Source: Antedon mediterranea
Taxonomy: Eukaryota > Animalia > Echinodermata
Assembly (NCBI RefSeq): GCF_964355755.1
Contig: NC_092672.1
Location: 23,449,237 to 23,513,236, forward strand
Length of the DNA: 64,000 nt
Reading direction: 5' to 3'
Shown one piece after another: positions 1-64,000 of this stretch (its first letter is position 1; the number at the start of each line of letters is the position of its first letter). The position numbers and the translations under genes were made by a program. A model generated the notes under the pieces. That model was not told the DNA's origin, searched no databases, and was given only the letters and a program-made list of their open reading frames with translations.

Positions 1-36
1 TTAGGGGGTGCGACTTATACACCGAAATATACGGTA
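1..36. mobile_element. Terminal fragment of a pogo/Tigger-like DNA transposon
   Basis: tgcgacttatacaccgaaatatacgg|ta resembles CCGTA-type TIR ends with a TA target; the other end is outside the window. Confidence 0.35.
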
Positions 37-2299
37 ATTTAAATGGATGTGTAGAAAGCGACGACCCCGAATTGGACGACCCATAACACGAAACCGACGA
101 CCCCTATAGCCTAGCCTAGGCTTGTGTGGTATAATATCGCGAAGCCGAATTTAGCCAAAGATATTTAAACCATACCTTATATAATACTCGCAAGCAAGCA
201 ATTGATTGAAAAAATACAGAAATATCGCCATTTGATACCGAATGTGTCGACACAAACAAACGAACAGATATGGAACGCCAAGAGTACATCAATAAAACTG
301 CATTTGACTCGATTAGCACACGAAATATCATAAACATGGCAAACCAGGTCAAAACGGCCCCTTTTTCAGCGGCAGGTAAGGTTTGACCGTATACAATGCA
401 TGTGTGAAATGTAAGCTTTCTTATGGCCCTCCCCATGCACATGTTCGCAACACGCTGCTCGGTAGACCTATAGTGTTCCTTATAAGAAGACGAGATATAA
501 TTATACGTCCATGGTTTAACCATGTAATTTATAATATTTATTTCTTTTTAATTTATTTTCAATTTGTCAGACAAACACACACGATCGATTACATATACCT
601 CCTTGGCGGAGGTAAATTATGACAAAGTGCCTGTGTAACTTGGTAACAACAGTTTCTACTAGGCCTACAGTACAATTCCTTAATCTAATAAAACAGTGCA
701 TGAATCTTATAATGAATTGATGCACATTCATTACACAGGAGGTGGAGGATGGGTAGGGTTAAATGAAATAAGCACAATGGTGGTACTTACCTGACTGAAT
801 GTTGAATACTGATTGTTGAATGTGTCTCTCCTGGCGGAGGGAAACAACAATTTACAAAAGAATGCCATAACATGTGGAGTAGCGTTTGATTGCTGTTCAC
901 CAAGTTGTGCGTGTATTATTATAAAATGTATTTTATCAAAATATTAAAACCACTTTAAAAATGAAATAAAAAATGTTTACATAGAACTACATGTAATACA
1001 CAAAAACACAAAACAGTGATATTTATTAGGGCGTCATCCTTTCACCCACTAACAAGTTTTACAATAACAAACCTTTTTTCTCATACTCTCTCTTTGATTT
1101 TGATTGATGGCCGGATGGGCACCGACTGATAATTTTAAAAACGAAAATTTGTTTTAAGATTAAAATTTACATTTCCATCTGATAATTAAGACACTGTCTA
1201 AAGGTTAAAACATTGAAGTATATATAAGTAAACAAAGATTTTGGTTAAGTTTAATTTAGTAGTCAAACCATTATTTATCCAACGAGAGTTGGGGGACAAA
1301 CAAACGTAACCCGAATCCTAGATTTCCAACTTTCAAAACATAACAAATATTCTTGTGGTTAAACTGTTGTTATGTTTGGTAATGTATTACATTATTGAAT
1401 GCTATATTAGTGGTTAATTGTTGTTATAAATGTGTCATTTTAACAGAACAAATACTAAGAGATACATTATAGCATTTATGTTATAAGACTTCAGTTAATA
1501 GTCCTATTTTGATATTTATGTCTTTTTTGCTTTCATTAATTCTAAAAGCAAGTAATATAATTTAAAATACAAATTGCAGAGTTGTAAAATAAATGTTTCA
1601 AACATGCAGTTGCAAATAAAAAAAAGGCAAATTACTAAAAATAATGACAATGCTGTGGGTGGCTGGATCTCAATGGAAATAAAGTAAGCAAAAAGCTAAA
1701 TCAAAACGATAAAGTAAAAGTTAAAACAGCCAGACATTTTAATATAGATATCTTCTCTATTGTTTGTGTGTAAATGGACATTTATTTATGTTTTGTTAAT
1801 ATTTTTTAATTATATGTCAGTCACATATTTTCCATCCTCGTTTTTGGTGTAGGACATTAAAACTGCATTCATTGTCATGTTTTCTGAGCTTTCAAAGCCT
1901 GTTCTTTAATATCAGTTCAAACTGGAGAACAACAACCTGGTTGAATATTCTAGCACTCTAATATTGTTCAATGTTTTTAATGTCTTGATTTGTGGTGAAA
2001 GGAATGTTTGATAGTTGGTCTTAACAGTGGCAGATCCAGAGGGAGAAAGTAAAGTACTTTCAATTCATTAATTAAAACACATTGTTTCAGTGCCGTGCTA
2101 ATTTAGTCTTTATTAGAGGTTGCCATTGCTGTTGCTGTCGTCACACAAAATTATTGTTATGGGTGTTTTGCTAAGTGGTATGACACATGTTCTTTTGCTG
2201 TCTAGCTAGATAATTCTGAAGAATATTATTAGCCTAGACAAAGAGCGCACAGGAGAAATATTTGAATACTCATTTAACCAAGCGATTCCTATACTGTAA

Positions 2300-2580
2300 T
2301 TTGAAAACAGTCCTGATAGTCTCTCCAAAACATTGGAGAATGTGTGTGTTTGAAAACTACTGAAAAGATGTTCAATTGCATTTTTTGATGACTATAAACC
2401 CTGCAACCAGTGCATCAGCAGAGCGAGAAAATTTAGCTCTAGAGACTGTAAAAAATTTTCTTTGAGGTACCATAATAGAAGATCGACTAAATGCATTGTT
2501 ATTGATGTTTGTTCATCAGGACATTAAACTTAATTACGATGTCATTTAAGTATGTGAATATGTATCCCCGCTGGATGAAG
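2300..2580 (+). pseudogene. hAT transposase C-terminal dimerisation domain relic
   Basis: From 2388: MTINPATSASAERENLALETVKNFL*GTIIEDRLNALLLMFVHQDI, then frameshifted YPRWM; contains stops. Confidence 0.75.
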
Positions 2581-2859
2581 TATGTAGGCCTATTTTTATT
2601 TATTAAATTTACAGCATTATTATTACATGTTATTGTTAAGATAATAAAATTAATAAGCAGTATAGAGATTCAGCCACTGATTACCACAGCATTGTCATTT
2701 TTAGTAATTTTCCTTTTGACCTTTTTTTAAATAAGATATAGGCCTATAGCCCTAAAATCCTAAAACACGCTCTTTCACTATGTATATTATTTAACATAAC
2801 TAGGGCAATATGATAAATTTGAAGTCGTGTCATTTTTTTAAAGTAGTTAATAGGCAGCT

Positions 2860-3400
2860 TTCGAAACACACGACGCAGCGATTATCGAGATAAAAAAGAC
2901 TGAAATCCTACTGCGCATGCGAGAGCAAAGCCAGTTTGTTCGGCCTTCTCATCATGAGACGGGATTCGGCTGATTTGGCATATGCGTAGAAGACATGACT
3001 TGTACTACTGATTGTATTTTATTTAGAAAGATATTTAAGAACTGTTGTGTGATGACAATGTGTTAAATTAGGCCTATAGACCCTAGTAGGGAAATGCGAT
3101 CATCATCATGAATCATGGTGATAAGGATGGCGATGGCAGGTGCTTTAGTATTAGCGATCATGTGACAATGACCTGATCGCGTTCTTATAAAATTGAAACA
3201 GTTTATAATTCGTGATGCGAAAAGCATTCAACGGTATCCATGGTTGACTGACTTCCGCGTCTCGCGTCGCCACTTTGAAAGCTCACTGTTATTGCCATAC
3301 CGGAAGTACCTTTATCAGGGAATTCCCCCTGATGGTCACATTGAACGTGTGTTTACCAGCGGAATAAGAAGACTACGATCTTTTTACCAATTTTTAACAC
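2860..3400. promoter_or_regulatory. CpG-enriched promoter-like segment
   Basis: NRF1-like TGCGCATGCG 2912-2921, ETS CCGGAAGT 3300-3307, NF-kB-like GGGAATTCCC 3318-3327. Confidence 0.3.
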
Positions 3401-5488
3401 ACTATGGGAGTGTCATTTCAGACCAACTATAGGTGCCATTTATCATAAATTTTACGTGCGGGAATACCATTTCTAACCGTCTAGGGGTGTCATTTAACAA
3501 AATTTGCTTCACCACAGGTCCCACCTGTGCCTCATGTACTTGGTGACTGGTTGCGTCCCCTCTCCCCTTTACTAGAAGGCTGGATCCGCCCTTGTTTATG
3601 ATGAGCAACAATGCCTGTTTTCTGTGTGGTGTAATTAAAAAGAAGTAAATATGATTGCAACTTCATTCTCCTTGTACCTCCTTTTACACCCATTGAAAAT
3701 AAATTACATAAATGAATAATTAAATATGAAAATGAATAATTATAAACATAATGTAAGTCCATCATGTACTTCATATTTCATATCATAAAACGCTTCCACA
3801 GGCACTAATAATATAATTAGAAGCCAGGCATATACAGTAGGCACATTGGTGGGCTAGTTTGTCCTGTCACATCTGGACCGAATCGTCCTGAATTCAACTA
3901 GTTATAGTAGCCTAGGCAGTAAGTAACGTAATGCTAAACATAACCTAGTGTTAATTACATGCATTAGGTGTTTCAAGCTTATCTTTGGCAAGATCGGCGT
4001 ACATGAGTTAGAAACATGAACAAACCATACTTACCACCGATTCGAAGTTTGAAATGTGCGCTGAGCACATGCTATCTCTCAATATTTGCTAGCGATGACT
4101 TCTTAAGTGATTTGATTGTGACGCAAGATTTATCGAATGCAGCATTTGACAATTTGCAAATAAATTGGTCTAAAAACACATTTTTCGTAAAAATGTGCCG
4201 TTCTAACATCGATTAATAAATAAAAGGAACTAAAAGGTGTCCCAGCTCTAACGGCGCTAGCGGTTTTATTATATTAGGAGAAGATAGAGTAAATAGGCTT
4301 AATTGGTTATTGATTAGGCCAAATAAAACCTCCTTTTTAAAAAACTTTTTTTTGTAAAGTTGCCCAAGAAACACCACTGAGAAGATCATTTTTTACTTTT
4401 ATAACTTAATTGCTAAATTGTGTGTGCGGCCAAATATTATTTGAAAGGTATTAAATTTCTAGACTGGTATTTTGTTTGGATATCATAGATGAAACTACCC
4501 CTACAGCATCGCAAAGAAGAATAATAATAGTTCTGAAGACTTTTTTTGTAATTATGATTTTATATCATTAAGTATGTCACGGCAACATTGCCAGTGGGTT
4601 TGGTGTGTTGTGGAGGGTGGACTCAAGACAAGAATAATATACATATAAAACACTATAATATTATATGTCCAGATTATCTACAGGTGAATTATCTTCATGA
4701 GTCCATTTCCAATTTTACGTCGAAATACAGTACTCTTTGTTCATGTCACTCCCATATTTCCACTCCATCTTATCCATAATTTCTTCGGTGATTTCTCTGA
4801 TGTTTTCTAAGCTTAATCTAATTAATTTGGCACTTCTCTATTCTCAAGTGGCACTGTAACACAGACAAATATTACCGTAGTATACAGTTCATTTACGGTA
4901 CTCTATAACATTCATTAGACCAACAATCTATTTTATAAATATAACTATTCTACTTACAATGCAGCCTCGTACGCAAATCCCAATTTCATTGTCAAATGAT
5001 GACAATGCTCACTCGCTCCCCGTTGTCTACAAAAAGACTGTATGCGCTACTCCGCAGTCTACACAAAACATCGTTATTCAAATAATTTGCTCATTACAAT
5101 ACCATAATTATAGTGATCACCTGTTGGATTATTATTATTTTGTGACAAAGTAGTCAAATTTTGAAAAGCATATTTCACAGTTTAAACTTTTTAATCAAAA
5201 ATACTATGTAGAAATGTTGTCATCAGTGACTTAACTATCAATACTGTGCAACTCCTTTTCATAACTTTCTCAGTTGGGTTCACTTCCAGGATTCAACATT
5301 TTTTTAAATTACTACTTTTCTGAAATATGGTGAGGGACCTAAATGATGTATCTCTACAAAACATTAAAGACCCCCACCCTGCATTGAGTAACTCTTTTAG
5401 AACAATTCTGTCTTTAACATTTTATAGTATGCAAATACAGGTTCCTGGCAAACCAGCATAAAAGTGGACGTAGTTGTGCAAACATTAA

Positions 5489-5959
5489 GGAGGTTTCGCA
5501 ACACGGTTATGTCACACAAAATTATTCGTTTTCATAAGCCAGTACAAATCTGTTTCGCATGGCAACAAAATATTGAGGGCGCCATCCAAAATCTGACTGC
5601 TGTAAATTTGAATGAAATGCAGGTACATGTTTCAATGGTTGCCTATAGGCCTAGTGTAGCGAGAGTAGACTTTAAAAACTGCTATTTATCAAAATTGACT
5701 TGGCATTTTTACTAAATTACTTTCAATAAATTATCTATAATTATATTATAATCATGAATCATTTTTTATTCAATGCAAAGCGTGCAAAATAGATAAAAAA
5801 CTATGACTGATGATTTTAAGCTATACTCGTTTTTTAGTTACGAATATGACTGGTGATATTCGTCAACACAAATACGCTTTACGAATATCAGCTCAAAAGT
5901 TTAACAAATGTATGACCTATCCGTTTTCGTTATCGTATTCGTAAGGTTGCGAAACCTCC
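5489..5959. mobile_element. Non-autonomous TIR element (Harbinger-like)
   Basis: 14-bp perfect TIR GGAGGTTTCGCAAC / GTTGCGAAACCTCC; TSD unclear. Confidence 0.55.
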
Positions 5960-8770
5960 ATATTATTGGTGCCATCATATATCAACATCTTTATAGGCTA
6001 TGTAGAATCTGTAGCAAGCATCGATATGGCTTTTAATCCAATACTATAAAATAAAAATAGAGAATATTTAATATTCTTAATGAATCACAGGATCAAGTGT
6101 AAAATTGTATTCAGAGATTTATGGAAAATTATGGTTTCAATTAATGTTTACCCAATTTGTAATAATAACGCTATTAAACAAAATAGGGTGAAGTTTGAAC
6201 AACTTAGTGTATAAGTCCTTTTTATACTGTATTCTAATTGATACTATTGTACCACGTCACAATGTTAGCAAACTCCCTGCTTTGTAGCCATACTACAGTT
6301 TTTTCATGAACATTTTCTGATTTTTGTAATACCAATATAAACATGGTCAATTTATTTAATCTAATAGAGATCAATGAAAAAATTAAATAGAGATGTAAAA
6401 CAACAGATGATCACATTTGTTGATTTTAAATTGTCTGCTTTACGGCATATTTAACTGTCTACTGACTGCATATTTAAACATTGATGATTGTTAGAATTCA
6501 AATTATTCTGCACTCAGATCTTTAAATCACTGGTGCTTAACTTGTACATATACTTTACAGTGGAAACAGGATGCTAATTTGTCAACTTATATTATCTCTA
6601 AAATACTTTGATAACAAGTAGTATATCAACACTGAAATATTATGAAGAGGGAAGCTTGAATCATTCCAAGATAGGGATAGGCTGCTGTGTAGTGTTCATA
6701 TGACATGTTCAGTTTTGAAATTCACTAGTAAATAATAAAACCTTACTTTCTGTCTATAATAGCATTACTCGTAATCATCATTAGCAAGTAAGGAGAAAAG
6801 AGGGACTTACACCTTCATTTTAAAATTAGTTTGTCATATATCTATATATATACAGCCATGAAAAATAGGAATACCAATACCCAAAAATACAACAAGATGG
6901 GATTTGTAATTTAATGAATATTTGTTTTTGGTTATGCGTTTTGTTTAATACAATTCAATACCCACATTCTGGATTTCTGTAGTACATTTATCTTTTCAGT
7001 TCATATTTTATGCATACAAAATTGAGAACCACCAATTCATCACCATTTCCACTTACATTAAAGCAATAATTAGTATTATAGTATTTTGTTATGATGAACT
7101 ATTATAATTTTATTTAAAGCAATTTCAGATAAAAGCTATGCATAGAAATCTTTTGAATTGCAATAAATAAACACATGACCTTTTTCTACGACAATTAAAA
7201 AAAGCATTATAGTGAACAAAAACTATGATTGTATTGTTTTTCTTGAAAAATCAGTAGATCAGAAATATTTAAAAAACAATAATTAAAATAAAGTTGCAAC
7301 AATTTGAATATCATTTATTAGTATAGGAATGTACAAAAGCCCTAAACTCATACTTACAGTGAGAGCTCACACATTTCATTTTACATACACATGCACTTGA
7401 AAATGAAAGTTACACAATGATGGCACATTATCATCAAAACAAATGTAAATGTACTTTACATTAATTGTTTCTCCACTTAACTGTTTTCACATATTATCAT
7501 TTATCATTTATATGGGACTGTTTTGTACTACAATTCTTTATGCTGTTATCAAAATGACTTTATACTATACTGCAATATTTACATTGATATTCTGTTCTGG
7601 TAAAGTAGACCCTTCATAGAGGCTTACACTATGTATATCAAGGTCTACTCGACCTAATTTGGCCAACATTTTCGGCAGTTAGAAATGTATTGGCCACGAA
7701 ATATTTAATTACATTACTCAAAATTTGCGACACCTTAATTCTGTAGTATTTGTCCATAGTATTTCAAGAACGAATTCTGCTCATTATAATTTTTTTAATT
7801 CATTTCCACGTCTGTTCATAACTTGCCTCCAAATGTTAAAGATAGTCTAGTTTTTTCCCTTTCTTCATATCATATATTCACTTAAGAAAAACTTGCCTCA
7901 AATACCTGTCTGAACTCAATGAAATGTGAAATGTTATTTTAAACTGTTTTTCTGTATTTAAGTTTATTTAATTTTTACACTTTAGGGGGTCAGAGAGTCA
8001 CTTGATAGTGTTTTGTTTCACTTTTTGACGATCCCGTCTACCCCCTGAAGTGCTCTGTACCTTGTGATTTTTATTATTTATAAAAGACGAAATAAATTAA
8101 ATGCATAGATTATAAATAATTACAATATTGTTTATCATGTGGATGGACGATTGTGTTTATAACCCTTTGATTAACCCCACACCTCATAGGATACATACAG
8201 TACAAAACAATTACGGCCTAGACTCTGCTTTTACAGATCATTTATTCAGACTATTCAGGCCACTGGTTCCTTCATGCACAATACAATTGTGTCATCATCT
8301 CCAATGAATCCTTTGCTTACAAGTAATCAAAGTGGTGGTGAAGCAGGTTGATTTGACAGGTTTCCATGTTATTTCATTGCCCCTTGTTTAGTCTCAGTTA
8401 TATTTATTATAGTACGTTAACACAACTTCTGTAACACAAGGCAAACTAGTGCTGGTCTATTGATACTAACATTAAGAAATCTTCTGACAGACTTATAGCT
8501 GGTTTATATCCATTGTTAATCTAATTTGTTTTAATTCTGAATTGTTTGACTTGGCATAACCATCTGGTATGCAAATAACCATCTGGTATGCAAACACAAC
8601 AATCAAAGGCAGTGTCCTCATTATCACATTACCTGTACAAATTGTTGTACTTTATTATTAGGAATTTAAAAGAGAAATAAATGTTACCTTTGAGTTTGAT
8701 TTTTAAATTACAGTATAACAAAGTTTTCTGAGAATAAGAACATGATATTTGGTATGATAATTATCTATAG

Positions 8771-8852
8771 ATAATAATAATACCACATTTATATAGCGCC
8801 CTTTTCATGAGTAATCATGCTCAAAGGCGCTTTACAAGCATTATTACCCCAG
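8771..8852 (-). mobile_element. L2-type LINE/SINE 3' end
   Basis: Reverse complement TGTAAAGCGCCTTTGAG...AAAGGGCGCTATATAAAT followed by a (TAT)n tail. Confidence 0.6.
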
Positions 8853-8892
8853 TATTTTTTGGGATCAAACAGATATATATATAGATATATAT

Positions 8893-10153
8893 CTCGAATA
8901 CATAATAATTTCAGCGTTAAAAAACTGGCGATTTCAAATGTACGTACAATAATACATGTCGTTTACACTTACAGGAACGAATAAATAGACACTGATTTAT
9001 GTACTCAACTAAAATTAGCACCCTGAGAATTACAATTTTTAAATATATTAAATATATTCTTTATCCATTTAGTAACGAAATATTAATTGTTTACATGTTT
9101 TACAAATAATATATCACTAAACACAGTAAAACATTGCTATGTAATACTTTGTTGAAACTATCACCGTCCTAGTAGATTGAAATAGTACAGTACATGTAAC
9201 GATACATCACTGCGACGTGTATGTTTATATAATATGTAAAACAATTTGTGAAAACCACCTCTATTCGGGGAAAATCATAAAATCGATTTAATCGTCAAAT
9301 AAAAATTAAATTATCTAACTCAACTTTATTAGTAGGCCTAATGGTTTTCAATTGTTTCTTAGAGCCAATTCATACTTTGGTTCCTACCCTACCCACCAAA
9401 GTTGTTCTGCGTTTAGGGGATGTGATGCACCGTAGGCCTATCCTCTACTGGCTTTACAACGGTACTCATGCCAGTGAAGGAAGGGTGATGATGTGGGTGG
9501 TTTAAATGCAATAATAAAGATTTGTACATAATATACGGCGACTGAAAACGCTAGCTCATTATCCGTTAAAAAAAATTATATCCAACCTCTGCAGCACAGA
9601 TTGAAAAAAAAATGGATCGAATTTCTGTTATGAGTATCAGTACTTGCCTTTACGACGCCTGAGGAAATAGACACTTGTGGAACAGAGATTGGAATGTTCC
9701 ATTCATCGCAAATCAATACATTTGTATAAACATATATTAAATCTATCAAAATAGTATTTTTTAAAGAAAAGCGGCCTGTCTTCAACATTATGATGCTGTA
9801 CTCGAGCTGTTCAACCGGTTTTCAGCCATTAAAAACAATTATCGTAAGAGGAGATAGGAAAATGCGAAGCATCCTCGTATTATGGTCTGCGGGTATTTTT
9901 CAAGACGGACATCCATTAGTCAGTGTATACCACGACCGAAAAACACTCCTATTTGGGGCAAATCGTTGAACCTAAATTCGTTTTAATCGTCAATAACTAA
10001 TTATCTAACTAAATTTAATTAGTAAACAGGGTTACATCAGGTGGTTAAAATCAGTACCGAAAGTACGAACTAACTTTATATACCATCGAGTAAACATTCT
10101 AGAAATAACGCGCGATTTACCAAATTTTGCCCTTACGTAAATTTATATATAGA
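8893..10153 (-). mobile_element. Non-autonomous Helitron copy A (3'-truncated)
   Basis: 5' A|TCTATATATAAATTTACGTAAGGG on the minus strand; highly similar to copies B, C and D. Confidence 0.8.
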
Positions 10154-10195
10154 TTATGTGAAATATAATAATCTCTATGTGCTTAATAATTTCAG

Positions 10196-10294
10196 AATAA
10201 AAGATCACCCTTGTATTATGCTGCCCAACTTGGTCACAGCAGCACATGTATGTGCCTGATTGAGGCAGGAGCAGATGTGAATGTTGCAGACAAG
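10196..10294 (+). CDS. ROCO exon: ankyrin repeat
   Basis: ttcag|...|gtaagt, 99 bp, phase 0: NKRSPLYYAAQLGHSSTCMCLIEAGADVNVADK, a canonical 33-aa ankyrin. Linkage to the downstream exons is inferred from phase. Confidence 0.8.
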
Positions 10295-13200
10295 GTAAGT
10301 CATGCACACTTGTATTTAAGTGTCTCAAGTAATTGTATAATTTTAACAAAATATTTAACTTTTTTTTCCAATTTAAAAATGTTAGATTAATTTTTCATAA
10401 AATCTTCAAATTGGAGTAGTAAATATCTTTAATGTAATAATTTTGTCTGATTTAATGTTGTAATTATAGATACAAAATCTTCACTCATCTTAAACCTTAT
10501 TTATTATTTTAATGATTTACATTAATACATATACAACAAATACAATACATTAGTTTATATTTTGTAATGACAGTTTTGCCAAATATAAATGTGGCACATT
10601 TCAACAAATTATTCAAACATTAATTTATCGACAAAATATCAATGATTAAAAATAAACTTAAAACTCTAATCGTGCCTTAAGTTGATCATTGACACTATTT
10701 TAACTAAAATAAATACCGGTAACTTAAATTTAAAGTTTAGTTAGCAAATTTCAAAAGGATGAACTAAAACACCTAATAAAAACCATAAAAGAGGCTATAT
10801 GAGGATGCTTGTTTTTCTTGTCTTATCATTATTGAATGGATGTTATTGAATTGAATTCACAGCCTACACATACAATAATATACAATAATGACAAAATTTG
10901 ATGTTTTAATTAAGTTTAACTAAAATGAAAAACTACAATGTGTATTCCATGCGTACTGTACACCCATTTTTTATTGTTGCAAAGTTTCTATTGGATTGAA
11001 TGTTAAATTGACCAAATATAAGTCCCGATAATGAACAGAACAGAGTATGCTCAGTATACTGTGCATAAGCATGCGCAGATTAATATGTTGTGTAGATTAC
11101 CGTCCCCCTTCGTCTACCATCCTGTCATAATGTCACTAGTAGGTTTTATTGTAAATTAACAGCACACTACGTGCAACAGCTAATACAGTAGTACTAATCA
11201 TTGTCAGTATTTTCATTTTTGTTGTAAATGTATAGTCAACAGAGACCTCTTAGAATCAGGCTTCTGAGTCATGTCAGTCATACATTCTACTCATTCACCC
11301 TTTACCAAAAATTTGGGATTTTTAAAATGTCTTTCTTTCCATCATATATATTCATTTAGGACTGACAATTTCATTCTTATGGTTTCATTCTACTGTAGAA
11401 CAATAATACTCTCTTTGTCATTACATTCAACCTCTTACATTAACATTCAAATTAATTCAGAATAAACACATTTGGATGATGAAGCCTAAAAAAAAAAAAA
11501 CCAGAATAACTAAAAGACAAATAAATTTTGATTTTTATATACATTACTTATACTACCTTTATAGGTATAAAATATACAGTGCTAGTTAAAGGGGATTCTG
11601 GGTTTAAAATTGCTTTTAAATATCGTTTATTAATTAAATAACAAATATTATAACAATAGACATGTCAGAATGAAGAAATAATAACGAGAAATTAAAAAAA
11701 AATTAATTTCATATACATTTTAGTTTAAAAAATTCATGCAAATTCTGTTTTTCAGCAGCTTAGGGAAGCTCATTAATATTCATGAGATATTCACAAAATC
11801 ACGTCATCAGTTTGTTCACTAATTTACATCTCTCTTCCTTGTCAAACGACGACCATCCGATCATTGTGAAATACATTTTTTTTGTAGATTTTCTAAGCTA
11901 GGCCTAAGTGTAATAACAGTAGCATATATTTATTTGACATTTAATGAAATACAAAATTTAGTACAGATCATGGAGTCATAAATTATAATAATTTTATACC
12001 TCTATAGCAGGGAATAATTTCGCCAGTGTAGCATAGCAAAAAGCTATACAAAACAACCTTAGCAAAAAATACAATACAAAACTATGTTCTTGACTAAAAA
12101 ATCAGTTTGATTAGCAATTTTGCTAAACAAAATTTTCAAATGAAATTTTTCCCTGCTATAGTACAGATCGTATTCGGCTTCACGTACTAGCCTAAATCAT
12201 TTTTTTTATGGGTGAGAGTCATTCTGACTAGGGATTCCATGCCACAATGGATGGCTACGTTAAAACATGGGGCCTATGGGCCTAGCTAGCCTTCTAAACG
12301 ATTGGCCCATAAATAACAAAACTCAGTGGATTCCAAACCCATCCTATCAACCAAACTCAATAATAAACAATATAACCTAAAACGTTTTACAAAGTCGGCT
12401 GTAAATATTGAGGCAAAACAAGGTCCGATTGCCGTCCGCACGTATGGTGTCTCGATCGTCTAGTAGGCCTAAAATTGTTTACTCTCCTAAAAAGCGGATA
12501 CTGCATCAAGCAAGTAGACCTAGTAGGAAGGAGACCTAGCCGATCCGGCCCAGTTAAAAATTGAGCTAGCTAGTGTAGTAGACCCTATGCGAATTGATAC
12601 TACCAGTCCTTTTACTAGGCTACACTTGTTAAAATTAGCAATACTTATGTTTACAAATATTCCAACTCTCTAATTCGAGCTATATTATCTATACCATTCC
12701 GGTAGGTCGAATCGACCTTCAATCAAATACTGTACATCGTTCATGTTGTGATTATAGACGGGGTATACTCGACCCGACCAGTTTGGTATTGTATGCTGTA
12801 TCTGCCCGTGACGATGCCAGGAATGGGCAGAGAGCACGTTTATCGTCTCGCTCAGAAGAAATGTACAGACGTTACGCTTCATTGATTTTTAAGGGTTTTT
12901 CCCTATTGTCAGTGCGAAAATTGGCAAACGCAAACTGAATCTCCAAATGATTTTACACAATTGTGATGAATTTTCATAGAAAATAGACATTAAATGGGAA
13001 GACCGACTAAAATTACATCAGATAAGCATAATTTTACAAAAGTAATTGATATGGTTAATGATAACGAGTCGTCGGAAGATCGACCATTTCACAAATTTTC
13101 CTATTCTGTAACAGTGTCATATCGCCGTAGCTTCACTTCACAGCCTTCATTCTGCTTCACCGCTCACTTTATAATAAGTGAAACTTTTACCGTTCAAGAG

Positions 13201-16200
13201 ACAAACAATTATATTTTATTTTTTACTATTCATTTTAAACCCGGAACCCCGCTTTAAAAGTAAATAATAGTCAACCAGAAATAAAACTTGGTTTACTAAA
13301 GCTTTGGTTGCCAACGCAATGTAGGCGCTACGCAAGTGAGTTGACCAATAACAAGCAACAGTTCCGATAATCCATCACATTGCGATTGGTCAATTTGCTT
13401 GATTTAATTTACAAAAAAATTGGATAGACTACAGACAAATGGACAGACTAAATGTTGGGACAAACAAACTTATTACATGCAATTATTACTCAGTAATCAC
13501 CTCTGTAGTCCCATGGGTACTCTTTTAAATAGTTATTGATTACAGTGCCTTAAAATATTCTTTAAATAATAATTGTGTAAATGAATTTGACCAGGACCTT
13601 ACCATGCCAATCCATATCAATACTTTGAGTTACAATTGTAGATAATATATTGATATTCATTTGTAGCTATACACTAGGCTTCATTATCTTAAGATTATTA
13701 GAGTATGCGTATTCAGCAGTATGATCATACTCACTGTTTATATTTTATGTGGTGTAGTATGTACAGTGGTAGTCCTATAGCTCCAGCAGTATGATCATAC
13801 TCACTGTTTATATTGTATGTGGTGTAGTAGGTACAGGGGTAGGCCTATAGCTACAGCAGTATGATCATACTCACTGTTTATATTTTATGTGGTGTAGTAG
13901 GTACAGGGGTAGGCCTATACTACAGCAGTATGATCATACTCACTGTTTATATTTTATGTGGTGTAGTATGTACAGGGGTAGACCTATAGCTACAGCAGTA
14001 TGATCATACTCACTGTTTATATTTTACTAGCAAATATACCCGCCCCAGGGCGGGTGTCAAAATTAGTTTACAGTCTTCTCAGTACATAACACCCGACGCC
14101 AGTATCTGTGTATACTCACCAACCTCCACCCCTCTTCAATAATACCCCAGACTCTTTCTTAAAAACAAATTCTTCCCAGTGATGAAAAAATTTAATTCAA
14201 CCTAAGCTTCGAATTGAGAGAAGTATGCATAGCAGCTACGATGGGTCTAATAATGGTTGATGTACGTTGTAAATTGTGTAAATGAATAGGTGTCATATTG
14301 GCTGATAATTGAAATATGTAATTTAAATACTGCGGTCCCCCAGCCTTCTTTCTCCTTTCACCACCCCAGCCACCATCAACAAACCTTAACTCCTCCCCTG
14401 GACAGTTCAAATTTAGTAACTTTTCCTAGTACAATACAATCATATAGGCTAATTTTATTTACAGCGGCCACCTTCCTTAACGGACGCACTTTGAAAAGCC
14501 TGTTTGTTCTTCCTATCTAATTAGTGCATTTGGTGCTTACCGTAAGCAGCTGCGAGCACCTTTTTATACTAAAAATGAAATTGTTTGTAAGCGGCTAATC
14601 GAAAAATGGGTTCTAGGACACCTACCCCCTAGACAGTTACCCCCCGGATGTTTACCACCCGGACAACTACCCCCTTAGGACAACTACCCCGGACAACTAC
14701 CCCCTTAGGACAACTACCCCCTTAGGACAACTACCCCCTTAGGACAACTACCCCCTTAAGATAACAACCCCCGGGACAACTACCCCCCAGGCAACCACCC
14801 CCTTAGGACAACTTCCCCCTTAGGACAACTACCCCCGGTCAACTATCCCCCGGTCAACTACCCCCCCCCCACCCCAATCTAAAAGTAGACAAATATATAG
14901 GACCGGTTTCTTTAAAAATGAAATCATCTGTTTTTAACGGGTGTTTCGAAACTACAGACCCGAGTCCAGAGACCTAACACGAGACCCAATACGAAAAGGG
15001 AGACCTATATTTGGATCTCCCTTTTCGTATATTAGGGTCTCCCTTTTCGTATAGTGTGGTCTCTCTTTTCGTATAGTGGGGTCTCCCTTTTCTTATAGTG
15101 GGTCTCCCTTTTCGTATATTTGGGTCTCCCATTTCGTATATTTGGGTCTCCCTTTTCGTATATTTGGTCTCCCTTTTTGTATATTTAGGTCTCCCTTTTC
15201 GTATATTAGGGTCTCCCTTTTCGTATAGTGGGGTCTCCCCTTTCGTAAAGTGGAGTCTCCTTTTTCGTACGTGGGTTTCCCTTTTCGTATATTTAGGTCT
15301 CCCTTTTCGTATTGGGTCTCTGGTCTCTGGTCTAGTTTCGAAACACCCGTTTTTAACCGATTATTCTGTTTAACAGCACGCTAGACCTTAGATGTGCTAG
15401 ATTTAAAGTACCGTATTTATTGAAAAAACGGCCTGGGCTGTTTATTGTTTAGGTGGTTTTTAGGTGGACATTTATTGGAAGAAAGTTGTTTATTCAATGG
15501 GAGGGGGTATAATCTAATGGAAATAGACGCCGATTATTCCATATGATGTGTCATGGTCACCGTTTATTTGAGGGGAATTTATTTAAAGATCGCCGTTTAT
15601 TCGGTGAGTGAACATTGAGGTCAAATATCAAAAGTGATATTATTCTTCAAGTGTACAAAAATACAAATGACACATTTGAGACAAAAATTAATTCTTTTAA
15701 GACCAGTGGTTATCGAAGCATTGTCCTGACGCAAACATTATTACTATTATTAGCGAACCCAGTCTTTACAGTAAATACAGGGAGTACTATATAATACGTT
15801 CGACTATCCTATGATCATGTGTGACAATCTTCAGTTTATACCAGGCTATATTTATGTTCAATCTTTTACTTTTGTTTACAATGATGAATAGTAATTCGTC
15901 AAAGTAACGAAAAATATAGTTATTAATTCATATTATACGCTGTTGCAGAGTCAGGTTGTTGAATGGTCTGGGTGGTAGTTGTCCGTTTGGGGGGTAGTTG
16001 TTCTAAAGGGATGGTTTTCTGGGTGGTAGTTGTCCGAGGCAGTTGTCCGCGGAGTAATTACCCGGGGGGTAATTGTCAGGGGGTAATTGTTCCTAGGGGA
16101 TAATTGTCCGGGGGTAGTTGTCCAGGGGTTAGTTGTCCTAAAAGATTATTTGCCCTCGGAGTATTGTCCAGGAAGTAGTTGTCCTACGGGGAGTATTGTG

Positions 16201-19200
16201 TCAGAGGTAGTTGTCCGCGAGGTAATTACCCGGGGGAGGGGGGGTAATTGTCCGGGGGTAGTTGTCCGGGGGATAGTTGTCCGGGGGATAGTTGTCCGGG
16301 GGTGATTGTTCCTAGGGGTTAATTGTCCGGGGGATAGTTGTCCGGGGGCTAGTTGTCAAGGGGGTAGTTGTCCTAAGGGGGTAGTTGTCCTAAGGGGGTT
16401 GTTGTCCTAGGGGGGTAGTTGTCCGGGGGGTATTTGTCCGGGGGGTAGTTGTCCGGGGGGTAGTTGTCCGGGGGGTAGTTGTCCGGGGGGTAGTTGTCCG
16501 GGGGGTATTTGTCCGGGGGTAGTTGTCCTAAAGGGGTAGTGGTCCAGGTGGTGGTTTTCCGAGGGTTAGTTTTCCGGGGGGTAAATGTCCAGGGGGTGAA
16601 TATCCGGATACGGAAAAATGTGATACTTATTGCATGGGCCTATGAATTAGAGGTGCATGTTTATTGTATTTCTTTATATATTAACTTTATTTTGAAGAGG
16701 TTTTAAAAACATTACTGAAGAGATGAGAAAACTACACAGATTTTGGCCGATCATTTTTCATATAATAAAAGTTTTTAAAATTTGTTTGAAAATGCTAAAA
16801 AATACTAAACCACCTGATTATAAATAATAATATGCCTACAATTCGCTGGAAAATTGAGAGGCTCGTTTCGTTAAGAATATCGTATATAGCCATAATAAGT
16901 GATTTTGACCCTTTATCGGCAGAACCTCCCGCAAGGGGTCACCGCCCGTAAGCGGCCACTTTTCCAGGTCCCGAGGGTGGCCACTTACGGGAGGTTCAAC
17001 TGTATTTAAAAAAACAATTATCCTTAGTTACGCATAGAAACAGGTTCTAAGATAACATAAATAATACATTTTGACATAACTTGACCCAAAAAATGACCCT
17101 TTCACAAGGTCAGACATTTTCTGGGATTCAGTAGATAAGTAAATTTGGGAAAAGGTAGTAAAGCTATTTAATAAATTGTTTGTAGTCATGAAACCCCATA
17201 TTAAAAATATTGTACTTAGTTACGTATAGAAACAGTTGCTACAATACACTATAGGTAAAATGTTGATTCAATTCAATTCAATTCAATTAAAACTTTATTA
17301 TCCCCATGGGGAAACTCTGTTGGCCTTTTCAAAAGTACAGTACATACAAATATAAAATGGATACAGTACATAAAATATAAAATACGATAAAAAAAAAAGC
17401 CATACAAAATATACATATAAAATCCTAAAAAGTCGATTTAAAATACTACAAAAAATAAAACTAGCGCATAAAATACGATTATACGATTATATAATGAATG
17501 ATATTATCATTCATTATATAATCGTATAGCGGCAGGGACGAATGAATTGTCATATCTATTTGTTTTAATTTTTCTTTGAAGGAGTCTGTCTCAACGTTGA
17601 CTTTTGTTAAATTTATAGTGCAGAGGATGAGCGTGGTTTTTTAAAATAATTTTCAATTTTTTAATTACTAATTCCTTATATAAAACTTCAGGTTGAATTT
17701 GTTCAGAGCCTACTATTCTACTGCCTTGTTTAACTATTTTATTAAGTAAGAGTCTATCTTTAAAACGTGAATTACCATAATAACATATTAGGCAAAAACT
17801 AAGTACACTGTTTAAGATAGAAGTATAAAAAAGTTGTAAAATAGTACGGTCAATCTTAAAAGAGTTTAATTTGCGTAGAAAGAAGAGACGTTTTTGTAAT
17901 TTATTGTATATGCACCTACTATTTGCATCAAATTTAAGTTTATTATCAATTTCAACCCCTAAATATTTGTAAGTTTTAACTTCCGGAATGGTCTCACCAT
18001 TGATTTGATTTGAAGGTAGTTTAGCTTCTTCCGAAAATCAAAAACCATCTCTTTAGTTTTATTTATATTTAGATCTAAAAAATTATCTTTACACCATTTG
18101 TGAAAAATATTAATACTGTCTAAGAAGCCTGTCATTGAATCATCTTTTGAATCCAGATAACCAATCAGAGCAGTGTCGTCTGCATATTTAATAATCTCAG
18201 TTTTTGTATTATTTGACTTACAATCATTTGTGTATATTGTATACAATAAAGGTGATAACACACAACCTTGTGGAACACCCGTGTTAACTTTCAACAACGA
18301 GGACAACGTGTGATTAAGCTTAACACGCTGTTCTCTATCTTTTAAAAAATTAAGTAGCCATTTTATAATCAGTGGGTTAACTTCTAAATCGATAAGCTTA
18401 TTAGCCAGAACATATGGTTGAATATTATTGAATGCACTAGAGAAATCAACAAAAAGAATTCTCGCAAAGCAACCTTTTTTCTCTAGGTGCTCAGAAACAT
18501 TATTAAGGAGCAGAAGCACTGCATCATCAACACACCTGTTTGGACGATATGCAAATTGATTTATATCTAGCAGATTCTCCACTGAGGCAACTAGCTTACT
18601 TTTAACAATTTTTTCTAAACACTTCATTGGTACACATGTAAGGGCCACAGGTCTAAGGTCATTCATTTCCTTGGGATTTGGTTTTTTGGGAATGGGCATG
18701 ATTGTTGATTTTTTCCACAACATTGGAACTATTGAGTCATTTACAGAGGATTGAAAAAGTTTACAAAAAGGAATGGCCAACTGATCGGCACACATTTTAA
18801 GAGTCTTACAACCAATATTATCGGGACCTTTTGCCTTACGTGGGTTAAGTTTTTTAAATAATAAGTTCACTTCGTCCACAGTGATGTCATTTGACCTCCA
18901 TATGTAAAATATTTTTTTTTTCTTGAAACTCCATATTTAATTTTTTTTTTAAATATCATTTGTTACGTAAACAGGTTTAAGATAACACTAAAGGTCATTT
19001 TTTTTAACCTTTATTCAGATTCGTCAAGACTTTCTTTCTGAGATTATTAGGATTCAGTATTTAAATGCCAGGTGCGGGCAAAACATTTCTATTGATCATA
19101 CATTCCAATAATTATCGATCTATAGTTTCCCCTATGTTTCATAATTTTTGGGATTTTATTTGTGTTACACAAGCTTGTTGAAAATAAGCACTTTCTTATC

Positions 19201-22200
19201 AGTGGGGGGGGGGGGGGGGAGGGATAGTTCAAATTACACAGTAAAATCTCTATTCTTTTGTACACAAATTTTGTAAATAGAGAGGCATTTTAAAAAGCTA
19301 TGAAAAATAAACGGTGTGGTAAAATATGTTATCAGATGACTAAATATAGGTAATATAACTTGAATATTACATTTCTGATATTTTTATTCAACTTCAGCTT
19401 TTTATTTTCATGCTATAGCAAAAATTATCCACTGTATATCCACCATCTTTTTTCACCGTCTGGGGGGTCACCAGAAATGTTATTACATTAGGTTAACTAC
19501 CTAACTACTGAAAAAAGGTCTTTCTGTTTTTTATGGAAGAATTTTCCCAAATTTTGTATTTGACCATATTAAGGGAAATTCATGTTTTTTTCGTCTCGAT
19601 TTCTGTTACAAATATTTGATTTATGTATAATTAACCAAATATTATATTTAAAATTCAAAGCTTTAAAGTAAATTTGGCAAAAAGTAGAAATGTAAAACTA
19701 TGTAGAAAAAATGTTTTTTATTTATGAAAAACCCCTTATTTTTTTTAAATTTTCGCATAGAAACAGTTACTATGGTAAAATGTTGACCTCAAAATGAATG
19801 AATTTACAAGGTCAAGTTTGTCATTAATGGAATGCAGTAGAAGTAAAATTGAGACACATGTACAAATGCAATCAATTCTTTGTATTTATAAAAACGCCAT
19901 TTTTTACGGTTTTTTTTAAATTACTTTCCTTTGTTACACATAGAAATGGTTGCTAAGGTAACACTATAGGTAAAATATGAAAATTGTTGAGAATTGTTAT
20001 GAACTATCTTGTAAATTTTGAACAAACATTAATAGTTGTAGTAAAGTGGGGACCTGTCCTGTTTTGCATTCTGACCCCTTTTGACCTCAAATGACCTATT
20101 TACAAGGTCAGATTTTTTGGGAGGTCTTTCTGTATCTCTTTACACAAAATAGATTTAAAAATTTATAAAAACCATTGACTCAATTATTTCCAAGTTTAAC
20201 ATTATTTTCCATCAACTAAATATTTCAATGCAAAATACTGTTTTTCTGGCAATTAATTGAAATAAACCTGGCAACACATTCTCCTATTTTATCTAAACTA
20301 TTCGTATGACTCTAGTAGCATTATGACAAGCCATATATACATTTTATTATTGGATTGGCCATATTTAAATTGTGTTTCATGTGTTTTGTTTGTTGATATT
20401 TTGTTATATTTTTTGCATTTTTCGTATTTTCCTGGCAACACAAAACCTATGTACAAAATTTACCCCAGTGTTTTTTTCGTTATTATTGTTGAAAAACCTA
20501 TTGACTATCAAATTAAAAAACCTCATTGATTTAAAAACACCACTTTGGAAGTTATAGGTACGTTTATGAGGTATACTTTTATAAAAAAAAATATTTTTTT
20601 AAAACACCCCTTTTTAAAATAATGGTATCAACCAAACTCCATTTTGTAATTTTTTTTTTCTACATTAAATGGAACTCAATACATGTTGTTTACACTGCTA
20701 TAAACAAAAACTGTATACTGTAAGTATTTTTGGTTAAAATAAGTATACAAGTTTGTACTTTTTCACTATAGAAAATCTGTGAAAAATGGCAAAAACATCA
20801 AAATTTGGATAATTGACCGTTGTCATGGCAACGGAGGCTAAAAATTAAAATGAATGTTGTAGATATGCTTTTTATTGAAATGTCTATTCATGGTAAAAAT
20901 TTGACAGAAATCCATTTTTTTACATCTGCCACCAAATCTTTGATTTATGGAATTATTTTGAAGGATATTATAAATACAGCATCACATTTTACATTTTTTT
21001 CTGTGCCTACCATCACAGAAAACCAATTTTTTATTTTTTATTATTAAGAAAGAAAACAAATCAAATAGTTTATTCATATCGATATTGCAAAATTATTTTA
21101 AAACTCTTTATAGAGTATTAAAAAACTCATTTTATGTGTTAATATTAACTTCTTTAAATTGTATTAATCTATTAATCAATTTTTCCTGTTGACTTTTGTG
21201 GTCATTTTTAGATTTTATTTTGCATGTTTTATGCACACATTATGTTTATGAACAAGCTCCATTACAAAAATGATTTTATTATTATTATTATATTATAACT
21301 TTATTATCAAGTTTCTTTTATTTTTTAATGAATCCCAAAAGTTTGAGATCTGTCAGTCTTTATAGTGTCTTTAAGGTTAAGACAGAGCTAAAATCCTCTG
21401 GATAGGAAATAGGGTAGTAGAAACTCTTGAGATGGTGAAAAATGTTTTGTAGAGCAAAGTTTTTAATGGAATTTTTATTTTATGACCCCACCCCCCACCC
21501 CCAACTAAAAAAAAGTTTTAGATTACATCGTTCTTCTTGAGTTTTTTTTTGTAATATAAATAAAGCATGGCCTCCTGAGCTCAATTTGATTCTTTCAAAA
21601 TTAAAATAATATATATACTAAAAGGAAAATAATATGTGTTACTAAAGTCACATATCCATGGTGATTGTGATGACAGGCCCAGACTCTATACTATACCTGA
21701 TATTACGATACCATCTGAATTAAATATTCAGCCAGTGTGCAAAAACTTCTTGATACTATTTAAGTTGATTATCAATTTAGCATTCCTATAATGCTAACAC
21801 CTTTTTAATGTTTTTATTATATAATGCTCTTTTTTTATATACACATTATTATACACATTACCATCATTTTCAAAATTCTTTTCAATTCAATATGTTCTAT
21901 CAATACTTTTGAATTCATGAATAAAGTGTATTTGCTTTTTGAACTTCAGATTAAGGACGATACCTAAAACTTACAAGTGTATTTAAAATATACAGTAGTG
22001 CAAAATATTCTGTATTTATTTTTGTTACAATGAATGTTACTGACAGCAAACATTCATGCATAGCCTACTTATAATAAGCATTTAGCCTACCAGACGTATA
22101 TGTTGAACTTTCTTTCAATCCTTTGTATATCAATGGATTAAAATATAGAAAATGAGACTTCAATTGCAACTCTTGCATATAAGTTTAACTACGTCAACGT

Positions 22201-25200
22201 CGGTGAGGTTGAAATCTGTTTGTCAGTGGGTCTCACACCCAGCAAATACGGGTACAGGTGCTAGTAATTTATATGATCAGATCATTTGATATCTGCTGCT
22301 TTTAAGTACAGTTTGATTTTATGTGATCACATCATTTCCCTATTATCATTTGATTTATAATTTTAGTTGTAATTTTGTTGTTGTCGTCGTTGTGGTTTAT
22401 GTTTGTGAAACTAAACAAGATGAACAGATTAAAGAATAAAATATCTTACAATGTTTCTATATTGTGTAGTGAAGATAAACTCCTTTCAGTTCAATATTAT
22501 AGAAACTATTTTTATCAAGAAAGAGACCATGCCCCGCTTTAAATAGAGATGCGGTTATGTTGGGGAAAGAGAAAGAACTTTTCATAATGTATGAAGCTCA
22601 TCTGAAAACACTGTTTTCATCAAGGTCAAATATGCATAAGTTAGAACTCAGAATTAGAATGCTCAGGATATTAATGAGTATCACTGAAATATTTATTAAT
22701 GAATACAAATGTTGTTGAATTGTGTTATCTTAATGTCTACTACCAACCTTCATTTAAAATCAATAATTTTTTTAGGTAGATCAAGATCAAATATAGTTCT
22801 GACTTGTTAATGGTCACATGCCAGTATAGTTTATTGGTCTTGCCAGTGATAATGACAAAATATTTATTATTTTGGTCTACTATTACAGTAACACTTTTTA
22901 TCAATTAATGATACTGTATAACATATCAGTGCAACGTCCACTATTGTATTTAAAAAAATGAACAAAAATATGTATACTGTTCATTTTTTTGTTTTTTTTT
23001 TAAATTGGAACTGAGAAAGCATATAAAAAAGACAACATTGTATGTCTGAACATAGTATAAATATGCACATGGTATAAATATATAATTTGTAAAATGTGTC
23101 AGAGGTTGTACATTTACAAAAGTTAGTTAGTTTGTCAGTTTTTATGTCTGCTATAAAAGAGTTAGGAATAAAATTGTCATGTGACAGAATACCAACGTAA
23201 CATTTTTTCTTTAATCAGTATTTTAAAACCTGATGATTATGACCTTTTTCCAGGCTGGAAACACTCCACTACATGCACATCTGGCTCATAATGAATATCA
23301 TACATTAGAAATGGTGACCTGTCTCATAAATAAGGGGGCGTCAGTGACATCACAAAATAAGGTAATATATATATAGACAATTTCAGTAATACTGTATGGC
23401 AACAATCTTTCACCTACTCTAGTAAATTATTCTATTCTTTTTTTTTCTTTTTTTATATCTGGTTCATCATATAATTAATAATAATGACAATTATTATTAA
23501 ATTGTGTGATTTTTGGTAGACCTATTTAAAAAACCATTCCTTCAAAGATGGCAATATCTACTATCCCAGCGATTTTCAACTGATAGGAAGATTGTGGGTT
23601 GTATAATTTATGCTGAGATTGGACCTATCGGATATTTTGACGACATGTAGTATATGGCAGTGGGTAGAGATAATGTGCCCGGCTTCATAAGTTATTTAAT
23701 AAGGGCGTTTAATCCTATAACCTATGCTTCATTATTATACTCTGTAGCCATCTGTATTTCAATACTGATCTACACATGCGCACAGCTCGAATCTGAATTA
23801 AATGAAAGAAAGAATATTTTCCATAATTTCTTATCCAATGAACCATATCTTTTTTTTAACTTTGCTAGATTTTGTCCCAATTCAATCTGTTTCATAAGTA
23901 AATGTTATTTTTTGAACAGATGTCAGGATTATTCACAATGTGTAATTCAATCTAGAAATTGACATTGAAATCTAAATCATTCAGTTAAATAACTTATAAA
24001 GAGCAGACTTCCCAACTATGCTGATAATGGCGAAAGCAATTTTGAATATACTGATATTTCTAATCTCTATTAAGAATCTAAATAAGAAGAAAAAGAAAAT
24101 ATGCTAAATATTCGCACAACGTTAGTAATAAATTCATGTATTGTTTAATAATTTAAATATTGTATTTTCCGCCATTTGGCATATTTACTATTATAAATAC
24201 CAAAACCTTTACATTTTTAGTAGCGCCCTTTTTGGTCTAATGTATTTTTCAAAATATTATAGCGCCCTGTATAGTTTGGACATGATTTCATAAAACCTCC
24301 CAATGTATCATTTGATTTGTTGAGAGGTGACAAACTTATAACAGTCGATTATATAAACTGAATAACAATGTATTTTACTTTACTGTTAGTGTATTGTCAG
24401 TTATAGGCCTTTTGCTTATTTCATAAAGACAATACACATTAAACAATGATTCGGTAAATATTGAAATGTTGAATCATGAATTCCCTAATATTATTGTTGT
24501 TGTTGTTGGCGTCTTTGCCGCACCCAACATTTCCAGAAAAAAAGGTGAATATTTTTGGACAAAAATCACTCAAGCGTGACTTGTGTTTTTCACATGGTAA
24601 TACATGAAATTTGATCACTAAAATGCTTTAAATGTTGCTATTAGGGTATGAAAACATAGGGTTTGCCACAAAAATTGTAATGAATGTACTATTAGTTTAG
24701 GATATATTGTGAAAACATGGGTTTTATAGTTTATTTGCATTCAAGTGATTGTGTTGGAAAGAGATTAACATCGTTACCATTTTAAGATAGTTAAAACAAA
24801 TTATTTTATAACATGTGAATTATGGAATTATTTTTAAGGATAAGATAAATACAGCGTCACACTTGACATTCTTCTTTCACAAAAAAAAATAATTTTTAAC
24901 TTCATGATTGATTTTTTTTTCCACAGAATGGAAATCCTCCACTATATGAATACCTGATTCAAAGTCTCAACCCTGCTTCAGAAATTGTAAAATTTCTCAT
25001 TAAAAAGGATAGTGCATTATTGACATTGCTAAATAAGGTAATCTACAGAAAATTGAAGTTTCTATACATAAATAGATGTAAAATGCAGAACAATAAACTC
25101 ATGGGGACGGTCATTAACAGAGCTTAAACTCTGTTTTGAGACGTACACAGACAAAAGTCGGCTTCTTTCGCAGACCCTGTGCACGCAAGATTAGTGGGCA

Positions 25201-28200
25201 TGTTTGAGAAGTTTCTGCATTAGAAAGTCTAGGTCTTTAGGTAGCCAATTAAAGAGGATGAACTAAAAACACCGAATCAAAACCTTAAAGGTGCTTACAA
25301 GAATGCTTGTTTATACTAATGTAGCTAACAACTGTTAATGTAGTAAAACCTCCAGCTAATGTAGAAACACTAACAGCTTATGTAGTAAATAAAAAGTCAA
25401 CACCAGCTAATGTAGAACGTCAACAACTAATGTAGTAACAAAAATTGCCTCACACTATCGCCAGCTAATATAGAAAATATATATTTTACAAACCTGTTTA
25501 AATCTGTGCAAATGCATTTTTTTATTTAGCTATCAGTCTATCCACTTTTGTAAACGACCAATTTTCTAAAACGACCATACATTGTAAGCAAACATTTCTC
25601 TTAAGAGAGCGCTTTTCATAATTGACTACCTCTTGTAAGGGATCACCTCCTCTCATAAAGGACTACTTCTTATAATCGAACACCTCTTGTAAGCGACCAC
25701 CTCTCTTAAAGAACACACCTCTCTTAAGTGACCACCTCTTTCAAAGGAACACAACTTCTCTCTTAAGGGACAACTTCAACCACCACAAAAGGTAGGTTTA
25801 TGGTGATAGCCAAATATACAATTGTAGGGGTTTTCTGTCAAAACAATTGATTAACAGTGCACTTTTATTTATTTATCAAATCCAAACATTTAAAAGATCA
25901 CTCATATTATGGGATAAAGAGGCCTACTTCCCATTATGGGGATAGTGTAGTATGTGGTGAAAATTAAACACAGGAGAGAATGCTATTCTTGCTTCTACAT
26001 AATAAATAGATCAAAGTTGGTTTATCTGCCAGCAGTTTTTCTCATTGTTAGTATAGTATTACTATTTACGTTTGGATTCATAGATCTTGCCTACTACAGA
26101 ACAGAGGTAGTGTTTTGGATCTGGGTGTCTATCAATTAATATGTCTTTGTAAATAGCTTGTTTAAGTAAATATTTTTGTTTTTAGGAAGGAAAGACGCCT
26201 GAATCTATTGTAGAAACAAATATGTACATAACGAAAAAAGAAAAAACTGTGATTTTAAACTATTTTGACAGTAAGTAAAGTTTATAAATATAAATTATGC
26301 ATTAATCTAAGATAGGTAAACACAGTGCAAAAGCTTTAATGTGGTACAGGTGGTCATTTGAAATTATCAATGCTACTACTAAAAATTTTACAAAATTGTA
26401 CTACAGAAACAACCTGTAAGGTGAATATTTTTTTATATAAGCTGGCAGACCTTATTTTTCTGGTTCATTACAAATGAATGAAACTAAATTCTCTGGATCC
26501 AGTCCAATCAATAGCATAATTGATATGTATGTACATGGTTGCCACTATTTTATTATATTAATTGAGAGTTGGTTTAATATATTTGTATTAAAGATGTGTC
26601 CCCCTGAAAAAATAATTCTTAACAAAATGTGTATTGAATATGCTATTTTAATGTAACATAATAGTTATCCACTTTGACCAAAAATTGGATCGGGAAAAAA
26701 AACTGTAATTTAAAGCAAAAAAATGTTCAAATTGGCTGCCAGTCAATGGGTTTTTGGTTGAATTTAACCATTTATTTTGTCAATTTATAAGTGAAAACAT
26801 TTTTTTTCATTTTTTTTTCTACGGAAGTGATTATCTTTATTAAAACTACAAAATAACATATTCAAAGTAAGTCTGATTTAATTAATCTTCATTTTTCATG
26901 TTTTTGGGGGACAATACATCTTTAATATTAATGTATTGCTGGTACTCGAACATAATTTAATATTTTTATTTCCCATGGTTCAAGTTTACCGGAGGTATTA
27001 TTAAAGTTGACGATAACTCTTGTACTGTATATGGGATGACATTTATTTTACTGTTTAATAACAAAATACTGATAATATGAAGCATTTTTAAGGCTTACAG
27101 AGGCAGAATGAGATAACAATTTGTTTTTTGTCATAATAGAATTGTTAGTTCCTGCAGAGATACGTGCCAGGGGTAAACATGCTATTAAAATATATAAAAA
27201 AGAACTTAAAACTGGTAGCATGTCTGTTGTGAATTCAAGATGTATGTTTCTAGGAAAAGAAGGTGCTGGCAAGACTAGCTGTGTAAAGGCTATGGTTGGA
27301 GAAAGGTAACAAGTAAAATTGGTATAATGTTTATAGAGTATATTACTGTACGGTATCTTAAGCTGTATTGACCATCAATAGTCAATAGTCATCAATCACA
27401 TTATCTTGTGAACTGCTAAAGGAAATGTTTTATTTAATTTGAATTATTATACACTAAAGGTGACATTGCAGTATGTTGAATATTGTGATTCTTATAAAAT
27501 AATAAAAACATTAATTTTATACACTTTAATTTACTTTTAAACTTACTAATGTTCTATTCATTAAAATTTATCAGTTGTTTTATGATTGGAATATTAAAAT
27601 GCAAACCCTTTCATGATTTAGTCATTTTATACATACTATGTATGTTTCTAAAATGTACAATAAATGTTTAACTTTACTATATAATAGATTCAATTCTGCA
27701 GAACAATCCACAGATGGAATTGTTACAACCACAGTGTTTCAAGCAAAGAAGGATTGTAGTCAATGGAAAAAGATAAAAGATGTTAATGGTGAGATAAGTA
27801 ACTGAAAATGTTATATTTTACATATTCATTATTTTGCTATAAATTTAACATTATTTTATTTTTGATAAAATAATACTAATATTTAAATAAAAACATTCTT
27901 AAATTTATAATATAATGCCATTTACACATTGGTATAACAATTAAAAATTCATTTGGCTATGCAACCATATACGGTTTGGTCTTGAAATCACCTCAGATAC
28001 CAAGAATTGGAAAATTACATTCAATCTTCAAAATATTGCTTATCGTTGTATTCCTCTCATCCCATACAACACATTGGTTTCCTAATCTAATTGTCTATTT
28101 CTTGCATTGTATAGATATTGAGCTTTCAGAGCAAATTCGTTCACATGCTTTAGGAGAAAAGGTTGATAAAAGGTTAAAAGAAGGTAGGCACAGACTAATA

Positions 28201-31200
28201 AAGCTTTTATAACATTTAAATCTGCATAAAAGATGTATAAATGTAGGTTGATATCGATTAGTAACACTGTTATATTGGTTTTGTTTCTGTAATTTTTTAT
28301 AGAAGGCAATGTTGGAATCTGGACAAAATTTAAGAATGGTATGTACAAGATGGTAAGAAGAAAAGAAAAAGTGAGTGACATAACTAGTATATGGGACTAC
28401 GCTGGTCAACTAGACTACTATATAACGCACAGGGTATGTTTTCATTATTGTATTATGAATATCACTTGTATTCTAAGATTCATATTTAAAACAAATATTA
28501 TTTTTATTGGGTTCAGAAATAAATCAATTGGAAGCTTTTAAATACTAATAGAGCTTTATTTTCTTTTTACATGATGTGTTCTTACAGTATTTTGCCAAGA
28601 ACATTTTTAACAGGGTTATTTTATCAATGTGCAACTTTTTTTTTAGACTATGCTATGTTTTTGTTGGTTTTTCTAGTTCAATTGATCTTACATGTTTCAA
28701 TTACTGATTTTTTTTATACAAGTTTTCATATGAAACATCACCAGGGGCTGAACCAGGGGAGGGGCCAACAGGCATTTGTACTTGTCAATATTGTCAACAG
28801 TAAAAAGGGAGGGCAGAGTGGAGTAGATGTGTGAATGAGAAGTTTAAACAACCTCAAAACCTCAGAATACCATACCTCCACCATTATACCAGGCCTTTCT
28901 TTCTTTCTCTTTTGTTCTTATTTCATGCAATAATGCGATGCTGAATAAAGATCAATAGGTGATCTACAATAAAAAATGCTAAAATAAGTACTTTACACAT
29001 ACTATTCACAATCTAATTACAACAAATACTATTCCTGATCTAGAAAGAAAGAAGAAGACTCCTAAATGCAAATCACTATCCAAATGAAAAAGAATATCAC
29101 TTTTGAAATAATATCAATAATTGAATAAGTAGTATGACTGTGATGGTATTTAAAGAAATTGTATTAAATCGTAATTTATACTTACAACATTTATATTGTT
29201 TGTTTCAATCTATGCATAAGTGTTTTTATGATTAAAATCAATATATGCAGAGAAAATGTGATTTTAAAACTATCCTAAAATCCCATTGAGCCGAATTCCA
29301 CGCGTTCCATCATCGGAAAACATATATCAATGAAATATACACTACATTCACAAATAAAACAATGAATTGTACAAGTTAAACTTGAGAAGGAATTCTTTTT
29401 CGTTTAGAGTTGTACTTTTGTGGAATGGTCTTTCTGACTATGTTGTTTCAGCTAGTTCTTTAAATTTGTTCAACTAAATGGTACGCTCGCTTCTAGGTCG
29501 TGCCCACAGATGGTTCTCGAATACACAGTAATGTCAGCATTCAAAAACTGGCGATTTCAAATGTACAATAATGCAGGACAATAATATATGTCGTTTACAG
29601 GAACGAATAAATAGACACTGTGATTTATGTACTCAACTAAAATTAGCACACTGGGAATTACTTCCGAAAGAGAAACTAAATGAGACCAATTGTTTAAGTC
29701 AAATTTAAACAAACTTAATTTGTGTTTTGTATGTAACATTATGGTTGAGGAATGGGGATGAGGATGGGTGCAAAGAGGAACAATTTTTAAATAGATTCTT
29801 TATTTTGTAACGAAATATTAATTAACATGTTTTACAAATAATATACCACTAAACACAGTAAAACATTGCGATGTAATACTTTGTTGAAACTATCACCGTC
29901 GTAGTCGATTGAAATAGTACAGTACATGTAACGATACACTACGACGTATGTTTATATATAATGTTAAACAATTTGTGAAAACCACCTCTATTCGGGGAAA
30001 ATCATAAATTCGATTTAATCGGTAATAAATATTAAATTACGGCGAGTGAAAACGCTAGCTCATTATCCGTTTAAAAAAAATTATATCCAACCTCTGCAGC
30101 ACAGATTGAAAACAAAATGGATCGAATTTCTGTTATGAGTATACAGTACTTTCCTTAACGACGCCTGAGGGAATAGACACTTGTGGAACGACACAGAGAT
30201 TGGAATGTTCCATTCATCGCAAATCAATACATTTGTATAAACGTATATTAAATCTATCAAAATAGTATTTTTTAAAGAAAATCGGCCTGTCTTCAACATT
30301 ATGATACTGTACTCGAGCTGTTCAACCGGTTTTCAGCTATTAAAAACAATTATCGTAGGAGGAGATAGGAAAATGCGAAGCCTCCTCGCATTTTTGTGGC
30401 GGGTTTTTTTCAAGATGGACATCCATTAGACAGTGTATACCACGATCGGAAAACACCCCCATTTGGGGCAAATCGTTGAACCTAAATTCGTTTTAATCGT
30501 CAATAACTAATTATCTAACTTAATTTAATTAGTAAACAGGGTTACATCAGGTGGTTAAAATCAGTACCGAAAGTACGAACCAACTTTATATACCATCGAG
30601 TAAAAATTCTAGAAATAAGGCGCGATTTACCGAATTTTGCCCTTACGTAAATTTATATATAGAAAATAGACTAAATGAGGCTTGGGTAAACCATCCATTA
30701 AAGTTCACACCGTTTGTACAATATGACATGATAACCGTGAGGGGCTTACAAGCAATATGTTTCGCCTCAATTTCCCTCTATTCATACGACTATGAAGGAT
30801 TACACGTAAACAAGTAAAAGTCATTGTAATCAAAAAAGCTTTGAATTTAACTGCAAAAAAACACAATTTCCAACCAAAAATTGTATATTTTTTACCACTT
30901 AAAGAACTTGAACCGATACTTGGATTTCAGTCATTTAAATTGCAAAATGATAAACATTAATTTCTTTTTGGTTAACTGAAAGAAAAGTGAAATGATTAAT
31001 AAATGACTAAACTTGACCTACACGCATGCACCAGTGACCTCCTGCGAGGTGAACAATGGTTGTGTAAATTCCATTTGACGTAGTACACGCACCCCTCTTG
31101 TAAGAATTACCACATGTATCAATGCAAGCTGAACGATGGTGGAAAAACATGCATCCCTCTTATAAGAAATTACCATGTGTTCTTGCCTGCATTGATGGTA

Positions 31201-34200
31201 TCTGTTCCGATTTACAATCATATTGGTATGTATCACTCTGGCCTAGACAATGACGACAATACGACAGGCTCATGTGTATACCAACAATGAAATTGCGCTA
31301 TATTTAGACATTTACAGGGTTTGCTCACTGTCTGGGTGACAGCATGCAGCTTGTTTTTTAACGTCTAAACAAGTAGGTTAGACCTAGCCAATGGTTTTGA
31401 AATGATCATGACAACAAAACATACATAGCAATACACATCGTGTCAAGTTAGTTCCCGCAACATAGGAACCACAGTCCTTGTAAGGGTCTGGTATCACAGT
31501 GTAAAAAACATACATAGTAATACACATGTCAAGTTAGTTCCTGCAACATAGGAACCACAGTCATGGTAAGGGTCTGGTATCACAGTGTATAAAACATACA
31601 TAGCAATACAAATCATGTCAAGTTAGTTCCTGCAACATAGGAACCACAGTCCTGGTAGGGGTCTGGTATCACAGTGTATAAAACATACATAGCAATACTC
31701 ATCATGTCAAGTTAGTTCCTGCAATATAGGAACCACAGTCCTGGTAGGGGTCTGGTATCACAGTGTATAAAACATACATAGCAATACACATCATGTCAAG
31801 TTAGTTCCCGCAACATAGGAACCACAGTCATGGTAAGGGTCTGGTATCACAGTGTATAAAACATACATAGCAATACACATCATGTCAAGTTAGTTCCTGC
31901 AACATAGGAACCACAGTCCTGGTAGGGGTCTGGTATCACAGTGTATAAAACATACATAGCAATACTCATCATGTCAAGTTAGTTCCTGCAATATAGGAAC
32001 CACAGTCCTGGTAGGGGTCTGGTATCACAATGTAAAAATGGTGAAAGTTTATTTTACAGTCTGCATTAATCTGCATGTTTGACTTGATGAGGCATGAACA
32101 AAAGTGCTCAGAACAAAAGCAGAGCAAAATAGATAAAAAATGACTATTTATTTGCACACTAGATTACTTCATAAAAATGATAAAAAGAAGAGCTATTTTA
32201 TCACCTTGATGAAACAGTACAGTATGTAGTGTGCAAATAGAATGTTGAAGTTTTTACTTGAGTCATCAAACTTTATCTATATAAAATATTGTAATATTAT
32301 ATTATAATTAACCATGAAAACATAATCCTTGTTAATTTCCAGTTTTTCCTGACAAATACAGTATCATACTGTGTTGCTTTCAATGTCATGGACAACTTGG
32401 ATGAGCCAGCTAAACCACGGGATTCAAAAATAGTAAGTTAAACTTTAGTACTTTAGACAATGTAAACTACAAATGGCTGCTATGATTTAATAATGTAATT
32501 TAATTTCAATATTAGTTTAAAAATATATTGGCATTGTCATTTTAGGGTCAACTAGGAATGACTAATTTGGACATGAATTTGTTCTGGATAAGGTCCATTT
32601 ATGAACACACTGTACAACATGGTTCAGGAAACATTATTTCAATTGATGGCAAGAACATAGGGTCACCTCCCATCTGTTTGGTTGCAACTCATGTGGACAA
32701 ATTGTCAGGGACAGCATCAGAAAAAGAGGAGGAGGTAAATAGTATATAAATATTAGATATTTATATCTTGTCTTTTTCTCAACTATTACCCCTTTCACAC
32801 CAACCTAGCAACACCGGGGTTAATAAAATAAAATTGTAAATGTCGCCCTCTATTTTTTTTTTTTTACATAGCGACGATCCGGAGTTTAACTGCGGGGTTG
32901 AACAGCTGAATATTCTCCGGAGAGCGAACTGCGGGGACACCCTGGTGTTTTGGTGTGAAAGGTACAACATCAAACTCCGGAGTGTTTCGGGTCAAAAGGT
33001 CATCCTCACACGATTACTCATTGCTTTAGTTTTATTTCAAAATACTTTAAATATTTGTACAAAATATATAGCGGGTTTAAAAAATAATAAGTAGTATCAA
33101 TAAAACATTATATTACTTCTGAGACTTTTGAAAGTAATTATTAAATTTAAAATATTAATTAAAATGATTCTAATGATCGTCGCTATGTAAACAAACAAAA
33201 TAGAGGGCGACATTTACAATTTTATTTTATAAACCCCGGTGTTGCTAGGTTGGTGTGAAAGGGGTATCTCCGGAGTTTCTCGACGTTTTGAATGGTCATA
33301 AACCCCGGGGTGTCTCCGGAGACACTCCGGAGTTTTGGTGTGAAAGGGGTATTAGTCAACATAAGCGCTCCTAGCAACTGAACACAACTGAATGCAACTA
33401 TAAACCTCAACTGACTGCAATTGACAGGCGCACAAAAATGTAGACATTTATAATTACTTTCAGTTGCTTATGTTCTATTTTTTCTGTAACTGAGTGAAAC
33501 TGAAAAGTTTTAAACGTGTCACACGTGTGGTATGGGTAACGGCGACCAGTCGCGATTGGTTTGTATATACTGGTTCCTATAGAACTATGAATTGCGTTTT
33601 GCGTGTAGTGAGGTAAATTAATAGGCTCTTTAGAATTAATATTTTGCCTACAAAATGATTGACTGTATACAACCCATCAGTACAATTAGAACAAAAAAGC
33701 AGTTTGAGGTCTAATGTACATGTTTATACAATCAAATAATATAACATGAAAATGGAACATTTAAGTTAAACATTACATGCATTACAAAAGAATTCATTAA
33801 AGAAAGCACATTAAAGTAGAAACATTGTTTGAGATTTTGTCATTTTGAATTACAGTATGAATTAAATAAAACAGACAGTTATGGAAGATTGTGTACATTA
33901 GGTTTTGACATATTGTATTGTAAACCACTGATCATGATGATCACTATCACGCAGATTGATCTCACTGATCATGTGAGTATTCTCAGTGGATATATTATTG
34001 TCAACACTTAGCTTGAAAATATGCCTGGAGGCGCAAACAAAATCCTACATCGCGACAAAAATCCAAAATGACTGCCCGTTTGATATAAATTGTATTTATA
34101 ATGTCTATTAAATGCTCTTTCAGAAATTTTTGATTGGGTATGTCATCCTCTGAATGTATTTTGTAATTTAACATATGACTTCTAAGTCCAAGATGGCCAT

Positions 34201-37200
34201 CAAAATTCAAAATCGCTTCAAATTGAGCTGAATTGTATTTATAATGCCTATTAAATGGCCTTTTTAAACTTGTTTGTTTTTTATTTACCACACACAATGA
34301 ATACAAAGTAAAAATATTAAATTCATTCATTCATTCTAGAAACATTTATTGACAATATCATAGCATGGCATAGCATGGTTGGCATATAATATATATAGTC
34401 GAGAGACTACAAAAGGCCCGATGGGCCTGTCGCTGTAGTCCCTCTTTACATTATACAAGTATACATACAAATGAAATATACAATATAGATAATACAGTAT
34501 ACAGTATTAGCGTGATCAGTAATCATTGTGATGAGTTATCAGCGATAGTAGCAATATGAATGCATTTATTAATTGAAGGTTATGAAGATGTACAAGAAAA
34601 TGTTTGATAAAATGGAAGGAATGCCATATGCTCACCATGTAGATCGTGAAATGTACATGGTTGATAACACCATGAAATCACCTGAAGGTATTACAAAACT
34701 TAAGCGAAATGTTGGTAGATACATGAAGGAAATGGTGAGAGAAGTTCCAGTAAAGTGGGTTAATTTACAGGAAAGTTTGCAAAGAATTGGTGAAACAGAA
34801 TTGTGTATTACATTTGAGGAGGTAAAGTTTTGATTGTGGATTCCAATGTAATTATATAATATTATTATTTATTGTTACTTTGTTTTATTCCTACAGACAT
34901 TAGTAATATTTATAGTCCTGGCCCATCATTGAATTTTCCATTAGATTTTCTCCAGGCTCTACAAGTAATGTACTTAAGTTAAGTTATTTGTTTGAATTAA
35001 ATTCTGTATTAGGTTTCCAGGATTGGCACTCAATGTGAAATTTCCGAAGAGGGGCTCGACACTGCCATAGAGTATATGAATGACATTGGGATCATTTTGC
35101 ATTCAAGTACTAACAAAGAACTGAAGAACACTGTGATAACAGATCTTAAAATGATGATTCAAATGGTGACAAAAGTGATCACGGTAGTTAAACCATCTAT
35201 TAAAGTGGTAGGTAGATAATGTATTTTATTATGATATTAGATTGTCATCATGTGGATGTATAGGTGATGTTAATAATCTGTTCTTAGTAACTTGATGTGA
35301 AACAGTATAATTGTATTGATCATGTGATTGCACTGTGTAAAGTAAGAATAAACTGGGTTTTTTTTTAATATAGAAGCAAATGAGGATGCTGTGGAAAAGG
35401 CTTGATGAGGAAGGAATACTGGAGGAAAGACTGCTACGGTATTTATGGAAACATGAATTAAAGGAAGACCCACATCGCTTTGAAATCTTTACTGAAGTGA
35501 TGAAAACATTTAGTTTGCTCTTTGAGAAATTGAAGGTAAGTTAATTCAATTCAATTCAATTTCTTTATTGCTGCAAATGCCATCAAGGGCTAATATCCGC
35601 TTAAACATACTACATCATACAGATACATTGTATTTGCATTCAAAATTGTTTTAAACATTTTATTTTAGATTGGATGTCACTTAAATTAGTTTAAATGTTA
35701 TACTTGTAATATTTTAATTTACAATACTTTGCTTACATCTGCAGGTAACCGAAGGTAACCGGGTATTCCTGGTTCCATCTCGAATGAAAACCGAGGAAAA
35801 GAGTCTTGAAGTTGAAACGGACAAACAAAATATGGTGTCAATCTATCTTACACCTGTAGACTTTCTTCCTAATGCTGTCTACAATACATTGGTTGTTGCG
35901 TTTCTGGACTTAATGGAGGTAAAAAATAAAGATGGCGAACAACTTGTGTCTCAAAACCGCAGTGAATTCGACTTTAAGGATCATGGGGTCAATCTAGGCA
36001 CAGTGAAAATTGAAAACAAGCATGCATTAAAGGTTTGGAAATTCATTTATTTATTTAATTTTTCAAATAAATATATTTAAAGACAAAATTGTAGATAGCA
36101 AACAGAGTTTTAAATAATTACAATCTCAATCTTACTACTATTACACTACAGTATTACATTTTCATTTTTATGAATACATTGAATGCACAATGAATACTGG
36201 TAATAATAATGGTAATGTTTTGCATATATTATTTAACTCATTTTAAATTAACAAAGACAATTTTCCTCATCAGCTTGAAATAACTTATCTGACTGAAGTT
36301 GATGGTAATGTTAGAGACCAAATGAATGAACCGCAGCCAAGTTTCTGCATAGAGGTAAAGATTAGCATGATAGGCTTTATTAATAACATTGTTAACACCA
36401 GCACTTGAATGTAATGATTGCCAATAAACGGAAATAAATGGAAATTATCATATGTACGTTCAAGTCGCCATGTACGAAACTCAAATTGCTGACTCTAATA
36501 AAAATTACAAAAGACATATTTATAATATTTTATTCTACGATATGTATATAATGTCTTTTTTATTCACCCAAAAACTATGTAAATTCATGGCACGCTGGAC
36601 CACCTAGTCGTAGGCGTAAGGTATCCCAGGAAAACTTGATGCCCCAAATTGGAATTTGGCAAACTGGCTAAATACTATATATAAACAGCTTCCACCTTCT
36701 ATGTAATCTTTGTTATCATGTAACACTCAGAGCCATTGAGTCACTCTGCATAATCTATTCTGCTCTGCTTAATTGCGTCAAGCACTTTTGCCTATATGAG
36801 TTGGTTCAAACTTTCAACCTATTATATTTAAAACTTATGTTCTACATTTTACTTGGTTTGTAGGTGTTAAGTTATCTAATGCATCAACTAGAAACTGTGC
36901 TTGTCACTAGAGAAGGAGTTGGTTACAATCTATGTGTGTTGTGTACTGCTTGTAATCCAGCAGAGAAGCCTCATTTACATGATCTCAAAAAGTGCTTGAA
37001 ACTAGATACTAATAGTGTTAAATGTGGCAATGAACGCATGATGACCAATCATTTAAAGTGGCTATTTCTGGAAGGTTAGTTGAAATTTTTGATTATCATC
37101 ACAATTTTCTTCAATTGCAGTATTTTTTATTTGATACCACATTTTAACAATACAATGTACAAAGATATATGTCCTTTAGTCCAGAGACATCTACGAAGGC

Positions 37201-40200
37201 CGTTTTAATTATAGATAGGTTTTATTGTATGGTTAAATACTTTTTTTTACAATATAATGAAAATCAGTTGACTAATTGATTGACATTCTGTGAATTTCCC
37301 CTGCAGAATATGGGGAAACAATCTCATCAGTCGCAGGTTTGTTGATGATAATACCAGATAATAAAAATGTTTTTTATGTATTTACTAGTCCTTGCTAATG
37401 GTAGAAAAATGATAACATGAAACTATCAGTATCCACATAAGATAAAAAAATGATAACATGAAACTATCAGTATCCACCTAAGATAAAAAAAAAATGATAA
37501 CATGAAACTATCAGTATCCACATAAGATTAAAAAAAATGATAACATGAAACTATCAGTATCCACATAAGATAAAAAAAAATGATAACATGAAACTATCAG
37601 TATCCACCTAAGATAAAAAAAAATGATAACATGAAACTATCAGTATCCACATAAGATAAAAAAAATGATAACATGAAACTATCAGTATCCACATAAGATA
37701 AAAAAAAAATGATAACATGAAACTATCAGTATCCACATAAGATAAAAAAAAATGATAACATGAAACTATCAGTATCCACCTAAGATAAAAAAAAATGATA
37801 ACATGAAACTATCAGTATCCACCTAAGATAAAAAAAAATGATAACATGAAACTATCAGTATCCACATAAGATAAAAAAAAATGATAACATGAAACTATCA
37901 GTATCCACCTAAGATAAAAAAAAATGATAACATGAAACTATCAGTATCCACATAAGATAAAAAAAAATGATAACATGAAACTATCAGTATCCACCTAAGA
38001 TAAAGAAAATCATCAAGGAAAGAATATAATATTTTGTTGTTTTGTTATACAATACATTTTCATTGTAGATTCTGTCAGATTTACAATTGTTAGGATGAGA
38101 TATAAACGAGCATTATAAATAATGTATTTCTAAAAATCACCATGTCTCAAGTTCAGCAAATTCTAAATAGAATTTAAACAAAAATCATAAAAGATGTGGT
38201 GGCTAGGTTTTTTTTTAAACGATTATACTAGAAATGGAAATATTTGTTTTTAAACAAAACTGTGTGAGCTATTATTTTAGGCCTTAATTATTATGTTATC
38301 TGAGATTAACAAAAGCATGTAAGTATTAACTAACACTAATACACAAGCTAATTTTCCCACAAGCTGGCTTAAAAATCAAACTATTTAAAAAAAAATGATA
38401 TGGTCTTCATTGCTAAGTAAATTTGGAAAAATGTTAGTATCTATATATAAATTTACGCAAGGGAAAAATTTGGTAAATCGCGCCTTACTTCTAGAATGTT
38501 TACTCGATGGTATATAAAGTTGGTTCGTACTTTCGGTACTGATTTTAACCACCTGATTTAACCCTGTTTACTAATTTAAATTGAGTTAGATAATTAGTTA
38601 CTGACAATTAAAACAAATTTAGGTTCAACGATTTGCCCCAAATAGGGAGTTTTCCAATCTGTCTAATGGAATTCCATCTTGAAAATACCTGCACACAATA
38701 ATATGAGGATGCTTGAAATTTACCTATCTCCTTCTATGATAATTGTTTTTAATAGGCTGAAAACCGATTGAACACTTCGAGTATAGCATCATAATGTTGA
38801 AGACAGGTCGATTTTCTTTAAAAAATACTATTTTATAGATTTAATATACGTTTATACAAATGTATTGATTTGCGATGAATGAAAGATTTCAATCTCTCAG
38901 TCTCCCAGTATAAGTATTTGGTTTAACACAAGTAGGTACATTTATGGGCCCTTCGAAGATAAACTTAAATCTTTAAATATAGTATTGCAATACGTACAAT
39001 ACTGAAAATACGTATTAACCATTTTTCGGTGCCATTTTTATCGCAAATTTCTTACAGCGAGTGTGGGTACTGTTAGATATATAAACACAAAATATACAAA
39101 ACCTTTGTATTAATTAATTATTTATTATAATTTAAAAAAATATAAACGTAGTAATGATGTATCGTTACATGTACTTTACTATTTCAATCGACTATGACAG
39201 TGACAGTTTTAACAAAGTATTAAATCGCAAATGTTCTACTCTATTTAGTGAGACAAATCTCATGACACAAAATACATGAATAAGGACCAATGTGAATGGC
39301 ATAATAAAACAGTGTATCCTAGTGTTAAAAGAATGGTTTACCGTATTTAATAAAAACTAACTTTAAAATCTGTATTGAATGAATTGTAAGTGATACTGTT
39401 TTTGTTATTATGACTAATATGTTTATTTTGCATAGATACAACAACTGCTACTCCTCTGTCTACAAGCTCATTAGAGACAGGTTAGTGGTTATTATTAGAT
39501 CATGTATCATATGGACAGTTTGTCTGAAAATACATGAATATACATAATAGCATAACATCTTGGTGTCATTAGCAGAATAGTTGATTTAATACTGGTATTC
39601 TTGATTATGACTAATGTATATGTTTATTTTGCATAGATGCACCTATTGCTGCTCCTTTGGCTGCAAGCTCATTAAGGACAGGTATAGGTGAGTAACATTA
39701 GATCATTAGGGCATTGTTACAACCATTTATGTAGTACCAGCTATAATAAAACTACTGCTAAGAAAGAAACATTAAAGATATCATATCATTTATTTCATTT
39801 GAACAAAATACAAACATGAAAACATAACAAATGTAAATCAATGAGGCAGGATTACCTAAAATAACAGTCGAGAAGCCAAAATAAGACATTCAAACATATT
39901 CAAAACATAATTAAAAACACATTTTTTGTAAGAACGTTAAAATTGCTGTATATGAATGACAAGATAGTTTAAATTGTATGAAGTTAAATATATTACAGCA
40001 AAATCCACCACAGGTTAGCTAATTCTTTAAAATAATCAAAGCCGAACAAATCAGAATGGAATCATGCTAATGTTTGTTCTAACTTTCAGAAACATCAAAT
40101 TATCAACATTATTTTCTTTGATATTATTAATTTGAATACTATAATAACAATTTTCAAATAGTAGACAAAACTTTTCTACGTAGGAAAGGTGGTCAAAATA

Positions 40201-41598
40201 ATAACTAAACATCCTTGAAAACAGATTGTGTGTATACTTCTAAAGACTGATCATTTGAAATATATTAAGTCAAACTAAATAATTTATGAATATGATGAAA
40301 ACACTTTTATTTAATATTAATTTTAATTCCCTCGTCCAACCATCTTTCAATTTCTGTTCAATTATTTACAACTCACTCTCTGCTTCTCAAGCCTCCAGAA
40401 TAGATCGGACCCATAACAAGTTCTTGCACTTTGTCGGCCCATCAGCCAACCTGCCTCCTATTGTTTCCCCGACATCTAGGAGAGCAAGACAGGATTTGCA
40501 CTTCCTGTATAAATGTCTTACTTCTAGTTTGATTGTAATCTTGTTTCGTTGTTTTATTTTAATGTTCCTGTTTGTAATCTTCGTTGTAAACCCTTTCTTC
40601 TTGTTAAATTTTCTTGTGTCAATGTTTGTAAAAATGGTATTTTCTGTAGACTCTCGTCATTGTACAATTCGTGTCTTTTAAACAATAATTCTTTAGATAT
40701 TTTTAACTGTAATTTTTCTCAATTTAAATGTATTATTAATGAAATTATTTAAATTTTCTTTTTTACATTTTTGTATATATTTATATTGGCTCATATTTTA
40801 TAGTTTAGTTATTTTATTTTTTTACACTGTTGGTTTGAAACAAAGAATAAAGAAATTCAAAAGTTGAGGCCTTAAAATTATACAAAAAAATATGGAAACC
40901 GTCATCATTAATTGAAGTTTAGCTTCAAATTATTTTCCATATCAAGCCCAACTGTGTTAACATAGAGCCTGATTTATTCCTTTTCTCAATGCAACTAAAC
41001 AAAAGGAAACAGGCCTATGATTAATATGGTGAATAGTATTCATTAAAAATAATTCTTTATTACAGAAACAAGTCCAAATTCACTTGAAGACAGGTTAAAC
41101 AAGTTAAATTATGATCTCAGTGAAGTCTTTATGAAGAATACGAGAAAATTCTTATTTTTGAGATGTTGTCTCTTTGATGAAGTAGATTTACAAGTCCTTG
41201 GCAATAAAGATTACAAAGCAAATGATTATTTTAATGAACTCGCTGATAAAGGAAAGATCAAACCAACCGACGTCAACCTTCTGCTTGAAGTGGCAACACT
41301 ATCAGAAATTAAACATGCTAAAGATCTTGTAAAACAGTATATGAATGACAACAATGTACAAATTAGTAGTCAACAGAAGTTGTCCCCATATAGAAAAAGA
41401 TTGTGTAAGGCATTGGAACAGTTTAACCCAAGTGAGTTGAATAGAGTTACAGCTTGTTATCAATTGGAACAACCAACCATTTGGGATGTAACATTTTATT
41501 TAGAGAGCAAATCCAAATTGATAGATGAATCAGAAAGAGAGAAGTTTGCTAAGCTGCTTGGACCAATCCCAAATAAAATAATGTGTAAGTCAATTTGA
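10196..41598 (+). CDS. ROCO-family protein (ankyrin-Roc-COR-putative tandem DED), multi-exon, 5' end not found
   Basis: Phase-consistent GT-AG exons 10196-10294, 23254-23361, 24927-25037, 26186-26270, 27140-27305, 27688-27788, 28115-28183, 28303-28433, 32343-32432, 32546-32734, 34579-34821, 35013-35207, 35374-35535, 35745-36032, 36274-36354, 36864-37074, 37307-37336, 39436-39480, 39637-39681, 41066-41598 sum to 2982 bp in one open frame. Roc motifs: GKEGAGKTS, STDGI, WDYAGQ, ATHVD. COR-like EVPVKW and FLVPS. Confidence 0.88.
11590..13253. mobile_element. Kolobok-like non-autonomous DNA transposon
   Basis: TTAA on both flanks; imperfect TIR AGGGGATTCTGGGTTTAAAA / TTTTAAACCCGGAACCCCGCT. Confidence 0.65.
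13714..14025. repeat. Minisatellite, 70-bp unit x about 4.5
   Basis: cagcagtatgatcatactcactgtttata... repeated in tandem. Confidence 0.95.
14027..14060 (-). mobile_element. Helitron 3' terminus (different family)
   Basis: Reverse complement: hairpin ACCCGCCCTGGGGCGGGT, then ATATTTG CTAG|T; 5' end not located. Confidence 0.55.
14609..16612. mobile_element. Foldback/Mutator-like element with inverted subterminal tandem arrays
   Basis: Left array of GGACAACTACCCCC (14617-14870), right array of GGGGGTAGTTGTCC (15970-16600); 8-bp TSD GAAAAATG at 14601-14608 and 16613-16620. Confidence 0.8.
14939..15348. mobile_element. Mutator-like MITE nested in the foldback element
   Basis: TIR GGGTGTTTCGAAACTA / TAGTTTCGAAACACCC; perfect 9-bp TSD GTTTTTAAC; internal ~21-bp GGGTCTCCCTTTTCGTATA tandem array. 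Confidence 0.85.
17267..18890 (-). mobile_element. 5'-truncated Rex1/Babar-type LINE with reverse transcriptase
   Basis: RT motifs LFVDFSSAFN, GVPQGCVLSPLLY, KYADD; frameshift near 18020 continuing as YKYLGVEID...FVPAAIRLYN; 3' end CCCATGGGGATAATAAAG plus (TTGAA)n; TTGA on both flanks. Confidence 0.9.
17959..18879 (-). pseudogene. LINE ORF2 reverse transcriptase fragment (306 aa)
   Basis: ORF track; lacks the endonuclease and has a frameshifted C-terminus. Confidence 0.85.
23254..23361 (+). CDS. ROCO exon: ankyrin repeat
   Basis: ccag|AGNTPLHAHLAHNEYHTLEMVTCLINKGASVTSQNK|gtaat, phase 0. Confidence 0.85.
24927..25037 (+). CDS. ROCO exon: degenerate ankyrin repeat
   Basis: acag|NGNPPLYEYLIQSLNPASEIVKFLIKKDSALLTLLNK|gtaat, phase 0. 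Confidence 0.8.
26186..26270 (+). CDS. ROCO exon: ankyrin cap/linker
   Basis: ttag|EGKTPESIVETNMYITKKEKTVILNYFD|gtaagt, phase 0 to 1. Confidence 0.8.
26592..26921. mobile_element. Kolobok-like MITE
   Basis: TTAA|AGATGTGTCCCC...GGGGACAATACATCT|TTAA; related inverted copy at about 60949-61230. Confidence 0.7.
27140..27305 (+). CDS. ROCO exon: Roc P-loop
   Basis: VPAEIRARG...RCMFLGKEGAGKTSCVKAMVGE. Confidence 0.9.
27688..27788 (+). CDS. ROCO exon: Roc switch I
   Basis: FNSAEQSTDGIVTTTVFQAKKDCSQWKKIKDVN, phase 2 to 1. Confidence 0.85.
28115..28183 (+). CDS. ROCO exon: Roc insertion
   Basis: atag|DIELSEQIRSHALGEKVDKRLKE|gtagg, phase 1 to 1. Confidence 0.7.
28303..28433 (+). CDS. ROCO exon: Roc switch II
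   Basis: ...DITSIWDYAGQLDYYITHR|gtatgt. Confidence 0.9.
29474..30663 (-). mobile_element. Non-autonomous Helitron copy B
   Basis: 5' TCTATATATAAAT at 30663; degenerate 3' hairpin and terminus near 29474. Confidence 0.8.
31416..32037. repeat. Minisatellite, 89-bp unit x7
   Basis: aaaacatacatagcaatacacatcatgtcaagttagttcc... repeated in tandem. Confidence 0.95.
32343..32432 (+). CDS. ROCO exon: Roc
   Basis: ccag|FFLTNTVSYCVAFNVMDNLDEPAKPRDSKI|gtaagt. Confidence 0.85.
32546..32734 (+). CDS. ROCO exon: Roc G4
   Basis: TNLDMNLFWIRSI...PPICLVATHVDKL. Confidence 0.88.
32787..33351. mobile_element. Harbinger-like MITE with long inverted repeats
   Basis: TACCCCTTTCACACCAA terminal motif; about 90-bp inverted repeat between 32787-32878 and 33176-33266; extra GGTGTGAAAGG copies. 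Confidence 0.7.
33352..33548. repeat. Dispersed repeat, related copy at about 44841-45104
   Basis: Shared tagtcaac, tgacaggc.cacaaaaa and tgtcacacgtg...gggt.ac..cgacca blocks. Confidence 0.5.
34579..34821 (+). CDS. ROCO exon: Roc end/COR start
   Basis: MYMVDNT...EVPVKWVNLQESL...ITFEE|gtaaag. Confidence 0.85.
35013..35207 (+). CDS. ROCO exon: COR
   Basis: LDTAIEYMNDIGIILH...LKNTVITD. Confidence 0.85.
35374..35535 (+). CDS. ROCO exon: COR
   Basis: LWKRLDEEGILEERLLRYLW...VMKTFSLL. Confidence 0.85.
35745..36032 (+). CDS. ROCO exon: COR
   Basis: RVFLVPSRM...FLPNAVYNTLVV. Confidence 0.85.
36274..36354 (+). CDS. ROCO exon
   Basis: tcag|LEITYLTEVDGNVRDQMNEPQPSFCIE|gtaaag. Confidence 0.75.
36864..37074 (+). 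CDS. ROCO exon: COR C-terminus with Cys/His cluster
   Basis: YNLCVLCTACNPAEKPHLHDLKKC...VKCG. Confidence 0.8.
37307..37336 (+). CDS. ROCO micro-exon (30 bp)
   Basis: ctgcag|EYGETISSVA|gtttgt, phase 1-1. Confidence 0.55.
37405..38003. repeat. Minisatellite, about 43-bp unit x14
   Basis: atgataacatgaaactatcagtatccac(a/c)taagat plus a variable A-run. Confidence 0.95.
38440..39250 (+). mobile_element. Non-autonomous Helitron copy C (3'-truncated)
   Basis: A|TCTATATATAAATTTACG start; collinear with copy D. Confidence 0.8.
39436..39480 (+). CDS. ROCO linker micro-exon A (45 bp)
   Basis: catag|DTTTATPLSTSSLET|gttagt, phase 1-1. Confidence 0.7.
39637..39681 (+). CDS. ROCO linker micro-exon B (45 bp), paralog of A
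   Basis: catag|DAPIAAPLAASSLRT|gtatag, phase 1-1. Confidence 0.7.
40320..40860 (+). mobile_element. CR1/L2/Jockey-type LINE 3' fragment
   Basis: SLVQPSFNFCSII...RIDRTHNKFL...RRARQDLHFLYKCL and frameshifted FNVP..NLR...LDIFN...FK resemble the post-RT region of ORF2; AATAAA near 40847. Confidence 0.65.
41066..41598 (+). CDS. ROCO terminal exon: two death-fold (DED-like) domains
   Basis: tacag acceptor, open to TGA at 41598. YFNELADKGKIKPTDVNLLLEV and LSPYRKRL...ELNRV resemble DED1 and DED2 of caspase-8-type prodomains (recognised by eye). Confidence 0.75.
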
Positions 41599-44500
41599 GA
41601 GATATCTTACCTTAAATCCACAGATTGTAGGTCACGTAAATATTCTCCCACAATAACTGGCATCAAACCAGAATTTTTAGAAAAGGGTAAAAATATATTG
41701 AGAATACATTGAAAATACATCAAACTTTATGTGACAAAACAATGTGATGTGCAATTTTATGGACATGATGATGTCATATCACTTCCATATTTGGGAACAT
41801 CACTACCATAGTTGGGCACATCACTACCATATTTGGACACATCACACATTTTTGTCAAACTAATTTGATAGTGTAGACAGAGCTTACAACTGCCATTTGA
41901 GCAGGCAAATACTGTTTTATTACTATTTGTGTTATTTATTCTTAATTATTTTATAGTAATGTTAATTATCATCATGTGTCAGGAAACTGTAAAAGGGGAT
42001 TTTGTGCTAAAACATTAACATTCAGAATTAAATAGTCAAAGATTTAAATGTTTCATTGGTATAGCTTATTGACCTGACTAAACTTTTAAACTTATCTTGT
42101 AAAGATAAAGTAAAATTTGGTGTTTTATGTATTAATCACTGCCGATGATTTAGAAAGGTTTACTAAGCTCTCTAAACAAACTTGCTAACAGTACATTTAC
42201 TAAAGCCAAAATAGTAGAGTTAGAGTTACTGCATAAATAAATATTTCATATTCTATTTTAATAAATGATATACAATCTTTTTTGTATTGTATTTATGTTG
42301 TCTATTTTCTTTTAAATCTCAATGTGAGTCACAAGTAAACTCATTATATAATGTTAAGGTAAATTGGTTGGTTTCAACATAGGCAATTGACTATGGTTCC
42401 AAAATAATAAATGATGTTTGTTATTATTATGGTATCTCTGAATTTAGTAAATGACTTGGCTATTGACTTGCCTAATGCAAATGAGATCATTTGTAGAAAT
42501 TAGACTTACAGAATTCGATTAATGGCCAATATCACCTTTTTATGATTGACAGACTTACTAAACAGGACGAAAGGTATGGAGATGGGATCATTCACTGTAT
42601 AACAGCAATTATATAAATCTCCACCATATTTTCGACCCCTGGTGTGTAATTTTTCAATATAAAATTGACTAATGGTTGCCAAGGTATGGGACATATTTTT
42701 AGTATAGTATCATTATGTCTATAATTATATTTTGTATTAGAAAACTTTTGGCTAATTTTTATTTTGTTTACTTGCATGTTTGTGGAAATACAATTTTTTT
42801 TAAAGAATAAAAAAACCTGACATAGTTCATATTTTGACACACCACCTGATTATGCAAATTATGTATTACATTCTCATTTGGTTGGCATAGCTTAATAGTG
42901 TTTATCCTTAAAATTCAGGAAAGTCACATAGCCTATCATGTGCGGCCCATCAATAAACATCAGTGTGCCAAATGTGAGCATGTACTGTTCAGTCGTTTTG
43001 GAGGAGATATGTAAAATACGCGAACAATTTAGTAGCATTAATATATAGATTGCTTTATACATTGATACCATAAATTATGAGCAAGAAAAACTGCACTTAC
43101 AGATATTTGTGTCCCTACCCCAAAATTGTCCAAAACTGTGGAACTGATTGGTATAATTAGAAATGCGTTAAAATCCCACCTTAGGCATGAGAATATGTAA
43201 TGTTAACATTGATTTTTGTGTTCACTGGATATAGATGACAAAATATGTACATAGTGTAGACCTCTCATATCCCATGTACTGTATTGTGTTGCTTGTAACC
43301 CGTTTTTCCCTTCACTTCTTCAATGCTCAAACTTGTGGCCATGTCAAAAACTTATAATCACAAGATGATTCCTGATTCCTGATTCTTGTTAATCTTCCTC
43401 TGGCCAACAGAATAGACCACTTTCATTACTCTAGTGTGCAAGGCTATCAAACAACTTGATAGCCTTGGTCTGTGTCCCTTCTTTAAAGTTGTCTTTTCTA
43501 TAAATATATTGGGTTGGATGGAACAACTCAGTCACAATGTACTTCATCGAAGTGAAAATCTAAATTTGTGAACTATGATCTAATCGGATGCTATAAAGGA
43601 TATTACTTTTATAATTTACAGTCACTTTCTTTTTTATGCAAACAAATAGAATAAAAGAATACTAAAATCAAACATTGAAAAGTCATTTTGTAGTTTTAAT
43701 CAGGTTATTTCAAAAATAGTGATTTAGCTTATAAAAAATAAAAAACAGTAAATCAAATAAAAACCCATTGAATTTCAGACAATGGGCTTCAAGTTTACTA
43801 CTTTTTTTAAAAATTTTATTAGGTTAAATAATTTTTTGTTTCCATATCAATTTTTTTGTCCAACTAGTGTAACATTAAAAAATAAAAAAAAATATGTGGG
43901 GATCATTTAAGCATTTGACCTTTAACATTGTATCTACAGAAGAAAGCACAGATAAAATGTTATTTTAAAGCTTTAAGGCCACATTTATATTTGTACCTAA
44001 TACATTCTTATTCAAAATACTCAAGTTTAAGATATAAAATAATTGTATATAGTGTAATAAATTGACCATTGACCTAGACTCCAAAGGCAAAATTAAATTA
44101 GTATTCTGAATTTTAAGAATAATGTTTGTATGTGTTTCTTTCATTCTTTACAAAAGCTTAGTGGTTAAAGAGGTAATTATGGAAAAGGTTTTCAAATGGC
44201 AGCCATTTTGAAATTATGAAATATAAGTAATTAGAGTAGGCCTACTAATAAACAACCCAGGGTAGATTTTAGATACTAATATCTATATAGCGCTATATTT
44301 TAGTATGTTTTAACAACAAAAAAACATTTTGGACAGAAAAAGCTATACCACCTATTTCTATATTACAAATAAGATGTGAAAATGCAAATTTCAATTATTT
44401 ATCTAGAAACACTACACAGAAATTACATGATGCCCCATGATAACCTTTCAAAAAACCATGCCTGCACCCTGGTTGCTTTGAAGTGTTACCGTCGGAGTTA

Positions 44501-45641
44501 CAGCTCTTTGAAAAACATACAAAAATTCCCATGTATGAAATTCCTGAAAACACCCATAAGAAAAATAATGGTATTTCCTAAATTCAATAATTGATTTACG
44601 TAAATTTTTGTTTTACATTAGGGCAAGATTGGTACAAAAAGATTTCACAAAAACAATTCACAAATTCTGTGCCATATCTAAGTAAGGACAAAATTCACAT
44701 GCCAAAATGGTAAAATCACGTCAACCATTAATTTTTTTTCAAAAATTTCAGTTTTGTTATATTTACCTAAAGTGTGAATAATTACCAAAGTACGAAGAAA
44801 ATTCATTTTTTGGCATTTGGCCACATTATGTTGATATTTGTAGTCAACCGCTCTTAAGACGTGCTTACATCCTCAAAATGCACTCTCGTAGACGTCATTA
44901 AGAGTGAAAAAAAAACATTCATTTTAGATTTGACCAACAATTCTCCAATCAAATGACAAGAATTCGAGTAACTGAGCTCAACTGACAGGCACACAAAAAA
45001 TTTCAACACAAGCTTAGTTCCTTTCAGTTCTATTGTTTCGGGACTGAAAGAAACCGAATGCAACTTTAAATCATGTCACACGTGCAGTAAGGGTGACCAC
45101 GACCATATAAGCTTACCTTACAGACGGTCACAACACAACGCACATACAGTCTTATGACTTATTTCCAATGGAATGGTGTCGGGAACACACACAAAGTTTG
45201 AATCTGTAAATGATCCTAAATGCATGGGACATAAAAATCACAAACTTAAATCATATTTCTGAGAATTATTTTTATTTACTGAAATTATATTGTTAGTTTT
45301 ACATGATTTCTTTATAATAAAATTAAAAATTTGGATAATTTCATATTCATTGACATGAAACTTACTCATGCGTGAAAACCAAATCAAAGCTGAAAGAGCT
45401 CCACAAAGACCCTGAATTCTTACAGTGTAATGGATGTTAAGTTTTGTAATTGTACAACAATTGTATTATTGTTTGTATTGTGAATACAAATTGCTACGAC
45501 AGCACACGCATGTAAAAATTGAATTGTATCAATATTCATTTTTCTTTCAACATATACAGTAGACAATTTGCGGCATTTGACACAACCTTGATACTGGTGG
45601 TAGTTCCTGGATTAACATACTTAATCCTGACATAAACTGCA

Positions 45642-46361
45642 TTATAGCCTAACTGGACCATGATACAGCAAACCAAGTAACGCAATACCAAAAGCTATAT
45701 CAACTGCAGGAGTTGTTGTAACTTGCACAAACTTGTTATTGATGGTAGTAGTTCCTTGATTTACAGGCTCCCCTTCAACATGTCTACCATTCTGGTGCTC
45801 AGTAACTATTGGTTTATGTGTAGCACATTGTTCATCTGAGCTCTTCTTTTGAGATATTTCATCCCCATCTTTCTTTTGTTCAATGTTAACTATTGTATTT
45901 CCCTCACTTCTACCACTATTACAGTTCAGGTTACCATTTTCATGAAATTGTATTCTAGAATTGTTATTTACATTTTCTGGTTCTTCAATTTCATTGATGC
46001 TTTTATCGGTAAACTTATCTCTCTTGTCTTGATCTTCAACTTCTTTACTGGTAAACTTATCTCTCTTGTCTTGATCTTCAACTTCTTTACTGGTAAACTT
46101 ATCTCTCTTGTCTTGATCTTCAACTTCTTTACTGGTAAACTTATCTCTCTTGTCTTGATCTTCAACTTCTTTACTGGTAAACTTATCTCTCTTGTCTTGA
46201 TCTTCAACTTCTTTGGTACCATTGCTTGAACTAATCACTGACAGGTTACTGTCATGAGGTTCATTATCCAGTGATACTGCTGACAGTATACCTTCTGTTA
46301 ATATGCTATTGTTTTGTTGCGATTGTTCATCATTGCATTCTTGCACATCAGAATCAGCAAA
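45642..46361 (-). CDS. MYO19: MYO19-like terminal exon: charged repeats and hydrophobic C-terminus
   Basis: ccag acceptor, 720 bp open to TAA; includes the 234-aa ORF in the track. Confidence 0.7.
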   Translation of the reverse strand, partial: FADSDVQECNDEQSQQNNSILTEGILSAVSLDNEPHDSNLSVISSSNGTKEVEDQDKRDKFTSKEVEDQDKRDKFTSKEVEDQDKRDKFTSKEVEDQDKRDKFTSKEVEDQDKRDKFTDKSINEIEEPENVNNNSRIQFHENGNLNCNSGRSEGNTIVNIEQKKDGDEISQKKSSDEQCATHKPIVTEHQNGRHVEGEPVNQGTTTINNKFVQVTTTPAVDIAFGIALLGLLYHGPVRL

Positions 46362-49300
46362 CTGGTAAAAATAAATGTTAAATTGTATTAAATTGTATCA
46401 AGAAAAAAAATATTAGATTAAAAATCATAAACTGAATGTTTATTATTTGAATATGGAGAATATTTCATGAAAATTAACTGATTGACCATTTAATGAGGCG
46501 GAACCAAGCACAGGCAATCTCTCAGTAAATGAAATATACTCTATTCAACATTATTAGTTTTATAGCACAGTACATATGATGATGTGTTAATTTAACATCA
46601 TTAAAGTAAGTACATGTAAATGAGGATGTGTTAGTGATGAAGGAACATACTTCACATTGTAAAGTTTGTTGGTGCAGCGAAGATTGTAAATTGCGAATTT
46701 TAAGTAAAGGCCTACCTCGTCTGAATTCAATTCATTTAATTGTTCATCTAACTTGCGTTGGTGTAAACGAATTGAATATCCAATCATAGCATACTGTATG
46801 ACACGTGCTGCCTCATGTCGTCTCTTTACATCTTCCCTCACCTTCCAGCCTCTAAAACCTACAACATATCAATTACTAATTAGTGACTCGGCATCATAGC
46901 ATACTGTATGACACGTGCTGCCTCATGTTGTCTCTTTACATCTTCTCTCACCTTCCAGCCTCTAAAACCTACAACATATCAATTACTAATTAGTGACTCA
47001 GCATCATAGCATACTGTATGACACGTGCTGCCTCATGTCGTCTCTTTACATCTTCTCTCACCTTCCAGCCTCTAAAACCTACAACATATCAATTCTAATT
47101 AGTGAAAATTAGTGGCTTGGTTTGGTAACAGCATGATGCCTGCAAGATATTTGTCAAAACACTATTACAATCAATACCTGCTTGAATGATGACCACAGCT
47201 GCCTCTTGTTTACTTTTGGTTGCCAGGATCTTCCTCCACCACATCTGTATTACACCAGCACTTAAATTGAATTCCTTCAATCTTGCAACTTCAAGTTCAT
47301 CCAACTAAATGAAAAATAACGGAATATAATAAATATACAATGATGCAGATTCTTACTTACTTTTTAACACTAACAAGCTAAAAACTAAAAGCTAAAAGTA
47401 TTATAATTTGGTGCTACAACTTTTTCATAATGTTATAAGATAGGAATTTTACTGATTTTCAATGACTTACACACATTTAACTGGGTAACAATTTTTTAAT
47501 AAAATGGTATTTTTTAAATTGTGTCAAATTGATTGTTCTTTTCTTTTTTATATTTATATACTTTTTTTAAAAAGAAAAATGTCTCAATTTTACATAATTA
47601 TTTAGTCAATTTTGGTGAATTTCCTATCTTATACTACAAAAATATTCCTGTAGCACTACTTTTAAAAATAAAGGTTTATTTTACGACACTCATTCAGCTC
47701 TACTGCAAAGGTTTATATTATACAGATATTGCCTGCTTAGAGGTGAAATATAAAAATTGACATCCCCGAGGGAACGATATTTTTCTCGAGGAACTATATT
47801 ACATCTGTTATATTAAAATATGTGGCAAAGTGTAAGTAGACTTGGCTGGGTCGGCAAGCCTAGTTCACCTTACCTTGGCGAAAAATGACCGTATAAAGTC
47901 AAATAATTGATGATTCCTTTGCCATAAAATATTCACTTAAACTAATTAAAATTTAATTTATTCTACTGCAAATATAAAATAATTAAAGTATTATTAAACT
48001 ACTATTAAGTACCTGTCCCTCTCTTAGGAATATCTTTGTTTTTCCCAACAAAAAGCATTTCATTTTATTTTCTTTGTCTGCTTCAGCTAAAACCAGATTC
48101 GTAATAACAGCACATTTACTTTTTGTATCCAAATCTTTTACATCTTCTGAGTTTGACCTTATTAATAATTCATACCTCTTAAGAAAATCACTGTACAGCA
48201 TTCTATAAGAAAATTTTCATTATCGTTGAGAATCAAGTAAAACAAACAACACACTGGCAAGTATGTTAGTAGGTGTTTAACATGTACAGTATGCACAGGG
48301 ATATATATAGTATATATTATAAACATCACAGGCACAGAATAAATTCAATACCGCCCTGAAATTTAATTAATTAATTTGAAACGATAAAGATGAGGAAATC
48401 TGTGAGAATGAGAAAAGGTTGCCCCCACTGAGATTCAAACCCAGAACCTTCTGCTTGATATGCAGATATCCTAACCATTAGACCACTGGGGCTTTTCATG
48501 GTATTGTTCAAACTAGATTGGATAGCAATAGCACTCTTGGTGTCGTACGGCGAAACAGCACTAGTTCCTCAGTTGTACGCACTCGCACTAGAGATCAAAT
48601 TGTAAGTCTTAGAGCAAGCTATTTGATTGGTAATAGTAAAAAATACAATAAAAATACAAATTACGACGCACCGACGATTTTGGTTTTTGCTTAATTATTC
48701 AATATCGAAAATTTTTAGCCAGCGTATCAAACAAAAACAAATAGCTGTAAAGCTGACCTGGTAGGGAAGCATTGTACCGATCTGAATTGTTTCAAGTGAA
48801 CTTAACTAACAAGGGTATCAACCAGTCATAGATTAGATAGGTGCATTATTAGTATAAAAAGAACACAAAACAATAGCTGTAAGCTGACCTGGTAGGGAAG
48901 CCTGTTGCACTAATCTCAATTGTTTCAAGTTAACTTAACTAACCAGGGTATCAACCAGTCATAGATGGGTGCATTGTTAGTATAAAAAGAACACAAAACA
49001 ATAGCTGTAAGCTGACCTGGTAGGGAAGCCTGTTGCACTAATCTCAATTGTTTCAAGAACACCGCAAGCACGTAGTTGATTTATAACATGAAGATTATCA
49101 AAGCTGTCTGGTTGACACTCAAGACTTGGTTTGATACAGCGGATGTAGTGAGGTGTTGTTTCATGTAAAGTAGCCATAAGACTGTCCAATGAATTCTAAG
49201 ATATAAGATACAATTGTTAGATTGTTACCCCAAAGATTACATGTAAAAACTAAATGGTATCAACCAAAATAAGTATAAGTAAATACAAAATGGATTGAGG

Positions 49301-52300
49301 AAATATGTCTGATAATCAAAAAAAAATATCTTGCATATATTATAAGTTACATTTTCAACAGAAGTAAAAAATAAATTAGGAAGCAATAATTTGAGTGATC
49401 TTGCAGATGTTTATTTGATTTATTTCAGCATCATAAAAAACAATTTACAGATAAATTATAATTAATATAATGTACAGGAAACAAAATATTGAAGCATCAA
49501 CAATATACAAAAACAGGGATGATGAGGATAACCCATAAAAGGTCATGAGGTAATTCAATATTGAATATCGAAACGTGGCAGGCTGAAGGCGCTTGACCTT
49601 TGACAAGATCGCCTAAATTTTTAATATATTAACTTTACAATACTTAGTGTTGTATATTCTGGTACAGCCGCTCCATAATCTCTTTGCTTTTTTTCCTTAT
49701 ATCTATATTTTTTAATTTATACTAACAAATATCTTTTTATTAATATAATAATAATAATATATCAAAAATTTATTAAATAATATTCATCGCATAATATGCA
49801 ATCTACGATAATTTAATTAATTGATATAACAAATAGGCCTATATTAAATACATAACATCATTGGAATAAAAAGAACAAATCACATATCTACACATAATCA
49901 TAACATTGTATACTCTATCTCTAACAATTTATTCAATCTTCTATCAACTAAAGCCGAAGTATAGTCGTTATCTCGGGACCGTTCTATGGCCACCACCAGG
50001 TAGGCTTACTTCATTAAGGCTTCTATGAATGGATGTACTGGTTGGGAGCAGGAACGCTAGTAGACCAAACCCAGTACCGTTTTGATTACGATCAATCGGG
50101 AAATTACCTCATGACCCATAAAGTCCTTGGATAAAGAAAGCAAAAACAACAACAAAGCAAAAAACCTATCTAAATTCTAAAGCATGAAGGTATTTTTTTA
50201 ATTGATATTCCATACTAAATTCATCAAGATTCTAAATTAAGTTTTGAATGAGTTTCAACTTTCATGATTCTGTACCTTAAATTTTGATACCACTGTAGTA
50301 GTCTTTTTGCCTTTTGTTTTACTTGGACTCTGAAAGAAATCTATATATAAATTTACGTAAGGGCAAAATTCGGTAAATCGCGCCTTACTTCTAGAATTTT
50401 TACTCGATGGTATGTAAAGTTGGTTCGTACTTTCGGTACTGATTTTAACCACCTGATGTAACCCTGTTTACTAATTAAATTAAGTTAGATAATTAGTTAT
50501 TGACGATTAAAACGAATTTAGGTTCAACAATTTGCCCCAAATAGGGGTGTTTTCCGATCGTGGTATACACTGTCTATGGATGTCCATCTTGAAAAATACC
50601 CGCCACAAAAATGCGAGGAGGCTTCGCATTTTCCTATCTCCTCCTACGATAATTGTTTTTAATAGCTGAAAACCGATTGAACAGTTGAGTACAGCATCAT
50701 AATGTTGAAGACAGGCCGATTTTCTTTAAAAAATACTATTTTGATACATTTAATATACGTTTTTACAAATGTATTGATTTGTGATGAATGGAACATTCCA
50801 AATTATTTGGTTTCACCATACAGGTATAGATTTAGATTTATGGGCCCCCTTGGAGAATAACCATAAATAGTATTGCAATGCTGTACAATACTGTTAAGGT
50901 ATTAACCACTTTTGATCGCAATTTGAATCGCAAATTTCTTACTGTGAGTGTTGGTACTGTTAGATGTAATATAAAAATATATACAAATAAACTTTATTAC
51001 TGTGAGTGTGGGTAGGCCCTACTGTTAGATTATAAACATATAATATACAAATAAATAAACGTTATTACTGACAGTTGCTTCTCAACGTTTGTATTAATTA
51101 ATAATTTAAAAATATATAAACGTCGTAGTGGTGTATCGTTACATGTACTTTACTATTTCAATCGACTATGACAGTGAGAGTTTTAACAAAGTACCGTATT
51201 AAATCGTAAATGTTTTACTGTATTTAGTGGTATATTATTTATAGGCCTATAAAACATTAAAAACAATATTTCGTTACTGAGTGGATAAGAATATATTTTA
51301 AAATGTTTCCTCTTTGTACCTATCTTCTTCCCCCATCCCTCAACCCTTAATGTTACATACAAAACACAAATTGGGTTTGTTTAAATGAGTCCAAATAAAA
51401 AAATTTGACTCATTTTGTTTCTCTCTCGGAAGTAATTCCCAGGGTGCTAATTTTGGTTGACTACATAAATCATTGTGTATATTTATTCGTTTCTGTAAAC
51501 GACAATGTATTATAGTCGGGATATGACCGGTTGGGCCGCCGACAAGTTGAGCCGCCGGTAATTTCTATGAAACGCCCAGTGCGTCTTTTACGACATTTCG
51601 CGTAGTGATAGAGGGGTGTCCTAGTACATAAGTTCATGGTCTTTAGGTTTATTGTGTCATGAAAATAAATAATAATTACATACTACAATTTTGTTGGTTT
51701 GAACAGCCATAACAACACAGCAAAGGAAAGTAGTCATATTTAATAATTTAATTGTTTTTAATCTTTCAAATCTTTCAAATTCTTTCAAGTGCAGTGCACT
51801 CCATAATATTTTTCTCGCGTAAAATCATGTTGTCTCTCAGGACTAAGAGTATTGATACTCTTCGAATGAGGTTAAATAATAATTATTTTTTATCTACTAT
51901 CTTTTAATATCATATTTTATTGAATTTTACAATGTTAATAAAAAAAATATTTTACTAAAAAACGGTGATTTTATCCAATTATTTTACCGAAAAATGGAGT
52001 AGGCATAGTTCATACAACTGCCGCCTAAGGGGGCAACATGTTTACGTCATTTTTGGCTAAAAACGATCATTTTCGGTCATGTTTTAGGCCTTATATTTTG
52101 GAATCTACAAGTCAGATATTCATAATTATTTCTCTTTAATTATAATATTTAATAATATATACTAAAAACCGTGATATATGAACTTTGGAATATATATCGT
52201 TATATCTAATAATTAATATAAATAGAACTTCTATTAAATAGAAACGAGCACCGGCGAAAGTAAGCATTTGGCGTTTCATAGAAAATAACGTTTTTCTGGC

Positions 52301-55300
52301 GGCGGCTCAACTTGTCGGCGGCTCAACTTGGCCTAATCCTTATAGTCCTGCGGTATACGTACATTTGAAATCTCCATTTTTTTCTCGCTGGAAATACTGT
52401 GTATTCGAGAACCATCTGTGGACACGACCTAGATGGTACGCGAGCGAAGCGAGCGTGCCATCTAGTTCATAAAATTAACATATTTTAGGTTAAACAGAAC
52501 TATTGACATAACTGACAAGATGCAAAGGCATTATAAATATCACATATTTATTCGGCATTGTTCTTTGTTTAAAAGTTTCAGTGTTAGTATGGTGTTACTA
52601 CAGTGTTAGTATGGTGTTACTACAGTGTTAGTATGGTGTTACTACAGTGTTAGTATGGTGTTACTACAGTGTTAGTATGGTGTTACTACAGTGTTAGTAT
52701 GTTGTTACTACAGTGTTAGTATGATGTTACTACATTGTTAGTATGGTGTTACTACATTGTTAGTATGGTGTTACTACAGTGTTAGTATGGTGTTACTACA
52801 GTGTTAGTATGGTGTTACTACAGTGTTAGTATGGTGTTACTACATTGTTAGTATGGTGTTACTACATTGTTAGTATGGTGTTACTACATTGTTAGTATGG
52901 TGTTACTACATTGTTAGTATGGTGTTACTACAGTGTTAGTTTGATGTTAGTATGGTGTTACTACATTGTTAGTTTGATGTTAGTATGGTGTTACTACATT
53001 GTTAGTTTGATGTTAGTATGGTGTTAGTATAGTGTTACTATGGTGTTTAAAAACAAATGATAAGATCAATCACCTGTAAACTGGTAACATTAGCATCAAC
53101 TAATTGTTGCAGAAACTTCTTGCTGCTAATTTTAAGCAAATCTACAAGTTCTGCTGGAATACCATCCTAAAAACATCAAATGATACACAATAGATTAATT
53201 AGTAAATGAACATTCACCTGTGTACACTGCACATCAAATCTAATGAGCAAATATAATGTAATAGCAATATAAGGTTTCCATTCGAAGTAAATATTATAGG
53301 GATACTCGGAAAACAAGCCATGGTAATAGGGCAGGAGGGCAAGTTGGTAAATTGATTGTTCGTTAACTTGATGAAATTGTAATATTGGAGAGCATATGTG
53401 GTTAAATAGGTTGAAACAATGGAATGAATAAATTCTAGGTAATCTAGCATTTTTGTATTTGAGGATCATATAGAATGCGTTCACGGTTATACGCTTAACA
53501 CGCTGCATTGTGTATTGTTCTCACGCAGATAGGCTCAACACAGGCATATAGCACTGTGTACTGCGTAGGGCATATCTGATTGGTCGATTGAAAGCCGCTA
53601 TTTTGTTGGTTCCCTCTCCATGGAGAATCACCTTTTGAACTGCGATAACTTTGTAGTTTGACATCTAGCCTTCGGCTATATAATATCATTGTATTAAACA
53701 AATATAAACTATTTGACTGTTGACCATTGTTTTTATTAATGACAGGCTAACCTTTAATTTGTTCCTAGACACATGTTGTATTCTAAAGTTGATAGTTAAA
53801 TTGTCCGGTCCTTCCTCCTTGATCTCACAACAAATTTTGAATAAATGAGCTAAAATAGTTTAGCAAAAGCAAAAGCTTTTCCAACTTAAATTGTGTATCC
53901 TCTTCTTACATAGGTGATAGAGCATTACCTATAACTACAAACAGCCATTGATACATTTTCCTGTGGTATTTATTTTCAATTATAAGATTATGAGAAATAA
54001 GTTTAAACGAAGCAGATGCACTATTCCATAATTGTAATGCTTTGAGAAACTATTTATGAACTTCTAACCCCCTTTTTTTGAATGTGAATATACTGTAAAA
54101 CTGCCTTTCAGTTTTAAGTATATTACCTTATTCTTTTCAATTAGACCATCCACTTGGTACGTAACTTTCTCTGCATAGTGATGCACAACAAAAGCTGGTG
54201 ATGTCACTGATATGTGTGCACGAGATAAGCTTGCACTGATGATGGTGTCATGAAGAAACTCACAAAATGAACTTGGATCTGAATGTCTGTTTAACTTGCA
54301 TTGCTATAAACAAGATAAACTTGCAATTAGTTCATAGAAAGTAAATGACATAATAACATGATTGTGATCCTTCACCACTAAGCACAACAACTTGTAGATT
54401 GCAACCAGTTGTGGTGCTACTGTACTTTTGCACCTAACTCACTGGGCAAAAGGTCACCCACCATCACTGATGTGCAGTAGGTGAATATTTTTAAATTGGG
54501 GTTAAGCTTGAGGTGCAAAAGTACATCAGAACCAGGTTTTCTAGTGTAAACTAGGCTCAAAAGTCCATTGTTTATCTTCTTACAAACGACAGTTTATTTT
54601 TATTGAAAGACAAACTATGGTTTGTAAGACAAACTATGCCTGTATGGTAAAAACCACTGTTTCTCAAAATGTCAAATTCAAAATACGAAGGAGTTATTAT
54701 TTTACGACGTACTGTACTACGATTGAGAAAGGCAAATTCTCAATACATCTTGTTTTACAGCAGTTTATCTTTCAATAAAAAGACAAACAACAGAATACAG
54801 GCCTTTTCCAACCATAATTGGCGAAAAACTATGACAATTTTTTTGTATTTTGCTGTGGAATAGCAACACTTACTTGAGTCATAAGTGCAAATATACTGAT
54901 GTTGCCTTCAATAACATCAAGACATGTTTTATTGTCAGTAAAGTCTTCAAATTTCCATGGAATTCCCTCAGATTGACAGTCATCCTAAAATAATATAAAC
55001 ATGGCTGTTTAATCAGCAGTATAATTATGTTTATAAAGGTTCATCATTATCACTGTTAGAGAAAAAAAGTGAATGATAATTCTCATCAACTTTAATTATT
55101 ATTGTTATCTTAATTATTTTATATTATATTATAATTATACTAGTATTTTGATATTTTTTTTACAAGATTCGTTTGATATAAACTAAAAGAAGTGCCATAT
55201 TATTTTTCTTCATTTTTTTTTTAAATAAAAGAACTGTTGTTATTATCACTCTAATAAAACACCGTAGCACCAACTGTATATTAGCATACTCTATATATAG

Positions 55301-58300
55301 AAAATAAGTTTGTTGGAATACCTGTTCTGCTTTGAGGAAGTTGTGCACAAAATGTTGCTGAAGCTTCTCATTTGCATAATTTATGCATAATTGCTCCAAA
55401 CTGTTAAATGAAAAACTTTCAAATCCGTAGACATCCAGTAGACCAATGTAAGACTGCCAACTCCTGGCCATGGTACAGCCATTGATGAATCCAACGAGCC
55501 AATCAAAAACTCTGAAACGTTAAACCATAATTTAGTCACAGTCTTCAAAGCTAGTTTTTTTTTTTGGTAAAACCAAAGTGGGGTTGAAAACGTTTGCATG
55601 TAAACATTTTCTTCTGTTACATACTAACTACATGACAAAGAAAGAAATTAGGTAGAAAGAAGTCGGGCCATGACAGCAAGAGAGATTAGGCAGAATAAAA
55701 ATTAAATTAAATTGACTAAGTATTAGAGTTTGCATGTATGTATGTTTATTTTGTTTTTGTGAATGTTTAAAGGTGTATGTACGATTTGCTGTGTGCAATC
55801 CGCCTCAGTGCAGCCCAGCATGCATATGGGGAAGCAAATAAAAGTTATTGGATTTGTACAACATCTTCTTTGGGTTTGTTTTGAATGTATAACAGGTCAG
55901 TAAATAAGCAAATACTGCACAACAAGAATCATTTTCAAAAGAGTAAGTAGGTTTCTTTCACTACAAACAAATATAGCTTTAATGTTTGTAAAATACCTGG
56001 CATAGAGTAACTTTGCAAGACAATCTCTCCTTGTATGACATTCATCTTTTATGCAAGGTTTCATAAAGACACTCTTTCTACGCTTGTGAGATGCAGTGAT
56101 TTGTCGGAATGCTAGACATCTAGTTAAGGCATCAACATCAAGACCAAGTAACTGTGCAGCAGCATTAACAGAGGTGTCAACTCCTGATGAAGCAACATAA
56201 ATAGTACAACAATATGATATATTGAATAATTAGTAAATTAGAAAATCTTTCTTTGGCTGAAATATTTTATCAACATTTTTTGAAGATGGAGAAAAATATT
56301 AATAAGATTGTTTAAGATTTTAAAATGACATAATTATTAACGATATTTTTTTAGATATTTTGTGACCAACCTACAATAATATTAAGGTATTCCTTATGTC
56401 CGTTTTTAGTTATTTCTCATATATTATATTATGGTAGAAATAAAAACAAATTAAAAAATAGTAAAAAGATGTATAAACTGTTGATAGAATATTATGAATC
56501 ATAAATAAACGCCAATTTACTTTAGATTAAAAATTCTAATAAAATAAAAAAGAATGAACAAACAGTATTTTAAATATAATCTATTAAAACTTAAAGGTCG
56601 CAACTACTTTAAGCTAAACTATAAATACTGTATGCAATCTTAAAGGTTGCAACTACTTTAAGCTAAACTATAAATACTGTATGCAATCTTAAAGGTTGCA
56701 ACTACTTTAAGCTAAACTATAAATACTGTATGCAATCTTAAAGGTCGCAACTACTTTAAGCTAAACTATAAATACTGTATGCAATCTTAAAGGTTGCAAC
56801 TACTTTAAGCTAAACTATAAATACTGTATGCAATCTTAAAGGTCGCAACTACTTTAAGCTAAACTATAAATACTGTATGCAATCTTAAAGGTTGCAACTA
56901 CTTTAAGCTAAACTATAAATACTGTATGCAATCTTTTTATTGGTATAATACAGAAAATAATTAAACAGCATATTAAACCTTTATATCATTTACCTTGTTT
57001 TTCAGAATCAATTTCACATGGTCCAGTAACATCATCACTAATAAACTCTACATTTCCAAGATGAAGTATACCACTTAAAACCTACAAATAAACACATTTT
57101 CAAATTCAATTCAATAATTCAAAAAATAGAATTATAACATTACTATTAGATTTATGTATAAAAAACATCAAAGTCTATTATCACTAATTTATATACTACC
57201 ATATGGTTTTCATTACCATAAATTTGTAAAAGTTGTTTTGAATCAATATACTATCATAATTGTAAAAACTAGGTAAAAGTTCACTGATGTTTACTGTCCA
57301 CATGTGCTGGATTAGTTCAACCAAGGCATCTAAACACATTGCTTTGGTTCAGTTAGTTCACTGATGTTTACTGTCCACATGTGCTGGATTAGTTCAACCA
57401 AGGCATCTAAACACATGCTTTGGTTCAGTTAGTTCACTGATGTTTACTGTCCACATGTGCTGGATTAGTTCAACCAAGGCATCTAAACACATTGCTTTGG
57501 TTCAGTTAGTTCACTAATGTTTACTGTCCACATGTGCTGGATTAGTTCAACCAAGGCATCTAAACACATTGCTTTGGTTCAGTTAGTTCACTGATGTTTA
57601 CTATCCACATGTGCTGGATTAGTTCAACCAAGGCATCTAAACACATTGCTTTGGTTCAGTTAGTTCACTAATGTTTACTGTCCACATGTGCTGGATTAGT
57701 TCAACCAAGGCATCTAAACACATTGCTTTGGTTCAGTTAGTTCACTGATGTTTACTGTCCACATGTGCTGGATTAGTTCAACCAAGGCATCTAAACACAT
57801 TGCTTTGGTTCAGTTAGTTCACTGATGTTTACTGTCCACATGTGCTGGATTAGTTCAACCAAGGCATCTAAACACATTGCTTTGGTTCAGTTAGTTCACT
57901 GATGTTTACTGTGCACATGTGCTGGATTAGTTCAACCAAGGCATCTAAACACATTGCTTTGGTTCAGTTAGTTCACTGATGTTTACTGTCCACATGTGCT
58001 GGATTAGTTCAACCAAGGCATCTAAACACATTGCTTTGGTTCAGTTAGTTCACTGATGTTTACTGTCCACATGTGCTGGATTAGTTCAACCAAGGCATCT
58101 AAACACATTGCTTTGGTTCAGAATAGTTCACTGATGTTTATAATTCTTGTTGCTTTGACCTGCTAAGTCCAACATTAGACATTGCTTACTAACTAATTAA
58201 GTAAAAGTTTCTTACTTTAAATAATTCTTGTTGCTGTGACCTGCTAAGTCCAACATTACACATTGCTTGCTTTGTAACTATAAAATTTTGTTTATCCTTT

Positions 58301-61300
58301 TGATTACATGCATCTTCTGAACGGTTTAGTTTCACATAGTTTAAGTTGTCTGAACTCAATACATTTGGTAGTAACCAGTTCCTCATTTCCCTTTTATTTG
58401 CGCCAAACAGCATCTATGATAATTTGAAAGAAGAAATGTTAATGAAATTATTAAAAAGACTAATAATGAGAATAATATAAACTAATAATATATTTCATGC
58501 TTTGATAACATTAGTAGAGTGAATGCTTTCTTGCCCTATATTACAAAATATTACAAAGTGACAATTTTGTTTCAAGATGTTTAATATCAGTACCAGAAAG
58601 ATCCTTTTCATATCTGCCTATATTGATCTGCAGACTTATTACATGTTTTCATATTTACTCACGAACCTTGTGAAATCACGGGAGAAGTATTGTCATTGTA
58701 TAGTTGATGGTGTTATCATTAGTACAATCTCAAGTTTGTGAGAAAAAAAAAGTCACGCTTCGATACTTTCAAACAGGTGTACGGTCAGTTAAATACCAGG
58801 ACAAAGCACAAATGCGCAGAACAAACACAAAAACAGGCCCCTGTGAATATCAGTAGAATTTTAACAACCTGATTACAACCAAATGGTATATGTTTGCTAT
58901 TAGCCTACTCACTTTAGAAACATGGCAACAGAAATAAATTGCAGGGTTTTCTCTAACCTGCAGAAAAAATGCAAAAGTATCACAGTTTCCAGCAGTTAAG
59001 TTAAACAGTTGGTTATCCGGTTTTAAAGACAAAAAAATGAACCTAAAAATACTAACTTGGTAAAAGATGTGAAAATTCCTGGCACCATCACATTGATAAA
59101 CTACTCTAGTTTTCTCAAGAAGATATGTCTGAATAGAAGCACCAACAACATGATTTCCACTGAAAACAAAATTGTAAAGTTAAAATAAGAATTCCTCTTG
59201 TGTGTAATTTCATTCTTCCCTGCTATGACACACAAAATTGCATATGTAGAAACTCAAAATGCATGGCCTGTATACAGTATGTTGGTTGAACATTGAAAAA
59301 TAAAAATAATGTATGAAACTTACCGACTGAATTGTAGCTGAATGTACTTTCCAAAGCGGCTACTATTGTGATTCCTGGTTGTGCTAGCATTGCCTAAGAA
59401 AATGAAATAATAGTTGTCTAACAGAGATGGAGTTGTATGGAGGTGTAGGGTACTGAGTGGCAAAAAATTATTACTGTATATATATATACTGGTGCAGATC
59501 ATCAAATATTGCCATCAATTGCAATTAATTCTACTAGTCTTAATGATACCAAATCTGCCAAAAATTAAATTTGAGCATAAAATCTCACCAAATTCATATT
59601 TAGAACATACTGTAAGTTCCCCACTGCTGATCAACAGTTTTAGCCTATATATTAGGAGTTTAAAGGATTTTGGCACCATGATTGAAGGTTAAAGATATGC
59701 TAGAATTACAAAATGTAAAATCAGTACACAAACTGCTTTAAATTATCATTTTAAATTTCATTTTACATAAGGCGTTAATCAATTTTAGGTTAGGTGTAGC
59801 TTTATTTATTTATTTTTAAATCAGTATGATTGACTTTTATATTTCAGTTTTCTCAGGGAAGAGTTAAATTACAATTTAATTTAACTCTTCCATGGTTTTC
59901 TTGTAATTTTAATGGTACACTATCATTATGCTCATTTTTATTTGGTTCTCATCTCTTTATCGACTGTTCTTATTCTATTTTTTCTTTATCTGTTGATGAT
60001 AATGATGATGAATATAGAAAATTTGATATATTGATATGATTTAAAAATGCTGATTTTGTATATTTAACAAAAATAAAGGTCCAACTTCTAGCGATCTTTA
60101 TTAGGACCATAACAGTACATAGATGTTTTTACATTTGAGAATGACATAGTGTATCTTACTGTACTTTATTAAAGATAAACATAATAATTACCAAATGCTT
60201 CAAGAATAGGATTTGAGTCTAATATTCTACGTTCAATGCAATCTGCTGGTGATGGTGTAAAACAACTATGAACAAAAAAGACAACAAGTTATCACAAATA
60301 AGTAACAAAACAGAGACAAATCTATAATTATGATGAAATAAAAACTGTAATTTTACATACATGAGAGTGTTTAATGATATTAATGTGTTTATTTTTATTA
60401 CCCAGGGTTACATACTGCCACCATTGTCAGATATTTTAGTAAACATCTTGCATTCCATGTCTGTAATAAAACAATAATAAATAACAGAGAATAACAAACG
60501 TTTTTGTATTTTCACAAAAAATATTGACTAAACTGCATTTGTGAAAATGGGTTGCCAACATTCCCTCTTTGCACGTCTGGCAAGCATTTATGTGACATTC
60601 AATAAATGCTGATTTTGTAACAGTGTCCTTTGAAACAGTAAAAACAAATTATAGCACTCTCTATTACTTGTCCATGCTTTTAGCCTCTCTATTTTTATTT
60701 ACGTTTGGGCCTCTCCATTATTTCAAAATAAACAAGAAATGGTTTTAAAGGTAAAAAATTGACTCTGATTACATTGGTGAAAACAAACGTAAAACTGAAA
60801 TTGTTGAATTACCTTTCCAGAACCACTTTCACCGCTGACAATTATTGACTGATTAATCTTGTCTAGTCTTCTAGTAAGATTACACAAAGCTGTTTCTGCA
60901 ATTCCAAATACATGTGGTGGGTGTGCCTGAAAAAAAAATAAAATAAAAAGATGTATATTCCCCAAAAAACATGAAAATGAGGATTAATAAAATCAAGCCA
61001 TTTTGCTGTTTTAAAAAAGTTATTCATTTTAAAGAAATAAAAACAAACAAATATAGTGTTTTTACTTTAAAAAAAAACAAAATTAATGGTTAAACTTAAC
61101 CAAATGTTAAAAAATTACAGTTTTTCAGGTAAATAATGTTTTTTTTTCCAATTTTTGGTCAAAGTGAATAACTACAGTATTATGTGACATAAAATAGCAT
61201 ATTCAGCAAAACAATTATCTTTTCAGAGGAGCTCTGCATATATCTCTAAGTTCTCACTTCTAAGTGCAACTGAGGACATATTAATATTTTTGCCCAATAT

Positions 61301-63084
61301 TGAAGATAAAGTGAAGTCAAGATTTTAATAGTGATGTCCCAACATATAAATTTTCCTAAAAATCAATAGTATACTAGCGAATCATTGTTTACCTTTTGAT
61401 CACTATGGTAACGATGAATCATATGAACATCAAAATGTCCAGTTTCTTTGAAAGGATTTAAAGTAACAAGGGTGTTGCCAGTCTGAGTGTGGTATCTACC
61501 AGCTAAGTAGCGCTCACGTAAACAGTTCAGCACTATGAACAGAAAAACTTAGGTTAAGTAACAAGTGTGTTGCCAGTTTGAGTGTGGTATCTACCAGCTA
61601 AGTACCGCTCATGTAAACAGTTCAGCACTATGAACAGAAAACATTAGAAGTAACAAGTGTGTTGCCAGTCTGAGTGTGGTATCTACCAGCTAAGTACCGC
61701 TCATGTAAACAGTTCAGCACTATGAACAGAAAACATTTTGTTAAGTAACAAGTGTGTTGCCAGTCTGAGTGTGGTATCTACCAGCTAAGTACCGCTCATG
61801 TAAACAGTTCAGCACTATGAACAGAAAACATTTTGTTAAGTAACAAGTGTGTTGCCAGTCTGAGTGTGGTATCTACCAGCTAAGTACCGCTCACATAAAC
61901 AGTTCAGCACTATGAACAGAAAACATTAGAAGTAACAAGTGTGTTGCCAGTCTAAGTGTGGTATCTACCAGCTAAGTACTGCTCAAGTGTGTTGCCAATA
62001 TTTTGTCAAATTTTCTTCAAATTATTCGCTGTTCTACTCTAAAAATGTATTACTGAACTATAAAATTTATTTTAAAGTGAGTATTTAATTTGGAAAAATT
62101 TGAAGGAAAATGTTGGATTCATCCAAATTGTGGTCTTTGATCTCTAATTAGAGGGCGGCAACAGCTAATGGTAGAAAATAGGTGATCATCTGGCTTTAAA
62201 TTAGATTGAGCTTTTAATTAAAGGAGTCTTTAATAGAAGGAAGACCTGTATAGTACTAACAACCATTGAAACATGTGTCTACTATTAATTCACTTACCAG
62301 CAGGTTCTGAGAGAGGATTAAGCAAAACAAGATCATCTGTATTGATCCAATCTGTTTGAGTACACAGCACTGGATAGCCAGCATGACCACGTATCACAAC
62401 CTCCTAGACAATGAAGTTACAAGCAATATTTAAAATACATTATATAGAATACTTAGTAGCAAGGTTGGGTTGTTGACATAGATGGTATGCTTCCCTCCCC
62501 TCCTTACCTCACAATTATATTTTGTGTCTATAATCTTGCCATCACTAAAACATGAATCAACACACGCTGGAACCCAAACCTCTTACCTGGCCATTAGATT
62601 TAGTGACTATAATCTTGCCATCACTAAAACATGAATCAACACATGCTGGAACCCAAACCTCTTACCTGGCCATTAGATTTAGTGACTATAATCTTGCCAT
62701 CACTAAAACATGAATTAACACATGCTGGAACCCAAACCTCTTACCTGGCCATTCGATTTAGTGACTGTAATCTTGCCATCACTAAAACATGAATTAACAC
62801 ATGCTCGAACCCAAACCTCTTACCTGGCCATTAGATTTAGTGACTATAATCTTGCCATCACTAAAACATGAATTAACACACGCTGGAACCCAAACCTCTT
62901 ACCTGGCCATTAGATTTAGTGACTGTAATCTTGCCATTACTAAAACATGAATTAACACACACTGGAACCCAAACCTCTTACCTGGCCATTAGATTTAGTG
63001 ACTGTAATCTTGCCATCACTAAAACATGAATTGATATGCTCGAACCCAAACCTCTTTTTCATCATGTATCCACACCATTAACCC
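45642..63084 (-). CDS. MYO19: Unconventional myosin, class XIX-like, multi-exon
   Basis: Exons 62982-63084 (frameshifted), 62298-62403, 61393-61532, 60813-60926, 60402-60460, 60192-60265, 59324-59393, 59057-59159, 58216-58413, 56994-57081, 55997-56183, 55322-55511, 54874-54984, 54127-54303, 53074-53166, 50276-50329, 49017-49195, 48013-48202, 47178-47304, 46716-46858, 45642-46361. All but the first sum to 3123 bp in one open frame. Motor motifs [26 protein letters not shown]19-like [22 protein letters not shown] and QLRACG; three IQ-like motifs. Confidence 0.88.
46008..46215 (-). repeat. Coding tandem repeat, 42 bp x5 ([14 protein letters not shown])
   Basis: Near-identical units inside the myosin terminal exon. 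Confidence 0.95.
46716..46858 (-). CDS. MYO19: MYO19-like exon: IQ motifs
   Basis: GFRGWKVR...AARVIQYAM. Confidence 0.82.
46783..47104. repeat. 110-bp x3 duplication of myosin acceptor plus exon start
   Basis: Units begin at about 46783, 46893 and 47003. Confidence 0.92.
47178..47304 (-). CDS. MYO19: MYO19-like exon: IQ motifs
   Basis: [10 protein letters not shown]...AAVVIIQA. Confidence 0.85.
48013..48202 (-). CDS. MYO19: MYO19-like exon: converter
   Basis: [11 protein letters not shown]...[12 protein letters not shown]. Confidence 0.9.
48421..48492 (-). pseudogene. Degenerate tRNA-like sequence (tRNA pseudogene or SINE-related)
   Basis: A-box TGGTCTAATGG, anticodon arm TCTGC-atatcaa-GCAGA, mutated B-box GGTTTGAATC, imperfect acceptor stem. 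Confidence 0.6.
48735..49057. repeat. About 130-bp x2.5 duplication of myosin exon end plus donor
   Basis: gctgacctggtagggaagc occurs at about 48752, 48883 and 49011. Confidence 0.9.
49017..49195 (-). CDS. MYO19: MYO19-like exon
   Basis: [22 protein letters not shown]...[21 protein letters not shown]. Confidence 0.92.
49541..50116. mobile_element. MITE with 15-bp TIR
   Basis: GGTCATGAGGTAATT / AATTACCTCATGACC; flanks CATAAAA and CATAAAG. Confidence 0.65.
50276..50329 (-). CDS. MYO19: MYO19-like exon: loop 2
   Basis: ttcag|[18 protein letters not shown]|gtacag. Confidence 0.85.
50340..52465 (+). mobile_element. Non-autonomous Helitron copy D (both termini intact)
   Basis: A|TC...CTAG|T with no TSD; 3' hairpin CTAGATGGTACGC-gagcgaagcga-GCGTGCCATCTAG. 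Confidence 0.88.
51518..52339. mobile_element. TIR element (Mutator/Merlin-like) nested in Helitron D
   Basis: TIR containing GCCGCCGACAAGTTGAGCCGCC; TSD TTATAGTC; absent from Helitron copy B. Confidence 0.8.
52579..53046. repeat. Minisatellite, 22-bp unit x about 20
   Basis: cagtgttagtatggtgttacta repeated in tandem. Confidence 0.95.
53074..53166 (-). CDS. MYO19: MYO19-like exon
   Basis: [22 protein letters not shown]. Confidence 0.82.
54127..54303 (-). CDS. MYO19: MYO19-like exon
   Basis: QCKLNR...[24 protein letters not shown]. Confidence 0.88.
54421..54524. repeat. Short inverted-repeat element
   Basis: TGTACTTTTGCACCT / AGGTGCAAAAGTACA. Confidence 0.5.
54874..54984 (-). CDS. MYO19: MYO19-like exon
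   Basis: [22 protein letters not shown]. Confidence 0.88.
55322..55511 (-). CDS. MYO19: MYO19-like exon: switch II/relay
   Basis: FDWLV...[33 protein letters not shown]. Confidence 0.93.
55997..56183 (-). CDS. MYO19: MYO19-like exon
   Basis: AAQLLGLD...[24 protein letters not shown]. Confidence 0.9.
56590..56935. repeat. Minisatellite, 49-bp unit x7
   Basis: cttaaaggt(c/t)gcaactactttaagctaaactataaatactgtatgcaat. Confidence 0.95.
56994..57081 (-). CDS. MYO19: MYO19-like exon
   Basis: [13 protein letters not shown]. Confidence 0.88.
57279..58140. repeat. Minisatellite, 77-bp unit x11
   Basis: gttcactgatgtttactgtccacatgtgctggattagttc... repeated in tandem. Confidence 0.95.
58216..58413 (-). 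CDS. MYO19: MYO19-like exon
   Basis: MLFGANKRE...[20 protein letters not shown]. Confidence 0.85.
59057..59159 (-). CDS. MYO19: MYO19-like exon
   Basis: [29 protein letters not shown]. Confidence 0.9.
59324..59393 (-). CDS. MYO19: MYO19-like exon: switch I
   Basis: [23 protein letters not shown]. Confidence 0.92.
60192..60265 (-). CDS. MYO19: MYO19-like exon
   Basis: [15 protein letters not shown]. Confidence 0.88.
60402..60460 (-). CDS. MYO19: MYO19-like exon
   Basis: [19 protein letters not shown]. Confidence 0.8.
60813..60926 (-). CDS. MYO19: MYO19-like exon: P-loop
   Basis: PPHVFGIAE...[14 protein letters not shown]. Confidence 0.92.
60949..61230. mobile_element. Kolobok-like MITE, degenerate inverted copy of 26592-26921
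   Basis: Shared agatgta...cccaaaaaacatgaaaa and tttggtcaaagtg.ataacta...aaaatagcatattca blocks. Confidence 0.55.
61393..61532 (-). CDS. MYO19: MYO19-like exon
   Basis: [29 protein letters not shown]. Confidence 0.85.
61461..61998. repeat. 92-95-bp x about 5.6 duplication of myosin acceptor plus exon start
   Basis: Units begin at 61461, 61556, 61648, 61743, 61838 and 61930. Confidence 0.93.
62298..62403 (-). CDS. MYO19: MYO19-like exon: motor start
   Basis: [35 protein letters not shown]. Confidence 0.8.
62527..63054. repeat. 79-bp x about 6.7 duplication of myosin exon end plus donor
   Basis: Units begin at 62581, 62660, 62739, 62818, 62897 and 62976; each carries CAG|GTAAG on the minus strand. 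Confidence 0.93.
62982..63084 (-). CDS. MYO19: MYO19-like 5' exon (myosin N-terminal SH3-like), apparent 2-bp deletion
   Basis: tttcag|[16 protein letters not shown], then the frame shifts to [18 protein letters not shown]|gtaag. Confidence 0.6.
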
Positions 63085-63429
63085 CTGAAAGTACAGTAAA
63101 CAGTTCATTATTCAATTCAATCAACTTTAATTATCCACAATCTGATTCTTTTGGTTGTGGCAGACTCACAAATGTAAATAAACATTTAAAACAAATGTTT
63201 AAAATACACATGTATACAAATTATTGCTAAAGAGTAATTTTTGTAAAGTCTAACACTAACAGCTTTCAGAATAAATTATTTTCTGTAGCGCTCAGTACAT
63301 GTCTTTCTGAAGAATTCATTTGGAGCATTGAGGATTAATTAATATGTATTGAAAAGAGGATGTGTTTCATTTTGAAGGATCTAATAGTAATTATTCTGTA
63401 TATAATTCTTTATGTTAAAACCATTCATG

Positions 63430-63643
63430 AATACGTACATGTGCGATGTTTCAACTTGTTTTTAACAAGTCAGGCAATGACTATTTGTAATAGTCTGTGA
63501 TTTTCCGAAGTTCTTTGCCTTTTTAGGGGGCGCTAATCTACAACTAGCAAAGCTACAGTACTCCTAGCAACTACTAACATCTAGTCAGTTGCCAGATGAA
63601 GACTTATTAAAAACAAGTTGAAACGTTGCACAATGTACGTATT
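63430..63643. mobile_element. MITE-like element with about 40-bp imperfect inverted repeats
   Basis: aatacgtacatgtgcgatgtttcaacttgtttttaa / ttaaaaacaagttgaaacgttgcacaatgtacgtatt. Confidence 0.55.
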
Positions 63644-64000
63644 ATTTTTAAACAATCTACTGACTTAAAGAAGGGCTAGACAGATGGAATTAGTAAATTA
63701 ACCAGCCAATGTGTGGGCAACCATTTCATTCCATGTTTTAATACCCTAATGAATAACTGTGACAAGTGTCAGAATGTTCACTTCAGGTCTACTAAAAGTA
63801 GGCCTACTATGCATGACAGAGAGAATATCAACAGCATTTTCCTTTACCTTTTTAAAACGACATGCTGGTTTCTTTTTAACTTGGGATGGAAAGCATCTAG
63901 GCCTAGATTTAGTAATAATCTGAAAAAAATAGCGAAATTCAAAATTTTTACAAACAAATTTTTATGAACATATAACCACTTGTGACCTACAGTAGCCTAG

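What the first reader, a model, noticed from the sequence alone, without database searches (positions are those of the whole stretch)
10196..41598. Kinase-less ROCO protein with ankyrin sensor and C-terminal tandem DED-like domains
Seen: 20 phase-consistent exons give ANK x3-4 - Roc (G1-G4 motifs present) - COR - low-complexity linker - a terminal exon with two death-fold-like segments, and no kinase. Known: human ROCOs are LRRK1, LRRK2, MFHAS1 and DAPK1 (kinase-ANK-Roc-COR-death domain), and tandem DEDs are the caspase-8/cFLIP recruitment module. Inference: a repeat sensor/GTPase switch/DED effector layout, similar in logic to an NLR, that could nucleate caspase-8-type filaments. This is a candidate invertebrate cell-death or immune receptor. 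I cannot tell whether the architecture is already catalogued.
Basis: partly seen in the sequence, partly recalled or inferred. Interest (0 to 1): 0.78.

Follow-up and report, generated by a model that had tools for sequence, protein, structure and literature searches.

The report
Feather-star GTPase with swapped death tail
Twenty exons of a feather-star gene read in one frame as ankyrin repeats, a Roco GTPase without a kinase, and a tail predicted to fold like caspase-8's death-effector pair; the tail exon was likely exchanged recently between related genes, which fits a likely immune or cell-death sensor.

Summary
Twenty exons (10196-41598) with GT-AG introns give a stop-free 993-aa frame: ankyrin repeats, Roc with G1-G5 motifs, COR, linker, terminal exon. 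The last exon is predicted to fold as a tandem DED (pLDDT 95; caspase-8 TM 0.74, Z 15.6). No kinase was found in the window or in 65 crinoid relatives. Identical RefSeq models name the organism as Antedon mediterranea. The layout recurs in uncharacterised RefSeq paralogs, kinase-less death-fold Rocos are published for Trichoplax, and this scan already reported the family many times in this genome. Added here: a switch at the last intron. One paralog is 85-100% identical up to exon 19 and 46% in exon 20; another is at most 40% and then 93% (AU p=0.0009 and 4e-8). The same DED module occurs on a caspase, NLRs and kinases of crinoids. Against the caspase-8 analogy: the DED2 FL motif is absent. 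The start codon, a full-length transcript and function are not shown. Verdict: new variant of a known kind; interest 0.5.

The parts
10196..10294 (+). Exon 1: one canonical ankyrin repeat, phase 0-0; starts at an acceptor, true 5' end unknown
   Evidence: Ank E 1.8e-7; same-type repeat precedes exon-2/3 types in P0154, P0139, P0114
23254..23361 (+). Exon 2: one ankyrin repeat, phase 0-0
   Evidence: Ank E 5e-6
24927..25037 (+). Exon 3: divergent ankyrin repeat, phase 0-0
   Evidence: 97% to P0139 and P0154
26186..26270 (+). Exon 4: partial ankyrin or capping segment
27140..27305 (+). Exon 5: helix before Roc and P-loop G1 (GKEGAGKT)
27688..27788 (+). Exon 6: Roc switch I, G2 (STDGI)
   Evidence: 100% to P0153
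28115..28183 (+). Exon 7: insert between G2 and G3, variable in length among paralogs
28303..28433 (+). Exon 8: Roc G3 (WDYAGQ)
32343..32432 (+). Exon 9: Roc
32546..32734 (+). Exon 10: Roc G4 (ATHVD); RefSeq XP_071943908.1 starts here
34579..34821 (+). Exon 11: Roc G5 region and start of COR-A; RefSeq XP_071944307.1 ends just behind it
35013..35207 (+). Exon 12: COR-A
   Evidence: E 6e-7
35374..35535 (+). Exon 13: COR-A
   Evidence: E 0.005
35745..36032 (+). Exon 14: COR-B region
   Evidence: weak COR-B hits in close paralogs
36274..36354 (+). Exon 15: COR-B region
36864..37074 (+). Exon 16: end of COR with a Cys/His-rich segment
37307..37336 (+). Exon 17: 30-nt linker exon, phase 1-1; used in P0003, skipped in P0001
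39436..39480 (+). Exon 18: 45-nt Ser/Thr-rich linker exon, phase 1-1
39637..39681 (+). Exon 19: 45-nt linker exon; RefSeq uses a donor 6 nt downstream
39682..41065 (+). Intron 19 (phase 1): inferred breakpoint of the tail exchange
   Evidence: per-exon identity switch; tree conflict
41066..41598 (+). Exon 20: tandem DED module (DED1 about 41083-41349, DED2 about 41386-41586) and stop codon
41585..41590 (+). Consensus donor GTAAGT in phase 1 just before the stop; would make the DED exon a phase 1-1 module, use not shown

Best explanation
This is a kinase-less Roco GTPase gene of the feather star Antedon mediterranea with one-exon ankyrin repeats in front and a predicted tandem death-effector tail, and it likely works as an intracellular immune or cell-death sensor whose tail exon was likely taken over recently from a distantly related Roco gene. 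Proposed steps: (1) the ankyrin repeats bind a foreign or damage ligand (inferred from their fast turnover); (2) Roc-COR changes nucleotide and oligomer state (motifs shown, cycle inferred from other Rocos); (3) clustered DED pairs recruit crinoid proteins carrying the same module, such as a caspase, kinases or small adaptors (such proteins are shown, binding is inferred); (4) caspase activation or kinase signalling follows (inferred). The assembly surface would differ from human caspase-8 chains.
For: Intact frame and motifs. Tandem DED fold: pLDDT 95.3; Foldseek top rows caspase-8 tDED, TM 0.74, E 1.7e-3; VIA Z 15.6, rmsd 2.9, 159 aligned; profile's best PDB hit caspase-8, E 0.005. Family expansion: 56 of 66 profile hits carry crinoid names; 33 of 65 crinoid records carry the module and 0 of 65 a kinase; other members end in Death or HEPN_DZIP3 domains. 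Sensor end varies most: P0154 is 48, 80, 97, 92% in exons 1-4 and 89-100% in exons 5-12. Tail switch at intron 19 in both directions, with conflicting trees. The module is shared with 13 NACHT proteins, 3 kinases and 1 caspase among 70 scanned hits; that caspase is from Antedon and has the QACR motif. Same logic published for bacterial LRR-AP-GTPase-COR-effector systems (PMC8195603, passages) and Trichoplax (PMC4104024, passages).
Against: DED2 FL position reads A-C, the DED1 one C-C, and RxDL reads AKDL (mapped through the caspase-8 alignment); the FL motif is required for caspase-8 chains (PMC3477315). The caspase's module is only 27% identical and on a long branch. RefSeq gives two overlapping partial models, not one full-length protein. 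No start codon is fixed and intron 1 is 13 kb with a reverse-transcriptase remnant. All paralog evidence is from predicted gene models; P0005 may be a fused model (N-terminal OGFOD2-like domain, no match to the P-loop region). No dN/dS test was possible. No Roco of this type has a tested function in the papers found.
Confidence: 0.55

Rival explanations
1. The DED pair acts as a FLIP-like brake or decoy: it would cap DED assemblies built by NLRs, adaptors or caspases rather than start them.
For: No FL motif in DED2; five helices in DED2; cFLIP and viral FLIP chains rank just below caspase-8, Z 12-13.
Against: The whole clade, including the caspase's own prodomain and NLR N-termini, lacks the FL motif, so its absence does not single this protein out as an inhibitor.
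Confidence: 0.14
2. The locus is a decaying or partly expressed copy in a birth-and-death cluster, giving only fragments (Roc-only or COR-DED) or no protein.
For: Two overlapping partial RefSeq models; no start or N-cap exon in the window; many family records are fragments.
Against: All 20 exons are stop-free with canonical splice sites and intact G motifs; full-length paralog models exist.
Confidence: 0.15
3. A housekeeping Roco scaffold (trafficking, cytoskeleton, development) in which the DED pair is a neutral passenger of exon shuffling.
For: Known Rocos act in trafficking, chemotaxis and patterning (PMC4104024; PMC3341825); no immune induction data.
Against: Lineage-limited expansion, changing repeats, and tails drawn from DED, Death and HEPN domains.
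Confidence: 0.12
4. It is the 3' part of a DAPK1-like gene whose kinase lies upstream of the window.
For: ANK-Roc-COR-death-fold order resembles DAPK1 (recalled); the 5' end is open; an Atlas DAPK1 cluster scores 0.90, rank 10.
Against: No kinase match in the window; 0 of 65 crinoid records; full-length paralogs begin with a short cap and ankyrins.
Confidence: 0.04

Closest known systems
Trichoplax adhaerens kinase-less ROCO set (Civiero et al. 2014, PMC4104024; passages)
   Same: Expanded animal Roc-COR proteins flanked by repeats and death-fold domains (CARD, Death)
   Different: Here the repeats are ankyrins and the death fold is a tandem DED; DED is not named in the passages read
Brown-algal LRR-ROCO candidate receptors (Zambounis et al., PMC3341825, passages; Teng et al. 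2024, PMC11378527, passages)
   Same: One repeat per exon, birth-and-death family, repeat-Roc-COR, immune role proposed
   Different: LRR not ANK; no death-fold tail; the documented shuffling concerns sensor exons, here the effector exon
Bacterial LRR-AP-GTPase-COR conflict systems (Kaur et al. 2021, PMC8195603; passages)
   Same: Fast-changing repeats, Roco switch, interchangeable C-terminal effector (at least 24 kinds in bacteria)
   Different: Prokaryotic, LRR sensor; here an animal spliced gene with a DED pair
Mollusc and sponge Roc-COR-Death/CARD/HEPN clusters (ESM Atlas; Argopecten hits)
   Same: Nearest look-alikes by features (0.96-0.97) and structure; no kinase family among those listed
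   Different: Death or CARD instead of tandem DED; about 20% sequence identity
Caspase-8 / cFLIP / vFLIP tandem DED
   Same: Predicted fold, TM 0.74, Z 15.6; conserved S-x-Y-R linker
   Different: 17-18% identity; FL and RxDL motifs not kept; placed at a C-terminus
DAPK1 (human ROCO; architecture recalled)
   Same: ANK-Roc-COR followed by a death fold
   Different: No kinase found; DED pair rather than one Death domain

Membership tests
Roco (Roc-COR) proteins | Roc GTPase domain with G1-G5 motifs | tested here: met
   Motifs in order; Pfam Roc above cut-off in the close paralog P0008; family profile hits C. tepidum-type Roco entries at E 4e-18 and LRRK2 Roc
Roco (Roc-COR) proteins | COR directly after Roc | tested here: met
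   COR-A E 3e-17 in P0001, above cut-off; COR-B weak in paralogs
Roco (Roc-COR) proteins | GTP binding, hydrolysis and nucleotide-dependent oligomer change | not testable with these tools
   Needs biochemistry
Tandem-DED proteins (caspase-8/cFLIP type) | Two packed death-effector folds | tested here: met
   (predicted model); Pfam DED not hit by this exon itself but by at least 48 of 70 relatives at E<=0.01
Tandem-DED proteins (caspase-8/cFLIP type) | Exposed FL motif in DED2 for chain growth | tested here: not met
   A-C at the aligned positions; mapping is by sequence alignment, not superposition
Tandem-DED proteins (caspase-8/cFLIP type) | Filament formation and caspase recruitment | not testable with these tools
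   Needs cell or in vitro assays
DAPK1 subfamily | N-terminal kinase | tested here: inconclusive
   None in the window or in 65 relatives, but the 5' end is open
LRRK1/LRRK2 subfamily | Kinase after COR | tested here: not met
   COR is followed by linker, DED exon and stop
NLR (STAND) receptors | NACHT or NB-ARC ATPase | tested here: not met
   The nucleotide domain is Roc; only the logic and the DED module are shared with crinoid NLRs
Exon-shuffling ROCO receptors (brown-algal type) | One repeat per same-phase exon | tested here: met
   Exons 1-3 are 99, 108, 111 nt, phase 0-0
Exon-shuffling ROCO receptors (brown-algal type) | Diversifying selection on repeat exons | not testable with these tools
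   No genome or paralog DNA held; protein-level gradient only

The most novel reading that the evidence does not exclude
Crinoids run a combinatorial intracellular receptor system: ankyrin cassettes, Roco switches and a mobile tandem-DED exon are reassorted by exon-precise recombination, and the DED subtype on the tail selects which caspase, kinase or NLR is engaged through an FL-independent DED assembly. This gene is a recent rewiring event caught in the genome.
Probability: 0.3. Interest if true: 0.8.

Novelty: new variant of a known kind. Interest (0 to 1): 0.5.

Why it matters
If the mechanism holds, Roco GTPases serve in animals as a second scaffold for NLR-like receptors, wired straight to the DED-caspase pathway. 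The gene offers a clean natural experiment: paralogs with nearly the same GTPase core but different tails (P0008, P0009), and with nearly the same tail but a distant core (P0005), allow a test of whether the tail decides the output. A DED family lacking the FL motif, shared by receptor and caspase, would show another way of building DED assemblies. The general layout is not new and has been seen repeatedly in this scan.

Tried and rejected
No whole genome is held, so no paralog count by locus, synteny or dN/dS. No RNA holder listed; the run guessed to be RNA covered introns evenly with no exon-exon joints listed, so it gives no expression evidence; short contigs did not bridge intron 19. Complex prediction of the tail with the prodomain of caspase P0100: no verdict, score 0.00 in two runs, alignment not used. 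Single-sequence searches of exon 20 found no Pfam family and no meaningful PDB hit; Foldseek had 0 rows at E<=0.001 although all top rows were tandem DEDs. DED1 versus DED2 by BLAST: no similarity. Searches for more ankyrin, cap or kinase exons in 612 plus-strand pieces before 27200 found only exons 1-4. No convincing downstream exon for the donor at 41585 among 9 candidate acceptors. Intron 19 shows no similarity to the intron-1 reverse transcriptase and no Pfam hit. Three hits (P0082, P0096, P0105) lack the module and were dropped before the tree; modules covering 110 profile positions or fewer were also left out. Paper searches that found no description of ANK-Roc-COR-tandem-DED proteins or crinoid Rocos; the library lacks most subscription papers, and figures and supplements (Teng Fig. 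2 with about forty animal domain combinations, Kaur source data) were not seen.
Full report
Observation. I translated the plus strand, read the splice sites and spliced 20 exons from 10196 to 41598. All 19 introns are GT..AG, phases agree and the frame has 993 residues with a single terminal stop. Pfam on 13 of the 20 exons gave ankyrin in exons 1 and 2, weak Roc in exon 8, COR-A in exons 12 and 13 and nothing in exon 20. The G1 to G5 motifs lie in order.

Identity. Exon 20 found 7 proteins among 716 candidates, all named Antedon mediterranea. XP_071943908.1 (P0001, 661 aa) matches exons 10-16 and 18-20. XP_071944307.1 (P0153, 306 aa) is 100% identical to part of exon 5 through exon 11. The two overlap in exons 10-11, so RefSeq does not give one full-length product; one of them could come from an identical copy elsewhere. 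Paralog P0154 follows exons 1-12 in order, P0008 follows exons 4-20, and P0111, P0112, P0015 and P0109 are single ANK-Roc-COR-DED models. These are predictions, not transcripts seen by me. The 5' end is open: no further ankyrin, cap or kinase exon was found upstream in the window.

The tail. An alignment of exon 20 with 37 relatives gave a model with pLDDT 95.3 and pTM 0.88, six helices in the first half and five in the second. Foldseek's listed rows are all caspase-8, cFLIP or viral FLIP tandem DEDs, best TM 0.74 at E 1.7e-3. VIA-align over 48,161 chains ranks caspase-8 DED first, Z 15.6, rmsd 2.9, 159 aligned. The profile's best PDB sequence hit is caspase-8, E 0.005, and the Atlas's first cluster is a DED cluster, commonest in echinoderms. 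Motifs differ. Using the alignment, caspase-8 F122/L123 falls on A-C here, and in the 71 modules of this clade mostly on A or G followed by H, Y or F; RxDL reads AKDL. Mutation of that FL motif blocks caspase-8 chains (PMC3477315, passages). So the fold is shared, but the human chain interface is probably not.

The family. With P0001 as query 27 of 33 hits carry crinoid names; with an 18-sequence profile, 56 of 66. Among 65 crinoid records, many of them fragments, 0 matched a kinase probe that found its controls and 33 carry the DED module. Others end in Death (P0022, P0129) or HEPN_DZIP3 (P0020, P0023), and another clade has the DED pair in front of Roc (P0132-P0135, P0037). The ankyrin end varies most: P0154 is 48, 80, 97 and 92% identical in exons 1-4 and 89-100% in exons 5-12; P0114 is 42-62% in exons 1-4 and 83-95% in exons 9-13. 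Exons 1-3 each encode one repeat in phase 0, as in brown-algal LRR-ROCOs (PMC3341825, passages).

The tail exchange. P0008 is 85-100% identical in exons 5-16, 18 and 19 and 46% in exon 20; P0009 behaves the same. P0005 is 10-40% where aligned in exons 2-18 and 93% in exon 20 (95% by BLAST). P0005 and P0006 are 59% alike in the core and 65% in the tail, so that tail type travelled with their core, and the simplest reading is that this gene's lineage acquired it recently. The core tree joins this gene with P0008; the tail tree joins it with P0005. AU tests reject holding the same-tail genes together in the core tree (p=0.00086, 15 rows) and the same-core genes together in the tail tree (p=3.7e-8, 18 rows). 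Caveats: quick trees, subsets of the rows held, groups named after seeing the trees, direction unrooted, and gene models that may be chimeric, above all P0005. The P0008/P0009 half of the evidence does not depend on P0005. Intron 19 is phase 1, and a consensus donor in phase 1 sits at 41585 just before the stop; relatives such as P0010, P0044 and P0007 continue at that point. This fits a symmetric, mobile exon, which is an inference.

Possible partners. The module occurs in 72 representatives at 50% clustering. Of 70 scanned: 13 NACHT proteins, 3 kinases, 1 caspase, 2 Rocos, a very large GTPase, 2 NHL proteins, ZU5-UPA, TPR-ATPase, ubiquitin and many small DED-only proteins. All 15 of these 70 that I looked up are from Antedon or Anneissia; the rest were not looked up. 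The caspase (XP_071950579.1) has a catalytic-type QACR motif and a 27% identical module.

Mechanism. Most likely (0.55) a sensor-switch-effector protein: ankyrins recognise, Roc-COR changes state (a nucleotide-dependent dimerisation device is the model mentioned in PMC4104024), and clustered DED pairs recruit crinoid DED proteins. Shown: exons, motifs, family pattern, existence of candidate partners. Predicted: the fold. Inferred: ligand binding, switching, recruitment, outcome. Rivals are a FLIP-like brake (0.14), a decaying or fragmentary copy (0.15), a housekeeping scaffold (0.12) and a DAPK1 fragment (0.04).

Comparison and novelty. It is a Roco protein by Roc and COR, not an LRRK or NLR, and probably not DAPK1. 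Kinase-less Rocos with CARD or Death domains are described in Trichoplax (PMC4104024, passages), repeat-Roco-variable-effector systems in bacteria (PMC8195603, passages), ROCO with TIR or death-like domains in Aplysia (PMC9334734, passages), and Roc-COR-Death/CARD/HEPN clusters from molluscs and sponges are the nearest Atlas neighbours. I found no paper on ANK-Roc-COR-tandem DED or crinoid Rocos, with the limits that figures, supplements and most subscription papers were not seen. PMC6321704 had no Roc or COR mention. Earlier notes of this scan report the family at several other loci of this genome and similar genes in mussels and acorn worms; none held all my words for a swapped tail. Verdict: real, a new variant of a known kind, interest 0.5, the added value being the exon-precise effector exchange and a testable partner set.

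Noticed in passing
window 45300-61000, minus strand: Exons of a myosin gene facing the Roco gene tail to tail; Myosin_head hits in 4 of 4 motor pieces scanned. The label myosin XIX is my recall, untested. Its last coding exon holds a 42-bp repeat, 4.9 copies, 100% identical (46008-46214).
   Followed up: partly
window 17594-18936, minus strand: Non-LTR retroelement remnant in intron 1: RVT_1 E 5e-30 over a 325-aa frame plus a second frame.
   Followed up: partly
window 9530-10153, 30035-30663, 38439-39100, 50338-50987: Four copies of an interspersed repeat of 470-680 bp, 83-97% alike, in both orientations; one ends about 40 bp before exon 1.
   Followed up: no
window 40283-40678: A 132-codon open frame in intron 19 that looks like the 3' end of a LINE reverse transcriptase (recalled pattern); no Pfam hit. 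It lies in the intron where the tail switch maps.
   Followed up: partly
window 36864-37074 (exon 16): Cys-x2-Cys, His and further Cys are kept across paralogs at the end of COR; possible metal site, weak zf-UBR hit E 0.03.
   Followed up: no
P0110 (Antedon, 1681 aa): A model with ankyrins and two different Roc-COR units in tandem and a hydrophobic end; may be two neighbouring genes of the two clades, an arrangement that could favour tail exchange.
   Followed up: no
P0007 (XP_071947630.1): A PARP14-like model begins with the second DED of this tail type, 69% identical.
   Followed up: no
window 14614-16607: Mirror-image arrays of 15-17 bp repeats flank a 22-bp array in intron 1, possibly a transposon with complex inverted ends.
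   Followed up: no
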